DNA of 61,841 nucleotides, counting the filler. It is 11 parts of 11 records of this genome, joined end to end, with 100 filler letters (N's around TTAATTAATTAA, not from the genome) between each part and the next. Parts side by side here need not be neighbours in the genome. Positions count along the whole stretch, not along the records: positions 8,488 to 15,505 come from SRR7504441_12742; positions 15,606 to 20,735 come from SRR7504441_12743; positions 20,836 to 26,800 come from SRR7504441_12745; positions 26,901 to 31,621 come from SRR7504441_12780; positions 31,722 to 35,606 come from SRR7504441_12796; positions 35,707 to 39,145 come from SRR7504441_12800; positions 39,246 to 42,476 come from SRR7504441_12807; positions 42,577 to 46,102 come from SRR7504441_12808; 3 more parts are not named here. One strand, written 5' to 3'. Shown one piece after another: positions 1 to 61,841 of the stretch. Within the stretch, counting starts at the first letter, position 1, and every line of letters begins with the position of its first letter. A program made the position numbers and the translations under genes. The notes below the pieces were generated by a model. That model had not been told where the DNA came from, searched no databases, and saw only the letters and a list, made by a program, of their open reading frames with translations.

Positions 1-3000
1 GCCCGAGCCTATGCGGCCCGGAGGTGGCCGAGGCGTCCTGGAACGAGGCTGCACAGCTCGCTAGGGCGGTTCTACCCAGAGTGTGGCTGCTGGCGGGAGT
101 AGACCCAGAGGGTTGCTGGACCGGTCTGGGCCCTGACGATTACCGCGCGATCGCGAGGGCCGAGGTGCGCGGTGCGAGACGGCGGACTGACTAGGGGCAG
201 CAATGGCTGGCCATTGAGTGTGAGAGGAGCACTGTGACAGCGATCTGGTGCGGGCCGTGGGGTGTGCCCGGGCTGAGGTGGGGCCCAGGCGGCTGGTGGC
301 ACGCAGCATGGCGCTGCTGCTGCTGGGGCTGGCACCGGAAGAGTTCGCACCGAAGCGCCTGAAAGCGCTCAAGAAGCAGATCTATACTGCAATGGTGCTG
401 GCGCAGGAGGTGGACAATGATATAGCTTCGTACCACCTCACAGATCCCGAGCAAGTGGCGGTGCGAGGGATGGCAAAGCTCGTGGCCTGCAGGGCCATCC
501 TGGCGCTTCCTGCAGAGCCTGATTCAGCGGACGCCTATGCACGCCACTGTGATGAAGCGCCAAAGCTGGCAACAGATGCGCTTGATTTGGTACCTCAGCA
601 TCCTCAGCCGTTTAGATTCTGGCGAGTGGCCTACCGCACACTGCAGCTGTGTGGCACAGTCAAGGGTGCTCGAGAGGTCTGGCTGCAGAACAGCGATGAA
701 AACCTATCAAGTGGTCTAGTGCAGCTGCTAGGTATGGACCAAGGGTGCACCACGGCGCTGGGAGGGCCTCTGGATGAGCAAGCCGAGAGCGTATCATCCG
801 GAGGAGTGAGCACGGGCGAAGTAGCGCTGTATATGCACCCAGGAGTGCTGTGCCCGTTCGAAATGCCTGAGGACGAGGATAAGGCCAGATGGTATGGATC
901 AAATGGCAGGACGTGGGTGCCATACGAGCCTCGGTTTTCACGGATAATAGAGGAAGGGTACCAGCGAGTGCTTGCGGATCCAAACGCGGACTATCCACGC
1001 ATTTCGTACGGTGGCGAGAATTTCATGATCAACACGAGCAGCATGTTTAGCTATTGCCTGAGGCGGAAAAATACAAGCCCCGTGCTCAGAAAAGAGCTGA
1101 AAAGTGAAGAGGTAGCTGATTTACTGAGAAGGACTAGATTTTCACTCTACTGCTTACAGGAAAAGCAGAAGGAGCTCTTTGCAAAGCATTTCGGTGTCGG
1201 AGAGTTGTGGGGGCTCTCGGCGTCTGCTTGCATGTCATCAGCCCAGGTGATGTGCTCTGAGCAGGAGAGTAAAATGAGCGTGTGCCGTGTAGGAGAGGGA
1301 GATGATTTCGTCCATTCATGGCTCCAAGGACGCTGTGAGTGTTGTGTGCAACCAGCTCGAAATGATCGAGCAAATCAATCGGGCGGAGGCTCAGGCAGAG
1401 CTCTATTCTACACCCCTGCCTAAGTTCAGCAGCCAGCCATCGCTGGCTGAATACAAAGCCGCGATGGATGCAACTGGCGGCTCGCCACTAGATCCCTGGG
1501 ACATGCAATCCGAGTATGAATCATCTGAGCGGCCAGCTACGCTTCTCTGGAGAGTCGTGTCTCCAACGGTTGGCCTGACATCAAAGCTCTTGCCTGATCA
1601 GCAGTTTGCAGGGCGTCAACATACGCACCGAACCGCGAATTACTTCCGGGCCGGACGACAATAAACATGGAAAACTGGATTTTGGCGAGGTTGTGAGAAC
1701 CACCGGCCAGGTTGTGTCTAGCCTAGTGCTGGTGCCAAGGGTTGTTAGGTGTCGGATGACGGCGAATGGGTTGAACTACAGGCGTGCAGATATGCGAATG
1801 GGTTGAACAGCCATCTCTGGGCACGCACTTGCCGCCGTTACGCCGTATCTACAAAATCATTCATGGTGTCTGCGTGTGAGCCGTGGGCCAGTCGTTATAG
1901 CCGTGAGCCCTGTGTGCTGGCGAGCGCAATGGACAATTGGCCAGACTTTGATCCACAACTACGAAACTGTCTCCTTCAAGATGCGATTTCAACTCAAGAT
2001 TGCTTGGGACTGGTGCTTGGATTTGATGGATTTGATGAGGAGGGCGAGCTGTCTTCCGATTTGAGCACTTTGCGCCTCACTCAATTAATGGAGGAAGCGT
2101 TCAGCGAGAGTCAGGCATCTGCCTCGGCAGTGAGGGTGCTTGGGGTGATTCTGTCTAGTGCTCGACTTTGGCGTGACGGCAACTCTACTGAGCTGCTGAG
2201 TTGCGCCAGCTTGCTACTCAGATACGGAGAGGCCGAAATCAAGCGGATTGCGAGTCAGGTGGTCACTAGTGATGGATCAGAGGTTGATCTGGGCTTAGCT
2301 GCACCAAGCAAACCTTTGTGCCTGCTCTTGCGGCTACTGTGGAATCTAGCGTCCTTGGGGTCTGCAGGGCTTGAACATAGGGCAGACAAGGTGAGACCTA
2401 TCAGCTTGCAAATGCAAGAAGACATACAGCGAATGCTCCTGGCATGTATGTCAGCACCAGAGGCCGTGGGCAACACATTTGAGTCAACCAGCAGACTCTG
2501 TGTGCTTGCCTTGTGGCAGCTTTTGTTCCTCGGAGCAGCATCCAAGGACAACGCTGCATTGGCGCAACTGCCTCAAGGGCTACAAGAGGCTGGTCTGAAT
2601 CACACACTTTGTCCTGAGTTAGAACACATTGCCCTGACTACCGAGTTCCAGCAGGCGCTGGACATTGCGAAGAACTGGAAATGCAACTATTTCCACAATG
2701 ATCAGCAAGGGGACAAGCTGCCTGATGACCTATATGATGCTTGTATAGATCAAGAGCAGCTCGAGGCTAACATGGCTGCATACGAATCCGAGTGTGCGCG
2801 AATAATGATGCCTCTTGATGATGCCATCTTGGGAGCTGGCACAGGACTCATACAAAAAGATAATGATGCCTCCCTCGAAGCTTTGCAGAATCAATTCAAG
2901 GAATTCGATAATGCCTCCCGGTCAGCATTTGCGGCACTGATGTGGCATGTCGAACCGCTGGCACTGCTTGAGGACCCGGAGGAGGCTCGGAAAGTCCCCA

Positions 3001-6000
3001 AGATGAAGTCGAAAGCCAAGCTGATCATGATGCAAGTCCAGGACAACGTGACAGCGTGGCTGCAAGAGCATTTGAGTGCTTCGACCGGACTCGAGGGAGA
3101 AGACCTACGCTTGCACATAGAAAAGGGAACGAGAGATGCGCAAGGGATTGTGGAACGGGCCGTTCTTATGCTCGAGTTACATTCAAGCCGATACTTGGAA
3201 TTGGCAGACCCCAAGCAATTAGAAACAGGTGCTGGCTCAGAGATAATCTCCTTGCTGCGCACTGACAGCTATCCTGGAGGGCGCTTGACTCGCGTAGGGA
3301 TGGGGTCTGGCGACCAGAGGCTTCATCTGGAGAGACTCAGACGAATTGTATCTGGTCGCTCTCAGGCAAATGAGGGCGACCCCCGAAAAGTTTCTTTGAA
3401 AGCTGTGATCTCAGTTTTGCTGCCACAAGGACAAGAGGCCACCATCGATACTACAGCTGTGAGGGAGGCGCTGAAGGGCCAGCAAGAAAAGGCGAGAACT
3501 CTGATGACAGCCTTGGATGCAATGGCTGAGGTTACGACACTCAATGGCCCAAAAGCCGATTTAGCTGCCTCGGTCCTCTTAGTTCTGAGTTCCCAGATGA
3601 ACCGAGATGGGTGGCTGCATCCGGAAGAACTTTGCATTGGCTGCGGCCTGTTGGTTGGAGACGCGGTGCGTCAGCAGTGGCACAAACTTGTGGCACATAT
3701 CATCGGCCGCTGTCCTGATAAGCTGGCTCAGATCGCAACCCTATGGAAGCCCGCCGATTTGAAGTTTGTGGCCGCCCTTGATTTGCCGTCGAGGCTGCTT
3801 CAAGTCGCCTCACAGGGTTCGGATCTTGCACCACATGCTTGGAAGCTCGTGAAGTCCCTAGTGCTGCTTGTTGCTGGGATGAGGCCAACAGATGACACCA
3901 GACTGGTTCAGCAATCAGTTGTAAACAGTGTTTTGGATCATTTGGAGCATTGCCTGCAGAGCAGTGATCTGGTGCATCAACGCAGCGAATTAGAGAGGCA
4001 TGGGAACGCACCATTCTGCTTGCTCGCCCTGATGCTACCACCAGAGATTGACGAGACCGAAATGCTGCAGACCCTAGCGACCCATGGTGGGAGCATCACA
4101 ACATTTGATGTCGTGTGGATCAAGCAAATGGCAGGTCTCTTGCTCAGGGTATGCTTAACACATCCAGGCTGGGAGCTGGCACAGGGCTCATTTGCGTTGG
4201 TGTTGCGAGTGTTACGCCAGCTCACAAATCTGGAATCTGCAGACGAAATTGCCAGAGACCATGGCTTCGGATCCCTGCCCAAGGGTAGGATGTTGAATGA
4301 CTGTGTTGGGAGCACTAATCAAATCACAGCAGAAACGGCACTGGGCAAGGAGGCACCGCCTGGTTCTGTGATGATTGCACTGCTTGCCAAGCTCTCTTTC
4401 ATGGATGATCAAGAGAGCGTGTTTTCGGAGCAAGCGCGTGAAGTCTTTTCGCAAATGGCGCAGGCGGCAATTCCTAGCCTCCGACAAGCGAGGATCATGC
4501 AAGACTATGAACTGCACCCCCTCTGGCAACCAGCCATAGATCATTTCGTCGCCAAGTCCATGGGTGTCGCCCTTCTGGCTGGTATGCCGCGTGATATCCC
4601 CATTGATGCTCTCAAGGTAATGCCTGAGCTAGCCACACAGCTCCACGACACCTCTCTTTCGCTCAAAGCAATGGGTGGCCAGCCCACGGTTATTCGCTCC
4701 GGAACTCACGCTCGCGGGCCCAGTGGGCTTGTTCTCGTGACCCACTATGAACTGGGCGACAAGTCATCTGACGTGCTTGTGTTGCCGAAACTGAATTCGA
4801 GTGAAACACTGGAGATCACTGCCCTGGAGCCGGTGAGTGGGATACAAGTACTAGGGACCCATGTGAAAGAGCTGCTCCAGGTGGTTGGCTGGCATGTAAA
4901 GCAGATGCTGTCGAACGAGCCCATGGATGACAGACAGTGTGTCAGCGGAGCACAACAGGCGTTGGCAATCAAAGCCCTTGCTACTCACATGACACAGCTA
5001 CCTGAGATCACAGCCGAGGCACTAGCCGAGCACGGGCTTGCTTGGGAGCTCATGCAAGTCGCACAGGATGCTCAGCTGGCAGGCAAGTGCAACATTGACG
5101 ACTCAATCCAAGTTTTGGAACTGCTTGCGTATCAAGTGCTTCTACCAATTGCGACTGGCCACGACAGCCGCGCCAAACTGGGCCCAGACATCCTTGCCCA
5201 GCTCGCATCTATATCATACGACTTCAACTGCCCCTATGCTAAAGTCCAAGAGATGTTTGAGGAACAAGGTGGACTCGATGCCTTCCAAAGTGACCCTTCG
5301 GGCCATCTGAATAAGGTGCGCAATGTAGCGTCACAGTACTTTATGGACCAGCAATCGGTGCAGTCCACTGAGCTTGATCCTGAACTCTTGTCTCTCTTTG
5401 ATTCAGCAACTTCTGCAGGGCGTGCTTCTTTTCTAAGCGGTGAATCAGATCTGTCAGCAGGACTCTCACCGGGATTACTCGTGACTTCGACCCCAGTGAG
5501 AGAGGAGACGGCTGAGGAGCTCGGCATGCAGTCAATACCAGTTGGTGTAGGCAAACTTGAGCTGTCAGAGAAACATTTGCTCATTCAAAAGCTTCTTGGC
5601 AGCGAGGAAGAAGTTTGGCGGACCAGCGCACAACTATTCTTGGCACGGATTTACAGACGACTTGCCAACTTGTATGCCATACAAGCTGCGAGCCAGCTAA
5701 TGCGGCACTGGCCTGCGTCTATTGTGATCGACACCAGCAAAGTAGGCCAGGTTTTGATGCTGATTTACAGGTGTGTAGCGTGTGGCATGGGGCAAGATGG
5801 CATCATGGGCAGCATCCTGTCCATCCTGGCCAGGAAAGATAGTTCAGAGACTACTGTGGAGCTGATTCGAGCTGCTTTCCGCATCACAAACATGCATGTA
5901 CATGCCACAAACAATGGCGAGAACACCGAAGCTGCCTCACTGAATGTGGCTTTGGCGATCCTGTCTGCTGCCTCGCGACAGATTGCTGCTGATCATGTGG

Positions 6001-8318
6001 CCCAGGAATTGTTGACACGGCATGCGGTGGAGGCATTGATCACTGTGGCGCATGTCACGGTGGGCAGTCAGCGCAGAGAAGCGATCCTTCTATTACAGCA
6101 GGTGGTTTCAGCAATCCCTGATGCTATCAAGCTTGCTGGGTCGGCAAAGAACTGGACTGAGATGTTTGCTGGACTACGGAATGGCCTTTCCCACACACTC
6201 ACTCAGAGCCAATCCGGCAGTCTGCTCGGCTCACTCTCGCTACAGAGCTATGCTGAGTTGTTTCTCTCCTACCAGGAAGCGCTGCGCCGGTCGGAGCCTC
6301 CAGCCCGGGACACTCTGCCCATCCGCCTGGAAGATGTTACAGAAAGTGGCGCCGTGAGCTTGAATGAAGTATACTGTGAAGTCACGGCGCCAACGGACTT
6401 GAAGTATACCGTGAGATCAATCAGAGAGCTGGCAGCCGAGCTCTCTGAGGGCGACAGAGCGCTGGGGCGGTTTATAACAGTCGCAGATGCTGCCACTGCG
6501 CTCCTTGAAGGCCGTGCACTACCGAAGTGCTTTACTTTGGGAGTTCTCAAGGACGGACTGCCGCCCACCTGTCCACGTTGTGGCAAGGACCTCGCCGAGT
6601 TCTACACAACTCATGCTGATTTTACTTGTGACGTGTGCTCGGTGAAGCTTCCTTTGGGTTCCAGATGCTACAGCTGCCGTGACTGTGACTTTGACATGTC
6701 CGAGGAGATAGCCGAATGGCAGAGATGGCTGACTCTTGTTGAAGTGACGGCAGCGATGACCAACGACGACTGGACCCATCCAGAGCTGATAGATCACAAC
6801 TGGAGCATTGTTGAAGTGCCGCTTTGGAGCTTTGAAGATCACCAACAGCTAGCGGCATGCCTCGATTCGTTCGGTGCAAACTTGTTCAAACTCCCAAGCT
6901 GGGCTGATCAGGATCTCACACCGTTCCCTAGGTTGGAGGGAAAGCCGGTGGATGAGCTGGTATACTACAGTCGCATGCTGGTACGGTTCTCAAAGCTGAT
7001 GATGTCTGTGCTGCCCATGCTTGATCTGTTCTCGAAAGAGGAGCGATCAGCTAAGAGTGCTGCGATTCGGAAGATGCGGTCGCTGATACTAGGCTATGAC
7101 AAGACAGAGCTGGTAGCCATGCTGCTAGGAAAGTGTAAGAATGCAACAACTGGAAACCAACAGCCCGGGGGGGGTCGAGGTGCCTGGCTCGACCTCCATA
7201 TTGATCGCTTGAGTGCTGCTCCTGGAAATTCGATTTTCAAGCAGGTGTTCGACGCCTTGCGAGAAGCAGATTATCACACCTACAATGACATGTACCGTGG
7301 GACGTACCACGGCCAACAGATGGAACAGATCTGGTATATGCATTATAAAAATGAGCGCGCAATCGACTACGGAGGAGTATTCCGAGAGACCTTCTCAAAT
7401 CTTGGACCGGATCTGTGCTCCGAGAACAACGACCTATTCATACCGGTGCCAAACTCTTCAGGAGAAGTCGAAGCTGCGCTGTACCAGGACTGTTGGATGC
7501 CCAATCCAAGCTGCCAGGCTTTTGACCAGTATGAGTTTCTGGGCAGACTGATGGCGTACGCCATCCTCTCAGACGAGTCACTCTTGGTTGCTCTGCCCCC
7601 GATGATATGGAAGCAGATCGCTGGATTCAAGCCAGACAAGCGCGATATGAAGCAGATCGATGCTGCGTGGGTGAGTAGTATTGAGCACGAGGACCACCTG
7701 GACATTTCAGAGACCCTGGGCGCGGAGCTCTGGGAATTGTCTTATGAATCGCCGTGGAAAGTCGACCTCTCCAACAAAGTTGCAGTGGAGCTCAGGCCGT
7801 CGGCCCTGACTTTTGGCGCGGCCTGTGTTACTTATGCGGAGCGGTTCGAGTGGGTGAACCAGTGCTGGGAGGCCAGACTGGCCGAATGTGAGGTCCAAGT
7901 GGACGCGATCAGGCGTGGAGTCACTTCGATCATTCCCATACAGGTCCTCAAACTATGGACAAGTAAGCAGCTCGAGACTGCGGTCTGTGGTGAGGCCGAC
8001 ATACCGGTGGACGCCCTGAAAGCGAGTGTAGAGTGGGATGATATCAGTCCCGATGCTGAGGAGGTGCAGCACTTCTGGTCAGCAGTGGAGCGGCTCGAGA
8101 ATCCCAAAGAACGATCGCTGCTGATTCAATTCATCTCGGGTCGGTCCAGGCTTCCTTGCAAACTGAAAATTGCTCGAAAGTTCTCCTCTGCTGAAGACTA
8201 TCCCTTTACACACACGTGCTTCTATACCATTGATCTCCCACCCTGGAGAGATGCAGAGGTTGCCTACGAGCGTATCCGGTACGCTATTTATAATTGTATG
8301 GAGATTGACGGGGATTGA
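1..8318 (+). CDS. Giant HECT E3 ubiquitin ligase (HERC-like C-terminus) with WWE, SH3b-like and ZZ-like Zn-finger regions; 5' partial, spliced
   Basis: ORFs 248..1423, 1302..1664, 1606..1806 and 1749..8318 join in frame via GT-AG introns 248-288, 1247-1292, 1569-1611 and 1711-1748 (plus probably ~165-194/200). HECT motifs AIDYGGVFRE, YEFLGRLMAYAI and FISGRSRLP, catalytic PFTHTCF, ending CMEIDGD. WWE-like WYGSNGRTWVPYEPRFSRIIEEGY. Zn-finger-like CPRC..CDVC..CYSCRDCDFD. Confidence 0.9.
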
Positions 8319-8387
8319 TGAGCGAGTTGGTGTTCAATTTGTCGTACGATGTGCTACTTGCAAGAGAAGGACTCAATGATTACACGA

Positions 8388-8487
8388 NNNNNNNNNNNNN
8401 NNNNNNNNNNNNNNNNNNNNNNNNNNNNNNNTTAATTAATTAANNNNNNNNNNNNNNNNNNNNNNNNNNNNNNNNNNNNNNNNNNNN
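8388..8487. other. Artificial contig linker (N44-TTAATTAATTAA-N44); identical copies at 15506-15605, 20736-20835, 26801-26900, 31622-31721, 35607-35706, 39146-39245, 42477-42576, 46103-46202, 49297-49396
   Basis: Ten identical 100-nt N-runs, each with a core that gives stops in all six frames. Confidence 0.99.
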
Positions 8488-8699
8488 GCTGGCCGGCTGT
8501 CCCAAGCCGTTCCTGCTCCCGCCACTGCCCAGCCCCGACCCGCCCACGCAAGCACGACCTGGTCTCGTTTATGACCTCCGGCGACCTTGGGCCGGGGAAA
8601 ATGCTACACGAGATGGTGCGCGTCCCGCATGCTGCCCAGGTATGAGCTCAAGGCAGGCGGAGGAGGGCGAGTCACTGCAGCGCAGGCTCGATTCGATTA

Positions 8700-8885
8700 A
8701 CGCCAGTCATCTTGCCGTACTTGCCGTAAGAGTTGCTACAGAAGCATTGGTAACTCCACTGCAATCCGAAATACTTGTAGCCTGAGCATGCAGCCTCGCA
8801 GGCGTTCTTTGACTTCCCAGAACCCACACTTTTCTCAAGGTCCCGGCTGCTAGCATCTTTGTAGCATCCCAGGAAACCCACGTTA
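8700..8885 (-). pseudogene. Isolated WSC carbohydrate-binding domain fragment
   Basis: FLGCYKDASSRDL..CEAACSGYKYFGLQWSYQCFCSNSYGKYG is a typical WSC pattern. I found no convincing start, signal peptide or natural end around it. Confidence 0.6.
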
Positions 8886-9464
8886 CTTATATGGGCAAAA
8901 TGCAGTGCGAAGGGCACTACTCTTCGATTAATGACCGAGCTGTTTGCACCACAGCGAATGCGAAGAACATACATGGCATGACAAGAACTGCTGGTATGCT
9001 CATGGCAAAGCGTGTCAAATGCCACGGTGGGAAATGCGAGGTGGCAAAATGGGGCATGTGTATTGACACATATCCACACCCTTTCACGGGAGCAAACGCT
9101 GCGAGTTTGCTCCGAAAGTATAACAATAAGCTTCCAGCGCAGCACCATTGCCACAGGGGGGAGAAACCTGGCAAGGACAAGAAATTAGGCGAACTTGCCT
9201 TGTTCGTGTTTTAATCGTGGGTGCGCCAATGCCAGCGGGTAGGTGGGCGCCTATTGAGCGGACTGATGGCTGCAGCCCCGAGTAGGGTGAAATTCCTGAA
9301 GTGGGACTGTAGTAGGGGTAGAGTTTAGAACCTGACATCTAGTTGCCAATAAAGTGATTTGAGTCTCATGTTTTAATCTTGTGAGACAGTTCGAATTCGG
9401 ATAAATATAATTATCATCTATAATATCATCATGTTCTGATCGTCCAAGCGGGCGTCAGCTATGG

Positions 9465-11963
9465 CTAGCACCCCATCGCCTGAACAAACCCATCCTGGTG
9501 CAAGCACGCCGTGCCGCCGACCGCCGGTTCCACCTCGACTGTGTACCGCATAAGGCGTTGCTTGTTGGCCTGACATTCGCCCCAGGCGACCCAGATCGCG
9601 TGACAATCCGTCTTGGTCACTGCGGGGCAAGGCATGGTAAAGTTTTCGACCAGCACTTTTCCACTGGCCAGCCCAGCTCGGATTGCCGCTGCCTCTGGCG
9701 TGTAGTCGCCACTGCCTGCGCTCGGGACTGCATCGAAGAAGTCTTTAACGTATGGCCGATACATTGAGGCCACAGGAATTGACCGACGCCACTGGTCGCA
9801 CCGCAGACCGATCCTGGTGGTATCGAACCCATGCCTCGGGCTGACAAACTCGAGCTGCGAAGCGTGTGGGAAATCGGACCATTCAGCCTCGAGCGAGCCA
9901 GTCTGGTCAATCAAGTGTGGCATCCCCGGGTGAGGCAGATCGCTGTCGCAAAATTCGCCAGGTTCGGTCGGCGTGCCGTGGTAGCTCACCAGCAAGCAGA
10001 TGTTGCCGGCGCTGTTGTTGAGGAAGACGTTGTCGCGGAAGTTGGATCGAGCGGCCGATGCCCACCCCTCGGTGCTCGAATTGACCTTGAGCAGCTCGCC
10101 AAACGTCGGGAAGCGGGCAGCAAACAATGTGCTAAAAAGCGCCTCAAAATCGGGTACGCCCAACGCTTGCTCTGTCTTCCAGATGTAGTCGCCCTTGTCG
10201 CCTCGCTTGAGAGTGCCGTTGTCGTACAGAGGCAGATCACGGGTCATATCATCGGCGTGCTGATTGTAAATTCCAACCCCACCGTTGATGACCAGGTTGT
10301 GCGTGATGTTGTTGGCCGCGCCGCCATTTACCAGGAATGACCGGCCGGCCGCTTTGTACATGACATTGCCGGAGCAGTTGGACACCGAACCCTCGTGATC
10401 GTCAAAGTATATTCCGCCCCGGCCGTGAAGCCCAGGCACCTCCAGGCTGTGGTGCACGAAGTTCTCACGATACTGCATCCCGTAACCGGCGGTCAGCGAA
10501 GCCCCGCTGTAGATGACTCCTCCATCTCCTTCACTAAAACCAGTGTTGAAGATCTCGTTGTGGTCGATCATAAGCAACGGACCGCCCGGGAGCAGCAGCT
10601 GCGAGGCCGAGTCATGCAGCAGATTATGTGAGAATCTATCGCCCGTGCCTCGGATCCTGATTTGCCAGGCTGAGCCATGCCCGAACCGCTGTGTCAAGTG
10701 GTTGTTGGCGATCAGGTTGTTGGTCGGCCGGATGTTCTCTAGTGAGTCTCCCGGATTACCCACGCTATCAATGTGACTGCCCACATCGATAATATCGTTG
10801 CCCAGCACTCGATTGAAGTAGCCTCCAGCAAGCGAGACGCCGCCAGCCGAGTTCTTGAACACACAGCCAGCGACAGTGTTATTCCCGCCGCCTGAGATAC
10901 TCACTGCTGTGCCTGTGGACCCAGTCACAGTTACGTCCCGCACCGTCACCCAACTCGAGTCCTGCAGTGAGATCAGCCCTGGCCCAGACCTCACTCCAAG
11001 TGCCGGCTCACTGCCTTCAATCGGCCATAGGTACAGCATGCTGGCCGCGCCGTCCACCCAATATTCGCCCGGCATGTCCACCTCTGACAGCAGGCCGCTC
11101 ACTGTAAACCGGCCGGGCGCCTTGCCACAGGAGCCTGAGCTGCCCTCGAGCGCCTCGCAAATCCCATAGCGTGAGTAGCTTGCAAACTGCACCGAGGTGT
11201 TGTCCTGCGACCGGACCACCTTGGCCATGTGGTGAGTCTCTCTGTACCAGTCAGCGTTGAAATACCCGGTCAGCGAGGCTCCTCCAAACCCGGGGCCAGC
11301 GGATAGCTCGGCCTGCCAGTCTCCACCCGGCTGCGCTGCGAGCGATATGTTGGCGCCGCACGGGGCGGCCGCGGTGCTCTTGTCCGAGCCCTCGCACAGG
11401 TGGCACTGCGGCCGGGGCCCCTTGGTCCGACCCTCGGCGTACACGGCGCCCTGGTCGAACACCCGCCGCACATACGCCAGGCCGTGGTTGGGGTATATCG
11501 AAGGGGTGAGTGGGACGCTCCGAGCGCCGTGGCCCCACTCTAGCGCCCCGGAGGCCCAGGCCGGGAGCGGCATCGTCATGATCTTGCCCCGGGCCGCCGG
11601 GTTGATCAGCGCGGCCACAGTGGCATTGGCCACAGGTTTGAGGTTGGAGGCGTCCAGCGGCCGTTTGGCGTCGAACACCACGTCGCCCCGGCCGCGGAAG
11701 AGCACTGGGGCAGCGGCCGACCCGCTCAGGCTGACGGTGCCGCAGCTGGTGTTAGCGGTCAGAGGGTAGACGCCGGGAAGAAAGGTGATGGTCAACCCGG
11801 CCGAGCCGTGCGGGCTGGCCAGGCGGACCGCGGCCGCGCAGCTGGCGAGCGGGGCGGCCAGGGTGCCGGCGGCCGTGTCGCTCCCGTTGGGCGAGACGAA
11901 GAGCTCCAGCCCCAGCCCGACTGCTGAGCATAGCAGCACAGCGAGCGCAGTACGATGGCCCAT
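9465..11963 (-). CDS. Secreted right-handed beta-helix (pectin-lyase-fold) protein with C-terminal TSP1-like module
   Basis: Signal peptide MGHRTALAVLLCSAVGLG (ATG 11963). Motifs FVSPNGSDTAAGT, DGGVIYSG and GIYFDD, plus NxxxN ladder repeats. C-terminal DCHAIWVAWGEC..R.RY..P..GG.AC. Confidence 0.8.
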   Translation of the reverse strand: MGHRTALAVLLCSAVGLGLELFVSPNGSDTAAGTLAAPLASCAAAVRLASPHGSAGLTITFLPGVYPLTANTSCGTVSLSGSAAAPVLFRGRGDVVFDAKRPLDASNLKPVANATVAALINPAARGKIMTMPLPAWASGALEWGHGARSVPLTPSIYPNHGLAYVRRVFDQGAVYAEGRTKGPRPQCHLCEGSDKSTAAAPCGANISLAAQPGGDWQAELSAGPGFGGASLTGYFNADWYRETHHMAKVVRSQDNTSVQFASYSRYGICEALEGSSGSCGKAPGRFTVSGLLSEVDMPGEYWVDGAASMLYLWPIEGSEPALGVRSGPGLISLQDSSWVTVRDVTVTGSTGTAVSISGGGNNTVAGCVFKNSAGGVSLAGGYFNRVLGNDIIDVGSHIDSVGNPGDSLENIRPTNNLIANNHLTQRFGHGSAWQIRIRGTGDRFSHNLLHDSASQLLLPGGPLLMIDHNEIFNTGFSEGDGGVIYSGASLTAGYGMQYRENFVHHSLEVPGLHGRGGIYFDDHEGSVSNCSGNVMYKAAGRSFLVNGGAANNITHNLVINGGVGIYNQHADDMTRDLPLYDNGTLKRGDKGDYIWKTEQALGVPDFEALFSTLFAARFPTFGELLKVNSSTEGWASAARSNFRDNVFLNNSAGNICLLVSYHGTPTEPGEFCDSDLPHPGMPHLIDQTGSLEAEWSDFPHASQLEFVSPRHGFDTTRIGLRCDQWRRSIPVASMYRPYVKDFFDAVPSAGSGDYTPEAAAIRAGLASGKVLVENFTMPCPAVTKTDCHAIWVAWGECQANKQRLMRYTVEVEPAVGGTACLHQDGFVQAMGC

Positions 11964-12016
11964 CTCGCGGAACTGCCTGGTCATAACGGACTCTTGGCCC
12001 GGCTCGGAGGTTCGCA

Positions 12017-13240
12017 ATGGCCTTTCCAGAGGAGCTACCGCCTGCAGTGCGGACGCAGAGCCCCCACCCGGGGATGGCGAACCCACCCCAGACTAAGCCC
12101 GAGTCTGGGCCGAGGCCGATGGCGCTGCATGCAGCCTTGAGCCGCGTGGTGTCTGAGCACGAGACATCAGCTGGGGGTTCGCAGATCCACCTGCGCGCGC
12201 TCCTAATCACACACGATTCCACCCTCCATCCCCAGCTAGGCGTGCGCCTGGATGCGGCGAGTTCTTGGAACTGCCAGCTCCCGCTGCTCCGTCTCCACGA
12301 GGTCGCCATAGAGCACCTCCTGCCTTCGTTCACAGCAGCGGAACTCAATCAGCTGGGGACGGTCTGCAAGACACTCGCGGGACACTGCCGCGATAGCCGG
12401 GTTTGGTGCCGGCTGCTCGGTCACAACTGGCCGCAGCTGTTCATGCCCGAGCGCGTCCAGATGGAATGCGAACGGGAGATGTACCGCAAACTGCGGCGCT
12501 GTGACCCACCCTTGGCGTCGCCAAGATGCCCACCCGAGTGTACCGTGCCCTCAGACGTGCTGCTACTGCTCGAGCTGCGGCTGCCGACCCGAAACATCCA
12601 CTTGACGAGCAACTTCCCCCAAACAAGCATTGTCAGGACTGTGGATGCAGAGGCACGAGCTAGTGACGATAACTATCTACGTCGGTGTTTCGTGTTTAGC
12701 CACCCTGATGTATCCTGTCTCACAGAGGCATTTCAGAGAGGGACAGAGGCCACACTATTTCTCGTGCGTAAATTCGATGGCAAAGTGGTAAATATGCCAC
12801 TGGATAATATTGAATACGGAACCGACGCATTCGATGGCAATGGATTTCAGTATGAGGGCGTCCTTTGGCCATCACCAGGTGAGCTCCAGCTGCAGCGCCT
12901 CAGTACGTTTCGTGATGGCCTAGCGTCCACAGAGCTGAACGTCCAGTTGCTACAGATCTGGAAAGATGAAAAGGACGGCAAGCTTGATGAGCAGGACGAG
13001 CGAAATAATATCGTAGCCGACAAGGTGGCCTTGTTCATACAGATATGGGAGTGGACAGAAATGTATCACGATGCTGGATTGGGAGCCTACTATCCAGACG
13101 TTGGCATTGGGGATGATGTGGGAGAATGGATCCATCGCGCTTTTGATCAACACGATGTGGTTTTGGATCCAGAGGATAATAAGTGCGATTTTGAGGTTCC
13201 TGATATTCCAGACACACTCAGTGGGTTGGCATGGAAGTGA
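12017..13240 (+). CDS. F-box protein (start could be 12017, 12074 or 12119)
   Basis: LHEVAIEHLLPSFTAAELNQLGTVCKTL...VWCRL is an F-box pattern. Intronless 407-aa ORF. Confidence 0.7.
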   Translation: MAFPEELPPAVRTQSPHPGMANPPQTKPESGPRPMALHAALSRVVSEHETSAGGSQIHLRALLITHDSTLHPQLGVRLDAASSWNCQLPLLRLHEVAIEHLLPSFTAAELNQLGTVCKTLAGHCRDSRVWCRLLGHNWPQLFMPERVQMECEREMYRKLRRCDPPLASPRCPPECTVPSDVLLLLELRLPTRNIHLTSNFPQTSIVRTVDAEARASDDNYLRRCFVFSHPDVSCLTEAFQRGTEATLFLVRKFDGKVVNMPLDNIEYGTDAFDGNGFQYEGVLWPSPGELQLQRLSTFRDGLASTELNVQLLQIWKDEKDGKLDEQDERNNIVADKVALFIQIWEWTEMYHDAGLGAYYPDVGIGDDVGEWIHRAFDQHDVVLDPEDNKCDFEVPDIPDTLSGLAWK

Positions 13241-13611
13241 TAAGACCTGTTCGCAATCGTTTACACCAGTGCACGCGTCACATGTACAGAATGAATCCGA
13301 CGGTCCGAGTACCATACATGACTCAAACTTACATGCCTACATGCCCGGGCGTACGCGGGTGATTGCTTTAACGTTACTTATTGCACTGACTTGTCAATCA
13401 AGCAAAAGGCGACTCCAATCAAAGCAACTCGTGATGATTTATTCTCAGTTCAAGCCTGTCATAAGTAATTCAAGTATAACTTAGCTTGGCGTACATGTAC
13501 AGTACAATTTATGTTTATATCGCCCGATAAAACAAGAATTAAAGTGTGCTAAGTATAATTTTAAGGTCTCAATCAATTTATTAACTAAAGCGTGCGATTT
13601 CAGTGTGCGAT

Positions 13612-15505
13612 TTAGTCTGAGTCCGAGTCGGTCACATCGCTGCCGATATCAGATCCCACTTCGTCCGTGCTGTATTGCAGCTGCCTTCCCTTTGTCTGTA
13701 CGTCTCTAGATCTACTCGTAGATTTGTGTTTTGCTGGCTCCATCCGGTCCCACGCCTTCCGCCAGTGCTCGACTTCCTTCTTCAGCCAGGCGTCGTCCTC
13801 TTCTAGTATCACATCCGAGCGCTGCTTCTCCCATGGCAACCGCACTGGCACTCCCAGGATCCAACCCGGGCTTGTGGCCTGTTGCTTCTCTATACTTGAG
13901 ATTTTCGGCGGCACACCCCGGACTCCACCTGGGCTTGCACCCTCCTGCTTCTCTAGATGTGACATCACCGGCGGCGGCTGTGAGCTGTCCTCCTGAGTGC
14001 TCTGAGAGCCGCCACGCCGCTGAGTCGGCCGAGTCCTGTCCCACGTCTGGCGCCACATCTCAACTTCCCGTCGGACCCAGGCCGGGCTCCTCTCACCACC
14101 AGCGGGCTCCTCCCCAACTTGACTCAAATCAGCGTGCTCACCAGCGACGGTTATGTCTTTGAGCATGCCCAGCGTGCCCCGCATCGCTCTGAGCTGTTCC
14201 TCCAGCCCGTCGCTGCTCTCAAGTTCGACTACAGACATTGGCGGCGGAGAGTTTGGCTGAGACACACTACTGACGGCCTCAGGCGAACTTGCGGTTGCTG
14301 GACTGGTCTGCTTCTGGCTCCTGGTGAGCAGAATATCGTTCTTGACCTTTGACAGCCGCTCTGCACTCTGCAGGACATGGAGAGGATCGTTGAGCGCCGC
14401 CTGGGGCTCGCTCGCGTCTAGCATGAGTCGCCAGCCCAAGTACTCCATCCGGTCGCTCTCGGCCACCTGCTGGAGCTGCTCATCGAGCTGCTCGATAGCT
14501 CTCTCCTCACCCACCACCTTAGCACTCTCGAATGCTCGAATGATCTTGTCCAGTCGCTTCACCCTAAGGTCTTCCCCCGCCTTATGCTGACCAGCGCCCA
14601 ACGGCTTGACGCTACCATCGCTCGGCTGCTCGCCCAAGCTCCCGCCAGCCTCAGCGCAGGTCACCTCACTGCTCAACTGGCCGCTGCTCCATTTGTGCCA
14701 CACCGCGCCATCGTTCTCCCTTTGCTCCGGACTGCTCTTCGACCCGGTGCCGCTCCACTGGCTCCGCCCGAGCTGCGACTCCACCTCCACCAGCCTCTGC
14801 CGCAGCCGTTGCTCCCGCTCGATCTGCCCCTGGACCTCGCCAAGCCGCCGCTCCAGCTGATGCTCTCGCTCGCACTCAACCCCTTGCCCCATCGGGCTGC
14901 TCTGGCCAATCGGCCGGCTGGCTGCCATCGCAATCATCTCTCTGACTGGGCGTGTATCCCTGCCCTGCTGCTTGAGCCTTGCCTCGAGCCTCCCTGCTGC
15001 AAGCTTTAGCTCATCCTCCTCCCGATTCGCCGACCGGAGCAGCCTGGTGAGCGAAACTCCCGCAGCCATCACCTCCGTGGGCGGCTCAGGCAGACTCGCC
15101 AGTTGAGAGGGCTCGCAGCGGCTCTTGTCCACTCGAAACTCCGACTGGTGTGTCAACGAATCCGCAAGCTGCCTCTCCTGCTGCTTCTCTACCTCCTTCT
15201 GCGCGAGCTGACTCCTCAGTCGGGCCAGTTCTGCCTCCGCAGCCTGCCTCGCCGCCGATTCATCCCGAAGCTGAGTCTCGGCCTCATTCACACGTGCGAC
15301 ACTAGCCTCGGCTGCCTCGGCTACAATTTTGACCTTGGCGGACCTTCTGCGGTCGTGTGGGCTCCGGTGCTCACGCCTGCGGTAGATAGCAAGCGCCCTC
15401 TGCCTGGAAGCTTCCTTCGCCTCCGCCTCCGAAGCCGCCAGCTTAGCTGCCACCTCTTCAGCAGCCACCCTAGCTGCTTCATCCTCGGCTGCCTTCCTAG
15501 CTGCC
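13612..15505 (-). CDS. Coiled-coil / low-complexity hypothetical protein, 5' partial
   Basis: Open frame of more than 618 aa running to the linker, with E/Q/R/A-rich heptads. Confidence 0.7.
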
Positions 15506-15643
15506 NNNNNNNNNNNNNNNNNNNNNNNNNNNNNNNNNNNNNNNNNNNNTTAATTAATTAANNNNNNNNNNNNNNNNNNNNNNNNNNNNNNNNNNNNNNN
15601 NNNNNCAGCAATTTTCTCGTCTGGAGGCTCAGCAAAAAAATCG

Positions 15644-17248
15644 ATGGCGGCAGCGGCCCGGATCGAGTTCGGTCCAGGGCCACGGCCGGCCAAGCGGCCC
15701 CGACGCGGCCAGGCCGGCCGGTTGAGCTGCCCGCTGCTGCACTGGCTCGACCAGCACGGCGCCACCGGCCTGGAGCAGATTCGGATCGGCTCGAGCGGCG
15801 CAGCGGGCCTCGGCTTGTGGGCCAGCTCGGCCATCGAGCCCGGCCAGCCAGTGGTGGCCATCCCGGCCGAGTGCGTGCTCAGCCCGGCCAAGGCGGCTGG
15901 CAGCCAGCTGGCGCGGCGGCTGCGGGAGGCGCATGGGGGCGAGTGCCCGGAGGAGCTGGCAATGCTCGCTTGGATGGCCGAGGGACGCACCGACAAGGAC
16001 CACCCATTCCACCCGTACCTCGCGTCGCTGCCCGCTGGCCCATCTGGCGCCGGGTTCTGGCCGGCCGCCGACCTGGCCGGGTCCCGGCTGGCCCCGGCGG
16101 CACGCGCAGTGAAAGCGCAGTACCGCGCCCTGTACGAAAGATACTTGCTACCGGTGAACGGCGCTCCGTCGGTCGAGTTGTTTGAGTGGGCCGCGGACCA
16201 GTACCACGCCCGTCGGTTCCCGTGCGAGCTGGCGGGGGACGGGAGCAAGTCAGGCGGGATCATGCTGCCATTGCTCGATCTGATGAACCACCAGCCTGGG
16301 GCCCGAGCCACCTGGCGGTGCGCAGATGGCAGGGTGTCCATCGAGTTGGGCCAGCAAGCCAGGCCGGGCGACGAGCTATGGAACAACTACGGTCCTTTGC
16401 CCAACCACACGCTGCTGCTCCGTCAGGGGTTTGCGCTAAATCATAATTGCTACGACTGGTACCCACTGCGAGTGAGAACTGGCGGCAAGTTTCGCGGTGT
16501 GGCGTATATTAGGAAGCCGGACGCGCGGTGGGAGCAATTCCCGCCGGAGCTGTGGCGCTGGCTGGGTGGTGAGCAGCGCGGCGATTGGGTGCAGGTCGAG
16601 GAGGACCAGCTCCGCTCACTGTTGGACCAGGTTCAGGCCGAGCTGGCTGAACTAGACCCTGCGGCTGAGGCCGCTGCGTCCGTCTTGCCGACCACCGACG
16701 ATTCGACCGCTGTAGCGCTCACGTCTGATCTCCAGGAGGCCATTGCCGGGACAGGGTATGAAGAATATTTGTCCGAATTTGGGGATATCAAACAGACCAG
16801 CAGGAGCTGCGATTTCGGCGAGTTTTCAGCACCTCCGAGGCACCTGCCAGCGGCTGCGAAGCATGGGCACGCGCTCTCGTCCAGAATACGGTACTACCAG
16901 CTCAGACAGCTGTGCGAACAGCAGCTGGGCATCGCTGCTCCTACGCTGTGCGCCTGTTACAACAAGAGCAGGCCGAAGAGTTCGCGCTTCCAAGTCACCG
17001 TGTCGTGCTCGGCTTGCACTGTGCGGAAGACTGGGCGTGCGCTCGGCCAGACCGAGCGTATAGTGTTGAAGTCAGTCCAGAAGAAGTTAAGATCAAAGGC
17101 GCAGGGCAGCAGGTGCGAAGGCCCATACGAAAACGCGGGAAACGAGAGGGCGCGCTGGGTGGGGGTGTATCATGCGGGGCTCGTGCAAGTACTGGAGGAT
17201 GCGATTGATAGCCTGCGCGCATTTCTTGCTAAGCTCGAGTCAGACTAA
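15644..17248 (+). CDS. SET-domain protein lysine methyltransferase (Rubisco LSMT/SETD3/Rkm type)
   Basis: GLGLWASSAIEPG, FHPYLASLP, MLPLLDLMNH and GDELWNNYGPLPNHTLLLRQGF. Confidence 0.9.
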   Translation: MAAAARIEFGPGPRPAKRPRRGQAGRLSCPLLHWLDQHGATGLEQIRIGSSGAAGLGLWASSAIEPGQPVVAIPAECVLSPAKAAGSQLARRLREAHGGECPEELAMLAWMAEGRTDKDHPFHPYLASLPAGPSGAGFWPAADLAGSRLAPAARAVKAQYRALYERYLLPVNGAPSVELFEWAADQYHARRFPCELAGDGSKSGGIMLPLLDLMNHQPGARATWRCADGRVSIELGQQARPGDELWNNYGPLPNHTLLLRQGFALNHNCYDWYPLRVRTGGKFRGVAYIRKPDARWEQFPPELWRWLGGEQRGDWVQVEEDQLRSLLDQVQAELAELDPAAEAAASVLPTTDDSTAVALTSDLQEAIAGTGYEEYLSEFGDIKQTSRSCDFGEFSAPPRHLPAAAKHGHALSSRIRYYQLRQLCEQQLGIAAPTLCACYNKSRPKSSRFQVTVSCSACTVRKTGRALGQTERIVLKSVQKKLRSKAQGSRCEGPYENAGNERARWVGVYHAGLVQVLEDAIDSLRAFLAKLESD

Positions 17249-17456
17249 GTCAGACAAGGTACATTACATATAAGCTTATATGACTACATAAGTACATACT
17301 CGTAGGACAACCGTGACAACGGATCACCCGCGCACCCTACGTACAACCAGCGGCGTAATTGTATAGATCCAGCGGCGGGCCCGCGTACAGGCGCTCTGTC
17401 ACTAAGAGGCTAAGTCTTCGCATTGCAATGCTATGGTCACGATATGACCACCAGCT

Positions 17457-18672
17457 CTAGCAGCCACGGTAGTCCTGCTTGGCTGCACTAGTGCTTGTCT
17501 TGGTGAATGGCACAAAGATCTGCGGATCGAGTTGGCTCATCTCCTTGAATGCCACTAGTCTAGCCACAGCGTCGCGGTGTGCCCATCCTTGAGGAACGCA
17601 CATTCCATCGCTCCGAGGCTTTGCAAAGAATGTCTTGCCATTCTGCAGATCGCCAGTACGCCACGCAAGCACGCCAGAGCTGTTGCCCACAAAAACCTGG
17701 TGTCTTGCACTACCGTAAGCCCAGGAATAAAAGCTACCACGCCCATATCTGTAGCAGTAGCCGTCGTCCCGAACCTGCCACTCGGCTTTATCCGGGTTCC
17801 GCGTGTCGTTGAAGTCGTTAAACGTGGTGACATTCTCAATCGCCGATCCATGAATGTGCCCGAGCTTTGTCCAACGGGTCTTCATGTTCGGTCCGTCCCA
17901 CCACACAAGATGCCGCACGGCGCCGTTCTCAGTTGTCTCCACAAACTCGGCTGTAAACGTGCCAGGTGCCTCACATTCAACGCTGGCTGCATGCGAGGAG
18001 GGAGCCGACAGCTTCTCAGTTACCTCTGTGCTGAGAGGCTGCAGAGCTGCGTCGCCGGCCTGAGGCACAAGTTTGATATCGGCGCAGTTGTAGAAGATTC
18101 CGAGCGTGTTGTTCTCGGGGTCAACCTCCGTTGGGGCGTGAGAGACGTATCTACCCCCACAGGGCTATCACAGGCACGGGCACAGCTACAGCACCTAATC
18201 CGGATGACACTGTGCGGCGACGGCTCGGCGGGCATCCGCACCCGGACAGAGAAATTGTTCTGCTGCACCATCTCCACGCCCCAAAAGTCCGGGACTTTAG
18301 CCAGCACGGCGAACGACTCGTCCGCAGGGTCGGCACCGGCCGCGTAGGCCACATCCATGAACCCCGGGTTGGGATTGTACCAGTGGTTGAGGTTCTGCTG
18401 GAAGCTGATCGTGGCCATCTGCCCGGCCGTGTAGGACACTGTGGGTGAACGAGGCGCCACGCCGTCGCAGTACGGGGTCCGCCGATAGCACGCGTCAGAT
18501 CCTGCGTGAGCGATCGAGAACGGTGCTGGCCCTGCCCCGGGGCATAGGCACAAACACGCCGGCTGCGCGGCGTACCTGAGGACTTGGAGGATCCGGCTCG
18601 CTGCGGTGGCGAGATCAGGCAGAAATGAGCGTGGGTGGACGCCACCACGGCGACCAGCCCGGCCAGTCGCAT
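17457..18672 (-). CDS. Secreted His-brace LPMO-like copper protein fused to an ependymin-like domain (365 aa, 2 introns)
   Basis: Exons 18672-18576, 18501-18195 and 18150-17457 (GT-AG introns of 74 and 44 nt; 1098 nt in frame). Signal peptide MRLAGLVAVVASTHA is followed by H1-FCLISPPQR. Also QQNLNH and IFYNCADI. Confidence 0.75.
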
Positions 18673-18881
18673 TGCTCGGGAGATGCACCTAACGTCAACT
18701 CTTTTTTTAGTAACCGGCTGAATGGGTCGAGCGGGTCTCTCATACGTACAGACGCGCAAGCTGAATCGTCGAGATGCTATTAGAGAGCGCTGGATGTTCG
18801 TAGGACATTCGATAGTATCACTGAGATTTTTGCACACCAATCGGATACCTCTCACATACAGGTTTCTAACAATTACATGAA

Positions 18882-20337
18882 TCAACCATGCTCGCCTTGG
18901 GCGATTACACCGTTCTTTTTCTCAACAAGCCAATCCCCGACACTGCTCGCCGACGAGGGCTCGCCCTGTGGAGCCTTTTTGTTCATTGCCGATATCAGCA
19001 TTTGCTTGAATTCGCCGACCCCTTCCGTCTGCTTGGGCGGACTATCACCGTTCAGCATCGCGGTGAGCCTGTCCACGCGCTGCTGGGCCGCCTGTCGGGT
19101 CTCATTAAACTCGAGTAGGGCCTGTCGCAGGTCGGTCTTGGATCCGTTAGGTTTCTGGGTCCGATCCTCCTTGAAAGTCCTAATCTGGGCCTAAACCATC
19201 CTCAGCTCAGCAGCCATGGCCAGCGCTATGCGGCCACGGACTAGCAGTGACCCTCAGACTGTTGTGTAAAAAAGTGAACAGTTACCGCTACCAGTTACAT
19301 AAGACGCGTCACACACAGTGACGCGGACTGGAGAGAGAGTGCCACCTCCACATCTTCAAGCGTCTCCATCTGTCGCCGCATTTCTTTTAACTCCGCCTGC
19401 CCATCCAGATTGCAGTGCACAGTGGGTGCGCTCACCCTCAGGCACGCCGATTCATCCTCAGCCGCCTGGGCCCGAGCCGACTCCGCCGCCAGCTCGTGGC
19501 TGCTCTCCGCGGCCTGGGCTTGAGCCGCCTTCTCGCCCATGGCCTTGAGAATGATAGCCTTTGCCGCCATTGCGGCGGCTTCCGCAGTGTCCTCCTCCCC
19601 AGCGGCCCCTGCACCCTCAGCGCTAGACTGCTCAGCTTGCGTCCCGTCGGCGGGCTGGTCCGGCTGGGCTGCGGCTTTACTCCGGTACAGCTGCTGCAGC
19701 TCGCCGATCTCATCGTCCAAGGCCGCCACCTCGGCCTCGATCGCCTCGCGCCGCTCCGGCGATTCCTCCTGCATCAGTTGCTGGGCCAGCTCCGACAGCT
19801 GCTGATTCTTGGCCTGGATCTGGGCCTGTAGGGACTCGACGCTCTTCCCGCGGGCGCGCTGCGCCACAGGCGTCAGAGAGAACTGCTTCCTGTAGAGCTT
19901 CTGTAACTTGGGTACCTATCACCGGCACTCAGCTGCTTTGCCACCCGACCCACCACCTCATTCTCCAGCGTGGCGATCTTCCGCTCGAGCCCCCGCCGCC
20001 TGTGGCCGGGTGAGCGGTGCTGAGCGCCTGGTCCACCTGGTCGGGTTGCGTTCGCCCATCAGCTTCTGAGCGAGGTCGCACAGCTCCTTGTTCTTGTCCT
20101 CGATCTGCCTCTGCATTGACGCCAAGGCATCGCTCGATGGCATCGTCCCCGCGGCCCGGGCAAGGTCGCTGACTATCCGAGAGTGGCCATGCCCCGCCCC
20201 GCTCGGTGTGGCAGAGGACCGAGTGTGGCCCAGCGCTGCATGATTGAGTCCAAATCCAACGGCAGCCGCAGCCCATCAAAGTCATCCGCGCAATGTGGTG
20301 TTCCGCGGGCCTTGGTGGCGCACTCGCACGATGACAT
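18882..20337 (-). CDS. Multi-intron coiled-coil protein with a duplicated ~53-aa helical module
   Basis: ORF pieces 19958..20143, 19295..19867 and 18882..19076 join via GT-AG introns (e.g. 20173-20219, 19191-19345). Start is uncertain (20337 or 20143). Confidence 0.6.
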
Positions 20338-20696
20338 TTTAGTATAGCTGGTATAACCATGGTGGTCCTGATCCTAATCCTGAGTGCGTGGCTGATTGCG
20401 TCCTCCCACACCCCGGGGCACACACTGGCAGCTGTGGCGATGGTGTCTTGCAAGGTTGCTGAGGAGGGTGGGGAGACCCATGGAGACCGCCCTGTCGATG
20501 GCAGGCCCGGCAGGTGGTGTACCGCCCGAGGGAGGTGGGGGACCTCATTCTATTCGGTTGAATGTTGAACCAGGAGCAAAGCTTGCGACTATTGAAGTCG
20601 TCAACCAGGCAAACCTTGCAGCGCAACGTCAAGTTTTTTTTTCTTTTTTCAAGAGTCGGCGAACGCAAGGACGTCGGTGGGATAACTGGGATTGAT

Positions 20697-20735
20697 ATGG
20701 TGCGCGCTTTGCTCCTGGCGCTCCTGGCGTGGTGC
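20697..20735 (+). CDS. Start of a probable secreted protein, truncated by the contig end
   Basis: MVRALLLALLAWC runs into the linker. Confidence 0.35.
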
Positions 20736-21153
20736 NNNNNNNNNNNNNNNNNNNNNNNNNNNNNNNNNNNNNNNNNNNNTTAATTAATTAANNNNNNNNN
20801 NNNNNNNNNNNNNNNNNNNNNNNNNNNNNNNNNNNCACATAGTCTATATGGATCCCAATATCCCTGGGCGATATCCCTAGGCCCTAGAAAATTATCGTTC
20901 CAAAAAGCGCTGTTATTAGGTAGCTACGTATTAGGGTGCAGACTTCGTACGGCTATACAACTGTAGGTTGATCATTTACGGAAGGTGACGCATATTTCCT
21001 GATCGAGTCTACGATCGAGAGTGGCCATCTCACGCCACACGGAGCAAAGCTTCAGGGCAAGTTCTGGCGGGCTCACCCGGAACAACGCCCGCGCCCGTGG
21101 GCGATGGGTCGGATGCGGGGATCGCACCGGCCTCGAGCGCCGTGCAGTCCGTG

Positions 21154-21933
21154 ATGGACGCCCTGTCCAGCCTGGCGGCGCTCGCCAGCAGTGCCCCCCC
21201 GGGCAACCCCCCTGGGGCGCTGTACCCCACCAGCGTGCCGCTCATGAACGGCCAATTCATGCAAATGGTCCCGCCGCCGGTGGTGTATCCTCAGGTGCCA
21301 ATCGTGCACGGCGAGGCCGGCCGGCTGCCGTGCCAGCCGGTTTATCCAGCTAGCCAGCCGATTTATACAGCTAGCCAGCCGATTTATGCCATGCCGAGCC
21401 AGGCCACCGGGCCGCCCAGCTACCAGAGCCGGAAGCGCAAGCTCCCTGGTGAGGAGGCGCTACGTCGTGCCAACCCGGGGCTGCGGATGATCAGTACCTG
21501 CCCGACTTCCTGCCCGACCACCGCCAAAACGGTCCAAGTGTTCGTATGCGGCTACTGCGGTGAGAAGAAGACCTCCACTTCGCACTCGAGCGATGGGCGG
21601 GTTCGGATTCGGTGCCGCTGCGGAGGGCAGCACCAGGATGGTAAGTCGCGGATGCACGCCACCTGGACTCGTATGGAGGTCGACAGCGCAGAGCAGCTCA
21701 CAGCGCCGACTGGGGAGCTGGCAGTGACGCTGACTGGGCCTGAAGCGTTCTGTCCGGAGGGCCCGGGCAAAACCGAGTCATATGAGCCGCGTCCGGGCCG
21801 GCCCAAGGGAGGCAAGAAGTCGCGACTAGTGTTTGTCGATGAGACAGATTACCATAATGCCAAGAACAGTGGGTGGACCCCACTGGTTCCCGAGGAAGCC
21901 CGCAACATATACACCTGGCGTTCGTATTCGTGA
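21154..21933 (+). CDS. Putative transcription regulator: P/Q-rich region, NLS and Cys/His Zn-binding motif
   Basis: First in-frame ATG at 21154. RKRK NLS. CGYCG..RIRCRCGGQHQDG..RMHATW. Confidence 0.65.
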   Translation: MDALSSLAALASSAPPGNPPGALYPTSVPLMNGQFMQMVPPPVVYPQVPIVHGEAGRLPCQPVYPASQPIYTASQPIYAMPSQATGPPSYQSRKRKLPGEEALRRANPGLRMISTCPTSCPTTAKTVQVFVCGYCGEKKTSTSHSSDGRVRIRCRCGGQHQDGKSRMHATWTRMEVDSAEQLTAPTGELAVTLTGPEAFCPEGPGKTESYEPRPGRPKGGKKSRLVFVDETDYHNAKNSGWTPLVPEEARNIYTWRSYS

Positions 21934-22067
21934 GTTTGTCACGTCTTCTCAGATCTGTATTCGTGAGTTTGTCACGACTACAATCATATAAAGTTTGGCA
22001 GATGAGTATGCTCGTACACACTAATGATTGAAATCCATCAACTCATAATATCATCTTATTACAACCG

Positions 22068-23580
22068 CTAACACCCCGCTAGCATTGCTTCCATCTGTTG
22101 CTTCCCAAAGTCGCTCTTGGTTTGCTCCCACCCGACCGGTTTCTCGTCAACCCTGTTACCGTCTCCCGCATGCTGAGCCACAAAACGCCGGACTGCCTCG
22201 CAGTAGAGCTCCTGGTCGTACATCGGAATCATCATGTGGCCGGCGTGCTGCGAGCATGACACCACCTGCCGCCCGCTCCCCGGGCGCCTGTATTCAAGCA
22301 CCAGATCTGCACTCGGATGCCGCTCCCGCGTTTGATTTATGAACTCTTCTGTCAGCTCCGGCAGCACCAGCTTATCCGCCTTACTGTACAGGAACAGCCT
22401 CGCCACTCCGAGCGAGTGCCTCGCATCGCACTCAAAGGCTGCTCGCCTGGCACGCTAACTGTCAGTCGCCCACTCGCAGGCCCACCCGACTAGTCCTTTA
22501 GGTTTCCTCATCGCAGCCAGTGCCGGGTTATGCCCCTCCCGCGCCAGCGCCTCAAACTGCTGCTTGATCCGGTTCTCATTGGACCCGAGCCCTAGGTATC
22601 TATCTACTGTGTGCACCACTCCCTGCCACGGACTCTCAGACTCCCTCTGAGCAGCCTAGCCCCACCAGTGCATACACCGGCAGCGTGGCCACTCTGGACT
22701 CGTCCTCCAGCAGTGCCGGCGAGCAGTCAAACACCAGCCCCCGCAACACTGCTGCTAGCTCTGGCCACATCGCCCCATCCTCTCCCGTGCCCCAGCCGGC
22801 AGCAAGCTCCGTCCAGGCGTAGAACCCACTGTTAGAGCACAGATGTACCACCAGCCGCGGCGTTTCACCCAACGCACCGGCAAGCCTCGACCGAATTTGG
22901 TCCAGCGCGGCCCGCCGGAGCTTGGAGTGTGTCGGAGCCGTGCACGAAATCACCTGCCAATCAGATCAGAGCTGAATCGGCCAGCCAGCCGCCTCGCATC
23001 CGAGCGCTGCGTACAGCTTGGCTAGCGGATCGAGCATATCCACAGAGCTGCCGCCATAACCGAGCAGCAGCCCCACACAGCGGGCGGCGTCCGGCAGCCC
23101 CTGGACAGCGCGGTGCGCCACCGCCTCCTCGGCCGGCGGTCTCTGCCGGACCACAGCGCACGAAAGCGAGTTGCCGTACTGCAGCATCAGCGAGAAGGCG
23201 GCTGTGGCCACCGCCGGCTCCGTGCTCGGGTCTGCGGCGGTCTGGTGAAGCGCCGACAGTGTACACCTAAGCGCGGCGCCCACAGCCGCCTCGTCTTGCC
23301 CGCCGAGCAGCCGGGACAGCTGGTCGTCCAGACAGCCCACCGCCTCGGGCGAGACTAGCCAGTCCTCCAGCCCGTCCTCAACCAGCTCGGCTGCGCTGGA
23401 CGGCTCTCCGTCGGAGTCAAACCAGCGCCGCACCGCCCGGCTCGGCCAGTGCCCGGCCCTGCGGGCAGTCAATCAGCGACTGCCGAGCGGATGGGGGTGC
23501 CCGGCTGGCGCCTGCAGCCCGAACACCGAGTCGCTCTCCAGCTCGCGCACCAGCCCGCTGCTCGGCCCATCACAGGACAT
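22068..23580 (-). CDS. TMEM53: TMEM53/DUF829-family alpha/beta-hydrolase-fold protein, about 5 introns
   Basis: VGLLLGYGG, VVHLCSNSG, GLVFDCSPA, RLFLYSKADKLV and SQHAGH are spread across ORFs 22966..23472, 22636..22953 and 22068..22406, joined by ~39-53-nt introns. Confidence 0.75.
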
Positions 23581-23650
23581 ATGTCCAGCCTCGCCACCCG
23601 CTGCAGCGCAGCCTCCCCTACCTTGGAGCGTTTTGTCCGTTATTATGTGC

Positions 23651-25264
23651 ATGGAACGAAGGGGTTTGGCCGTACTTGCGGTGGTCGGGCTGGCAGCCGG
23701 GTCGAGCCTGGTGACGGTGGAGTGGGCTGGGCCGGTCCTGGCGAGTGGAAACATGATCCCGACCTACCTGGACCAGGTCAACCCGGGCACCATGGCCCGG
23801 ACTGCCCGGACCCACCCCGCCGTGTTCTCAAACATCCGTCAGCTGGCGGCCGACCGCGTGCGCTACCTGCACTGGGACCCGTTCGCGCTGAGCTACCCGC
23901 TGCCGCGGCCGCCGGCCGGCGGGGTCACCAGTTGGGACTTCTCGGGTATCGATCCGTACGTGGAGGATTTTATGGAAGCCTCGGCAGGGCACGACGCACT
24001 GATCAATTTCGCCCCGCTGTACACGTGGGCCAGCAACAGCACCGGGGTGATAGATCGGTCCGGGAGGGCGGCCGGTGAGTACTTTTCAAGGATCATATCC
24101 TGGTACACCTCGCGGGGGTTCGTGGACGAATTCGGTGTGAATCGTTCGAGCAACTACTCGTACGTCTGGAAGTACTGGGAGGTGCTCAACGAAGTGGACG
24201 CCGGCTCATCGGGCACCAAGTGCGTCTCGCTCAACAACAGCCTGGCCGCTGGTGACTGCGTCCGGCGGTACACGGAGCTATACGACGGGATAGTGACAGT
24301 GCTTCACCGGGATCACCCGCAGCTCGAGTTTACAGGGCTGGTGTTGGCCTTCCCCGACTGCGCGGGGGCCGAGCAGTGGTTCAGCCACTTCCTGAATGCT
24401 GATAACCATCGCTCGCCGGTGCGTGAGAGTCTGGGCACTTACTTACATGAGATCAGCTTCCATTTTTACGCTGCCAACCCGTACTTGGAGAAGCTGTCCC
24501 CAGATTGGCTCCCGCAGTCTTGGCGGACCATCGGTCAGAACCCAGCAGCCATATTCGTCCAGGCGGCCCAGTTTGTGGCGGCTGCGGGCAGGATAAGGCG
24601 GATAGTGGACAGGCAGGCCCCTGGGACTCGCATCTACGTGAATGAGATTGGGATTCTGGCGCCCGATCCAGCAGCTTTTATCCGACCTTTCGGAGCAGAT
24701 CGATGGTGGTGGAACCTGCAAGCAGCGCATTTTGCGTACGTATACGGCTCTCTGGCCGCGCTTGGGGTAGACGCCATGGCTGCCAGCCAGCTGACTGGGT
24801 ACCCTGGCAACGCTGCAGCGATTTCGATGTTGGACTGGAGCACCGGGCAAGGCACTGCCTGGTTCTGGGTTGTTAAAATGTTCATAGACACCTTTGGGAC
24901 CGGGCTCAAGGACGTGGTCGAGGCCCGTGTGGACGGCCAGGCGTCAAACCAGACTGTGAGAGCTCAGTACCCGGCGAATTGGACGTGCATTCACGCGCCA
25001 CTGGTTGCAAAGCAGACTGCTGAGGCCTTGGTGGATCCGTTGTATGCACAAGCCTTCGTACGAGATGGCTCCAGGCTCGTGCTGCTTGCGAACACCCGGA
25101 ATTCTGCGATCAATGTGACGATCGCAGGAGCCGACGCGGGTTCATGGGTCCGAGCCGTCGATTCGCAAGCCGGGTTTGGTGATCGGCCGTACTCTCAAGC
25201 TGCAGTTGCCCCCGGTGGACTGCTCTCTCTGGGCGCTTTTGGGGTTGCTATCGTACGCATATGA
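23651..25264 (+). CDS. Secreted clan GH-A glycoside hydrolase (GH39-like)
   Basis: Signal peptide MERRGLAVLAVVGLAAG. Acid/base YWEVLNEVD, ISFHFY, nucleophile RIYVNEIG. Confidence 0.75.
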   Translation: MERRGLAVLAVVGLAAGSSLVTVEWAGPVLASGNMIPTYLDQVNPGTMARTARTHPAVFSNIRQLAADRVRYLHWDPFALSYPLPRPPAGGVTSWDFSGIDPYVEDFMEASAGHDALINFAPLYTWASNSTGVIDRSGRAAGEYFSRIISWYTSRGFVDEFGVNRSSNYSYVWKYWEVLNEVDAGSSGTKCVSLNNSLAAGDCVRRYTELYDGIVTVLHRDHPQLEFTGLVLAFPDCAGAEQWFSHFLNADNHRSPVRESLGTYLHEISFHFYAANPYLEKLSPDWLPQSWRTIGQNPAAIFVQAAQFVAAAGRIRRIVDRQAPGTRIYVNEIGILAPDPAAFIRPFGADRWWWNLQAAHFAYVYGSLAALGVDAMAASQLTGYPGNAAAISMLDWSTGQGTAWFWVVKMFIDTFGTGLKDVVEARVDGQASNQTVRAQYPANWTCIHAPLVAKQTAEALVDPLYAQAFVRDGSRLVLLANTRNSAINVTIAGADAGSWVRAVDSQAGFGDRPYSQAAVAPGGLLSLGAFGVAIVRI

Positions 25265-25332
25265 TCTACAGTGCTAATAAAGCTACAATACAATGCAATT
25301 ATGCCAAAGATTTAATATTGATCAGTCTAAGA

Positions 25333-26709
25333 TTACTCCGGTACGAGCGCCAAGTCTAAGACCTCTATCTTGGCGCCTCCAGCCTTCTGCAGAGCACGTG
25401 CCAGAGCGGCTCCGCCAACTCCGACCACCGGACTCAGAAACCCGGTGTGCTCAAGCCCGCCCTCGGGCAGCCGCTTGGCGAGCAGTCCGGCCACGGCGCA
25501 GGCGGATATCATGGTAAACCCGATCCCAGCGTCGTAATGACTGGACAGACTCACACGGACAGATCTGCCATCAGTTGCGTCGCCATATCCAGTGACTGTG
25601 AATCCTCCTGTCTTCTGGAAACCGTCCAACAGCTGACTCTTGAGTCGCCTGCGCGCCGGCTGATTGGCCCAGCTGACCAGCCAGACCAGCCATCCGAACA
25701 ACCCGACGCAGGCCAGCCAGGACACGAACGCCATGACAGCATACTGCACAGCAGTCGGCACAAGGCCATAGAGGCTCCACTTAGTGTACTCCCGACTGAA
25801 CGCGATCCGCTCGCGGTAGCGGACTTGGCTGTATCCGAGCTCGGTGGCGCTCTTGCGCACAACTTTGCAGTTGATCACATCCATCACGCAGTTGCCTGTG
25901 AACCCAACCCTGTGCGAGTAGGCCGGAAGCTGGTTCCAAACCAAGTCCGACAGCGCCCTATCGCGCGCCGCCGGGCTCAGCAGCCCGGCGCCAAACACTT
26001 CGGTGTCCTTCCCGAGTATGCCGCACGAGAGCCTGTAGATCGCCTTGCTCCGAAGGGCGCTCACAAGCCCCGCCGCAGTGAGCAGCGTGCCAGTGGGCGC
26101 CGCCCCGCCGCCCTCCCCGCGGACAAACGCCTCCATCCGGGCCAACTTGCCCTCCCGGCCGCCCCGATTCAGGCTGTCGGCGGCCAGGAAGGTGAGCAGG
26201 TCCGCCGGAACCGAATCGAACCCGGCACACGAGACTAGCCGGACGCCCTTGGCCTCGGCTTCCTGCCCGTACTTGCGGGCCATCAGGTCGACCCAGGGCC
26301 CCTCCCCGGTGATATCGCAGTAGTCGGTCTGGGCCTCGATGCACGCCCGTACCACCCCTTCGCCGTACTGCGCGAAGGGACCGGCCGCCGCCAGCACCAC
26401 CTTGGCCTTGCGGGCCATAGCCAGCAGCGAGCTCGGGTCGGAGGCGTCGGCCTGGATCGGCGGGGCCATGGCCAGCCCGCCGGGCCCGGGCGGGGGCAGC
26501 TGGTCCACGATCTGACTCTGGAGCTTGGCCAGGCTCCGACAGGCGGCTGTCCAGCTCTTGACCCCGACGCTGCCCGCCTTGAAGTGCAGGAAGCAGGTGG
26601 CCGCAGTCCCTGTGTCACCCGTGGCCCCGAAGACCACAACGTCCAGCGGTCGCTTCTCGCGCTCCGAGGCCCGGAGCCGGGCAGTCCTGCCCGCCAGGTC
26701 GAAGTCCAT
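25333..26709 (-). CDS. SCCPDH: Saccharopine dehydrogenase-like oxidoreductase
   Basis: VVFGATGDTG, AAGPFAQYGEGVVRAC, YCDITGE and GFDSVPADL, with a hydrophobic segment near the C-terminus. Confidence 0.88.
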   Translation of the reverse strand: MDFDLAGRTARLRASEREKRPLDVVVFGATGDTGTAATCFLHFKAGSVGVKSWTAACRSLAKLQSQIVDQLPPPGPGGLAMAPPIQADASDPSSLLAMARKAKVVLAAAGPFAQYGEGVVRACIEAQTDYCDITGEGPWVDLMARKYGQEAEAKGVRLVSCAGFDSVPADLLTFLAADSLNRGGREGKLARMEAFVRGEGGGAAPTGTLLTAAGLVSALRSKAIYRLSCGILGKDTEVFGAGLLSPAARDRALSDLVWNQLPAYSHRVGFTGNCVMDVINCKVVRKSATELGYSQVRYRERIAFSREYTKWSLYGLVPTAVQYAVMAFVSWLACVGLFGWLVWLVSWANQPARRRLKSQLLDGFQKTGGFTVTGYGDATDGRSVRVSLSSHYDAGIGFTMISACAVAGLLAKRLPEGGLEHTGFLSPVVGVGGAALARALQKAGGAKIEVLDLALVPE

Positions 26710-26900
26710 CGGGTGCCGATGTCGTTGTTTGATAGGAGCTCGAGTGCGGTGCCCGCCACTGGGTGAGCTCGTGAGCTTGGGTTGGGGCGTTGGCCGACTC
26801 NNNNNNNNNNNNNNNNNNNNNNNNNNNNNNNNNNNNNNNNNNNNTTAATTAATTAANNNNNNNNNNNNNNNNNNNNNNNNNNNNNNNNNNNNNNNNNNNN

Positions 26901-29900
26901 CCAGAGTAACCGTACGGAACCGGCCGAGATTGTGAAGCCAGCCGTACTGACTCCAGAGAGGTGCGATTGGCCACGCTCATGCGCTTACTGATGCGCGATG
27001 TGTGCAGGCTGGAAGGTCTAAAGATTGAATTGGCCAGTGGCTTGTTTCCGGTTTTGCTCCAGGTGTTTCCCAATCTCCCGTCGAATTCTGCCCGACGTAT
27101 TTTGGTGATCATGGCACAGCTCCTGCAGAATGGGCCATCGCAAATGCTTGCGGCTGCGCCTGAAGGGCTGCACACTGCACTCATAGAGCTGATTGAATCA
27201 CTGTTTTCTACGGACTCGCTGGCGACAGCACTGCTGTGTCTGAGGATTGTTCAAGCTGTACTCAAGCTAGCAGCTCACTTGACGCCAGAGCTACAGAGGT
27301 ATGGGGTGGCGACGATGGTGCAGAAGCTGACAGAAGCCAAGCATATCAAACAGCGTGGACTCAAATCAGAGTCCGGCAACACACAAGTGAGTGATGTTAC
27401 TCAGCTGGCGCTCGTGGTGCGTACTCAGATGCATAAATTGGCCAAGACGTTTTCGATGCCCCCTTCTACAGAGATCCAGAGTATCTGTAATCACCTGATG
27501 GATGGCAATAAAGCTGCCCTGCCAAGCATGCTTCAGCTGCTCAGTAGAGATGGAGCCGTGACAGCCTTCGAGCTGACAGAGAACGAATTCGCTGAAGCCT
27601 TCATCCAGTTCTGTGACGCGCAAGGCGATAGGCAGGTTCGACAAGTCCTGCTCAAGACCTTCAGCACCAAGCAGAGCACGGTGAGTTGATCCGAGAGTCT
27701 GTGGCTGGGCGCCTGACTTGGGTGGGGCCAGGGCAAACGAGTACCTGTGCCGCAGCTCCAAGTGCTGATTGCCCTGCTGCACCGGATCATTTCAGCTAAT
27801 CAACAGGTGCCAGTGTTTGTGCACGGCAGCCACAGCAATCCAATGGGTCTGCGACCGCTGACGGATCCTCTCAAGCTGCAGATTAGACTTTCAGCGGAAG
27901 CCCCAGCCCCTGCTGAGCCTGAAATCGAGCCTGCCAAGCCAGAGGCGATGGTGGATGACGGCGAAGAACCAGAGAGTTCAAATGACGGCCCGGAGCAGCT
28001 CAGTGGGCCGGATGCTGCGCTGGCTGAGTTGCTGAACGACGAGCCAGCACTGCCATCCAGCAACCTGGACCCGTTCGCTGCTGCCGTGGCAGCTGCAGTG
28101 CGAGCAGTCTCGAATAACCGCGGTGAAGGTGGGCCGTCTGCAGTAAGCCTTCTTGGGCGTGGCAGAGGGAGACCGCAAGAACCGCCTCGGGAGAAAGTTG
28201 GAGAGATACAGGTGCGAATGGAGCCCCTCTGCCGGCTGCAGCAGCTGGAGCGACACGTGCTGCGTACCTGCACTGTCACGCACAAGGCGTTCCTTGAATT
28301 CTGCCGTAATCTGGTCGGGGCAGTGATCCTTGAACGACCATTGCCCGAGGCATTGCACCAAAAGAAAGGGCTGTACAGGAGAGCGCTGGTGCTCGAATTA
28401 AGGCTGGCTACACCAGCTCAGCTGGTAGTACACAGACTGCGGTACGAGAATGGCGAGGAGGTGGAGATTGTACTTGCAGTGCGCGACTATGTCATAACTG
28501 AGAGAACCACTCCATCCGTCGAGGGGCCAAGCCACAAAGACTTTGCGCCAAAAGAATCCCAAGCAGATGCACAGCTGAACAACCCTGAAGCACGCATCCA
28601 CGTGGTCTCAATCACATGCCCAGAGGGATTCCCAGTTAAAATGTTTCTCGAGTCTGTCAAGCCTGCTGTCAAGCGTGCGCTTTCACAGCCTGAGCCGGGA
28701 AAGGTGCCTTGCATTCTACTCGTGTAGATCAGTAACGAGATGCTTGTTTTGCAGGCACCATTCAATCGGCCTCCAGGGGCTCAGTACCAGTGGCCTGACC
28801 GCGGCTGGCAGCGCGAGTCTGAGTTTAGCGTCACACTGGAGGAGTCCCTTTTGACAGCTGGCTCTGGCCCGGTGGCGCGCGGGCAGACGCTTCTGGAGGC
28901 TGAAGTCCTGCTTAATCGTCTGGAATCAATTGTAGTCGCAACAGTCTCCGTGGATCCTTCTTTTGTTATGACGCAGCGCAATTTATCGGATCCGAGGAGC
29001 TCGTCCCATTACACTATCTGCAAGGGAATGCGTGTGCACGGGGTGCTCAGTTCTAAGCCGTCTGAGTGGTTCCCGGCAACTGTGGTGTGCTCGAAGCCTG
29101 ACAGTTATGGCTTGGTCTACGATGATGGGACTTTCGAAGAGAACATCCCCACGTCGCGGGTCAGGATGCTCCGGCACCGCATGCATCAACCAGAAGACCC
29201 TTCCGCGTTCCAGGACTTTCTGCAGCGGCACCTTAGCATGGGCGCGAGCCATGGGGCACTAGGCTCCGCAGCAGGACAGCTGCAGTGTCAGTATGCTGCG
29301 TTTGAGACTGGATCTGTAAACCGGACAGGGCACATAGATTTGGCTGAAGCAGTGGTGGAAACTCCAGGGAGCTGTTCAGCAGAAGTCGACACGACAGGAT
29401 ATGAAAGACCACCCCAACTACGAGTTCAATTCAGCAGCCTCCCTGACAAATCGCCAGTCTCTCAGCGATCTTGCCAGATTAGCATGTATGATGCTCTGCA
29501 GCGGCTGCACGACACAAATGATCCTCATGCGCGCCCGCAGGCCTTCATGCACCGTGCACGCACCCATCAGTTGGAATACAAAATTGCGGTAGTAGAGGAG
29601 CAGCACGAAGATGAGGTCAAGCAGGACCAGGTGATTGATATTAAGAGCTTACCCACTGCACAGGCTGAGGCCCAGCTTTCCCTGTGCTTGCAGACCCAGC
29701 GAGTCATCCGAGTGTTGCACTACTTGCACTCAGTGTTTGGCGATATGAGTGGGTTCAGTGAAATTAAATGGGCGAACTTGAGCCTCACTGAGAAGCTGGA
29801 GCAGCAGATGGAAGACTCGCTCACGATCGTGTCTGAAGCTGCACCAAAATGGTTCTATGTGCTGCCAAGAATGTGTCCTTTCATGTTTGGGCTCCTATCC

Positions 29901-31322
29901 CGCCAAACTCAGCTGCTGAGTACGGGGTTTGGACTGTCACATGCGGTCAATTGGGTGCAGACTCGGGCTGCACAGGCCAGGCGTAACCGGTTTTCTGCAC
30001 ATAGGGTGGCCGCAGAACGTACTGCAGCAGAGGCTGCCGAGAACGAGGACATGGAGCAGATGGCGGAAGCGGCAGAGCGGTTGGCAGAAGTAGAGGATGA
30101 GGTCGACCGGGATAGAATTGGACAGCTCAAGAGCGACATCGTGAAGTTGTCTCGAAGCAACATTTTGGAAGCAGCAGAGAAGCTGATGGCAGTCCATGCA
30201 TCTTCGGAGGCCGTGCTTGAAGTGCAGTTTCAAGGTGAGGATGGCTTCGGCTCCGGCGTCACACAGAATTTTTATTGCACAGTCGCTGTGGTGCTGCAGG
30301 AAAGGTCTGAGAATCATGCAGTTCCAATGTGGGTGTCTGATTGTGCCAAGACTGACGGCTACTTGAACTGCGTCTCGGGTCTGTATCCCATGCCATTCTG
30401 TCAGGACGACACAAGTGCAGTGTTTCGAGATGTATGCAAACGCTATCGATTCCTGGGGCGGTTGATGGCCAAGGCTCTACGTGATGGCTTCATCGTCCCT
30501 ATTCCAGTTTCAAAGTATTTTCTGGCAATGGCCTTTGGGCAGAAGCCATCTTACAGCTGGTTGCCCGACAAGGCGGCAACTGGAGGGGTGCTTTCAGCAT
30601 ATGCTGCAGTGGTTGCGGATGCGGTGCAGATGGGAGAGAGCTCCGACGTCATTGGCGATTGGGAGTTCACTCGACAATACCTCGGGCAGGACATTGAGAT
30701 GAGTCTGAAGGACTACCTATCTGCTGGGGGCGCCTGCTGGGTGGATCCTGTGACAGACATAGCGCTTGTCCCAGATGGACAAGACCGAGAGCTTTTGCCG
30801 AGCGCCCTACCCGACTTTGTGGCCCAGATTATGAAGTGGTGGTTCCAGAAAGGAGTCGCAAAGCAGCTCGAGGCGTTCAACCAAGGGTTCCAGCAGGTGG
30901 TGAGCATCGAAAAGCTCGCGCCGTTCTCGTCGAGCGAGATGCTAGCCATGCTGTGTGGGAACAACTCAGTCGACTGGGACGCGAATTCGTTAAACCAGAA
31001 CCTGCGGCCCACGGCCAATATGACCACCACTTCGCCAGTGTTTCAGCTGCTGGTCGAATACCTGCTCCAGTTGGAGAATGCTGAGAGGGCTGCATTCCTC
31101 AATTTTGTGACAGCCTGCCCGCGGCTGCCCCCAGGGGGGGTGGCGGCCTTAAAGATCGAGGTAGGGCCGTCCAGCTCGCAGAGCAAGATTCCCACCTCCC
31201 AGACCTGTGTACCGAAGTTGTATCTGCCAAACTATGAGACGATAGCCGACTTCCACAAAGGCTTCGTGACAGCATTCTCGAATGCGGAAGCTGGGGGCTT
31301 CCATGAGCATCTAGGCAATTGA
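26901..31322 (+). CDS. HECT E3 ligase, TRIP12/Ufd4/UPL3-like, with a Tudor-like insertion; probably 5' partial
   Basis: Three ORFs join in frame via 51-nt GT-AG introns 27681-27731 and 28704-28754. VTAFEL, LEVQFQGEDGFGSGVTQNFY, FLNFVTACPRLPPGG, catalytic PTSQTCVPKLYLPNY. Confidence 0.9.
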
Positions 31323-31721
31323 GACGCTTAGAATTAACTAGGGACTAGGAGTTCTGACTCAGCTCGGTACCACGGTTTTTATCTCACACTAGATCTAGCT
31401 AGCATATGCATGCATTCATTTGTTACATGTACGCGCATTCTTCATTACTACTAGTTTGTAGAGCGCGCCGATGGCGCGCACGTATTTGGTAGGGTTTAGG
31501 AATGTTGCTATATGATTGTTATTCGAATTAAGATCGATTTTAAATGTCAACGTAGAAACATCGAAGATCTTTCCGTTGGCCATGGAGCCGACCGGTGTGG
31601 ACAGAGTCAAGGAGCTGCCGCNNNNNNNNNNNNNNNNNNNNNNNNNNNNNNNNNNNNNNNNNNNNTTAATTAATTAANNNNNNNNNNNNNNNNNNNNNNN
31701 NNNNNNNNNNNNNNNNNNNNN

Positions 31722-34700
31722 TGTCTGCAACCCTCGAGATAGCTCGCCACTTACGAGCTCTGCAAGACTCGGCCACAGCGAACGCATGGAAACTTGAAAC
31801 ATAGGAGACAACAACACCTCAAAGACAAAGTACTCAATCAGCTGCGGTGCACAGCCAGCATTGCGCTGTCTTTCGCGAATCTGGTCAAGCTCCTCTTTTC
31901 GCTTCTCGAAGACCTTAGTCGCATTCTTAAACTGACTCCTAGACGACTGCAGGGCTTGTCGAGCTCTAGCCTTGCCTTTGTCATTTGCATTCCTGTTGGC
32001 TACCCTCATATCCTGCTCACGATTGATTACCTCCTGCTCGTACTCATGTAGCCTCAGTGACAATTGCTTCAGATCAGAATCATACTTCTTCCTGCTTGTA
32101 TCAAGGCGTTCCAGCCGCATCGCGCAGGTATATAATTCCATCAAGCTCTGATGCGAAAGGGGCGGCTGACATGCTCGCGCTAAGGCAGCAAGGATCTCTT
32201 TCCCCATGCTTCCTAGAGCTACGTCCTGCCACTGAGGAGCAACGCGTGCAGCCATTCCCAGTCCAGCTACGCATGTCAACGTACACCAGTCCTGACAAAG
32301 CGCATCGACGCTCCAGCCACCCCAAAGGCACCGTTCTTCTCTCAGCGACTTGTCTGAGCTGGGTTTTAAAGTCCCAGCAACTACCACACGTTGATCAGTG
32401 CAGAGGCGGGCATCTTCAAGCCCGACTTCCAAGTGCTCTTCCATCATTCGTGCATTCTTGGCATGCATGTCTGGTTTCAGGTGGTCGATATTGGCCAGAT
32501 GAGTCCCCAGGGCAACACTCGAGTCAGTAACTAGACTCGCCATTTCCCGCCAGGACTCAAGCTCCTGTTCACAGCGGCAGATACCATCTGGACCATCAAA
32601 TCCAAACGAGCACCAGATCGAATCGAGCCACGCACGCAACCAGCACACTTCGTACTCGGACGAATCTACACCTTTGCTTAAATCAGCTGGATCGAAATGC
32701 CGCGACGGACTCATTAAAACGCCATAATCCTCCATTGCTTCTAGGACTCGAGCCACAAGAGAATGCCGCCCCTTCGAGAGATGGACAGAGACGAGCGCTA
32801 ATGCCGTCTCGAAAGTTTCACTCTGCTGGTGAGCTAAATAGTGCACGGTGATCGGGGAGAGCAGACTGAGGGGAGCACAGTTGCATAGAAACTGCATGAT
32901 GATCGAGCAACAGCGGACCCGCAGTTCAAGCGAAATGTTGGGGAATGGTGAGCCGTGTGAGGCCCAATAGTCATACAGGTACTCTTTCCCACCATGTATA
33001 CACATCTCTTCCATGATTTCGCTTCCCAGGACGGAGGCGCAGACTGACTCAACATGCGCAACTGTTACAGCTTCGTTTTCGGCTTCGAAAATCCCATCGA
33101 TCACAGGAAACAATCGAGCTGCGAATGGAAAGTGGCCCGGAGCCGGACCTTGCGAGTGAATGCTGGTGTTTGGCGCCAGTTGAGGCTTTGTTGGCAAGCC
33201 TTTCGCCGGATTCGATATACGGCACAGTGGGTGACGAGCAAGCAGGTGCCACAGCGTTTGCCATTTTGGCGACAATGCCAGGTCAATCCCGAAGTCAGTG
33301 TCGTAAAAGCAAAGACAAAATGCGAGAGTAGAAGCAACAAGCAATCCCAGTTCACTGAAGAGACGCTGCCTGAGCGTTCCAGAAGCCGACTCTAGGGCTC
33401 TGGAGACATGATAGAGAGTGCCATATTCATCCACGTTGTTAAATGCTACCAGAGCGAGCTGCTTAGCAGAGGTTAACAGCAAAGCGGACACGGCTTCATT
33501 CGCCTGAACGGCCTGCTTGATCCGTGCAGACCGTTCGCGCATTTGATCCGGATCGGCTTGAGGTTGCAGGCACATGCGCATAGCTCCTGGCAGGCGTTGG
33601 CGGGCCATTGTCTCGAAGTCAAGTGTACCTGCCTCAATCAAGCTCCCAAGACTACCGTAAAGCATGCCTTTCGTGCTCGGCATATCAGGCCTGTTAGAGC
33701 AATCGTCACAGAACATGGCATGCCACGGTGGCTGAAAGTCAAGTGGTGGCTCATGTACTGCTTTGCCGTGGCGGATTCGAGGGGGCAAATGATGAATGAG
33801 TATGATGGTTCCGTGAGGAGATGGACACTGATGACGCACACAGATATGCCGAGCATGTATCAACATCGCTTCAGAGCATAATCTCGGGTCGTACTGTAGG
33901 ATGAACGCTTTATCGTGTACAGGCTCTGAGGCATATGCCTCCAAGGCAGCGACAAGCTCATCAGAAGAGCAGAGCTCGTCGAGTCTCAAGATTTGGTAAA
34001 CCAGAGACGACAAATCTTCTCGCTGACGACTCAACTGTTCGCGCTCTGACTGTGTTGTTAGCAGTACGAGCGCTTTTGATCTGGCCAGGCAATAATGCGC
34101 CACAGCATCGAGAGAGTGCCTTGCTTCAAACCATGCAGACACAGAGCTGTTCAGCTCGCAATGAGAAGTAAGCGCTGGCGAGCGAATGAGTGTATGAGGA
34201 AAGGCAACATCCAGCAGGCTAGTCTTGGCTGCATTCAGGAGATCGCCAGGCGCACTCCCTGAATGCAATTGCGCGAGGTTCCACACGAGAGCTGCCGCGG
34301 AATGGTCAGTCCAGCTACAGAAGGCCCGATCAACGGAGCAGCCAGCCTCAGAAGCGACCTTGTTAGCCCACCGGTCGATTAACTGAGCGTCGTTAGCCTG
34401 TGCAGTGGTCAGTAAATTCTCTGGCAGTAAGAGCTGTTTTTCAAAGCGGTTGAGCAGCGGAAGGTCCATCAATTTTAACTTCTGGTTTTGCACCAAGACA
34501 ACTACCCGGAAGGTTTCTTTCACTGCGCAAAGCTGGCTACGAGCACCAATAGCTAACCGGAGCATCGACTTCCTTTCGCCGTCCTGTGTTGTGCGAGTAA
34601 TATACCGCTGGTTCAACACGTCGTAGAGGGCTTCATACACGGCGCTGTGATTCAGCAGGACCACCGTTCCACCTCGTGACATCGCCCTCTTCACTGCATT

Positions 34701-35606
34701 GATATCTAACACGAGCTTCAGCTCGGTCTGGTCCTCTGGGAATTCGCTGCCCACCAGAATGGTTGCATCGTCTTGCGAGAGTATCGCTGAGTCAAACAAA
34801 GCCGGCAGAGCAAAGCCATTTGACGAGACTACCATCAAGTGCCGACTCGATAGGTCTGCAAGTGCCGAGGTCAACAGCTTGGGCAGCGTAGGAATGACAT
34901 CACATGGTTTGGTAATCGCAAACACGTGCTGCAAAAAAAATTTGAGTGAAGTTTGACGCAGATCATATGTTGCACTGAAGTTGCGACAAACCGCAAAACA
35001 CAGTTTCGCTGGATTAAGTGGCGCCTCTGGACTGCAGCTTTGTCTCAGTTGCTTCAGTAGAGCGTAAAAGTCCCTCATACCAACGAGCTCCTGCCCAGAG
35101 AGTGTTTTACTGACCTCACGATAGGCTTTGGCAAGCGGCGAAAGCCACGCAGCGAGGACTTCCTCATGCTGAGATACTGCACTCTCGGCCGCAGTCAAAC
35201 GCAGGTCGTTCACTGTGGGTTCATTCCGTTCGAGACAGATGGCGCGATTCATCTTCGCAGCATCAAGCACCCAATTGGAGAGCCCAACAACTGCGATTGG
35301 CGGCTCTGTTAACATGCCATGCAGAACTTTGAGCGGCAGATCGGGCGATTGCTCAGCAAGTCCAACTTCGTCAAGCAGAAGAACTGACCTCTCTCCCCCG
35401 GCGTGCTTCTGGTACCGGATTGCCATGTTGAATTGTTGTAGAATGCCTGATGCTGAGGACAATTGACTGCATTGGTACGGGAAAATATGCACACCCGGAA
35501 ACCGGCGCCAGAAGGGGACTGGACTCTGTGCACCTTGAAGATTCGAGCCAATGATTGACATGGTTAGGGTCTTGCTGGTTCCTGGTTTGCCTACCACAAA
35601 GATTGG
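31722..35606 (-). CDS. RNF213: RNF213 (mysterin)-like AAA+ ATPase, internal fragment partial at both ends
   Basis: Walker A VGKPGTSKT, Walker B LLLDEVGLAE..PLKVLH, VGLSNWVLDAAKMNR, G.RDFYAL, GSEFPED, YEALYDVLNQRY and PLLNRFEK match the RNF213 AAA modules. Confidence 0.85.
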
Positions 35607-35756
35607 NNNNNNNNNNNNNNNNNNNNNNNNNNNNNNNNNNNNNNNNNNNNTTAATTAATTAANNNNNNNNNNNNNNNNNNNNNNNNNNNNNNNNNNNNNN
35701 NNNNNNGTTGCCGCCGCCGCACCGGTGCCACACGGTGGTGGGTTCCGCTCGAGTTC

Positions 35757-37336
35757 ATGAAGACGCCGGAGTTCAGCACGGGGCAGGACGCCGATTTCGT
35801 GACGCTGCGGATCCGGCTGCCGTACATCAAGGTGGCCGCAGTCGAGCTGGACCTGAACGGCGAGATCTTCGAGTGCCGGGCCCGGCCGTACTTTCTGCGG
35901 ATCAAACTGCCCGGCAACGTGGTCGAGGACGGCCGTGAGCACTGCAGCTACGACCCGGTCAGCCAGCTTCTCACTGTGACCCTGCCCAAGGAGTTCCCTG
36001 GCGCCCCGTTCGACGGACTGGACATGCTGACCACACTGCTCCCCCCGCGCCAGCCCCCGGCCGCCCCGGCCAGGCCGCTGATCCAGGAAGTCACCCCAGC
36101 CGGGCCAGAGGAGCCGGCCGAGCCGCTCGCGCCGCTGCAGCTGCATGCGGCGGGTGGCCTGGGCGAGCTGGAGCCGGATGTGGTGATTAGCCGGAGCCTG
36201 CAGTGCGGGTATGGGTTCGATCGGGGAAAGAGCGGGTACTTTGGGGCACACGGGCCGGAGGATATCGCCGAGGTGTGCGACCTTGCCGACCCAGACCACA
36301 CCCAGCCGGCCGGCCGGTTAGACTCGGGCCGGGCGGGCTGACGGCCGGGCAGCCGGGCGGCGCGTTGTGAGCGGGAGCTGCAGGAGTTTGATAGCGACCA
36401 CTACCTGGCCGACCTGTTGATGGATGACTCCATGGCCGGCCAGCTGGTGGCCTGGCAGCCGGACCCGCCCGGCGGCCAGCTCAGCCAGCCAGAGCAGTCG
36501 GCGATGCTCCAGCTGCCGCACAGGCAGTACCTTGGAGCGGACAGTGCAGCGGAGGAGGCAGCGAGGTGGCCTGCTGGGCTGTTTACGGGCTGACGGCGGG
36601 CGAGGTGGCTGGGGATGGCGGACCTGATGTTCGGGGAGGCGTACGACTGGCGGACCACCATGGCCGACCCGACCTGTGGGCCTGGCTGCAGGCCGCACTC
36701 ACTGCGGCCAGGCGAGTCATGCTGGGCAGTCTGTAAGCTCTCGGCCACGCTATCCTGGTTCGATAGGTCGCCCGCCGACCAACCGCAGGCCTGACCCTCC
36801 AGCTGCAGCTTTGACGATATCGGCGAGCTCAAGCGCTCGGCGGTCCGCCGGTCTTTAGTTTACCCTTTGTATAGACATTTCGAGCTCGCTCTCGCGGTCT
36901 GGGCCGACGTGGTCCTAGTGCTCAGAGCCGGCCGAAGCGCCTGCTTATCCCGGCTGCTACGGTGGGATGGCCGGCCTGGCCGGCTCGATCGGGTGGTGGC
37001 AGCGTCAAGGACCTATTGGACCACACAGAGATGCGCTACCTGCTGTCCAAGCTCTACCTGGACGACTATTGCGTTTGGGTGCAGCAACAGCCGGAGGCCA
37101 GGTTCACTGAACTTGCCGACGCGTTGGAAAAGGCGAGCCCGCATTCGCGACCGAGGCGAGCGGGTGGAGGCAGGAGCACGTGCAGAAAGAGAGTCTGGAG
37201 CTGGGGCTGTGCGAGGTTGAAGCAGAGGTGCCCGCTATATGCCCGCTAGCGCTACTGCCACTCATGATTGTGATCGTCTCGGCAGGCACGCGAAATGATA
37301 GCAAGCGGTCTAATTAGCACGGGTCACGACTATTAA
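35757..37336 (+). CDS. SHQ1: H/ACA snoRNP assembly factor SHQ1, about 7 short introns
   Basis: CS domain MKTPEFSTGQD..PYFLRIKLPG, then YGFD and FDSDHYLAD. After splicing: DLMFGEAYDWRTT, LSATLSWFD, RRSLVYPLYRHF and LYLDDYCVWVQ. Last exon is uncertain. Confidence 0.9.
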
Positions 37337-37396
37337 AGATTAAATGTTGTTCATTGCCGTAGTGCCGCGAAATACAGAACAGGTCTTAAGGTTAGT

Positions 37397-39145
37397 TCAC
37401 GGCCGTGACCAGCTCGGGCTGATGTTATCATGAGCCGCTCCGGCCCGGGGCGACGAACAGACCACCTCTACCTCCTCCAGCCCTCGATTATCCCTGCCAG
37501 GCGAGTGATACCTATATGTGTTCCTCCCTTCTATCAACGGACTGGTCCGCGAAGGACTCTCACTCTCCCGGGCTGCGGCCTGCCGTCTGTCCATCGGGCT
37601 CGGGGATCGACTGCGGCGCCTTGCAGGAAGCTTTGCCACCTCTGGCGGTTCAGCTTTTCCCTCGTCGTCTTTGGAACGCATCGCGTTGAGAGTCGCATCT
37701 CGATCGAAGCTTGACATGCAGCCAAGGATGGCCGCGCTGCGCTCAGCTGTCAGGCATGCCAGTATGTTGGCCCGATCGCGAGGCAACTTGCGGCAGAGCG
37801 CCGCAGAGCTTTCCTCGATTGGAAGGACGCAGAGCCGCGCCGCCTGCTCTTGTGCGAGCATCCCATCCAGGGCTTCCAACCGAGCAGCTTCAGCAGCCAG
37901 AGCGGCAGCCTCCTCCTCTCGCTGCTTGCGCTCAGCTTCGGCCGCAGCCGGGTCTTCTGCTGTCTCAGCTGGTAAGGCGAGGGCTCTTTGGACGGCAGCC
38001 CGATCCGCCCATGGCATCGACAGAAGCGTTGAGGCTCTTTCTTCCATTGGAATGCAACGCAAGATCGCGACACACTTACTGCGGGGCATCCCACATAGGA
38101 CCCTAGCCCGCTCATCAGGGGCCATCGCAGCTAACAAGGCGGCACACTCCTCGTCTGGCAAACCGTCGAGTATCCCCAAAATAAGATCAAGAGGCATTCC
38201 ATCAAGCATTTTTGCGCACAGAGAAGCCTCCATTCCTCGGAAGGTGGCTAATCTCTCCTTATCAGACATCATCCGAAGGGCTTCTAGCCTCAATTCGGAT
38301 GACAGCATCCCCAGCACAAGAGCTCGCTGCTCAGGCGACATATTGCGAAGGGCAAATGCCCGTTCCGAAGGCGACATTGCAGACAGCGAAGCAATGAAGG
38401 CTTGCAGAATGGCACCATCGGCATCGTCGACCTGAGAAAGAAATAGCATCTGCATCTGCATTGCCATAGCTTCAGCCCTATCCTCAGGAGACATCGCTGC
38501 CAACGCTGCAGCCCTGTCCTCTGGCGACATAGCAGCCAAGGCAGCTGCCCTATCCTCCGGCGACATAGATGAGAGTGCTGCTGCCCTGTCCTTTGGCGAC
38601 ATCGCTGCAAGGACAGCTGCCCTTTCCTCGGGGGACATTGCTGCCAGTGCCTGCGCTCTGGCCTCGGGCGACATTGCTGCCAGCACAGCAGCCCTTTGCT
38701 CAGCACTCATTGCTGCCAGCACTGCAGCTCTCTCTTCCGTGCTCATCGCTGCCAGCACCGCTGCCCTATCTTCTGGTGACATCGCTGCCAGCACTGCAGC
38801 TCTTTCCTCGGGACTCATTGTAGCCAGCACTGCTGCTCTGTCCTTTGGTGACATGGCAGCCAAAGCCGCTGCCCTCTGTCCAGGCGACATTGCTGCCAAC
38901 GTTGCAGCCATCTCCTCGGGAGACATCGACGAAAGTATCGCAGCTAATACTGCAGCCCTCTCCTCAGGACTCATCGTCGCTAACACTGCTGCCCTCTCCG
39001 CAGCGCTCATCGCAGCGATTGTCGCCGTCCGATCTTTGGCACTCATGGCAGCCAGCGCCGCCGTCCTCTCCTCGGCCGTCATCGCAGCTAGCGTCGCGGC
39101 CCTATCTGCCAGGCTCATGGCTGCCAGCGCCGCTGCTCTGTCCTC
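37397..39145 (-). CDS. Protein with MgtE-N/FliG-like 12-aa helical repeats, 5' partial
   Basis: More than 573 aa open to the linker, with (MSPEERAAVLAA)n. Confidence 0.75.
   Translation of the reverse strand, partial: EDRAAALAAMSLADRAATLAAMTAEERTAALAAMSAKDRTATIAAMSAAERAAVLATMSPEERAAVLAAILSSMSPEEMAATLAAMSPGQRAAALAAMSPKDRAAVLATMSPEERAAVLAAMSPEDRAAVLAAMSTEERAAVLAAMSAEQRAAVLAAMSPEARAQALAAMSPEERAAVLAAMSPKDRAAALSSMSPEDRAAALAAMSPEDRAAALAAMSPEDRAEAMAMQMQMLFLSQVDDADGAILQAFIASLSAMSPSERAFALRNMSPEQRALVLGMLSSELRLEALRMMSDKERLATFRGMEASLCAKMLDGMPLDLILGILDGLPDEECAALLAAMAPDERARVLCGMPRSKCVAILRCIPMEERASTLLSMPWADRAAVQRALALPAETAEDPAAAEAERKQREEEAAALAAEAARLEALDGMLAQEQAARLCVLPIEESSAALCRKLPRDRANILACLTAERSAAILGCMSSFDRDATLNAMRSKDDEGKAEPPEVAKLPARRRSRSPSPMDRRQAAARESESPSRTSPLIEGRNTYRYHSPGRDNRGLEEVEVVCSSPRAGAAHDNISPSWSRP
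38459..39145 (-). repeat. Coding 36-bp tandem repeat, about 18 units plus a partial one
   Basis: 18 consecutive MSPE[E/D]RAA[V/A]LAA-like units, one interrupted by ILSS. Confidence 0.9.
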
Positions 39146-39331
39146 NNNNNNNNNNNNNNNNNNNNNNNNNNNNNNNNNNNNNNNNNNNNTTAATTAATTA
39201 ANNNNNNNNNNNNNNNNNNNNNNNNNNNNNNNNNNNNNNNNNNNNTTATCGGCTTGGCACGGGCATTGGGGTCGATGACCGTGACCAGGCGCCGGCGCCT
39301 CGGAAGGCCAGCTCACCCCTTCGCCGAGCAG

Positions 39332-39434
39332 TGTCATCCTGTTCATCGGCCCGCTCGGCGCACAGGATGACATGTCATTCTGTAGTCGAAAATGACATGA
39401 CAGATTCTCATGTCAGATTCTCATGTCATCCTGT
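39332..39434. promoter_or_regulatory. TGACA/TGTCA-rich palindromic cluster upstream of folD
   Basis: Seven TGACA/TGTCA copies. 13-bp inverted repeat 39362-39374/39422-39434. Tandem CAGATTCTCATGT x2 at 39401-39426. Confidence 0.45.
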
Positions 39435-39481
39435 ACACCATAAGAAGTGGCCTAACGGACCTCGCTACCTGCAAGGGGGAA

Positions 39482-40549
39482 ATGCGCGCCGCCTGCCGCG
39501 TCCTAGGGCCGGCCGGGCTGGCATTCAGCTGCTCTCCGTGGGCGCGGACCGAGGCCGTCCCGATCGATGGCAAGCGCTGGGCCAGGATCATCCGGGATGA
39601 GGCAAGGCTGGAGGCGGCGCTGGTGAGCCAGCGGCTCGGCCGGCCGCCCGGGCTGGCGGTGCTGATGGTGGGTCACCGGCGGGATTCGTCGGTGTACGTG
39701 CGGATGAAGACCAAGGCCTGCGCGGAGGCCGGGGTGTTTGGGCAGACGGTGAGCGTTGGGGATGATGTGAGCCAGAGCGCGATGCTCGGGCTGATCGACA
39801 GACTGAACACCGACGAGCTGGTCGACGGCATACTGGTCCAGCTGCCGCTCCCGCCGCACCTGGACGAGCGGCAGATTCTGGACCGGATCCTGCCGGCCAA
39901 GGACGTGGACGGATTCAATCCGGTCAATATGGGCCAGCTGGCCACCAGGGCCGGACAGCCGCTGTTTGTGCCGTGCACTCCGAGCGGGTGCATCGAGCTG
40001 CTAGATCGGGAGGGCATCCCGATCAGCGGGAAGAAGGCGGTTATCCTCGGCCGGAGTGACATCGTCGGGCTGCCGATGGCGCTGCTGTTACTCAAACGGA
40101 ATGCGACAGTGACTGTGTGCCACAGCAGGACTCCGAACGTGCGGGAGGAGGCCCAGCGGGCAGATATACTCGTGGCCGCAGTCGGCCGGCCGGAGATGGT
40201 GCGGGCCGACTGGGTGAAGCCTGGGGCGGTGGTGATAGACGTGGGGATCAATTCGGTGCCTGACCCTAGCAAAAAGTCGGGGTATCGGCTGGTTGGCGAC
40301 GTGGCGAAGCAAGAGGTTAGTGCTGTGGCCCAGTATATCACTCCGGTGCCGGGCGGAGTGGGCCCAATGACTGTGGCCATGCTGGTGGCCAACACTGTGG
40401 CGAGCGCTAGCAGGAGGATTGCGCCGACAGAGCTTGCCGAGACCGAGCATGACAAGACAGCTAAGACAGTGCTAAAGAATCCGCTAGACTTGCCTCCAAT
40501 CTCCGATGAGTTGGCGGCTCAGCCCGAAGCAACCCGGAGCAATGCGTAA
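39482..40549 (+). CDS. folD: Methylenetetrahydrofolate dehydrogenase/cyclohydrolase (FolD), probably organelle-targeted
   Basis: PIDGK, YVRMK, DGILVQLPLP, KDVDGF, PCTP, GRSDIVG and ITPVPGGVGPMTVAML. Short R/A-rich N-terminal leader from ATG 39482. Confidence 0.95.
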   Translation: MRAACRVLGPAGLAFSCSPWARTEAVPIDGKRWARIIRDEARLEAALVSQRLGRPPGLAVLMVGHRRDSSVYVRMKTKACAEAGVFGQTVSVGDDVSQSAMLGLIDRLNTDELVDGILVQLPLPPHLDERQILDRILPAKDVDGFNPVNMGQLATRAGQPLFVPCTPSGCIELLDREGIPISGKKAVILGRSDIVGLPMALLLLKRNATVTVCHSRTPNVREEAQRADILVAAVGRPEMVRADWVKPGAVVIDVGINSVPDPSKKSGYRLVGDVAKQEVSAVAQYITPVPGGVGPMTVAMLVANTVASASRRIAPTELAETEHDKTAKTVLKNPLDLPPISDELAAQPEATRSNA

Positions 40550-40724
40550 CCTATTGCATTATACGAGTGTGCATCATTATGATGCTTAAGTATGAATGCA
40601 TAATCATTCACTTTGAAATCAATCATGAATCAATCAATCAATTACATTAACAAATTTTGCACTGAACTGATCAGTGAGGCTCCAGCTCAGAGTGACATTT
40701 TCGCGCACACAAAACGCAAACCCA

Positions 40725-41973
40725 TTACCTCGAGCAGAAGCCACAGGTCTTGGCGCAATGCTCCTCCAGGTAGTCCACAAACGTCTGGCCGCCGAGCGCA
40801 CCCTCGCAGTACCCAAACTTCTTCCAGTGCCCGCAGTTGTCCGCGCTCTCCTTGTCAGCACAAGCCGGGGCTGCGCTCGGTGGCGAGCTCGGCGGCTGGG
40901 TGGGCCCTCCGCCTCCGGAGTTGGGACAGTGGGCACAGCACAGCTCCTTGATTTTGCCCCTGCTGACAGTTTTGGTACAGCCATCTTGATTTTGCCCCTT
41001 GAGACGCTCCAGATACCGCTTGCATGCAGAATCCAAGGCAGGGTCCTGCGTGATAGTGCTTGTGCAGGAGCCAGGGTTCCCACCACCACCACCACCACCA
41101 CCAGGGTTCCCGCCGCCACCACCACCCGGGGCGGGGGCGGGGGTAGGGGACGGGTCAGGATTCCCACCTCCTCCGCCGCCGCTTCCGTTCTCGCACTCCG
41201 CCTCCGATTTGACTAGAGGCAGCACATTCGTGGGAGCAGCGCTTGGAATGTTCACGTTAGGCTGTCCACGCAGCGAATTGCTGTTCCCGTTTCGATACCG
41301 ACAAACGTACATCGGAGCGTTTCGGACTCGACCCGAGCTAGCGCTGGGGTTAGTGCCACAACCGAGTTGGGTGGCGCTCTTCCAGATCATTGCAGTGAAG
41401 TGCCCGACGATCCCCCCTGTCCCCCGAGTGCAGCCGGGGAGGGTGTTGCAGTCCTTGACCTCTTCGTACCAGGCTGTGGTAGCGCTCTGCACCCGTGGTC
41501 AGACAACAGCTTTACTGTTTGGGGTAACCTGCAGGGAGCGCTGGCCGATCGCGAGGTTCTCCCCGGCCGGGCCCACTGGTGGCGGGTAGTCGTAACTTGA
41601 TGAGTGGTCAAACTGGCCCTTGTCGGCCCACTTCTGGGCGTCATCGGCCATAGGTTGGCTCCACGTGAGGTCCGGTACCCCTGCAGCTTTGATCTCAAGC
41701 GCGCCGCCAGCGGCCACCCGCACCGTGCATGCAGCGGTACTTGTTGTGGATCTTGAGCCATGCATTCCCGTCGTCCTTGGCCTCCACCAACGCCTCGAAC
41801 GCGTCCACGCTCTGCTGCTCGGCAGCCAGCAGCCCTGGGGTGTACTGCCACGCGTCCGGGCGCTGCACCTCCACCTCGGTCCACTCGTCCGTGACCGGCG
41901 CAACCGCCTGGCTCCCAGTGACAGCCGGGAGCACCGCCGCGAGCCCCAAGAGCAGCGCTGATGCTCGCCCCAT
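40725..41973 (-). CDS. Secreted CAP (SCP/PR-1) domain protein with Gly/Pro linkers and C-terminal ShK domain(s)
   Basis: Introns 41681-41723 and 41487-41528. Signal peptide, HNKYRCMHG, LTWS, GENLA, WYEEV, GHFTAMIW..LGCG and YVCRY. ShK CADK..C..W..GYC..CAKTCGFC. Confidence 0.9.
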
Positions 41974-42108
41974 TAGTTCCGCGGTGGGTCTTTTCTTGAG
42001 TCTTTTCGCTACATTCATTCTCGAGTACCGTTAGACCTCTTCCCGCCATCAGTTCGTCCAGGCCATCAGCGACTGCACCGTGATGGGACTCTGCACAGCT
42101 AACCCGCC

Positions 42109-42476
42109 ATGGCGGCACATGGTGCCTCCGCCCTCCCGACTGGGATCGCACTCAACTGCCTCGGACCGGCGCTCAAGCCTCGCCGCCGTCAGACTGGCGC
42201 CATCACAGCAGAGAGCACGGGCGGTGGGTTCGGGGTCCCAAGCGACTACGACTTCACCGCCTCGACCCAGCAAGCGTACCAGCACCCGGGGTTCGTTGAG
42301 CAGGATCGGGCGAGGTACGACCCAGCGGCGCACGGGGCACTGGTGGGCGCGCTGAGGCCGGAACGGCAGCGGGTTGACTACTCGTGGCATCGGAACGTGA
42401 CTGCGAGCCGGCAGCTGTGGCAGGACAAGCTGGTCCAACAGCTGACCGAGGGGGGGGGGCGCCGCGGGAGCAGCCA
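42109..42476 (+). CDS. N-terminus of a probable eukaryotic zeta-toxin-like P-loop protein, truncated by the contig end
   Basis: YDFTAST..Y...R..VDYSWHRN....RQLWQD resembles, from memory, the leader of algal zeta-toxin-domain proteins. The P-loop itself is not in the contig. Confidence 0.4.
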
Positions 42477-42597
42477 NNNNNNNNNNNNNNNNNNNNNNNN
42501 NNNNNNNNNNNNNNNNNNNNTTAATTAATTAANNNNNNNNNNNNNNNNNNNNNNNNNNNNNNNNNNNNNNNNNNNNCTTAGACCATCTGACCTCATT

Positions 42598-43371
42598 TTA
42601 AGCTCTTCCAAGAGTGACCATAACATTTTGGGCGTAAACGTCGTACGGCAGGAATAGTCTCTCACGCTCGCGCATCCACTCCTCCAGCCGGCCCAGACCC
42701 TTGACGGTCACATAGTGAGCGGTTAGCAGCGGATACGCCGCGAGCGCCTGCTCAATAGTCTGTCCCAAATACTTGACCGAGATATCTTGGTAAAAGTCCA
42801 GGGCCTCGAACACGGCCACGTCGGCTATCGTGGCAGCCTCACCCAGAAAGAACGGCCCACCTGAGCCGGCGAGCTGTGCCTCCCAGGCCGCGCCATACCT
42901 GTCCAGCTTGAACGATGCCAGCTTGGCCTCCGGGTCTGTCCGGCTGAACGGAAACCCGATGATGCCGCCCCGCGCATCGGCAGCCGATGCGAATATGTGG
43001 TTCACAGTGTACATGTGCTCCGGAGCCTGAGGGTACAGCCCGAACCGCTGCCCGAGGTAGATGGCTGCGGCGGTGCTCTGGACGAGGTTGAGACCGTCCA
43101 CCTCCACCAACGGCAGCTGGTCGTACTCGAGCTTGCCCGTCTCAATCAGCGCCAGCATCTGCTCCCGGGTCTCGAAGAAAATGTTCTCCATCTGGCCGCC
43201 TCCAGCCGCGATGATGTTGCGCAGCGGCTCGCAGCGGCCCCGCCCGGCCCAATATGTGACTCGGATCGTCCCAGATGCGGCCCGGATCCGGTCCAGGTCG
43301 GCGCTCAGCGAGCTGCTGGCCTGCTTGCTCCGCGGGGACAAGTCCTCGGAAGTCCAGTGAAGGCTCGACAT
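42598..43371 (-). CDS. Glutathione S-transferase (alpha/sigma-like)
   Basis: YWAGRGRCEPLR, QLPLVEVDG..LVQSTA and FFLGEAATIADVAVF. Confidence 0.92.
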   Translation of the reverse strand: MSSLHWTSEDLSPRSKQASSSLSADLDRIRAASGTIRVTYWAGRGRCEPLRNIIAAGGGQMENIFFETREQMLALIETGKLEYDQLPLVEVDGLNLVQSTAAAIYLGQRFGLYPQAPEHMYTVNHIFASAADARGGIIGFPFSRTDPEAKLASFKLDRYGAAWEAQLAGSGGPFFLGEAATIADVAVFEALDFYQDISVKYLGQTIEQALAAYPLLTAHYVTVKGLGRLEEWMRERERLFLPYDVYAQNVMVTLGRA

Positions 43372-43434
43372 GGCCGGAGTGTGAAGTCCGTTACAGTAAC
43401 CGCGCCGCGCCGTCCACGGCGTGCAGTCTCCAGA

Positions 43435-46092
43435 ATGGCCCGAGCTGCTCTCGAGGCTTTGTGGTTGCTTTCCTCCTGGGCGCTGCTGGTCGGCGCCGGG
43501 CCTCCGCCGTGCGCCGTGTTCTGGGGCTCCACCCCGGCCCGGCCCAACGAGACGGCCATGCTAGCTGGAGCCCACTGGCCGGCGGGCGAGCTTGCCGTCG
43601 CCATCACCTCCAGCGATGGCCGCCGGGCCACCGTCCGTCCAGCCGCGGTCAGGCCCAGTGCCCTCATGTTCACCGTCCCGGCCGGGCTGGGACTCTCCCG
43701 GTACTCTGTGGCGGTCTGCGGCGGCGCCAACGGCAGCGACTGCTCAAACCGTCTGGACCTGAACGCGCCGGAGCCCTGGTGGCTGGCCGGCGACCGGGGC
43801 AACGGCTCGTCGGTTGGAGGCTGGCTCCGGCTGTTCGGGCGGGGGTTAGACTTTGGGGCCAACAGCAACGGCGATCGGGCGGCGCGGACGGCTGATCTCG
43901 AGCGTGAGATGAACCGGGCGCTCCAGTCGAGGGACGGGCCGGCGGTCGGACGGATCGGGGCGGCGCTGGGGGCGCTGATGACGGCAACCGAAGGCGGGGC
44001 CGAGCTGCGGCTGACGCCGGCTGGTGACGGAGCCCCGGTGGTGGTGAGGGCGGCCAACGGGAGCCAGTGGGAGGCGACTTTCATGCTCCCTGCTCACCTG
44101 GCAGCCGGCGAGTACAAGGTTGCAGTTAGGAACCAGCTAAGCGAGCAGTGGTCCGAGCTGGACTCGTTTGGCGGCCAGTGGGCCCCGCACATATCAACCG
44201 TGCAGATCATGCCGGCGCGGGTCCTGCAGACCACCATTGAAGTCGCTCGCTTCATGCCGCAATACGGTGTCCCGACTGCTGGGCTGAACTACACCACCGG
44301 TGCCCCAGTCAACGGCACGGCCCCGATCCGAGCGGCGCTGCGGGCGGCGAAAGCGGCCGGTGGCGGGGTGGTGCTGCTGCCGGTAGGCAAGCTATTTGTA
44401 GATGGGCCGCTCGAGATACCAGCCCGGACTGTGCTCAGAGGGCAGGGCCAAGCGCTGTCGGCCATCTATTTCATGGAAGACGGGATCGGCAGGCAGCTGG
44501 GCGGGCTGACGGCCCATGAGGGCGGGTCGCCCACGCCCGACCCTGGCTATTTGTATTGTAACTGCACGGACTGGTGGGGCTTGGAGAGTTTGTCAGTGTA
44601 TGTGACGCATTTCTCGAATTCTGTGGTGTTCGTCCAGCCGGGTGCCGTCGGGTTCTTCATGCGCCGGGTGCTCATTCGACAGGTGCCATACTTCTGCCTG
44701 GGATACACTGGGATTGTCCCGGGCGGTGGCAACGGCGTGGGCAAAGGCGCACCACCTCCGATTGGCAAGAGGGATGATGCCACCAGCGCAGCGCTCGAAG
44801 GACACGCCGGCCGAATCGCAAATTGGACCAGCGGTTCGCTCTCGATCGGTGCTGTGATAATGCTCGAAGGGGCCTCGAATCTCGAGATCACCGACTGCGA
44901 CATCACGTGCACCCAGTGGTGCATCAAGGCCGGCACCATCACCTGGCTGCCCCTAGGTGGCGATCCGCCGCTCGTCACTGCACCAGGCCCGCCGCCGCAC
45001 CACCTTTTGATCGCGCGGAATCTATTCCGAAACGCCGACGTTGGGATTGCGCTCGCCGGCGTGTCGCAGTCGATCGTCGAGCATAATCATTTCAAGGGTT
45101 CGGTGCTGGGCGGCGGAGCGCTGTATCCGTCTTCCACGCATCAGATATACTTTGGGCACAACAAGAATGAAAACCACTGGTCAGGTGACCGCGAGGCGAT
45201 GACCTTCGATGGAAACGGCGGCGGGGCGTACTTCGGGCCTGTGGCCAGCTCAGCTGCTGGGAGCAGGACGGTGCAGCTGCCAGCCGGGGCAGCTGGGGGC
45301 GGCGAGCTGTTCGTTGTGCTGAACGGGACTGGATTTGGGCAGATCTATACAGTAGACCGATACGATCCGGCCAGTCGTAGCTACACGCTGAGCGCACCTT
45401 TGGCGGTGGCGCTGTCTTCGGACAGCTACGTGCAGGTGCTGGCTTATCAAGGCAAGAGCATCTTCTTTGGGAATGGCTTTGAGGATAACGGGGCCTTCCA
45501 AGTCTACGGCTCTGGTGTGGAGCTTGTTGTAGCCGAGAACACGATGAGCCGGTCGGGCGGGTTCATGGGCTGGGGCCAGTGGTACGCCGACGCCAACAAC
45601 TCTCTCAGCTCAGTCGGAGTAGACATGCGGCAGCAGTGGCTCTCAAACGCTGTGCTGGACGAGACTGGCATCCGAAACTACATGGCCAGCGCCAAACACA
45701 CTGGTCCGGGCGCCCGGCTGCGGCCCGACAAGCCTGAAGCTCCGGCCGAGCAGTCTGTGGATGTGATGGGTTCGTTCCAGTTCAACGGATTCTCGTTCGG
45801 AGTAGAGGGCAGCTCGATGGCCAACAGGCCGGATGACGGTCCGCCGATTAACAGTTTCATGATCTGGAGGGACAACGTGGTCCGAAGCAACGGCGGGTTC
45901 AGCCTGGGCGCCGACGCTGTGATCACGCCCGGGCTGGCGGCCGGCGCTGGCCAGCCGCGGATGAGTGAAGTCGGTGAAGTGCTGCTCGAGCACAATCGGG
46001 TGGAGCAGAGCGCTGTGCCGTTTGCTAAAGGCCCCGGTGTCGAGGGTGTGCTGCTGCGAGGCAACTCGTTTGAGGATCGCTCATACTTGTAA
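43435..46092 (+). CDS. Secreted right-handed beta-helix protein (Pectate_lyase_3/GH55-like N-motif) with Ig-like N-region
   Basis: Signal peptide MARAALEALWLLSSWALLVGA (ATG 43435). TAPIRAALRAAKAAGGGVVLLPVG..LEIP..TVLRGQG and DREAMTFDG. Confidence 0.78.
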   Translation: MARAALEALWLLSSWALLVGAGPPPCAVFWGSTPARPNETAMLAGAHWPAGELAVAITSSDGRRATVRPAAVRPSALMFTVPAGLGLSRYSVAVCGGANGSDCSNRLDLNAPEPWWLAGDRGNGSSVGGWLRLFGRGLDFGANSNGDRAARTADLEREMNRALQSRDGPAVGRIGAALGALMTATEGGAELRLTPAGDGAPVVVRAANGSQWEATFMLPAHLAAGEYKVAVRNQLSEQWSELDSFGGQWAPHISTVQIMPARVLQTTIEVARFMPQYGVPTAGLNYTTGAPVNGTAPIRAALRAAKAAGGGVVLLPVGKLFVDGPLEIPARTVLRGQGQALSAIYFMEDGIGRQLGGLTAHEGGSPTPDPGYLYCNCTDWWGLESLSVYVTHFSNSVVFVQPGAVGFFMRRVLIRQVPYFCLGYTGIVPGGGNGVGKGAPPPIGKRDDATSAALEGHAGRIANWTSGSLSIGAVIMLEGASNLEITDCDITCTQWCIKAGTITWLPLGGDPPLVTAPGPPPHHLLIARNLFRNADVGIALAGVSQSIVEHNHFKGSVLGGGALYPSSTHQIYFGHNKNENHWSGDREAMTFDGNGGGAYFGPVASSAAGSRTVQLPAGAAGGGELFVVLNGTGFGQIYTVDRYDPASRSYTLSAPLAVALSSDSYVQVLAYQGKSIFFGNGFEDNGAFQVYGSGVELVVAENTMSRSGGFMGWGQWYADANNSLSSVGVDMRQQWLSNAVLDETGIRNYMASAKHTGPGARLRPDKPEAPAEQSVDVMGSFQFNGFSFGVEGSSMANRPDDGPPINSFMIWRDNVVRSNGGFSLGADAVITPGLAAGAGQPRMSEVGEVLLEHNRVEQSAVPFAKGPGVEGVLLRGNSFEDRSYL

Positions 46093-46366
46093 CGTTGCAC
46101 TGNNNNNNNNNNNNNNNNNNNNNNNNNNNNNNNNNNNNNNNNNNNNTTAATTAATTAANNNNNNNNNNNNNNNNNNNNNNNNNNNNNNNNNNNNNNNNNN
46201 NNAGGGCCCCGACTTTCTAATAAATGTACCTATATAGGGAGGGCGATGTCGCGTGTGCTCGTATATATAGCTGCAGATACAATGTACATGTCGATGGCCG
46301 ATTTTCCTTCGACAGCCATTAGTTGCCAACTGAACCATATGCATGCTCAAGCATTACTCGAGCATC

Positions 46367-48061
46367 TCAAGCTGCAGGTGAGGCCGTGAATTGCCGAAGA
46401 AGAGCCCTGGTGGCATCTTCATTAGACACGACACGGCCTTGCTGAATCGTCTGCTTGGCCAGTGGCACAGCCATCATGTTGTACATCATCGATTGCTCCT
46501 CGGTGAATCGCATTTCATTCTCTACACTGCGAGGGCCCTGCAAGCCGTCACTTAATTGCTCCAGATTGGCACACAGCTGCACCTGTGGCACAACTCCCGG
46601 TCTGCAGCTCCAGTGATCGAGCATTGCCACCATTTGGTTGGTCATGCCCTGCGTCCCGATGGTCAACGCCCCCCGGCACTCCACCTCCATCGCGCTATTC
46701 ACATCGCCCTCGTGATCCGTCACAATCTTGAGGAGCTGCCTCGTCAGTCCGCACACCTGCAGCCATGCGTTCACCCACGCGGCTCCCGCAGCTGTTGCCT
46801 TGTCGAATGAGCAGGCACGGAAGATTGCCTTGCCCACCGCCTCGTGCGCAAGAGCCATTGTGATCTGCCGGTTCCGTTAGCAGCAGTAGAGCGACAGTCA
46901 CACGTATCGCATAAGCACTCGGGCTACATTGTTGATGGCCATTCCCATGCCATGCACCACAGACCACAGCGCCTTCCGAGACAGAGCTATCATGTCATCC
47001 ATAAACGGCTCCCAGCCGCCAGCCATGAAGAAGGCGGCCGATCGTTCCATATCCGCAGAGCCAAACCCTAGATCCATCCCATTAGCTCAACACAGGCCGG
47101 ACAGCCCACCGCCGTCGGACCGGTGTCGGTCTCCGCGGAGCACTGTAGACACCACGAACTGCCCGAGCGAGTAGCCGCACCACTCGTGATGCCTCTCGGT
47201 GGACACCTCGTACGCCTCCTCCTGGAACATCGTGCAGACGGCCTGCCACAGCCCCACTGGCTCCACCCGCTCTGCAGCTGCACACAGCTCGTCGTCATCA
47301 GTCACAGGCGTGCCATCGAGTGGTGCCAGCCGGGCCGGTCCAGACTGGAGCAGCTGGTCTACGAGCGCAGCAGCCCGAGTCCGTAGCTGCTCCGATGGCT
47401 CCGCGGCGTCAGGGTACGCATAGAACCGAGCAACCGGCAGCTCACCACCCGCAGTGCTGTTGCTTGCGCCGGAGCCCCAGGTCCTGAGCATCTTGGCCAG
47501 CTCACCGTGCCCGTTGAGCTCGGCCATGCTCGCCGCGTCCATCCCGTCCGTGGTGGCCGACAGCTGGGCCGCGTCGTTCTTGAGCAACAGTAGCGCCGCC
47601 CGGCCCTCACCCATCATCGCTGCGGCCATCAGGCCCGTCATCCCGTCAGCCCCCGCCTGGTCCCGCGCCCCGCGCTCGAGCAGCAGCTCGAGCACCTCCA
47701 GGTGTGACCGGCCTTCCCCCAGCACTGCGAAGGCCACCGGGTTCAGCCCCGCCTCGTTCGCTGCATTCGGGTCAGCCCCGGCGTCCAAAAGCATCCGGCA
47801 CACGCCGGCGTGGCCCTTGATGGCAGCCCAGCACAGCCCAGTGCCGGTCACGTCGCGGGCATCCACATCGATCCCCGGCTCGCTGGCCAGCAGCCCAGCC
47901 ACCCCGGTGGCGTCCCCGGCGGCGGCCAGCCGTACCACCGCAGGCGCGTCGTCCCGCGGAGGAGCCACCACCACTTGCTCACTGCGGACGGAAGCGCTCG
48001 CCTGCGGCTTGGCCTTGGCCTTGGCCTTCTTTTTGCCCGCGTTCCGCGCCTTCTTACCCAT
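46367..48061 (-). CDS. Ankyrin-repeat protein with basic N-terminus and unknown helical C-domain, 2 introns
   Basis: GTGLCWAAIKGH..LLDAGADPN and GMTGLMAAAMMG. ORFs 47087..48061 and 46367..46858 are bridged by an exon reading FGSADMERSAAFFMAGGWEPF. Confidence 0.75.
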
Positions 48062-48184
48062 GCCCCGCGTTCCGCGCCTTCTTACCTACCCACCACCCGC
48101 GTTCCCGGGCCGGTGATCTCGAGTAACGGACTGACAGTAACGGAAGGCCGCTCGGCTTACGACGCGCCCTCCAGCCCTCTCAAC

Positions 48185-49182
48185 ATGGCAGAACCGGTCC
48201 TCGTATTAGATACATGTGTGACGCGAGCCAGTGGCGACGACTCCACTGGGCGCGCACCGCACTTCTTCTGGGCGTCTTCGGACGGGCTAAGTCTGGTGCT
48301 GCAGAAGCTCGATCCGGCCTGTGCAAGCTCATCCAGGTGAACCAGGCACTCAAGCAGAGCGGCCAGACCAGCTGCGCCTGGCCCCGGCTGTATGACGCCC
48401 GGTGGCACTGCCGGCTCGGGTGCGAGCAGCCGTCCCCGACCATCGACGACTTCCGCCGACGTCATGTCGCCGAGCAATGTCCGGGAGAGCGGAGCCCGTT
48501 CGGACCGCCTGACGACGCCGCTAACGAGACCTACGAGTTCCACCTGACGGTCAGGGAGCTTGAGACGAGCGTTGGAAACGCGCTCGTTTCAAGCTTCAAA
48601 GGCCGATCATGTTGGGGGCCGCAATGGGCCGCGCATGTGAGAGGATCGCCCTCGCACCTCGTGGCGGCCGGCCAGGCGCAGTTGGCACTCCGATGCACTG
48701 AAGATGCGTACACTAGCCTGACAATCAACAGTCAGGTCGAGCCCGATCGTGAGCAGCCCACTGGAGAAGCCAGCATGGAACCACGGCCCTATCTGTACGC
48801 AACGCTGATGTGCCGGCGCCAGTCCGATGGGGCTCTAGCTTGTCTGTTCGGCGACAAGTCACCAACTTCCGACTACCGCGACCACCAAGACACTCTGACT
48901 AAGTTCAGCGCAGAGTTTTCAATCCCTGTTGGGTTCTTCCGGCCTGGGGAGGAGGACTATGAAATAGTGTTCAGCGTCCATTGTGAGGTTTCTATTGTGC
49001 ACGATGATATACATGAGCCTATCGCGTATGAGTGGGACAAGTATACTTTGAGCTTCAAGAGACACGTTTTTGAAAGATGCACTGAAGATACTTACCAGGC
49101 TCCCTACGATGAAGTTGACAACATGGAATCGCAAAAGGAATTGCTATCAGCATTTTCGATGGCTCGCATCCAATGGAAGTGA
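48185..49182 (+). CDS. F-box-like protein with a frame break in the F-box; paralog of 12017..13240
   Basis: SDGLSLVLQKLDPA (frame of ATG 48185) continues as LCKLIQVNQAL..WPRLY in another frame. Shares the ATL..R..DG motif with the other F-box protein. Confidence 0.55.
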
Positions 49183-49396
49183 CCTAGAAGCACCGTTATG
49201 CTCAAGGTGTACGTGTGTTTCTACACAGCAATCGTGGTATCATCACGGTCACAATCATACGAGTACAAGTCATTATCCCTAAGCGAAACTAGCGGTNNNN
49301 NNNNNNNNNNNNNNNNNNNNNNNNNNNNNNNNNNNNNNNNTTAATTAATTAANNNNNNNNNNNNNNNNNNNNNNNNNNNNNNNNNNNNNNNNNNNN

Positions 49397-52300
49397 CCGG
49401 CACCGGGCAGGGGGACGAGCACACGGCGGTGGGCGAGGCGGCTGGGGCGGCGGAGGAGGTAGTAGAGGCAGTGGATGAGGAGGGCGCGGCGGAGGAGGCC
49501 GAGCAGCCGGAGGGTGCTGAGGAGTGGCTGGAGGGTGCTGAGGACGAACCGCTGGATCAGGAGGAGCTGCCCCAGGAGCCAGGGGAGGCTGGCGAGCCGA
49601 CGGAGGCCGGACAGGACCAGGCTGCGACAGCAGACGAAGACGCGGACGAGCCCCAGCCCGAGCCTGAACCCGAGGAGCCAGCGCCGGAGCAGGAGCCCGA
49701 GCCGGAGCCAGCGTCGGAGGAGGGGCAGCAGGAGCCTGCAGAGGCAGCGCTGGAGCCCGAGCTGGAGGCTGAAGCGGTCACTGAGTCAGAGGCGGCGCCG
49801 GAGCTGGAACCAGAGCCCGAGCTGGAGGTGGATGGGGAGCCAGCGACAGTAGCAGCGGCAGGGCAGGGTGCAGAGCCGGAGCCGATAGAGCAGGCCCTCC
49901 CCTCCGCCTCCCTTCCCCTCCGCCCGGCGGCGGAAGAGACGGCAGGAGACGAGCAGCTGAGCGGGCAGGAGGAAGAGGACGAGGAGGATGAGTATTTCGA
50001 GCTCGAGCCTGATGTGCCTGGTGCTACCAGCGCCGGTCAGTACGACGAGGAGGCGGAGGACTGGCAGGCACTCGCGGTGGCGGAGATGGACGAGGACTTT
50101 GGGGACGACAGCGACATGTTTATGGAGGAATCGGAGGCAGGGTCGAGCTCCGAAAGCGAGGACGACGACGAAGAGGCGCAAGTGGCGCTCACGTGTCAGA
50201 AGCTAGCCACTGCCAACAGGGCGCTCACCGGGCTGCTGTACAGCAAGCAGATGAAGGGGCATCGGGATACGAGCGCCCACCCGGAGCAGCCGTCCCGGAT
50301 TAGCCGGATCTATCATGCTCTGGTTGAATCAGGACTGGCGGAACAATGCGTCCGTATATCGTGCAGGGACGCGACAGTGCTGGTAGCTACCGGCCCGGCC
50401 GCGCGAGTCAGGCTTAGTGTGGCAGGAGCTGCAGACGTTGCATAGTGGTGAGCACGTGAGCTCGATGCTTGCGCTTGCTCAGTTGTCGGAGGAGGAACTC
50501 TTCAGGCTGGGCACGCGATACAACTCTGTGTACTTTAACCAGCTGACCACGCAATGCGCGCTACTCTCCGCGGGCTCTGTGATTGAAGCAACCTCGTGGG
50601 TGGCTGAGGGCAGAGTGAGCAACTCTGTGGCTGTCGTACGGCCACCGGGTCATCACGCTGAGGTGCCTGTGCTGAATGCCGACCGAGCTGACAACGGCTG
50701 GGGCAGTCGTGCTGCCCGATGGGGTTTTGTATCTTTGGGAATGTGGCGCTGGCAGCGCATGCAGCTAGGCACCAGATGGGCTGCCAGCGAGTGCTGATTG
50801 TCGACTGGGAGTGCGGCATTTAAGTAGAGCTGGTCTGAGCCGTGTGTGGCTGCAGCGTGCATCATGGGAACGGCACCCAGCGGATGTTTGAAGAAGATCC
50901 GTCGGTGCTTTACTTCTCTGCGCACAGGTTCGACCAAGGCACCTTCTACCCTGGAGGAGCCTATGGCGACTACACCAGCGTGGGGGTCGGGGAGGGCGAA
51001 GGGTACTCGATCAATGTCCCATGGCCGTGCGGTATGATGGGAGACCAGGAGTACTACCGTGCGTTTGAGCACGTCCTGATGCCCATAGCTCGAGAGTTTA
51101 AGCCCGACCTGGTGCTCATATCTGCTGGGTTTGACGCAGCGCGCGGCGATCCACTCGGCGGGTGCGACATCACTGCAGGTGGGTATGCCCAGCTCACCAA
51201 GATGCTGATGGATCTTGCTGGCGGCCGGATCGTGCTCGCTCTCGAAGGAGGCTACAACCTGAACTCGATATCGCAGTCAGTGGCGGCGTGCACGTCGGCT
51301 CTGCTCGGGCACGATGTGGGAGAGCTGGAGCGTGGGGCATGCCGACATGATGCGCAGCGCGTGATTGGACGGGTGCGCCATCATTTGTTGCCGTATTGGA
51401 AGTCGCTGATGCACTGGCCGTGCACGCTGGATGCGAGCCGGATGCCACAGCTGGCGGCGCCACTGGTGTCGCAGGTGCGCCACGTGTTTGTTTGGGGCTA
51501 TTGGGAGCTCCAGTTGCGAGGGCTGGTGCAGCTGGACTGGATGAACTCGTTATGCGAGGGAATGCAGCACGAGCCGGCCACTGTCAAGCAGGCCACCCTG
51601 CAGCTGCTTCATGCACAGCCGCACACTGTGCTTTTGGCGTCGGCAGCAGCCAAATCGTATCAACTGCAGGGGTTCCTGCTGTCGATGGAAGGCGACTCGA
51701 CTGAGGAGGAGTTCTATGAGAGGTTGACAGAGATAGACGGCGTGCAAGGATACCCTGGCTCGTGCCAGCGGATAGTCATCGTGGCAGAGTCGGCATCCTC
51801 TCAGACCACCCTCGCCTACCTGCACTACAACAGGTTTGCTCCTGCTGAAGCGCTCAAAGATGGCTCGATCGGAGGGCACTGCCTCTCTTCCGGAAGCTGG
51901 GCTTCGCATGTGGCTAGTATGCGACTTGAATCTGCCATCCGGTCCGGGAATCTTGGGGGCATGAAGGACGCTCTTAGTCAAGGCGCCGACCCTGACTTTG
52001 CTGACAGCGCCTCGTGCTCTCTGCTGCTAGTGTTGTCGCAGGCAAGCCGGCTAAGCGGTCCGCCAACTCGCCTGGAGGCGGTCAAGCTTCTGTTGTCTCA
52101 TAAGGCCAACCCTGGCCACGATACAAGGTGTACATTTGCCCCGTTGCACGTTGCAAGCTCTCGAGGTCACCTTGAGGTTGTGCGGGTTCTCCTTGAGGCC
52201 AGTGCCTCAGCCGATGTCACATCTGATGATGGTGTCACGCCACTGTGGCTGGCAGCCCTCAATGGGCACACAGCAGTTGTGCAGGCACTCGTGGCTGCAG

Positions 52301-52836
52301 GAGCCAGCGTGAATGCGGCAGCTTTAAATGGGAGCACTCCAGCACACGCTGCAGCAGCTGGTGGCCGGCTCAACACGCTCATCTTGCTGGGCGATCTAGG
52401 TGCAAGAATCGACACCCCAGGTGGGCGTGCACAACACGGCTGCTTGTCTGATTGTGGGCGTTGGCCAGGCCCAAATGGATGCACGCCGATTCATGTTGCA
52501 GCATCTAAAGGGTACCAGGCTGTGGTGGCAGCTCTGGCAAGGATGGGCGCGGACACGAGTGGTGAAGTCAGAGCGACCCAGGTAGGATTACCGAGGCAGA
52601 AGCGAAGGCTCGATGCAGATCAGGTTATAACGCACAGCCTGCGGATGCTGAGCCAATGCGCCTGTGCAGTTGGTAGAGGAGCTCAGTGGCCTATCGCAGC
52701 AAAGCTCCGAGCTACGTCAGCAGATGCTCCTGTGGCGCAAGATGCTCCAGAAAGCTCAACCGCAAGAGGACAAGGCAGGTCCGTAGCCACTCGTAAAGCA
52801 GCCGAATGGGAGATGTATCATCGTACGTATAAGTAG
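49397..52836 (+). CDS. Class II histone deacetylase (HDAC6/Hda1/Clr3-like) with acidic N-terminus, AIG2/GGCT-like domain and ankyrin repeats; 5' partial
   Basis: After removing short introns (e.g. 50383-50425): [53 protein letters not shown] and LEGGY. Ankyrins [10 protein letters not shown] and [13 protein letters not shown]. 3' end is uncertain. Confidence 0.9.
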
Positions 52837-52941
52837 CGCAATGTTACGACAGAATCGAATTGTGCAAAATTTCGATTGACCTGCTAGATGATCATTCTAA
52901 GCTTATAGTGTATAACAAAATCCCGAGTCTCGAACACGAGT

Positions 52942-53727
52942 TTAGATTGGAATGTCCTGGCGCATCACTTGCTCCTCCGACAAGCTCTCGATCTGACTCA
53001 TCCGCTCCCACCACATCGCCATCCTCTTGTCCTGAAAGAAGGCTTCGCAGCACGGCAGCTCTCCGATCTCAAACGAGAGTATCATGCCGTAGAGCGCTGC
53101 ATCCTCAATCCCTGGCGTATCTCCGTGATAATACTGTTGCTCGCCCAGCTTACTCCCAAACAGAGCACCGTACTGTGCGGAGGATAGCAGTTTCTCCGAG
53201 TACTTCTCGGCCTTCTCCTCGAATGTGCGCCTCATCTTCGGAGCGACGCAGCAGCAAACGCAGCACGCCAGGCATCCCAGCAAGCAGCCCGTGAAACAGC
53301 TCCGTTTACATATTCCCGTGCACGCGCAGCTGCATGTCGCCCCGCACGAGCCGGCTGTCTCGTGCTCCATTGCCAGCATAAGGCCGTAGGTGCTCAGTTC
53401 CTCAATCTCGAGCTCCAAAGGCGAGAGCGGCTCGCCTTGCAGGAGCGGGGCCAGCGCCTTGACCATCACGTAGCTGTCATTCACCTGAAGGTCGTTCAGG
53501 TCCAGAACCGGCATCTTCTGGTAGCTTGAGTTCGGCTTGGCTTTGAGAGTGTTGCTGTACTGCACTCCGTAGAATCCGAGCACAGCCCGGATCTTGGCGC
53601 ACGGCGGAGAGGCCCAGCTCCCGTACAGCACTACGCTCGTGAGCTCGTCCTGTGAGCTGAACGGCAGCTCGACATCCTCGTGCTCCCCGTTGGTGTCAGG
53701 ATGCTGGGAGCCGTCTTCGACTGACAT
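52942..53727 (-). CDS. GST-fold/glutaredoxin-like protein (mPGES-2-like) with a Cys-rich insert
   Basis: VVLYGSWASPPCAKIRAVL, YQKMPVL..QVNDSY and YHGDTPGIEDAALYG. Confidence 0.75.
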   Translation of the reverse strand: MSVEDGSQHPDTNGEHEDVELPFSSQDELTSVVLYGSWASPPCAKIRAVLGFYGVQYSNTLKAKPNSSYQKMPVLDLNDLQVNDSYVMVKALAPLLQGEPLSPLELEIEELSTYGLMLAMEHETAGSCGATCSCACTGICKRSCFTGCLLGCLACCVCCCVAPKMRRTFEEKAEKYSEKLLSSAQYGALFGSKLGEQQYYHGDTPGIEDAALYGMILSFEIGELPCCEAFFQDKRMAMWWERMSQIESLSEEQVMRQDIPI

Positions 53728-53783
53728 GCCTGGCCTGGGCTCGCAGGTGTTCCGTTGTGCCGTTATAAATTGACCGGAGAGCT

Positions 53784-54984
53784 ATGCTGTGCAGGTGTCC
53801 AATGGCCTGTTCATGTAGCTGGCCCTTTCGAGTCTGACGGGGCTGGCAGGTCAGCCTTTGCTCGGGGGCTGGTTCTGGTGCTGGCGGCCGGTCTGCCGTG
53901 TGCCCGGCCTCTCCCGAACATCACGCGACTCGGAACCTGGGACCTGGGCATAGTGGAGACCACGCCGGTGGTAGTCCAAGGCCGGTTGCTGCTCTACGTC
54001 AACTCGGCCGAGCAGCCCTGCAGCGACGCCAACGGCGGCTGCACTCCACGGGCGGACAAACAGATCGGCAACTCCCGGTTTATCGATGTGCTGACGGGCG
54101 AGACGGTAGGCGAGCCGTTCGGGGCGGGCGAGGGGCTGGGGTCCGCGCTGTACGAGCCCGAGACTGGCCTGATGCATGTCTTCGCGACCCTCTGCCAGCC
54201 GCCACCGTTCATCAAGGGCAAGAGCTGCACTGTGCAGGTGTACAGCAGTCCCGCGGCAACGCTGAGCAACTGGACCCGAACCACCGCCATCGACGCTGCC
54301 GACAAATGGAACGCCAAGCACAACACCACCCTGTGGAACACCAGCGTGGGCAAAGGAAAGGTCAACGGCACTGGAATGTACGTCATGGCCTTCGAAACTG
54401 ATTTAGACTACTGGACTACACGGTTTGCAGTGGCCCCGAGCCCGACCGGCCCATGGTCGGTGCTGGATGTCGAGTCGGTTTATATTAGCGACCCGACCCT
54501 CGAGACGGCGAACCCTACTCTCCGCTACAACAGTGTGGACGGGTACTGGTATTGCTTCACCGGTAGGAAGAGCCCGGATGCCTGGTTTTTCTTTATGGAG
54601 CTTTTCCGCGCCAGAGAGATCACAGGCCCGTGGCTGCCGGCACCGGGCATGGGCAACAAGAGCGCCGTGGGTATTCCAATGCTCGCACCAACAACCGCAG
54701 CGGAAGTGGCGGCGGACAGATCGCTGGTGCCGCAGGCGTGGAAGCGGGACAAGGCCCGTTACGACTTTGTGTCGTCGCTGCAGCCGTGGTGGGAGAGTTC
54801 GGATGACGTGAACAATTCGGATCTTGACCTTGTGGAGTATAACAACACAGACCCTACGCTTGGGCCAACAGGACCGATGGTCGTGATGACTTATTGTTGG
54901 GGTAGCCAGCACAGCAACAACGGGCTTGGGCTAGCTATTTCACCCGGGGTTACGTTGGATCAATTCATGTCAAGCTTCTTTTGA
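53784..54984 (+). CDS. Secreted beta-propeller glycosidase-like protein (GH32/43/130-like fold)
   Basis: ATG 53784 plus intron 53795-53849 gives MLCRSAFARGLVLVLAAG. ETTPVVVQGRL, WNTSV, YVMAFE, ANPTLRY and NNSDLDLVE. Confidence 0.6.
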
Positions 54985-55076
54985 GCACTAGGCCGGCATT
55001 GAAGTCACTACTAAGCAAAATATTAATCATAATGACTAACTGACTATAACTGACTAGTGAGCACTACTAAAGTCCG

Positions 55077-56537
55077 CTAAGTCTTGTTCGCCCCCTTGAA
55101 AAACGAACCCGTACCATAGCGATTAACGCTGCCTTGAAACATGAGCTTGAACGCGCTCGGCTTTTTACTCGGTTTCTCAACGCCGGCTCCAACCCGATTG
55201 CTCTCCTCCCTCAGTGGCATCGGATGCTCCCCTCCAACTTCGCTCGGTTTGACGGCTGTGGCTGCACTGGCTGGTGGGCCTGGCTCCAGCAGCTCGAGCG
55301 CCCTTCCCAGCTCCTCCACCTCAGCGGCCTCCGGCTGCTTATCCTGGTCTCGCAGCTTGGCAGCCAGCTCGCGTGTATCATTAACAGCTCCTCGCAGCTC
55401 CGCCCCACCCCCGGCCTCGAGCACAGCCTGAAGCTCAAGCACCTCGGCCGCCTCCGCATCACATCCGGCCGCCCTCAACTTGGCTGCTACTGTTCCAGCT
55501 GCCGTGGCCGCCTCTGCCTGCCGAACCGCGCTAATTCCCTTGAACCAGCCTTTGGATTGAGCCTGCACCTGTGCCAGCGCCTGGTTGGCGGCCGCCTTTT
55601 TGTCGCCAGAAGTGTGCAGCCCGTCGACGATTTCACTCAGGTCCGTGACTGGGCCTCCACCGAGCGCGCCGGCCGGCGCTTTGGTAAGCGATGGTCCCAT
55701 CGCCCTCTGCTGCACCCCAGCCTGGACTCGAGCCAGGAGCTCCAGCTGATCTAGCCCCCCCTGCCTGACAGGACTGCCCGCCACACCCCGACGGCCGGCC
55801 GTCCCTAGCTCGAGCTGCTCGGTCGGCCTCCTCTTCCGGCGCTGCTCGCGCTTGTGATTGGCCTCTTGCATAAGCCTCTCCACTGTACTCTGCAACTCTC
55901 TGACAACCCAGGTCCGGCCCGCGAGCTCCTTCTGCGCGTCGCTGAACATGGCCTCGATCTGTTGCACGGCCTCGTGCTCGGCCTCGTAGAACTCCCACGC
56001 CTTGCCCAGCTCCGCCTCCTTCTCCTCCAGCGCCGCCTTCAGCCCCAACAGCTCCTGCGCATGCCCCTCCGACAGCGCCAACAGCGCCTTCTCGGCCGTC
56101 TCGGCTCGCTCGGTCAGCGCCTCCTCCCGCTGGCCGGCCTTTGAGTTCCGGGCCTCCAGGCTACTCAGCCGGCTCTCTCGCTCCGCCAGCCGGTTGTCCA
56201 ACGACCGCAGCCGCACCGCCAGGTCTGCTTCGAGTGATCCGGCGAGCACGCTAGACAGGTCGGCCTGACGCAGCCGGTACGGGGTCTGGCAGACGTGGCA
56301 GCAGCCCGGGAGCCCGGCGTCGCCCCGGGTGGGGTTTGCGAGCACCTTGAGCCTCCAGGCCAGCAGCGAGCGTTCTATCAGCTTGCGGGCGCTCTGCTGG
56401 TGCCACAGCCGGCAGCCAGGGCAGTCCAGCCAGCTGCGCGAGTACCAGCCGTTCCGGCTCCCCCCCGCAGTCGTCACCCACGCCGCCCGCCCTGCCGGCG
56501 GCGAGTCTGACTGGCTGATGAGCGGAGCTTGGACCAT
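55077..56537 (-). CDS. Coiled-coil protein with degenerate RING-like Cys motifs
   Basis: ATG 56537. CPGC..H...W...CHVCQTPY, followed by long heptads. Confidence 0.6.
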   Translation of the reverse strand: MVQAPLISQSDSPPAGRAAWVTTAGGSRNGWYSRSWLDCPGCRLWHQQSARKLIERSLLAWRLKVLANPTRGDAGLPGCCHVCQTPYRLRQADLSSVLAGSLEADLAVRLRSLDNRLAERESRLSSLEARNSKAGQREEALTERAETAEKALLALSEGHAQELLGLKAALEEKEAELGKAWEFYEAEHEAVQQIEAMFSDAQKELAGRTWVVRELQSTVERLMQEANHKREQRRKRRPTEQLELGTAGRRGVAGSPVRQGGLDQLELLARVQAGVQQRAMGPSLTKAPAGALGGGPVTDLSEIVDGLHTSGDKKAAANQALAQVQAQSKGWFKGISAVRQAEAATAAGTVAAKLRAAGCDAEAAEVLELQAVLEAGGGAELRGAVNDTRELAAKLRDQDKQPEAAEVEELGRALELLEPGPPASAATAVKPSEVGGEHPMPLREESNRVGAGVEKPSKKPSAFKLMFQGSVNRYGTGSFFKGANKT

Positions 56538-56579
56538 CTCGCCAAACCAAATCGTGTGTGAAATTTCCTGAGGACAGAA

Positions 56580-57203
56580 ATGGCCACGGTGCGTGGGATC
56601 GTCACAGCCGTGGAGCGCCCGAGCGGCAGCGGCGGCGCGGAGCACCCCAGGAGCGGGGTGGCCGAGGAGCTGGCGGTGCTTTCGATGGGCTGCTTCTGGA
56701 AGGCTGAGGCTCTGCTCGGCGGGGTGCCTGGGGTGCTGGCCACCGACGCCGGGTACGTGGCCGGAGCCGAGGCCGCCCGTTGCAAGTTCGACCCTTCGGT
56801 GACCGGCTTCGACGCGCTGCTCGACCTGTTCGAGCAGTCACTCGCGTCGGCCCAACAGTGGAAGAATAGCAAGTACTGCTCGGCTGTCTACCCCCGGACG
56901 GAGGCCCAAAGCGCAGCCGCCATCGCCCGGTTCGGGCCGGATCTGGTCCGCGAGTTCCGCGGGTTCCGACTGGCTGCCCGGACGGACCAGAAGTAGCCTG
57001 TGCTGCCGGAGGGGTCTGACCGGCCGGGCAGGTATTACCTTCAGCACACCCCGGCCGGGCGCAAGCTGGGTGCCCGGGTGCAGCAGCCAGCCGGGCCGGA
57101 GCGGAGCAGAATGCTGGCGAAGGCGAACTATGCGGCGGCCCAGGCTGCAGGCCTGGGGCTGTCAGGATGCGGCTCTGGCGCCTGCCGGCTGGCCAGTGCG
57201 TGA
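56580..57203 (+). CDS. msrA: Peptide methionine sulfoxide reductase A-like protein
   Basis: MGCFW, GVLATDAGY, FDP..F..LLDLF and YCSAVY. Intron 56993-57031 restores DQKYYLQH. Confidence 0.85.
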
Positions 57204-57897
57204 AAGCAGGCCAATTCCGGTCCCAACATCGGGCTGCAGGCGCTGCAGGCCTCCTATCGTCCTCTGCGCGGAGGTTGCGGCCAACGGCCCGTGTCGAGCC
57301 GTGAGGAGCGCTCTAATGTGATTGCTTCTCCTGAGGCAGGGAACCATGACTGCAAGACTCTCTCGGAGCAATCTCAGCCACATCTGGTGCAGATTTGTGA
57401 AGGGGGATGGCCGGGCTGAGCTGGCACTTGCTAGCGAACTCCGGCTGCTGAAACGCTCCGAGGGCAGTCTCTCCTACAGTACGCAGAGCATTGCGAAGAT
57501 GCCATGGCGACGGTCAATCAGATACGCTAGCCGAATGGTCATGCGTGTATGCGTGCATGTGAACGTGTAGGTAGCATGCGACCTTAATGCGACCTCAAAC
57601 CCTCTAGCGATCTAAAATTTACTTGCAACCTCAAACCCTCTCGCGAGAAATCCTCGGAGTCACGCACTCGGACGGTATGAGCACCACTGGCGCGGCGCTT
57701 TGTATTGCAACTTGTGCTCCTTTATTACAAGCACTTCTAGGCAGCAACCTATGGGCTTCTGTTGCTGCTACTCCTACTCCTACTTCTCACTGTGAATACC
57801 GCTGCCATCACTGGTGCGGCGTGCCGCCTATCACTGTCTGTCGCTGTCTCTCTGCATGGCACACCAGCCACCCCCCGCTCTTCCCTCGGCGACCGCT

Positions 57898-58499
57898 CTA
57901 GCTAACCTTGGCCAGGGCTGCCTGTACTGTCTTGAGGATCAGCTTCAGCTCAGTCACAACGCTGGCGGTCTGCCCCCCACCCCAACAGTCAGTCCCTCCC
58001 CTCGGCCCACTGTGCCTATCAACATCTCATCCAGCCAGCAGGCCACACACCTTCACGGCCTTCTCCTTCTTCGCCGGCTTGGAGCGCTTCAACGGCTTTG
58101 TGCCCTGCGCCCCCGACTCAGTCTCAGCAGGCCGGCAGGCCGACTCACCTGAGCGGGGAGGGTGCCTCGATGGTACTCTGCGTTCTCTACTATGTCGCTT
58201 GCCTTGCGCTTGCGGGTGCCACTGATCTTCAGCGCCTGGATCTCCCACGCGCTGCCAGAGGATGACTCCGGCACGCCCGGCTTGACGCCCTTGCGCAGCT
58301 TGGGCGCGGCCTTCTTCGCTGACTTCTTGGCGGGGGTGGCCTTCTTCGCGGACTTCTTGGCCGGCGGGGCCTTCTTGGCGGAAGGCTTCTTGGCCGGCGG
58401 GGCCTTCTTGGCCGGGGTCTTCTTGGGCGCTGTCTTCTTCTTCGGGGCCTGCGGAGCAGCCGTCAGTGGCGCTGTTGGCTCCAACAGCGAACGTACCAT
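57898..58499 (-). CDS. Histone H1-like Lys/Ala/Pro-rich protein without a winged-helix domain
   Basis: ATG plus intron 58449-58496 gives MAPKKKTAPKKTPAKKAPPAKK. Further introns follow; the last exon is uncertain. Confidence 0.65.
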
Positions 58500-58571
58500 G
58501 GAGATCAGTGTTGGTTTGTCCTGGCGTAACGGTTTCAGGATAACCGCCTGAAGCTGACCAACGGCATAACA

Positions 58572-59726
58572 ATGCAATTGCCGCCCTACTCGTCGATTCC
58601 GGAGGGCCAATTCCTGGACGAGTTGGTGCTAGACTACCTCCGCTTTCGCGGCTTCACCGCCACGTCCCCGCCCGGCCGTCACCCGGCCCAGCCCCGCGCA
58701 GGTCCGACGAGTTCCGCAGGGAGCGGAGGGTGCGCGGGGACCCGTCACGCCGGCAGCAGGCCGCCCGGGCCGACTGGCCGGCGTGCGAGCGGCGGGTAGG
58801 TGCAGTTTATTGTGGACCGGCTGCTGCAGCACGCGGCGGCCGGGGACGAGCCCCACTTGGTGGCGTTGTGGCGGGCGGTCAGCGGCTGGTAGGCTGACTG
58901 GCGGGCGCCGGGAGCTCGGGCAGGCTGCTGGGGCCGGTGTGCGGGGACATCTGCCACCAGGTGCAGTGCGACATGTGGCGCTACTACATGGTGCTCGGTG
59001 CCTTTACTCGGGCTTCCGGGCGGGAGCCGCGGGGCAGCGATCCGGCATAACAAGACCGACCGGATCCGGAGCCTTCTCACCAACCACGGGCACGTGCTGG
59101 CCGGGCAGCCCGACTACTCGGACTGGTGCGGGCTGGCGGTGGACGCCAGATCGGCCAAGCACCGGGTGCGGGGCTACCTAGACGACGGATGGTCTGAGAC
59201 TTTTGAACTCTCGTTGCACAACGTGCTCGCCAGCGCAATCGCGTCAGCCGGTGGCGGCGGCGGCAGCCGGGGGTTCAGGGTCGGCGGCAGGGCCGTTGAG
59301 GATTGACCAATTTGAGCTGACGGCCCAGCGGCTGGAGGCTCGGGAGGTGGCGCTAGCGGAGCACAAGAAGGCAATGTATGAGGTTTCGGAGGAGCTTACG
59401 ATGACTAGCAACCAGCTTCGCACGCTCCAGACAGTAGCCCGGCCGGCTGACTGGTTAATATGGGCTGGGCAGATGGACCAGGAGCGAGTGGGCGCAGCAG
59501 TAGCCGACGCACCGCCGATGGAGGCCGAGCGTGAGGTTCTCAACCTGGTCGCTGGCGCAGCTGACTCGTGTTGCAGCGTGTGCCAGAACCGGAATCGCCA
59601 AAGAGGCCGTCGAGCTGGATGGCGTCGAAGCTGAATATGCTCAAGGACGGGATAGCATCACTGAAAAACTCCAAGGATAGCCCTAGAAGTAGGAAAAACT
59701 CTACTTCAAGTGCGCATGGATTTTAG
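58572..59726 (+). CDS. WDR91 N-terminal (LisH/ARMC9-like) domain protein with coiled coil, about 7 introns
   Basis: Spliced product: LDELVLDYLRFRGFTAT, IVDRLLQ, ALW, WRYYMVLAI..KTDRI, W..L and WSETFELSLHNVL. Confidence 0.7.
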
Positions 59727-59939
59727 CTACAATCATGTACGTGCGATAACTACTGGCCATGCATGGCACAACGTAACTAAGCTGGTTATACATGTGATTA
59801 ATCATGTATAAACTATATATGTGTACTAAGACTATAGATATCTAGGCTGTCAATTATTCAGTGAAGCCAATCTTTGACATATAGTTGTAAACGCATCTAA
59901 AACATAATTATGTGATTATGATGTATTTTCGGTGAATGG

Positions 59940-61841
59940 CTAGCACTGAATGAATCCAGCATCGCTACGCCATTCCCACTTGTTCCCCCAGTATCCTGCA
60001 GCCAACAAGCCACCATAGCCCTTCCACGCTGTCTCAGGCCCATACACCGCGTAATCAGCCACCATGTTGCTAAGCGGCGGCCGAGTCAACTCTTGACTCA
60101 TCGAAAACGAAAACCTCACAGCGGTTCGCAGACCATCCGCGTCGGTGCCGGCTACTACCAATGCCCTTCGAGCCGTCCGCCTTGTGCTGTCCCAGTGCGG
60201 CAAAGTTGAAACTAGCCCAAGCCCCGCTCCACCAAAGCTGCACGGACCAACGGCAAAACTGTCCGTGCTGTTGAATATGGACATCGATCCCGCCAATTTG
60301 GTGGTCCAGCTATTTGCCTCCGGCCCTCCGACCAGCACCAGATTATGCGCCTCAGCAGTGGCTGCATCCAACTGGTGGTCCAGGATCATCCTTACGCTTG
60401 TCTCTGCAGCGTGTGTGTGCCCATTAGCGATCCACAGCGCCACCTCCTCGCAGACCGCATTAACCGCTGCCTGCTTGGCACCACTGCCCTGCACTACCAA
60501 AAAGGGTGCTGAAAACACTCGTCGAGCAGGGCCCACATTTGCAGGCCCTCTACCAGTCTGCTGATACTCTTCGCCGTCAAGACACGTGCGCCATCTAGCG
60601 CGGCCATGCTCGCAAGGCCGGCAGAGTGTGGTGGCTGGATTGAGCAAGTCATGCCCCACGATATCCACCTGTTGGCCGTCCATCCACAGGCTATCACGGC
60701 TCTGCAGCGCCCCAACGGCTCGCACCACACGCACCCTGCATAGATTCGTGCTCGTTACCCGCCAGTCACACGACGCCGATGGTTCACACACCCGGGTGAC
60801 CTGAGCGCGCGCTAGCCTGAATGGCGTGACCACTTGCAGCGGTTGGAGCCCGCCGCGAGAGACAAGGGCTGCCGGACTGGTCACTATCAGCTCAAACTTC
60901 TCAGGAAGTGGCGGCGCTGGTCGGTCGAGCGCCGCAGTAACAAACCGGCGCATTTCGGGGTCGTTCATCGTGCCACCGTCGTTTGTTTTGAACGAATCCC
61001 ACCACCAGTGAGGCTTTCCAGTCAGCTCGGACAGCGAGGCCGGCCCACCATGCTCTTGGACTAGACGCACCATTCGCCGGGTCAGGTATGGCGGGACAGA
61101 GTTGTCGGCGCTGCCTACGCGTGCGAGTACGGGCAGCGCGCTAAAGTGAGGGGCGTGCAGCTCGACGTTGTTTTCCATCAAGGTCGAGGTTAGTATCGCC
61201 TGCAGCTGGGGGTCCAAGTGGGATAGAGATACGTCTTTGTCGAAGACAAGGTTCGCATCCCCATATGCCTCTCGCCTAAGCCAACCAGAAGCCGGCGCCG
61301 CTGCCAGCACCGCATCCGGCATGTGGCTGGCGAGCAGCCAAGCTCCGTGCCCTCCTCGTGAGTGTCCAGTGATGACCAGCCTGGACCGATCCAGCTCACT
61401 GCCGTGCAGGTGTTTCCAGGCTACAACACGCTCACTGAGTGCCACAAGAGACGCGACAGCGGTGGCCTGGCCGTGGCCCTCCCAATTGTGTGCTCCAGCG
61501 CGCTCGGGCGCGAGGACCCACGCAGTCTCGAATCCAAACAACCAGTCGCCGTTTTCGCTCATGTACTTGTACGCGTCGGCCTGGTTCTGCGGAGACACGC
61601 CCACCCCCGATAAACTCAAAACTACGCCGCACGCTCGAGCGCATTTGCGACGAGGCGCTATCGCGGCTGCCACACTGACGGATCCATCCGAGTCTCTGAA
61701 AGTGAAGAGGAACGACTGGGTTGGTTTGCGGCACCGGACGAAAAAGCTGACGGATTCGACGCCCCGACTGCCGTCAGGCAGCTCCCACTCAATGCTGGCC
61801 TCGGCTTTTGCACAGTTTTCGCGCTCTCCAACAGGTGCGAG
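59940..61841 (-). CDS. Alpha/beta-hydrolase (peptidase S9-like), 5' partial
   Basis: GHSRGGHGAW nucleophile elbow, GSADNSVP (Asp) and GKPHWW (His). Frame stays open to the window end. Confidence 0.8.
   Translation of the reverse strand, partial: LAPVGERENCAKAEASIEWELPDGSRGVESVSFFVRCRKPTQSFLFTFRDSDGSVSVAAAIAPRRKCARACGVVLSLSGVGVSPQNQADAYKYMSENGDWLFGFETAWVLAPERAGAHNWEGHGQATAVASLVALSERVVAWKHLHGSELDRSRLVITGHSRGGHGAWLLASHMPDAVLAAAPASGWLRREAYGDANLVFDKDVSLSHLDPQLQAILTSTLMENNVELHAPHFSALPVLARVGSADNSVPPYLTRRMVRLVQEHGGPASLSELTGKPHWWWDSFKTNDGGTMNDPEMRRFVTAALDRPAPPLPEKFELIVTSPAALVSRGGLQPLQVVTPFRLARAQVTRVCEPSASCDWRVTSTNLCRVRVVRAVGALQSRDSLWMDGQQVDIVGHDLLNPATTLCRPCEHGRARWRTCLDGEEYQQTGRGPANVGPARRVFSAPFLVVQGSGAKQAAVNAVCEEVALWIANGHTHAAETSVRMILDHQLDAATAEAHNLVLVGGPEANSWTTKLAGSMSIFNSTDSFAVGPCSFGGAGLGLVSTLPHWDSTRRTARRALVVAGTDADGLRTAVRFSFSMSQELTRPPLSNMVADYAVYGPETAWKGYGGLLAAGYWGNKWEWRSDAGFIQC

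Follow-up and report, generated by a model that had tools for sequence, protein, structure and literature searches.

A TAACGG word in the short spacers between divergent genes of a compact marine protist: a very likely promoter-associated element and possible Myb-type site

The 61,841-nt stretch of DNA analysed here (the window) consists of 11 short contigs from a compact eukaryote, a marine protist, and eight copies of the word TAACGG/CCGTTA lie in seven of its eight spacers between head-to-head genes, on six contigs. The word is very likely a real promoter-associated element of very short 5′ spacers. We suggest, with a probability of about 0.5, that it is a cis-regulatory element read by one Myb-type general promoter factor which serves both divergent genes. 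For this element we infer a Myb-type reader, action on DNA rather than on RNA, service to both genes, and a genome-wide pattern. The preliminary description of this DNA had reported the word in seven of eight such spacers; its positions proved exact, and an independent gene map also gives eight spacers.

The gene map was built from open reading frames (ORFs) and coding potential across the window (61 kb, about 25 gene starts). It contains exactly eight head-to-head pairs, each a minus-strand gene facing a plus-strand gene, with ATG-to-ATG spacers (S1 to S8) of 32-123 nt. In-frame stops between ORFs which both score as coding had suggested a variant genetic code. This was rejected in favour of small introns, because contigs from RNA libraries (four RNA runs) join across small stretches of 38-81 nt and because TGA closes both HECT genes at the normal domain end. 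The six sequencing runs found contain 5-10% of the sampled words, and their RNA-library contigs, which also show one poly(A) site, span no head-to-head spacer. For the H1-like gene at S8, these contigs show splicing and a poly(A) tail. The spacers and their contents are as follows.

11984-11989, plus strand: TAACGG in S1 (11985-12016), touching the first of two candidate minus-strand ATGs (11984; the alternative, at 11963, is 20 nt away) and lying 27 nt before the plus-strand ATG at 12017.
23637-23642, minus strand: TAACGG in S2 (23581-23644), 2-8 nt before the plus-strand ATG (23645 or 23651); for the minus-strand gene, the first exon is uncertain.
42028-42033, minus strand: TAACGG in S3 (42019-42082), between a CAP/ShK gene (minus strand, ATG at 42018 or 41973) and a plus-strand gene (ATG at 42083 or 42109).
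43388-43393, minus strand: TAACGG in S4 (43372-43434), between a GST gene (minus) and a beta-helix gene (plus); a TAACCG variant at 43397 has the opposite orientation.
48124 and 48138 (48124-48143), both plus strand: two copies of TAACGG in S5 (48062-48184), between an ankyrin gene (minus) and an unnamed gene (plus).
53760-53765, minus strand: TAACGG in S6 (53728-53783), between a GST-like gene (minus) and a plus-strand gene; a CAACGG variant at 53752 has the same orientation.
56538-56579: S7 (42 nt), the only one of the eight spacers without TAACGG, and also without any one-mismatch variant of it.
58527-58532, plus strand: TAACGG in S8 (58500-58571), between a lysine-rich H1-like gene (minus) and a LisH-type gene (plus); two variants, TAACCG at 58541 and CAACGG at 58559, point the same way.

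The TAACGG signal is one of placement, without over-representation in the window as a whole, which contains 15 exact copies against 11.66 ± 3.17 expected (at least 15 in 20 of 100 shuffles). Of the 468 canonical 6-mers that occur in the spacers, TAACGG comes out on top when spacers are set against the remainder of the window, with 8 copies in 594 spacer word positions and 7 in the 60,262 outside (Fisher p = 4.8e-13, or roughly 1e-9 when corrected for 2,080 words). The runner-up words AACGGA, GTAACG, ATAACG, and ACGGAC all overlap it. Dinucleotide shuffles of the spacers yielded a mean of 0.27 copies and a maximum of 4, and 8 copies were reached in none of 20,000. It is therefore very improbable that the pattern arose by chance, from faulty gene models, or from base composition. 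Such an explanation could draw on the near-expected total, on the choice of the motif with the sequence already in view, and on the uncertainty of start codons or first exons in several genes (at S2, S3, S5, and S6), but the rank in the all-hexamer scan and the shuffles speak against it. The result is also the same whichever alternative ATG is taken, since every spacer copy stays between the outermost candidate ATGs, and base composition is not the explanation, because the spacers have the same G+C content as the genes (58%). A repeat shared by the sites was considered and rejected: the similarity between them ends at about nine bases, so the sites are independent and not copies of one repeat.

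The preliminary description had staked its proposal on enrichment upstream of start codons compared with introns and 3′ spacers. Within the 61-kb window the proposal withstands this check, because TAACGG is rare in 3′ spacers and in coding sequence. The 2,722 nt of 3′ spacer hold one copy, and the 634 nt of 5′ spacer hold 8 (odds ratio 35, p = 1.2e-5). Coding sequence holds 2 copies in 43,008 nt, whereas 8.07 ± 2.78 are expected from codon permutation (P(<=2) = 0.01), a scarcity compatible with selection against stray sites.

Only a handful of copies had been noticed elsewhere. Seven do exist outside the head-to-head spacers, but four of them lie in probable one-way 5′ regions (the first four below).

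39453-39458, plus strand: TAACGG in sense orientation, 23 nt upstream of an in-frame folD ATG (39482).
1835-1840, minus strand: TAACGG upstream of a large HECT gene, antisense, 22 nt before the ATG at 1863, in a stretch without coding potential behind WWE-domain ORFs.
19144-19149, minus strand: TAACGG in sense orientation, 85 nt upstream of the ATG (19058) of a minus-strand gene whose model is uncertain.
46874-46879, minus strand: TAACGG in sense orientation, 15 nt upstream of a minus-strand ATG (46858).
49193-49198, minus strand: TAACGG, 10 nt after the stop of a plus-strand gene (48214-49182), with the end of the contig about 100 nt away; this is counted as the single 3′-spacer copy.
45486-45491, plus strand: TAACGG in a long beta-helix reading frame, followed by G, unlike the promoter copies.
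54756-54761, minus strand: TAACGG in the reading frame 53827-54984, followed by G.

The copy near folD had been described as lying just upstream of the gene. This holds if translation starts at the ATG at 39482, and fails if it starts at 39410, in which case the copy falls inside the frame. Two observations make the start at 39482 the likely one: the conserved part of the enzyme starts at residue 52, and upstream of about 39540 there is little coding potential. Unless WWE and HECT belong to a single gene, the copy at 1835 probably marks a one-way promoter; that at 19144 probably marks a one-way 5′ region. For the copy at 46874 there is an alternative: if 46367-48061 forms a single gene, this copy could be the CTAAC-type branch site of a small intron. 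The two copies within reading frames (45486 and 54756) are probably chance copies. When the one-way 5′ copies are added to those in the spacers, a set picked after the copies were known, the division becomes 12 versus 3 (p = 8.6e-18). The 91 nt before the ATG at 26709 contain no exact TAACGG, TAACCG, or CAACGG, the only forms looked for there.

The flanks of the word were counted in the ten copies classed as promoter copies, namely the eight in spacers and those at 39453 and 46874, all of which are exact TAACGG. The T is preceded by A in three copies, by C in three, and by G in four. The first position after GG is occupied by A in seven copies, by T in two, and by C in one, and the second by C in five, by A in four, and by T in one. 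Extended in this way, the word reads V-TAACGG-A-M, with about 8-9 informative bases. Of the variants listed earlier, TAACCG is weakly enriched (2 in spacers vs 13 outside), and CAACGG was rejected (2 vs 38); the site at 31573, which had been taken for an upstream variant, lies inside a reading frame directly after an ATG. The word CTCGAG adjoins the motif in S3 and S5, yet it occurs in 48 copies everywhere and was rejected as part of the element.

The word occurs in both orientations, which supports the orientation independence proposed earlier: it lies on the plus strand in three spacers and on the minus strand in four, and both orientations also occur among the one-way cases. No fixed spacing or orientation relative to the ATG was found, the distance to candidate ATGs being about 0-84 nt, and this variability speaks against a core-promoter element of the strict kind, whose spacing is set. 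It also bears on the possibility that TAACGG acts in RNA, as a 5′-leader element affecting translation or stability, or is itself the initiator where transcripts begin. Short spacers force very short leaders, which may include the word, and in three of the four one-way cases it stands in sense orientation 15-85 nt before the ATG. However, the copy at 1835 is antisense to the sole gene it can serve, and since most divergent spacers hold just one copy, one of the two genes would lack the word. Taking these points together with the variable distance, we consider a role in RNA or as the initiator quite unlikely.

The genes beside the word differ in function, in agreement with the preliminary description. 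They encode beta-helix proteins and a CAP/ShK protein, both of secreted kinds, as well as GSTs, an ankyrin protein, an H1-like protein, a LisH protein, the folD product, and a HECT E3 ligase. It could still be argued that TAACGG is the Myb-type site of one regulon, for instance of cell-cycle or growth genes, and that its apparent generality is a small-sample effect. AACGG/MSA sites mark G2/M genes in plants and animals, as described in PMC5405339, only about 25 gene starts were examined here, and the S7 pair and the gene at 26709 are without TAACGG. Against this, by annotation the neighbours of the word are not G2/M genes, seven of eight divergent spacers carry it between such different genes, and a single regulon would not be expected to cover about 80% of randomly sampled promoters. 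A one-regulon site is therefore improbable.

YAACGG is the textbook site of c-Myb-type proteins, and the Myb/SANT domain is among the most widespread DNA-binding domains of eukaryotes. The MSA consensus is given as (T/C)C(T/C)AACGG(T/C)(T/C)A in PMC5405339, and its AACGG core is also that of TAACGG. It is possible, though rather unlikely, that the promoter signal is real but read by another family, either a lineage-specific factor or the basal machinery, in which case the likeness to Myb sites would be a six-base coincidence. The match is limited to the 6-base core; the preferred flanks (a base other than T before, A and then C or A after GG) differ from the MSA flanks of the cited consensus; none of the 36 window ORFs scanned contains a Myb domain; and protists do use private promoter-binding proteins, of which IBP39 of Trichomonas is an example (PMC4693282). 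The Myb reading of TAACGG draws on its YAACGG core. On the other side stand the agreement of that core with a known site and the wide distribution of the domain, and no other family has positive evidence in its favour.

On the Myb-type reading, one protein with a Myb/SANT-type domain (R2R3 or 3R, c-Myb-like) would bind the double-stranded site in either orientation. Bound in the middle of a spacer of 30-120 bp, it may keep the spacer open, recruit the transcription machinery for both divergent genes, or do both, and the same factor would serve single genes in tandem arrangements. A factor which serves divergent and tandem genes alike would be a general promoter factor and not the switch of one regulon. 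In a bolder form of this reading, which we put forward tentatively and think doubtful, one Myb-type site has taken over the core-promoter job genome-wide, such that a single 8-9-base word, in a spacer of 30-120 bp and in either orientation, suffices to launch both divergent genes and is purged from coding sequence.

A metagenome scan with the 885-aa protein adjoining S4 returned one locus with 24% identity, which has a dense, bacteria-like ORF layout and 1 TAACGG against 3.9 expected. Because it is unrelated and bacteria-like in layout, this locus (L001) is of no use for replicating the pattern. The literature search found no paper that treats promoters of telonemids or TAACGG in bidirectional promoters of protists.

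How two promoters fit into a few dozen bases in streamlined eukaryotes is poorly understood beyond a few parasites. If, in a free-living marine protist, most promoters are marked by this one word and one factor, the word would help to locate gene starts in fragmentary assemblies of uncultured relatives, and would be a candidate minimal promoter for genetic tools. It would also add to Trichomonas a second, independent example of a promoter-defining Myb-like site, and would bear on the evolutionary replacement of the usual TATA and initiator elements. A genome-wide takeover, if true, would amount to a minimal, near-universal eukaryotic promoter.

Among known systems, the MSA or c-Myb site of 3R-Myb proteins in plants and animals has the same core (TAACGG/YAACGG) and works in both orientations (PMC5405339). 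Its flanks, given there as a plant consensus, are not kept here, where A follows GG in 7 of 10 copies. MSA sites, as described in that source, belong to a G2/M regulon and usually lie within hundreds of bases upstream, whereas TAACGG is found at most of the sampled promoters and close to the ATG.

Motif 3 (M3) of Trichomonas vaginalis is a promoter element resembling a Myb recognition element; it is bound by the Myb-like protein M3BP and has been shown by experiment to select start sites (PMC4693282; bioRxiv 10.1101/603894). Like M3, TAACGG is a Myb-site-like word near protist gene starts and a candidate promoter element, as opposed to a distant enhancer, beside unrelated genes; the very short leaders of Trichomonas are expected in the present protist too. 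In the accounts cited, M3 occurs in about 25% of genes, those without an initiator, whereas TAACGG occupies nearly every divergent spacer of the window. The role and the binding protein of M3 are experimentally established, whereas TAACGG is known from the sequence.

The sites of yeast Reb1 and Rap1 differ from TAACGG. Their layout is similar in that one short site, in either orientation, serves many unrelated promoters and often lies between divergent units, and Myb-like general regulatory factors occupy yeast promoters (PMC6602560). By analogy, the yeast-like layout would fit a role of TAACGG in keeping the spacer open and setting direction. Each yeast general regulatory factor covers a minority of promoters, unlike TAACGG, which is present in all but one of the divergent spacers within 61 kb.

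Stop-to-stop ORFs were combined with a codon log-odds profile and the contexts of start codons to map genes standing head to head, and exactly eight minus-gene/plus-gene arrangements were found in the window. Measured between the innermost candidate ATGs, the spacers of these pairs (S1 to S8) are 32 to 123 nt long and sum to 516 nt:

11985-12016, head-to-head spacer S1
23581-23644, head-to-head spacer S2
42019-42082, head-to-head spacer S3
43372-43434, head-to-head spacer S4
48062-48184, head-to-head spacer S5
53728-53783, head-to-head spacer S6
56538-56579, head-to-head spacer S7, without TAACGG
58500-58571, head-to-head spacer S8

The preliminary description had placed TAACGG (reverse complement CCGTTA) in 7 of 8 such spacers on several contigs. 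This was borne out, with eight copies (two in S5) in seven spacers on six different contigs, S7 being the sole exception among the eight. Alternative start codons are possible at S1, S2, S3, S5, and S6, and at S2 the minus gene's first exon is uncertain. The outermost candidate ATGs enclose every spacer copy, and the count is therefore independent of the choice of start codon.

TAACGG is not over-represented across the whole window (15 copies against 11.66 ± 3.17 expected; 20 of 100 shuffles reach 15), and the claim concerns its placement. Because the word had been chosen after the sequence was seen, we compared all 468 canonical 6-mers present in the spacers, taken slightly wider (586 nt), with the remainder of the window. 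The top rank went to TAACGG (8 copies in 594 word positions versus 7 in 60,262; Fisher p = 4.8e-13), and the next-ranked words (AACGGA, GTAACG, ATAACG, and ACGGAC) all overlap it. Dinucleotide-preserving shuffles of the spacers (20,000) gave a mean of 0.27 copies and a maximum of 4. At 57.7% G+C the spacers resemble the genes, so base composition does not cause the pattern. Only one copy was found in thirteen 3′ spacers (2,722 nt, 44.9% G+C), so that the enrichment of 5′ over 3′ spacers, on which the preliminary description had made its idea depend, is seen within the window (odds ratio 35, p = 1.2e-5). Confident coding sequence (43,008 nt) contains 2 copies versus 8.07 ± 2.78 by within-gene codon permutation, and 1% of 2,000 permutations give 2 or fewer; this mild depletion fits selection against stray sites. 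With an unremarkable total but such placement, chance or artefact is a very improbable explanation.

The same description had noted few copies elsewhere. There are indeed only seven outside the head-to-head spacers, but four of them lie in probable 5′ regions themselves, upstream of single genes:

1835, antisense to the gene, 22 nt ahead of ATG 1863 of a large HECT gene, no coding potential there; probable one-way 5′ region
19144, 85 nt ahead of ATG 19058; probable one-way 5′ region
39453, 23 nt ahead of the in-frame ATG 39482 of folD; probable one-way 5′ region
46874, 15 nt ahead of ATG 46858, whose start context is the usual AATGGC; probable one-way 5′ region
45486 and 54756, in long frames, with a G after the word, in contrast to the promoter copies
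49193, sole 3′-spacer copy, 10 nt past a stop codon, close to a contig end

The folD frame opens at 39410, and the copy is upstream of the gene if translation starts at ATG 39482, a start supported by the beginning of the conserved enzyme at residue 52 and by the low coding potential before about 39540. If 46367-48061 is a single gene, the copy at 46874 could alternatively be a branch site of the CTAAC type. Adding the one-way 5′ regions, a set compiled with the copy positions known, gives 12 copies versus 3 (p = 8.6e-18). The 91 nt ahead of ATG 26709 contain no exact TAACGG, TAACCG, or CAACGG.

Other repeated words occur near some of these sites. Just upstream of folD (39330-39440) are five or six TGTCAT/ATGACAT words, direct and inverted, including a palindrome at 39362-39383 (26-nt arms, 81% complementarity); they may form a second, gene-specific cluster of putative binding sites. 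At 48036-48086, a 23-nt sequence is repeated perfectly, in direct orientation and with 28-nt spacing. The repeat runs across the ankyrin gene's start codon, with the ATG in one copy and the other copy in the spacer, and is a recent small tandem duplication within a two-way promoter. A 15-nt word occurs twice, perfectly, 32 nt apart, at 1762-1808, shortly before the TAACGG that precedes the large HECT gene.

Ten promoter-class copies (the eight spacer copies, 39453, and 46874) were aligned. Their similarity is limited to about nine bases, with nothing common beyond, so the copies are not pieces of one repeat, and a shared repeat behind the sites was ruled out. T is absent from the position before the word. 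GG is followed by A in 7 of 10 copies and then, in 9 of 10, by C or A, which gives the extended form V-TAACGG-A-M. A divergent pair usually has one exact copy; the word reads on the plus strand in three spacers, on the minus strand in the other four. The distance to the flanking ATG ranges from touching to 84 nt, and so variable a distance gives little support to a strict core element placed at a fixed spacing. A role at the RNA level or as an initiator is quite unlikely. As for the variants proposed earlier, TAACCG is weakly enriched (2 in spacers versus 13 outside; 4 versus 11 with the wider 5′ set) and in S4 runs opposite to the exact copy, whereas CAACGG is not enriched (2 versus 38), and its copy at 31573, one of those proposed variants, lies inside a frame just behind an ATG.

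The window consists of 11 short contigs of 3.1 to 12.4 kb with N-linkers between them, not one continuous DNA, with about 58-60% G+C, tightly packed genes, and eukaryotic gene content (HECT, WWE, SET, ankyrin, histone deacetylase, and CAP/ShK domains). AATGGC is the start-codon context of many genes, and the 3′ spacers, 68-700 nt long, are more A+T-rich (45% G+C). Contigs from RNA libraries join across gaps of 38-81 nt bounded by GT..AG; we read these gaps as small introns:

52417-52464, 57970-58050, 58104-58147, 58664-58701, and 59534-59574, putative introns
57699-58499, minus strand, lysine-rich H1-like gene with AKKP-type repeats, two small introns, poly(A) site at 57699
22455, 22966, 28725, 36339, 36591, 41499, 47087, and 56994, in-frame stops between coding ORFs

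The poly(A) tail of the H1-like gene was seen in one RNA-library contig. Most RNA-library contigs, from four metatranscriptomes, matched this gene, many at only 90-95%; these probably derive from different organisms whose low-complexity sequence is similar. Each in-frame stop separates two ORFs of one frame, both with coding scores; the best explanation is a small intron left unspliced, with a length that is a multiple of three and a stop inside. A variant genetic code is the poorer explanation, since both HECT genes end normally at TGA. The very compact layout fits poorly with Telonemia, whose genomes are described in a 2026 preprint on single-cell genomes as among the largest and low in exon content (bioRxiv 10.64898/2026.04.17.719054).

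The tie to 5′ spacers, the use of either orientation, the scarcity in 3′ spacers and coding sequence, and the unrelated functions of the adjacent genes suggest that TAACGG is most likely a putative double-stranded DNA binding site of a general promoter factor. A regulon-specific Myb site that seems general in a small sample is unlikely, the genes beside the word being unrelated in function. The pattern comes from 61 kb, and a scan for DNA of relatives returned one unrelated locus. Whether the reader is a Myb-type protein is less firm. No Myb domain occurs in 36 ORFs scanned in the window. The word has a Myb core, and a non-Myb protein reading it is a less likely alternative. Given the placement, this core match, and the Trichomonas and yeast precedents, TAACGG is very probably a real promoter-associated element, and we give a probability of about 0.5 to the full reading, in which it is a general site, usable in either orientation, where a Myb-type factor serves both genes.

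No paper was found on telonemid promoters or on TAACGG in bidirectional protist promoters. Promoter-defining words that resemble Myb sites are already known, as are general factors that act where promoters diverge. New, if true, would be the near-universal use of such a word in the very small bidirectional promoters of a free-living protist. Myb sites have the core AACGG/YAACGG, equal to that found here (PMC5405339). The flanks of the plant MSA consensus given there are not matched and, unlike MSA targets, the adjacent genes are not a cell-cycle set, so that TAACGG here does not strictly qualify as an MSA element. In Trichomonas, the motif M3 resembles a Myb recognition element. The Myb-like protein M3BP binds it, and M3 is described as helping to select the transcript start site (PMC4693282; bioRxiv 10.1101/603894). 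In yeast, the Myb-like general regulatory factors Rap1 and Reb1 are reported to occupy promoters of numerous unrelated genes, and factors of this type shape divergent transcription (PMC6602560).

Follow-up and report, generated by a model that had tools for sequence, protein, structure and literature searches.

Gene Structure at the Locus

The window, which is the whole stretch of 61,841 nucleotides that was analysed, consists of contigs joined end to end, and the gene described here lies on the minus strand of contig SRR7504441_12743, which spans positions 15606-20735 (5.1 kb). Two GT-AG introns join three minus-strand ORFs into a spliced coding sequence of 1098 nt that encodes 365 residues, and the start codon is placed at 18672, where the first ATG in frame follows the upstream stop codon (Table 1). 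The preliminary description of this DNA had proposed the same three ORFs with introns at 18502-18575 and 18151-18194, and these junctions scored highest (390.4 bits) when 16 open in-frame GT-AG alternatives were compared by means of a family HMM from which the window protein had been left out. For intron 2, the runner-up reached 376.2 bits, 14 bits below the proposed junction. The conserved stretch R-Y-V-S-H-A-P-T-E runs uninterrupted across this junction in P0003, P0004, P0005, P0006 and P0007, and retention of the intron shifts the frame off it. For intron 1, acceptors at 18526 and 18532 and a donor at 18557 come within 2-6 bits of the best, so that homology does not fix the exact junction; His16, His72 and the motifs discussed below are untouched by every one of these alternatives, and either of the two other acceptors would lengthen a variable loop by 8-10 residues.

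Table 1. Positions of the gene and its features in the window, listed in the direction of transcription.
Feature	Position	Strand	Remarks
Exon 1	18576..18672	-	Start codon, leader and first strand of the N-domain
Signal-peptide-like leader, residues 1-15	18628-18672	-	Part of exon 1
N-terminal LPMO-superfamily domain, residues 16-162	18069..18627	-	Pfam, NCBIfam and fold matches; interrupted by both introns
His16 codon, predicted mature N-terminus, putative His-brace ligand 1	18625..18627	-	His in 33/34 family sequences
Intron 1, 74 nt, GT..AG	18502..18575	-	Top family-HMM score; near-equal alternatives exist
Exon 2, core of the N-domain (P0001)	18195..18501	-	67% identity to P0006
His72 codon, motif Q-Q-N-L-N-H, putative His-brace ligand 2	18383..18385	-	His in 43/44 sequences
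Intron 2, 44 nt, GT..AG	18151..18194	-	Five homologues gap-free across the junction; best family-HMM score
Exon 3, stop codon included	17457..18150	-	Last N-domain strand, linker and EPDR domain; P0002 = residues 136-365
Motif F-Y-N-C-A-D-I, residues 154-160, Phe154 candidate axial aromatic	18075..18095	-	Family conservation
Variable linker, residues 163-191	17982..18068	-	0 conserved columns; equivalent in P0006 model pLDDT 54-62
C-terminal ependymin-related (LolA-fold) domain, residues 192-365	17460..17981	-	Profile and fold matches

The product of exon 2 matches positions 21-120 of the family N-domain HMM (E 2e-40), and the domain in exon 3 matches positions 2-167 of the family E-domain HMM (E 7e-42). 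The closest full-length homologue, P0006, shares 53% identity over 365 positions. The locus is a genuine nuclear gene interrupted by two short introns. That it might instead be an artefact or a pseudogene, with three ORFs and two GT-AG pairs that fit together by chance, could be argued from the gene model being a predicted one, from the very short intron of 44 nt and the non-unique acceptor of intron 1, and from T353, which replaces a family cysteine, together with A26, A140 and G273, which deviate at three more conserved positions. Such an origin is nevertheless extremely unlikely in view of the full-length family-HMM score of 390 bits, the identity to P0006 that spans all three exons, the intact frame with every putative ligand retained and an exon 2/3 junction exactly as in the homologues. 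The change of the type seen at T353 is common to P0006, implying that it is a trait of the clade rather than a sign of decay.

No paralogue of the gene was found within the window. Its contig holds, apart from the gene, a SET-domain ORF and two family-less ORFs, so that genomic context provides no functional link.

The N-Terminal Domain and the Putative Copper Site

The leader of the window protein has a best 8-residue Kyte-Doolittle mean of 2.9, with T at position -3 and A at position -1. Across the family, leaders are 13-42 residues long, with best 8-residue means of 2.05-3.44 and A, G, C or S at position -1 (30/30), and the conserved His follows the leader directly in all 30 M-started sequences with His in that column. 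Based on the -3/-1 rule and this conservation, cleavage is predicted to occur before His16 and to leave it as residue 1 of the mature chain. The elements read from the DNA in the preliminary description, namely a leader ending in T-H-A and followed by His, a second His in Q-N-L-N-H and the motif F-Y-N-C-A-D-I, are all present, as His16, His72 and residues 154-160, respectively. Q68, N69 and N71 in the segment before His72 are conserved at 98-100% in the family, and in the C-terminal motif Phe154 is found in 66/67, Cys in 99% and Asp in 63/68 of the sequences. The LPMO-like His-brace layout that had been claimed is thus upheld at the family level by the His after the leader (30/30), the second His (43/44) and Phe154 (66/67), together with the LPMO-type fold of the homologue model, and the pattern of residues makes it probable that the N-domain carries a copper His-brace.

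Several polar residues around the putative ligands (Q67, Q68, N69, N71, D104, Y136, E143 and N149) are nearly or fully invariant, which suggests a shaped active site that extends beyond the two ligands. D104 is Asp in 51/51 sequences, and D82, which comes after the invariant Gly79, is Asp in 42/49. Sequons are kept at N115 (44/60) and N148 (42/64), and the conserved cysteines of the family are taken as support for a secretory route. The C-terminal tail of the window protein is polar, and a hydrophobic C-terminal tail (12-mer) was found in none of the 39 complete members.

The evidence from Pfam, fold searches and PDB derives from homologues and from the family profile, not from the window protein, whose separate exon products match no Pfam family at E<=10 because the introns split the domains. 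BIM1-like_dom (PF20238, X325) is matched at E<=0.01 in 36/76 scanned proteins and reaches its cut-off of 27 bits in seven, with 28.7 bits for P0006 and a maximum of 34.6 bits. Of these matches, 14 start within the first three model positions, and all 14 place the conserved His at position 3. LPMO_10 (PF03067) is matched at E<=0.01 in 17/76 proteins and reaches its cut-off of 23 bits in four (P0063, P0100, P0101 and P0102), while P0006 remains below it with 13.5 bits (E 0.12). All 18 LPMO_10 matches extend to the last model position and start at 78-143 of 183, and in 12/12 members for which the motif position is listed, F-Y-x-C-x-D-[IV] ends exactly where the model does. As these matches cover the C-terminal part of the model alone, the AA10 loop region has no detectable counterpart in the family. 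The bacterial model SCE4755 (NCBIfam NF043005, 'polysaccharide monooxygenase-like') matches 10/15 proteins with E 1.7e-11 to 4e-4, and no LPMO chain in PDB was matched by the family profile at E<=10.

The homologue models behind the fold comparison of the N-domain have pLDDT values of 79.7 (P0006) and 77.0 (P0046). For the P0046 model, 38 of the 41 fold matches listed are solved LPMOs (AA10, AA9, AA11, AA15) or fusolins, with E 1.5e-4 to 2e-3, and the N-domain of the P0006 model likewise resembles solved LPMOs. TM-scores to LPMOs (target-normalised) are 0.26-0.54, with sequence identities of 11-18%, and no X325 structure is among the listed top-50 fold matches of either model. In the comparison motif E/Q-x-F/Y, E or Q stands two residues before the axial aromatic; the family has A or G two residues before Phe154 and does not show this motif. 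The earlier comparison of the Phe with AA10 and AA15 is a fair one, as an axial Phe is described as the pattern of most chitin-active AA10s and some AA15s (PMC5823890).

The Ependymin-Type C-Terminal Domain

A resemblance of the C-terminal part to ependymin-related proteins (EPDRs) and the LolA fold had been suggested, and both sequence and structure comparisons agree with it. In a search of the family profile against PDB, EPDR1 chains are the sole matches at E<=10 (E 5.7e-11 to 3.1e-10), with profile positions 189-366 aligned to EPDR1 chain residues 6-196. The top 11 matches of the fold search with the P0006 model are EPDR1 or EPD-BCP1 (E 6.9e-7 to 9.7e-6; TM 0.54-0.68 normalised to the target), followed by LolA and VioE. 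The C-domain of this model has pLDDT values of mostly 86-98, with 59-65 at residues 281-300. The whole two-domain model of P0006 has a pTM of 0.77, which faintly hints at a defined domain arrangement in that protein. The Pfam family PF00811 is matched at E<=0.01 in 8/76 proteins, the best of them, P0090, scoring 28.3 bits against a cut-off of 32.3. The exon 3 product of the window has no match to PF00811, and used alone in a phmmer search of PDB it retrieves no EPDR chain; the one match in that search, a phosphotriesterase (E 0.049), is at chance level and was discarded.

The homology to EPDRs (EPDR1/MERP, fish ependymins and sponge EPD-BCP1) extends over the whole domain. Four cysteines, C194, C267, C319 and C353, are kept at 95-100% in the family and align with the C42/C172 and C113/C210 cysteines of EPDR1, and their spacing is that of the EPDR 'profile 1' (PMC6280359). 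At the fourth of these cysteines, which is conserved in 95% of the family, the window protein carries T353; the equivalent of C353 is absent and a C-terminal one, C365, is retained in both the window protein and P0006. Known EPDRs are described as stand-alone proteins with a median of 213 aa and a signal peptide of their own (PMC6280359), whereas the EPDR domain of the window protein is placed behind a copper-type domain. EPDR1 itself is reported to be a homodimer with a hydrophobic groove of ~3200 cubic angstroms, to bind liposomes containing BMP or GM1, and it has been proposed to be a lipid activator or transporter (PMC6363788).

Distribution of the Two-Domain Architecture

Of the 106 family proteins retrieved, 83 have the N-domain followed by the E-domain, and in 39 both are complete; the family searches were seeded partly with the EPDR part. 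The window protein very probably has this two-domain architecture, and in the N-domain tree it pairs with P0006 (support 100/99). The pairing of His-brace and ependymin domains is a conserved and so far unnamed one. It had been proposed that the same architecture should be looked for in protist transcriptomes, and many of the relatives come from transcriptome sets of marine microbial eukaryotes. The protein had also been called hidden, which holds for the window but not for the family, whose members are already public as hypothetical proteins. The N-domain occurs alone in 13/106 retrieved proteins, some of which are fragments. The domain-only rows are scattered in the N-domain tree, where 7 changes are needed, and several of them are possibly truncated sequences. 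One N-domain-only homologue, from Tieghemostelium lacteum, carries the UniRef label 'Chitin-binding type-4 domain'.

Bacterial and archaeal genomes, scanned with alignment A3, yielded no relative of the family: 108 stretches matched a pattern, of which tblastn confirmed none. An Atlas search with the whole of P0006 as query gave no usable match. When viral models were searched by fold, no match to both domains together was apparent, and the named LPMO-type matches were a fusolin-type entomopoxvirus protein and GP37, with some unnamed proteins in addition. The preliminary description knew of no characterised fusion of the two domains, and a search of one literature collection likewise found no paper linking LPMO, X325, Bim1 or histidine brace with ependymin or LolA.

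Relationship to Known Copper Protein Families

Three families resemble the N-domain in different ways. The X325/Bim1-like proteins provide its best curated sequence match. They have an N-terminal His straight after the signal peptide, as is predicted for the window family, and their model is short (140 positions), like the N-domain of ~147 residues. The extra copper ligand of X325 is described as an Asp on a Gly-rich loop (PMC7529816), and this fourth ligand has conserved candidates in the window family (D82 and D104). The two groups differ in that X325 proteins are reported from fungi, with a GPI-anchored Bim1 (PMC10952591), while hydrophobic tails are found in 0/39 complete members of the window family, which has the EPDR domain in addition. 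The AA10 and AA15 LPMOs have in common with the N-domain the fold, secretion, the C-terminal aromatic-Cys-Asp motif and the axial Phe, but the N-domain is shorter and matches LPMO_10 at its C-terminal part only. The modular partners of AA15 named in the text consulted are CBM1, CBM14, GH18 and GH19, not EPDR (PMC5823890). The bacterial SCE4755 family matches weakly, though consistently, along almost all of its 146-position model, with all scores at 20-44 bits, far under the 75-bit cut-off. In an Atlas feature search its members are the nearest neighbours of the family after a mollusc cluster. SCE4755 is bacterial and uncharacterised, in contrast to the eukaryotic window family, and no paper in the literature collection searched names it.

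Proposed Mechanism and Alternatives

In the mechanism that we propose tentatively, a soluble two-domain protein would enter the secretory or endolysosomal route, and its mature chain would start at His16 after cleavage of the signal peptide. The N-domain would be a small beta-sandwich of the LPMO superfamily, in which the amino group and imidazole of His16, with His72, would chelate one copper ion with Phe154 beneath it. A flexible linker of ~30 residues would connect this domain to the LolA-fold EPDR domain. The LolA-fold relatives have a deep hydrophobic groove for lipids or other apolar ligands. The EPDR domain may grip the apolar part of a ligand, or dock on a membrane. Either would bring the copper centre to a substrate that is anchored by lipid or lies at the membrane surface, such as an envelope polymer or the glycan part of a glycolipid, and the copper would act on it by LPMO-type oxidative chemistry. 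The preliminary description had likewise suggested that the fusion could direct copper chemistry or copper transport to lipids or glycolipids, with prey envelopes as an example. A redox enzyme with a copper centre positioned by the EPDR domain appears possible rather than probable. Cooperation between the two domains would fit the retention of the fusion in 83/106 proteins, which argues for a joint function, albeit in searches seeded partly with the EPDR part. A more specific form of this proposal, which is unlikely, is that an EPDR domain able to lift lipids selects the substrate of a His-brace copper oxidase, which would make the family the first of this kind. The pocket of the EPDR domain would draw out or retain the apolar anchor of a membrane-bound molecule, be it a glycolipid, a lipopolysaccharide-like molecule or another one, and the copper site would oxidise the presented part of it; alternatively, an apolar reductant, for example a quinol, may occupy the pocket.

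Several observations do not sit easily with a redox enzyme. The best curated family is BIM1-like/X325, whose tested members are reported to bind copper and to cleave no polysaccharide, with Bim1 not redox active (PMC7529816, PMC7924993). The N-domain has only ~147 residues, and the unmatched loop region makes up most of the binding surface in AA10s. A or G replaces the E/Q of the E/Q-x-F/Y motif, the pieces of the window themselves match no Pfam family (E<=10) and, for exon 3 with phmmer, no EPDR chain, T353 stands in place of the fourth EPDR cysteine, and the function of EPDRs is itself unproven. An alternative is a non-catalytic copper binder that takes up, buffers or delivers the metal, in the manner of fungal Bim1/X325 and the importer Ctr1, with a conserved Asp (D82 or D104) filling the fourth equatorial site and blocking catalysis, and with the EPDR domain docking the protein on a membrane or partner instead of the fungal GPI anchor. 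This role seems only somewhat less likely than a redox enzyme. BIM1-like_dom alone is above cut-off in P0006 and is matched in 36/76 scanned proteins, with the conserved His in register in 14/14 matches that start at the first three model positions, the N-domain resembles the X325 (140) and SCE4755 (146) models in its short length, and Asp is conserved at D82 (42/49) and D104 (51/51), an Asp on a Gly-rich loop being the extra ligand described for X325 (PMC7529816). Copper supply may also matter to the marine microbial eukaryotes from which many relatives come. On the other hand, the Pfam scores are marginal (<=34.6 bits), catalytic LPMOs dominate the fold matches with no X325 structure in the listed top 50, a GPI-like or transmembrane tail is found in 0/39 complete members, no copper transporter is encoded on the contig of the gene (5.1 kb only), and the invariant polar residues around the site seem to be more than a simple chelator would need.

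Two further explanations keep the LPMO fold and assign it other work. The protein would be a conventional LPMO active on chitin or cellulose if its EPDR domain were passive, serving dimerisation, stability or sorting with no part in substrate choice. The fold matches do include chitin-active AA10s (CBP21 and EfCBM33A), AA11 and AA15, most chitin-active AA10s share the axial Phe (PMC5823890), EPDR1 forms a homodimer (PMC6363788), the N-domain stands alone in 13/106 retrieved proteins, some of them fragments, and the homologue from T. lacteum has its chitin-binding label. The modest TM-scores (0.26-0.54, 11-18% identity), the unmatched AA10-type loop region and the AA15 partners named in the source, CBM1, CBM14, GH18 and GH19 but not EPDR (PMC5823890), make this distinctly unlikely, as does the tight conservation of the fusion (83/106, from partly EPDR-seeded searches), which favours a joint function. 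It is very unlikely that the fold binds no metal and acts as a binding or adhesion module in which the His residues have another role. The metal site is a predicted one, the family-level Pfam scores are weak, and reviews stress that a His-brace motif alone is no proof of enzymatic function (PMC7924993), but a His at the cleavage site in 30/30, a second His in 43/44 and Phe in 66/67 sequences form a His-brace-specific pattern that would otherwise be hard to explain. For the copper-dependent redox enzyme and for the copper-handling role alike, standard assays are available.

Significance

To our knowledge, the molecular function of ependymin-related proteins is not settled. The conserved pairing of such a domain with a putative copper His-brace in one chain acts as a 'Rosetta stone' link, which suggests cooperation of two activities and could hint at the function of ependymins. 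The N-domain takes an intermediate place between the LPMOs of AA10/AA15, the fungal proteins X325/Bim1 and a bacterial family that is uncharacterised, and it may therefore help to establish how copper enzymes differ from copper carriers. If a lipid-lifting EPDR domain did choose the substrate, LPMO-type chemistry would gain a non-polysaccharide, membrane-associated class of substrates, and the ependymin fold could be assigned a defined biochemical role, that of an activator module which presents the substrate. For marine and phagotrophic protists, the family points to a putative, unrecognised secreted or lysosomal cuproprotein that might serve the digestion of prey or envelopes, or the supply of copper. 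Family members with a named source come from the MMETSP and EukProt collections, from one dictyostelid and from two scallops.

Gene Structure and Splice Junctions

The coding region of the window protein is divided among three stop-to-stop ORFs, each in a different frame, and splicing of both introns yields a CDS of 1098 nt that encodes 365 aa. As the preliminary description held, the three ORFs are uninformative on their own. The exon products, scanned singly, match zero Pfam families even at E<=10, so the gene is invisible to ORF-based annotation. The junctions were judged by homologues, with a family HMM built from sequences other than the window protein. The exon 3 product as query finds three partial relatives, and the exon 2 product, when longer proteins are sought, finds the closest full-length homologue, P0006 (425 aa). 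All relatives from the two queries, P0006 included, span the exon 2/3 junction free of gaps. Compared with all open, in-frame GT-AG alternatives near both introns (n = 16), the pairs originally proposed give the top family-HMM score of 390.4 bits, with the runner-up for intron 2 at 376.2 bits. The proposal of two GT-AG introns and a 365-aa product therefore holds, but the exact site of intron 1 is provisional, since its junction lies within a variable loop and three alternatives (acceptors 18526 and 18532, donor 18557) score 384.7–388.6 bits. None of the alternatives touches a conserved residue. The window protein and P0006 share 53% identity across 365 aligned positions and 67% within the N-terminal LPMO-like domain (N-domain, residues 16–162), and they pair in an N-domain tree with support of 100/99.

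Coordinates of the window features and conserved residues of the encoded protein
Feature	Position	Strand	Remark
Linkers 1–5	8388-8487, 15506-15605, 20736-20835, 26801-26900, 31622-31721		
Linkers 6–10	35607-35706, 39146-39245, 42477-42576, 46103-46202, 49297-49396		
Contig of window gene	15606-20735		
SET-domain ORF	15608-17248	(+)	23.5 bits vs cut-off 22.4; contig of window gene
Window gene	17457-18672	(-)	
Start ATG	18672	(-)	upstream in-frame stop, then first in-frame ATG
Intron 1	18575-18502	(-)	74 nt, GT..AG
Intron 2	18194-18151	(-)	44 nt, GT..AG
HECT-domain ORF	1749-8318	(+)	2189 aa, uninterrupted
Beta-helix ORF	9465-12092	(-)	875 aa
Motif Q-Q-N-L-N-H	ends at His72		
Motif F-Y-N-C-A-D-I	residues 154-160		
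His16	residue 16		33/34 sequences
His72	residue 72		43/44 sequences
Asp82	residue 82		42/49 sequences
Asp104	residue 104		51/51 sequences
Tyr136	residue 136		62/62 sequences
Glu143	residue 143		64/64 sequences
Phe154	residue 154		66/67 sequences
Tyr155	residue 155		59/67 sequences
Asp159	residue 159		63/68 sequences
Q67, Q68, N69, N71, G79, N149			at least 93%
Cysteines 18, 37, 44, 157			94-99%

A Family of Fusion Proteins

The window protein is part of a family and not a one-off. An exhaustive HMMER search with the exon 3 product against 1.84 billion cluster representatives returns 74 proteins at E<=1e-3, of which 35 reach E<=1e-10. With the family alignment as query, a word-seeded search returns 47 at E<=1e-5. 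The family retrieved comprises 106 proteins from JGI, ENA, Logan, EukProt, MMETSP, MERC and NCBI; P0068 (2890 aa) was a chance match and was left out. When every stored protein is scored with separate HMMs for both halves, 83 of the 106 contain both domains, invariably the N-domain followed by the ependymin-related (EPDR) domain (residues 192–365 of the window protein), 13 contain the N-domain only and 10 the EPDR domain only, proportions that are biased towards fusions because the seeds included the EPDR part. Both domains are complete in 39. The proteins with the N-domain only, two from scallop among them, are in some cases short and stand-alone and in others carry different tails, and those with the EPDR domain only are mostly fragments, two having their own leader. 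Among the EPDR-free N-domain proteins (P0100, P0108, P0109, P0105, P0106), some are stand-alone chains of ~160 aa (dictyostelid, scallop) and in others the N-domain heads a chain of 409–551 aa whose remainder has no Pfam match. Family entries are named 'hypothetical' or 'uncharacterized', with the one exception of a Tieghemostelium lacteum protein of 161 aa that has the N-domain only and is called 'Chitin-binding type-4 domain' in UniRef.

Each of the two domains is of a known kind, and their pairing appears to be undescribed. In full-text searches of openly available articles, no paper joins ependymin with LPMO, X325 or Bim1, or the histidine brace with LolA, in agreement with the earlier statement that no characterised fusion was known. 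The words 'fusion', 'chitin' and 'copper' are absent from the EPDR evolution paper, and the passages of the AA15 paper on C-terminal extensions name CBM1, CBM14, GH18 and GH19 (PMC5823890). Precomputed Pfam annotation of the word-seeded matches has no row with both LPMO-type and ependymin families.

The N-Terminal Domain

The N-domain is a member of the LPMO superfamily with a His-brace sequence signature, and it fits no established family with confidence, lying between LPMO_10, X325 and the bacterial SCE4755 'polysaccharide monooxygenase-like' family (NF043005). In a scan of 76 proteins (the non-member P0068 among them) against curated profiles, 36 have a BIM1-like_dom (X325) match at E<=0.01, with seven at or above the 27-bit cut-off (P0006 at 28.7 bits), and 17 have an LPMO_10 match at E<=0.01, with four at or above its 23-bit cut-off. 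All 18 LPMO_10 matches, counting P0006 at E 0.12, run to the last position (183) of the model, and in the 12/12 members checked this position is the final residue of the F-Y-x-C-x-D-[IV] motif. At the other end, BIM1-like matches that start at model positions 1–3 place the conserved His on position 3 (14/14), which is presumably His1 of X325. NF043005 matches 10 of 15 proteins with E 1.7e-11 to 4e-4, all far under its 75-bit cut-off. An Atlas feature search with the P0006 N-domain gives a mollusc cluster (PF20238 on 36% of members), followed by bacterial SCE4755 clusters. The second His and the F-Y-N-C-A-D-I motif reported previously are both present, and His72 and the Phe, Tyr, Cys and Asp of the motif are strongly conserved.

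AlphaFold2 models of P0006 (mean pLDDT 79.7, pTM 0.77) and of the homologue P0046 (mean pLDDT 77.0) are consistent with the LPMO-like fold that had been suggested. Among the PDB matches listed for P0046, 38 of 41 are LPMOs or fusolins (AA10, AA9, AA11, AA15), with E 1.5e-4 to ~2e-3, target-normalised TM 0.26–0.52 and 10–18% identity, and the N-domain of the P0006 model finds the same families. No X325 structure occurs among the fold matches listed for either model; an X325 entry, 6IBJ, is named in PMC7924993. At sequence level, a PDB search with the family profile gives no LPMO chain at E<=10.

The window protein starts with a hydrophobic leader of 15 residues ending in T-H-A, immediately followed by His16, so that the predicted cleavage would leave His at mature position 1 as first described. 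In 30 family sequences that begin with M and have His at the aligned column, the leader has 13–42 residues (30/30) with a best 8-residue Kyte-Doolittle mean of 2.05–3.44, position -1 is occupied by A (15), G (11), C (2) or S (2), and position -3 by a small or aliphatic residue. On this pattern the conserved His is located exactly at the predicted signal-peptidase site, the hallmark placement of His-brace proteins. The conserved leader and cysteines, the sequons kept at N115 (44/60) and N148 (42/64) and the lack of a hydrophobic C-terminal tail (0/39 complete members) point to a soluble protein that takes the secretory or endolysosomal route. In contrast, Bim1 is described as GPI-anchored (PMC10952591). 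About 9 of the 39 complete members, judged by eye, have His as the final residue, mostly in short basic tails that directly follow the last cysteine. A C-x-x-C pair immediately precedes the strand L-R-x-R-Y in 8/8 aligned members; the window protein has S-P-H-S there (residues 127–130), and the His of H129 is kept in 40/53 sequences at its column.

The C-Terminal Domain

The ependymin/LolA-like character proposed for the C-terminal part agrees with both profile and fold searches. Against all PDB chains, the only matches of the family profile, which holds the window exon 3 product as one row, are four EPDR1 sequences, two of them human and one each from mouse and frog (E 5.7e-11 to 3.1e-10). 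The alignment covers the entire domain and brings the four cysteines widely conserved among EPDRs into register. The assignment rests on this profile, since phmmer with the exon 3 product alone gives no EPDR match. EPDR1 structures and EPD-BCP1, a carotenoprotein of sponges, make up the best 11 fold matches of the P0006 model (E 6.9e-7 to 9.7e-6, target-normalised TM 0.54–0.68), and LolA proteins and VioE come next. Pfam Ependymin matches 8 of the 76 scanned proteins at E<=0.01, the best at 28.3 bits and never reaching the 32.3-bit cut-off; P0089 and P0090 have BIM1-like and Ependymin matches within one chain.

The cysteine spacing of the family (194, 267, 319, 353) fits EPDR 'profile 1' as set out in section 5 of PMC6280359. 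Position 353 is cysteine in 95% of the family and T353 in the window protein. Because this fourth EPDR cysteine is replaced by Thr or Ser in the window protein and P0006 while the C-terminal Cys365 is retained in both, a re-paired or lost disulfide is suggested for their subclade.

Possible Function

According to PMC10952591, PMC7924993 and PMC7529816, LPMOs hold copper by the His1 amino group and imidazole plus a second His and cleave polysaccharides oxidatively; X325/Bim1 proteins have the same brace with an Asp at the fourth site, show no polysaccharide cleavage, and work together with Ctr1 in copper uptake. The groove of EPDR1 is deep and hydrophobic, and the protein binds liposomes with BMP or GM1 and is proposed to be a lipid activator or transporter (PMC6363788).

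The evidence shows that the gene and its family exist, that both domains have the homology described and that the putative ligands are conserved; what is proposed beyond this is more tentative. Our preferred reading, held with some reserve, is that the EPDR pocket would bind an apolar anchor or a membrane and thereby bring a redox-active copper site to a substrate that is linked to lipid or lies at a surface. Many invariant polar residues around the putative copper site, the catalytic LPMOs that are fold neighbours of the models and the strong conservation of the fusion favour this reading. The main rival, a Bim1-like copper handler, is only a little less likely; it draws on the BIM1-like family as top Pfam match of the N-domain, the small size of that domain, a surface loop of AA10 type that is unmatched in it, and the conserved candidate Asp residues for a fourth ligand.

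Genomic Surroundings

The window joins 11 contigs, each roughly 3–12 kb long, and is not contiguous genome. Its ten identical linkers consist of 44 N, TTAATTAATTAA and 44 N, where TTAATTAATTAA provides a stop in all six frames, and they split the window so that gene neighbourhood is meaningful only inside each contig. The SET-domain ORF and the window gene are convergent, tail to tail, with ~208 nt between their stop codons; the same contig has two further ORFs without a family, and none of its ORFs informs the function of the window gene. A right-handed beta-helix (Beta_helix E 1.3e-9) with NosD-type repeats (NosD exactly at cut-off) is encoded on another contig, which gives no basis for linking it to the copper protein. 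The longest of the ORFs listed in the table encodes a HECT ubiquitin-ligase domain at its C-terminal end (E 8.4e-44). This ORF and others of great length suggest that the genome is eukaryotic and poor in introns. The G+C content of the window is ~50–65%, and the HECT and SET domains together with the two introns of the gene fit a eukaryotic nuclear genome.
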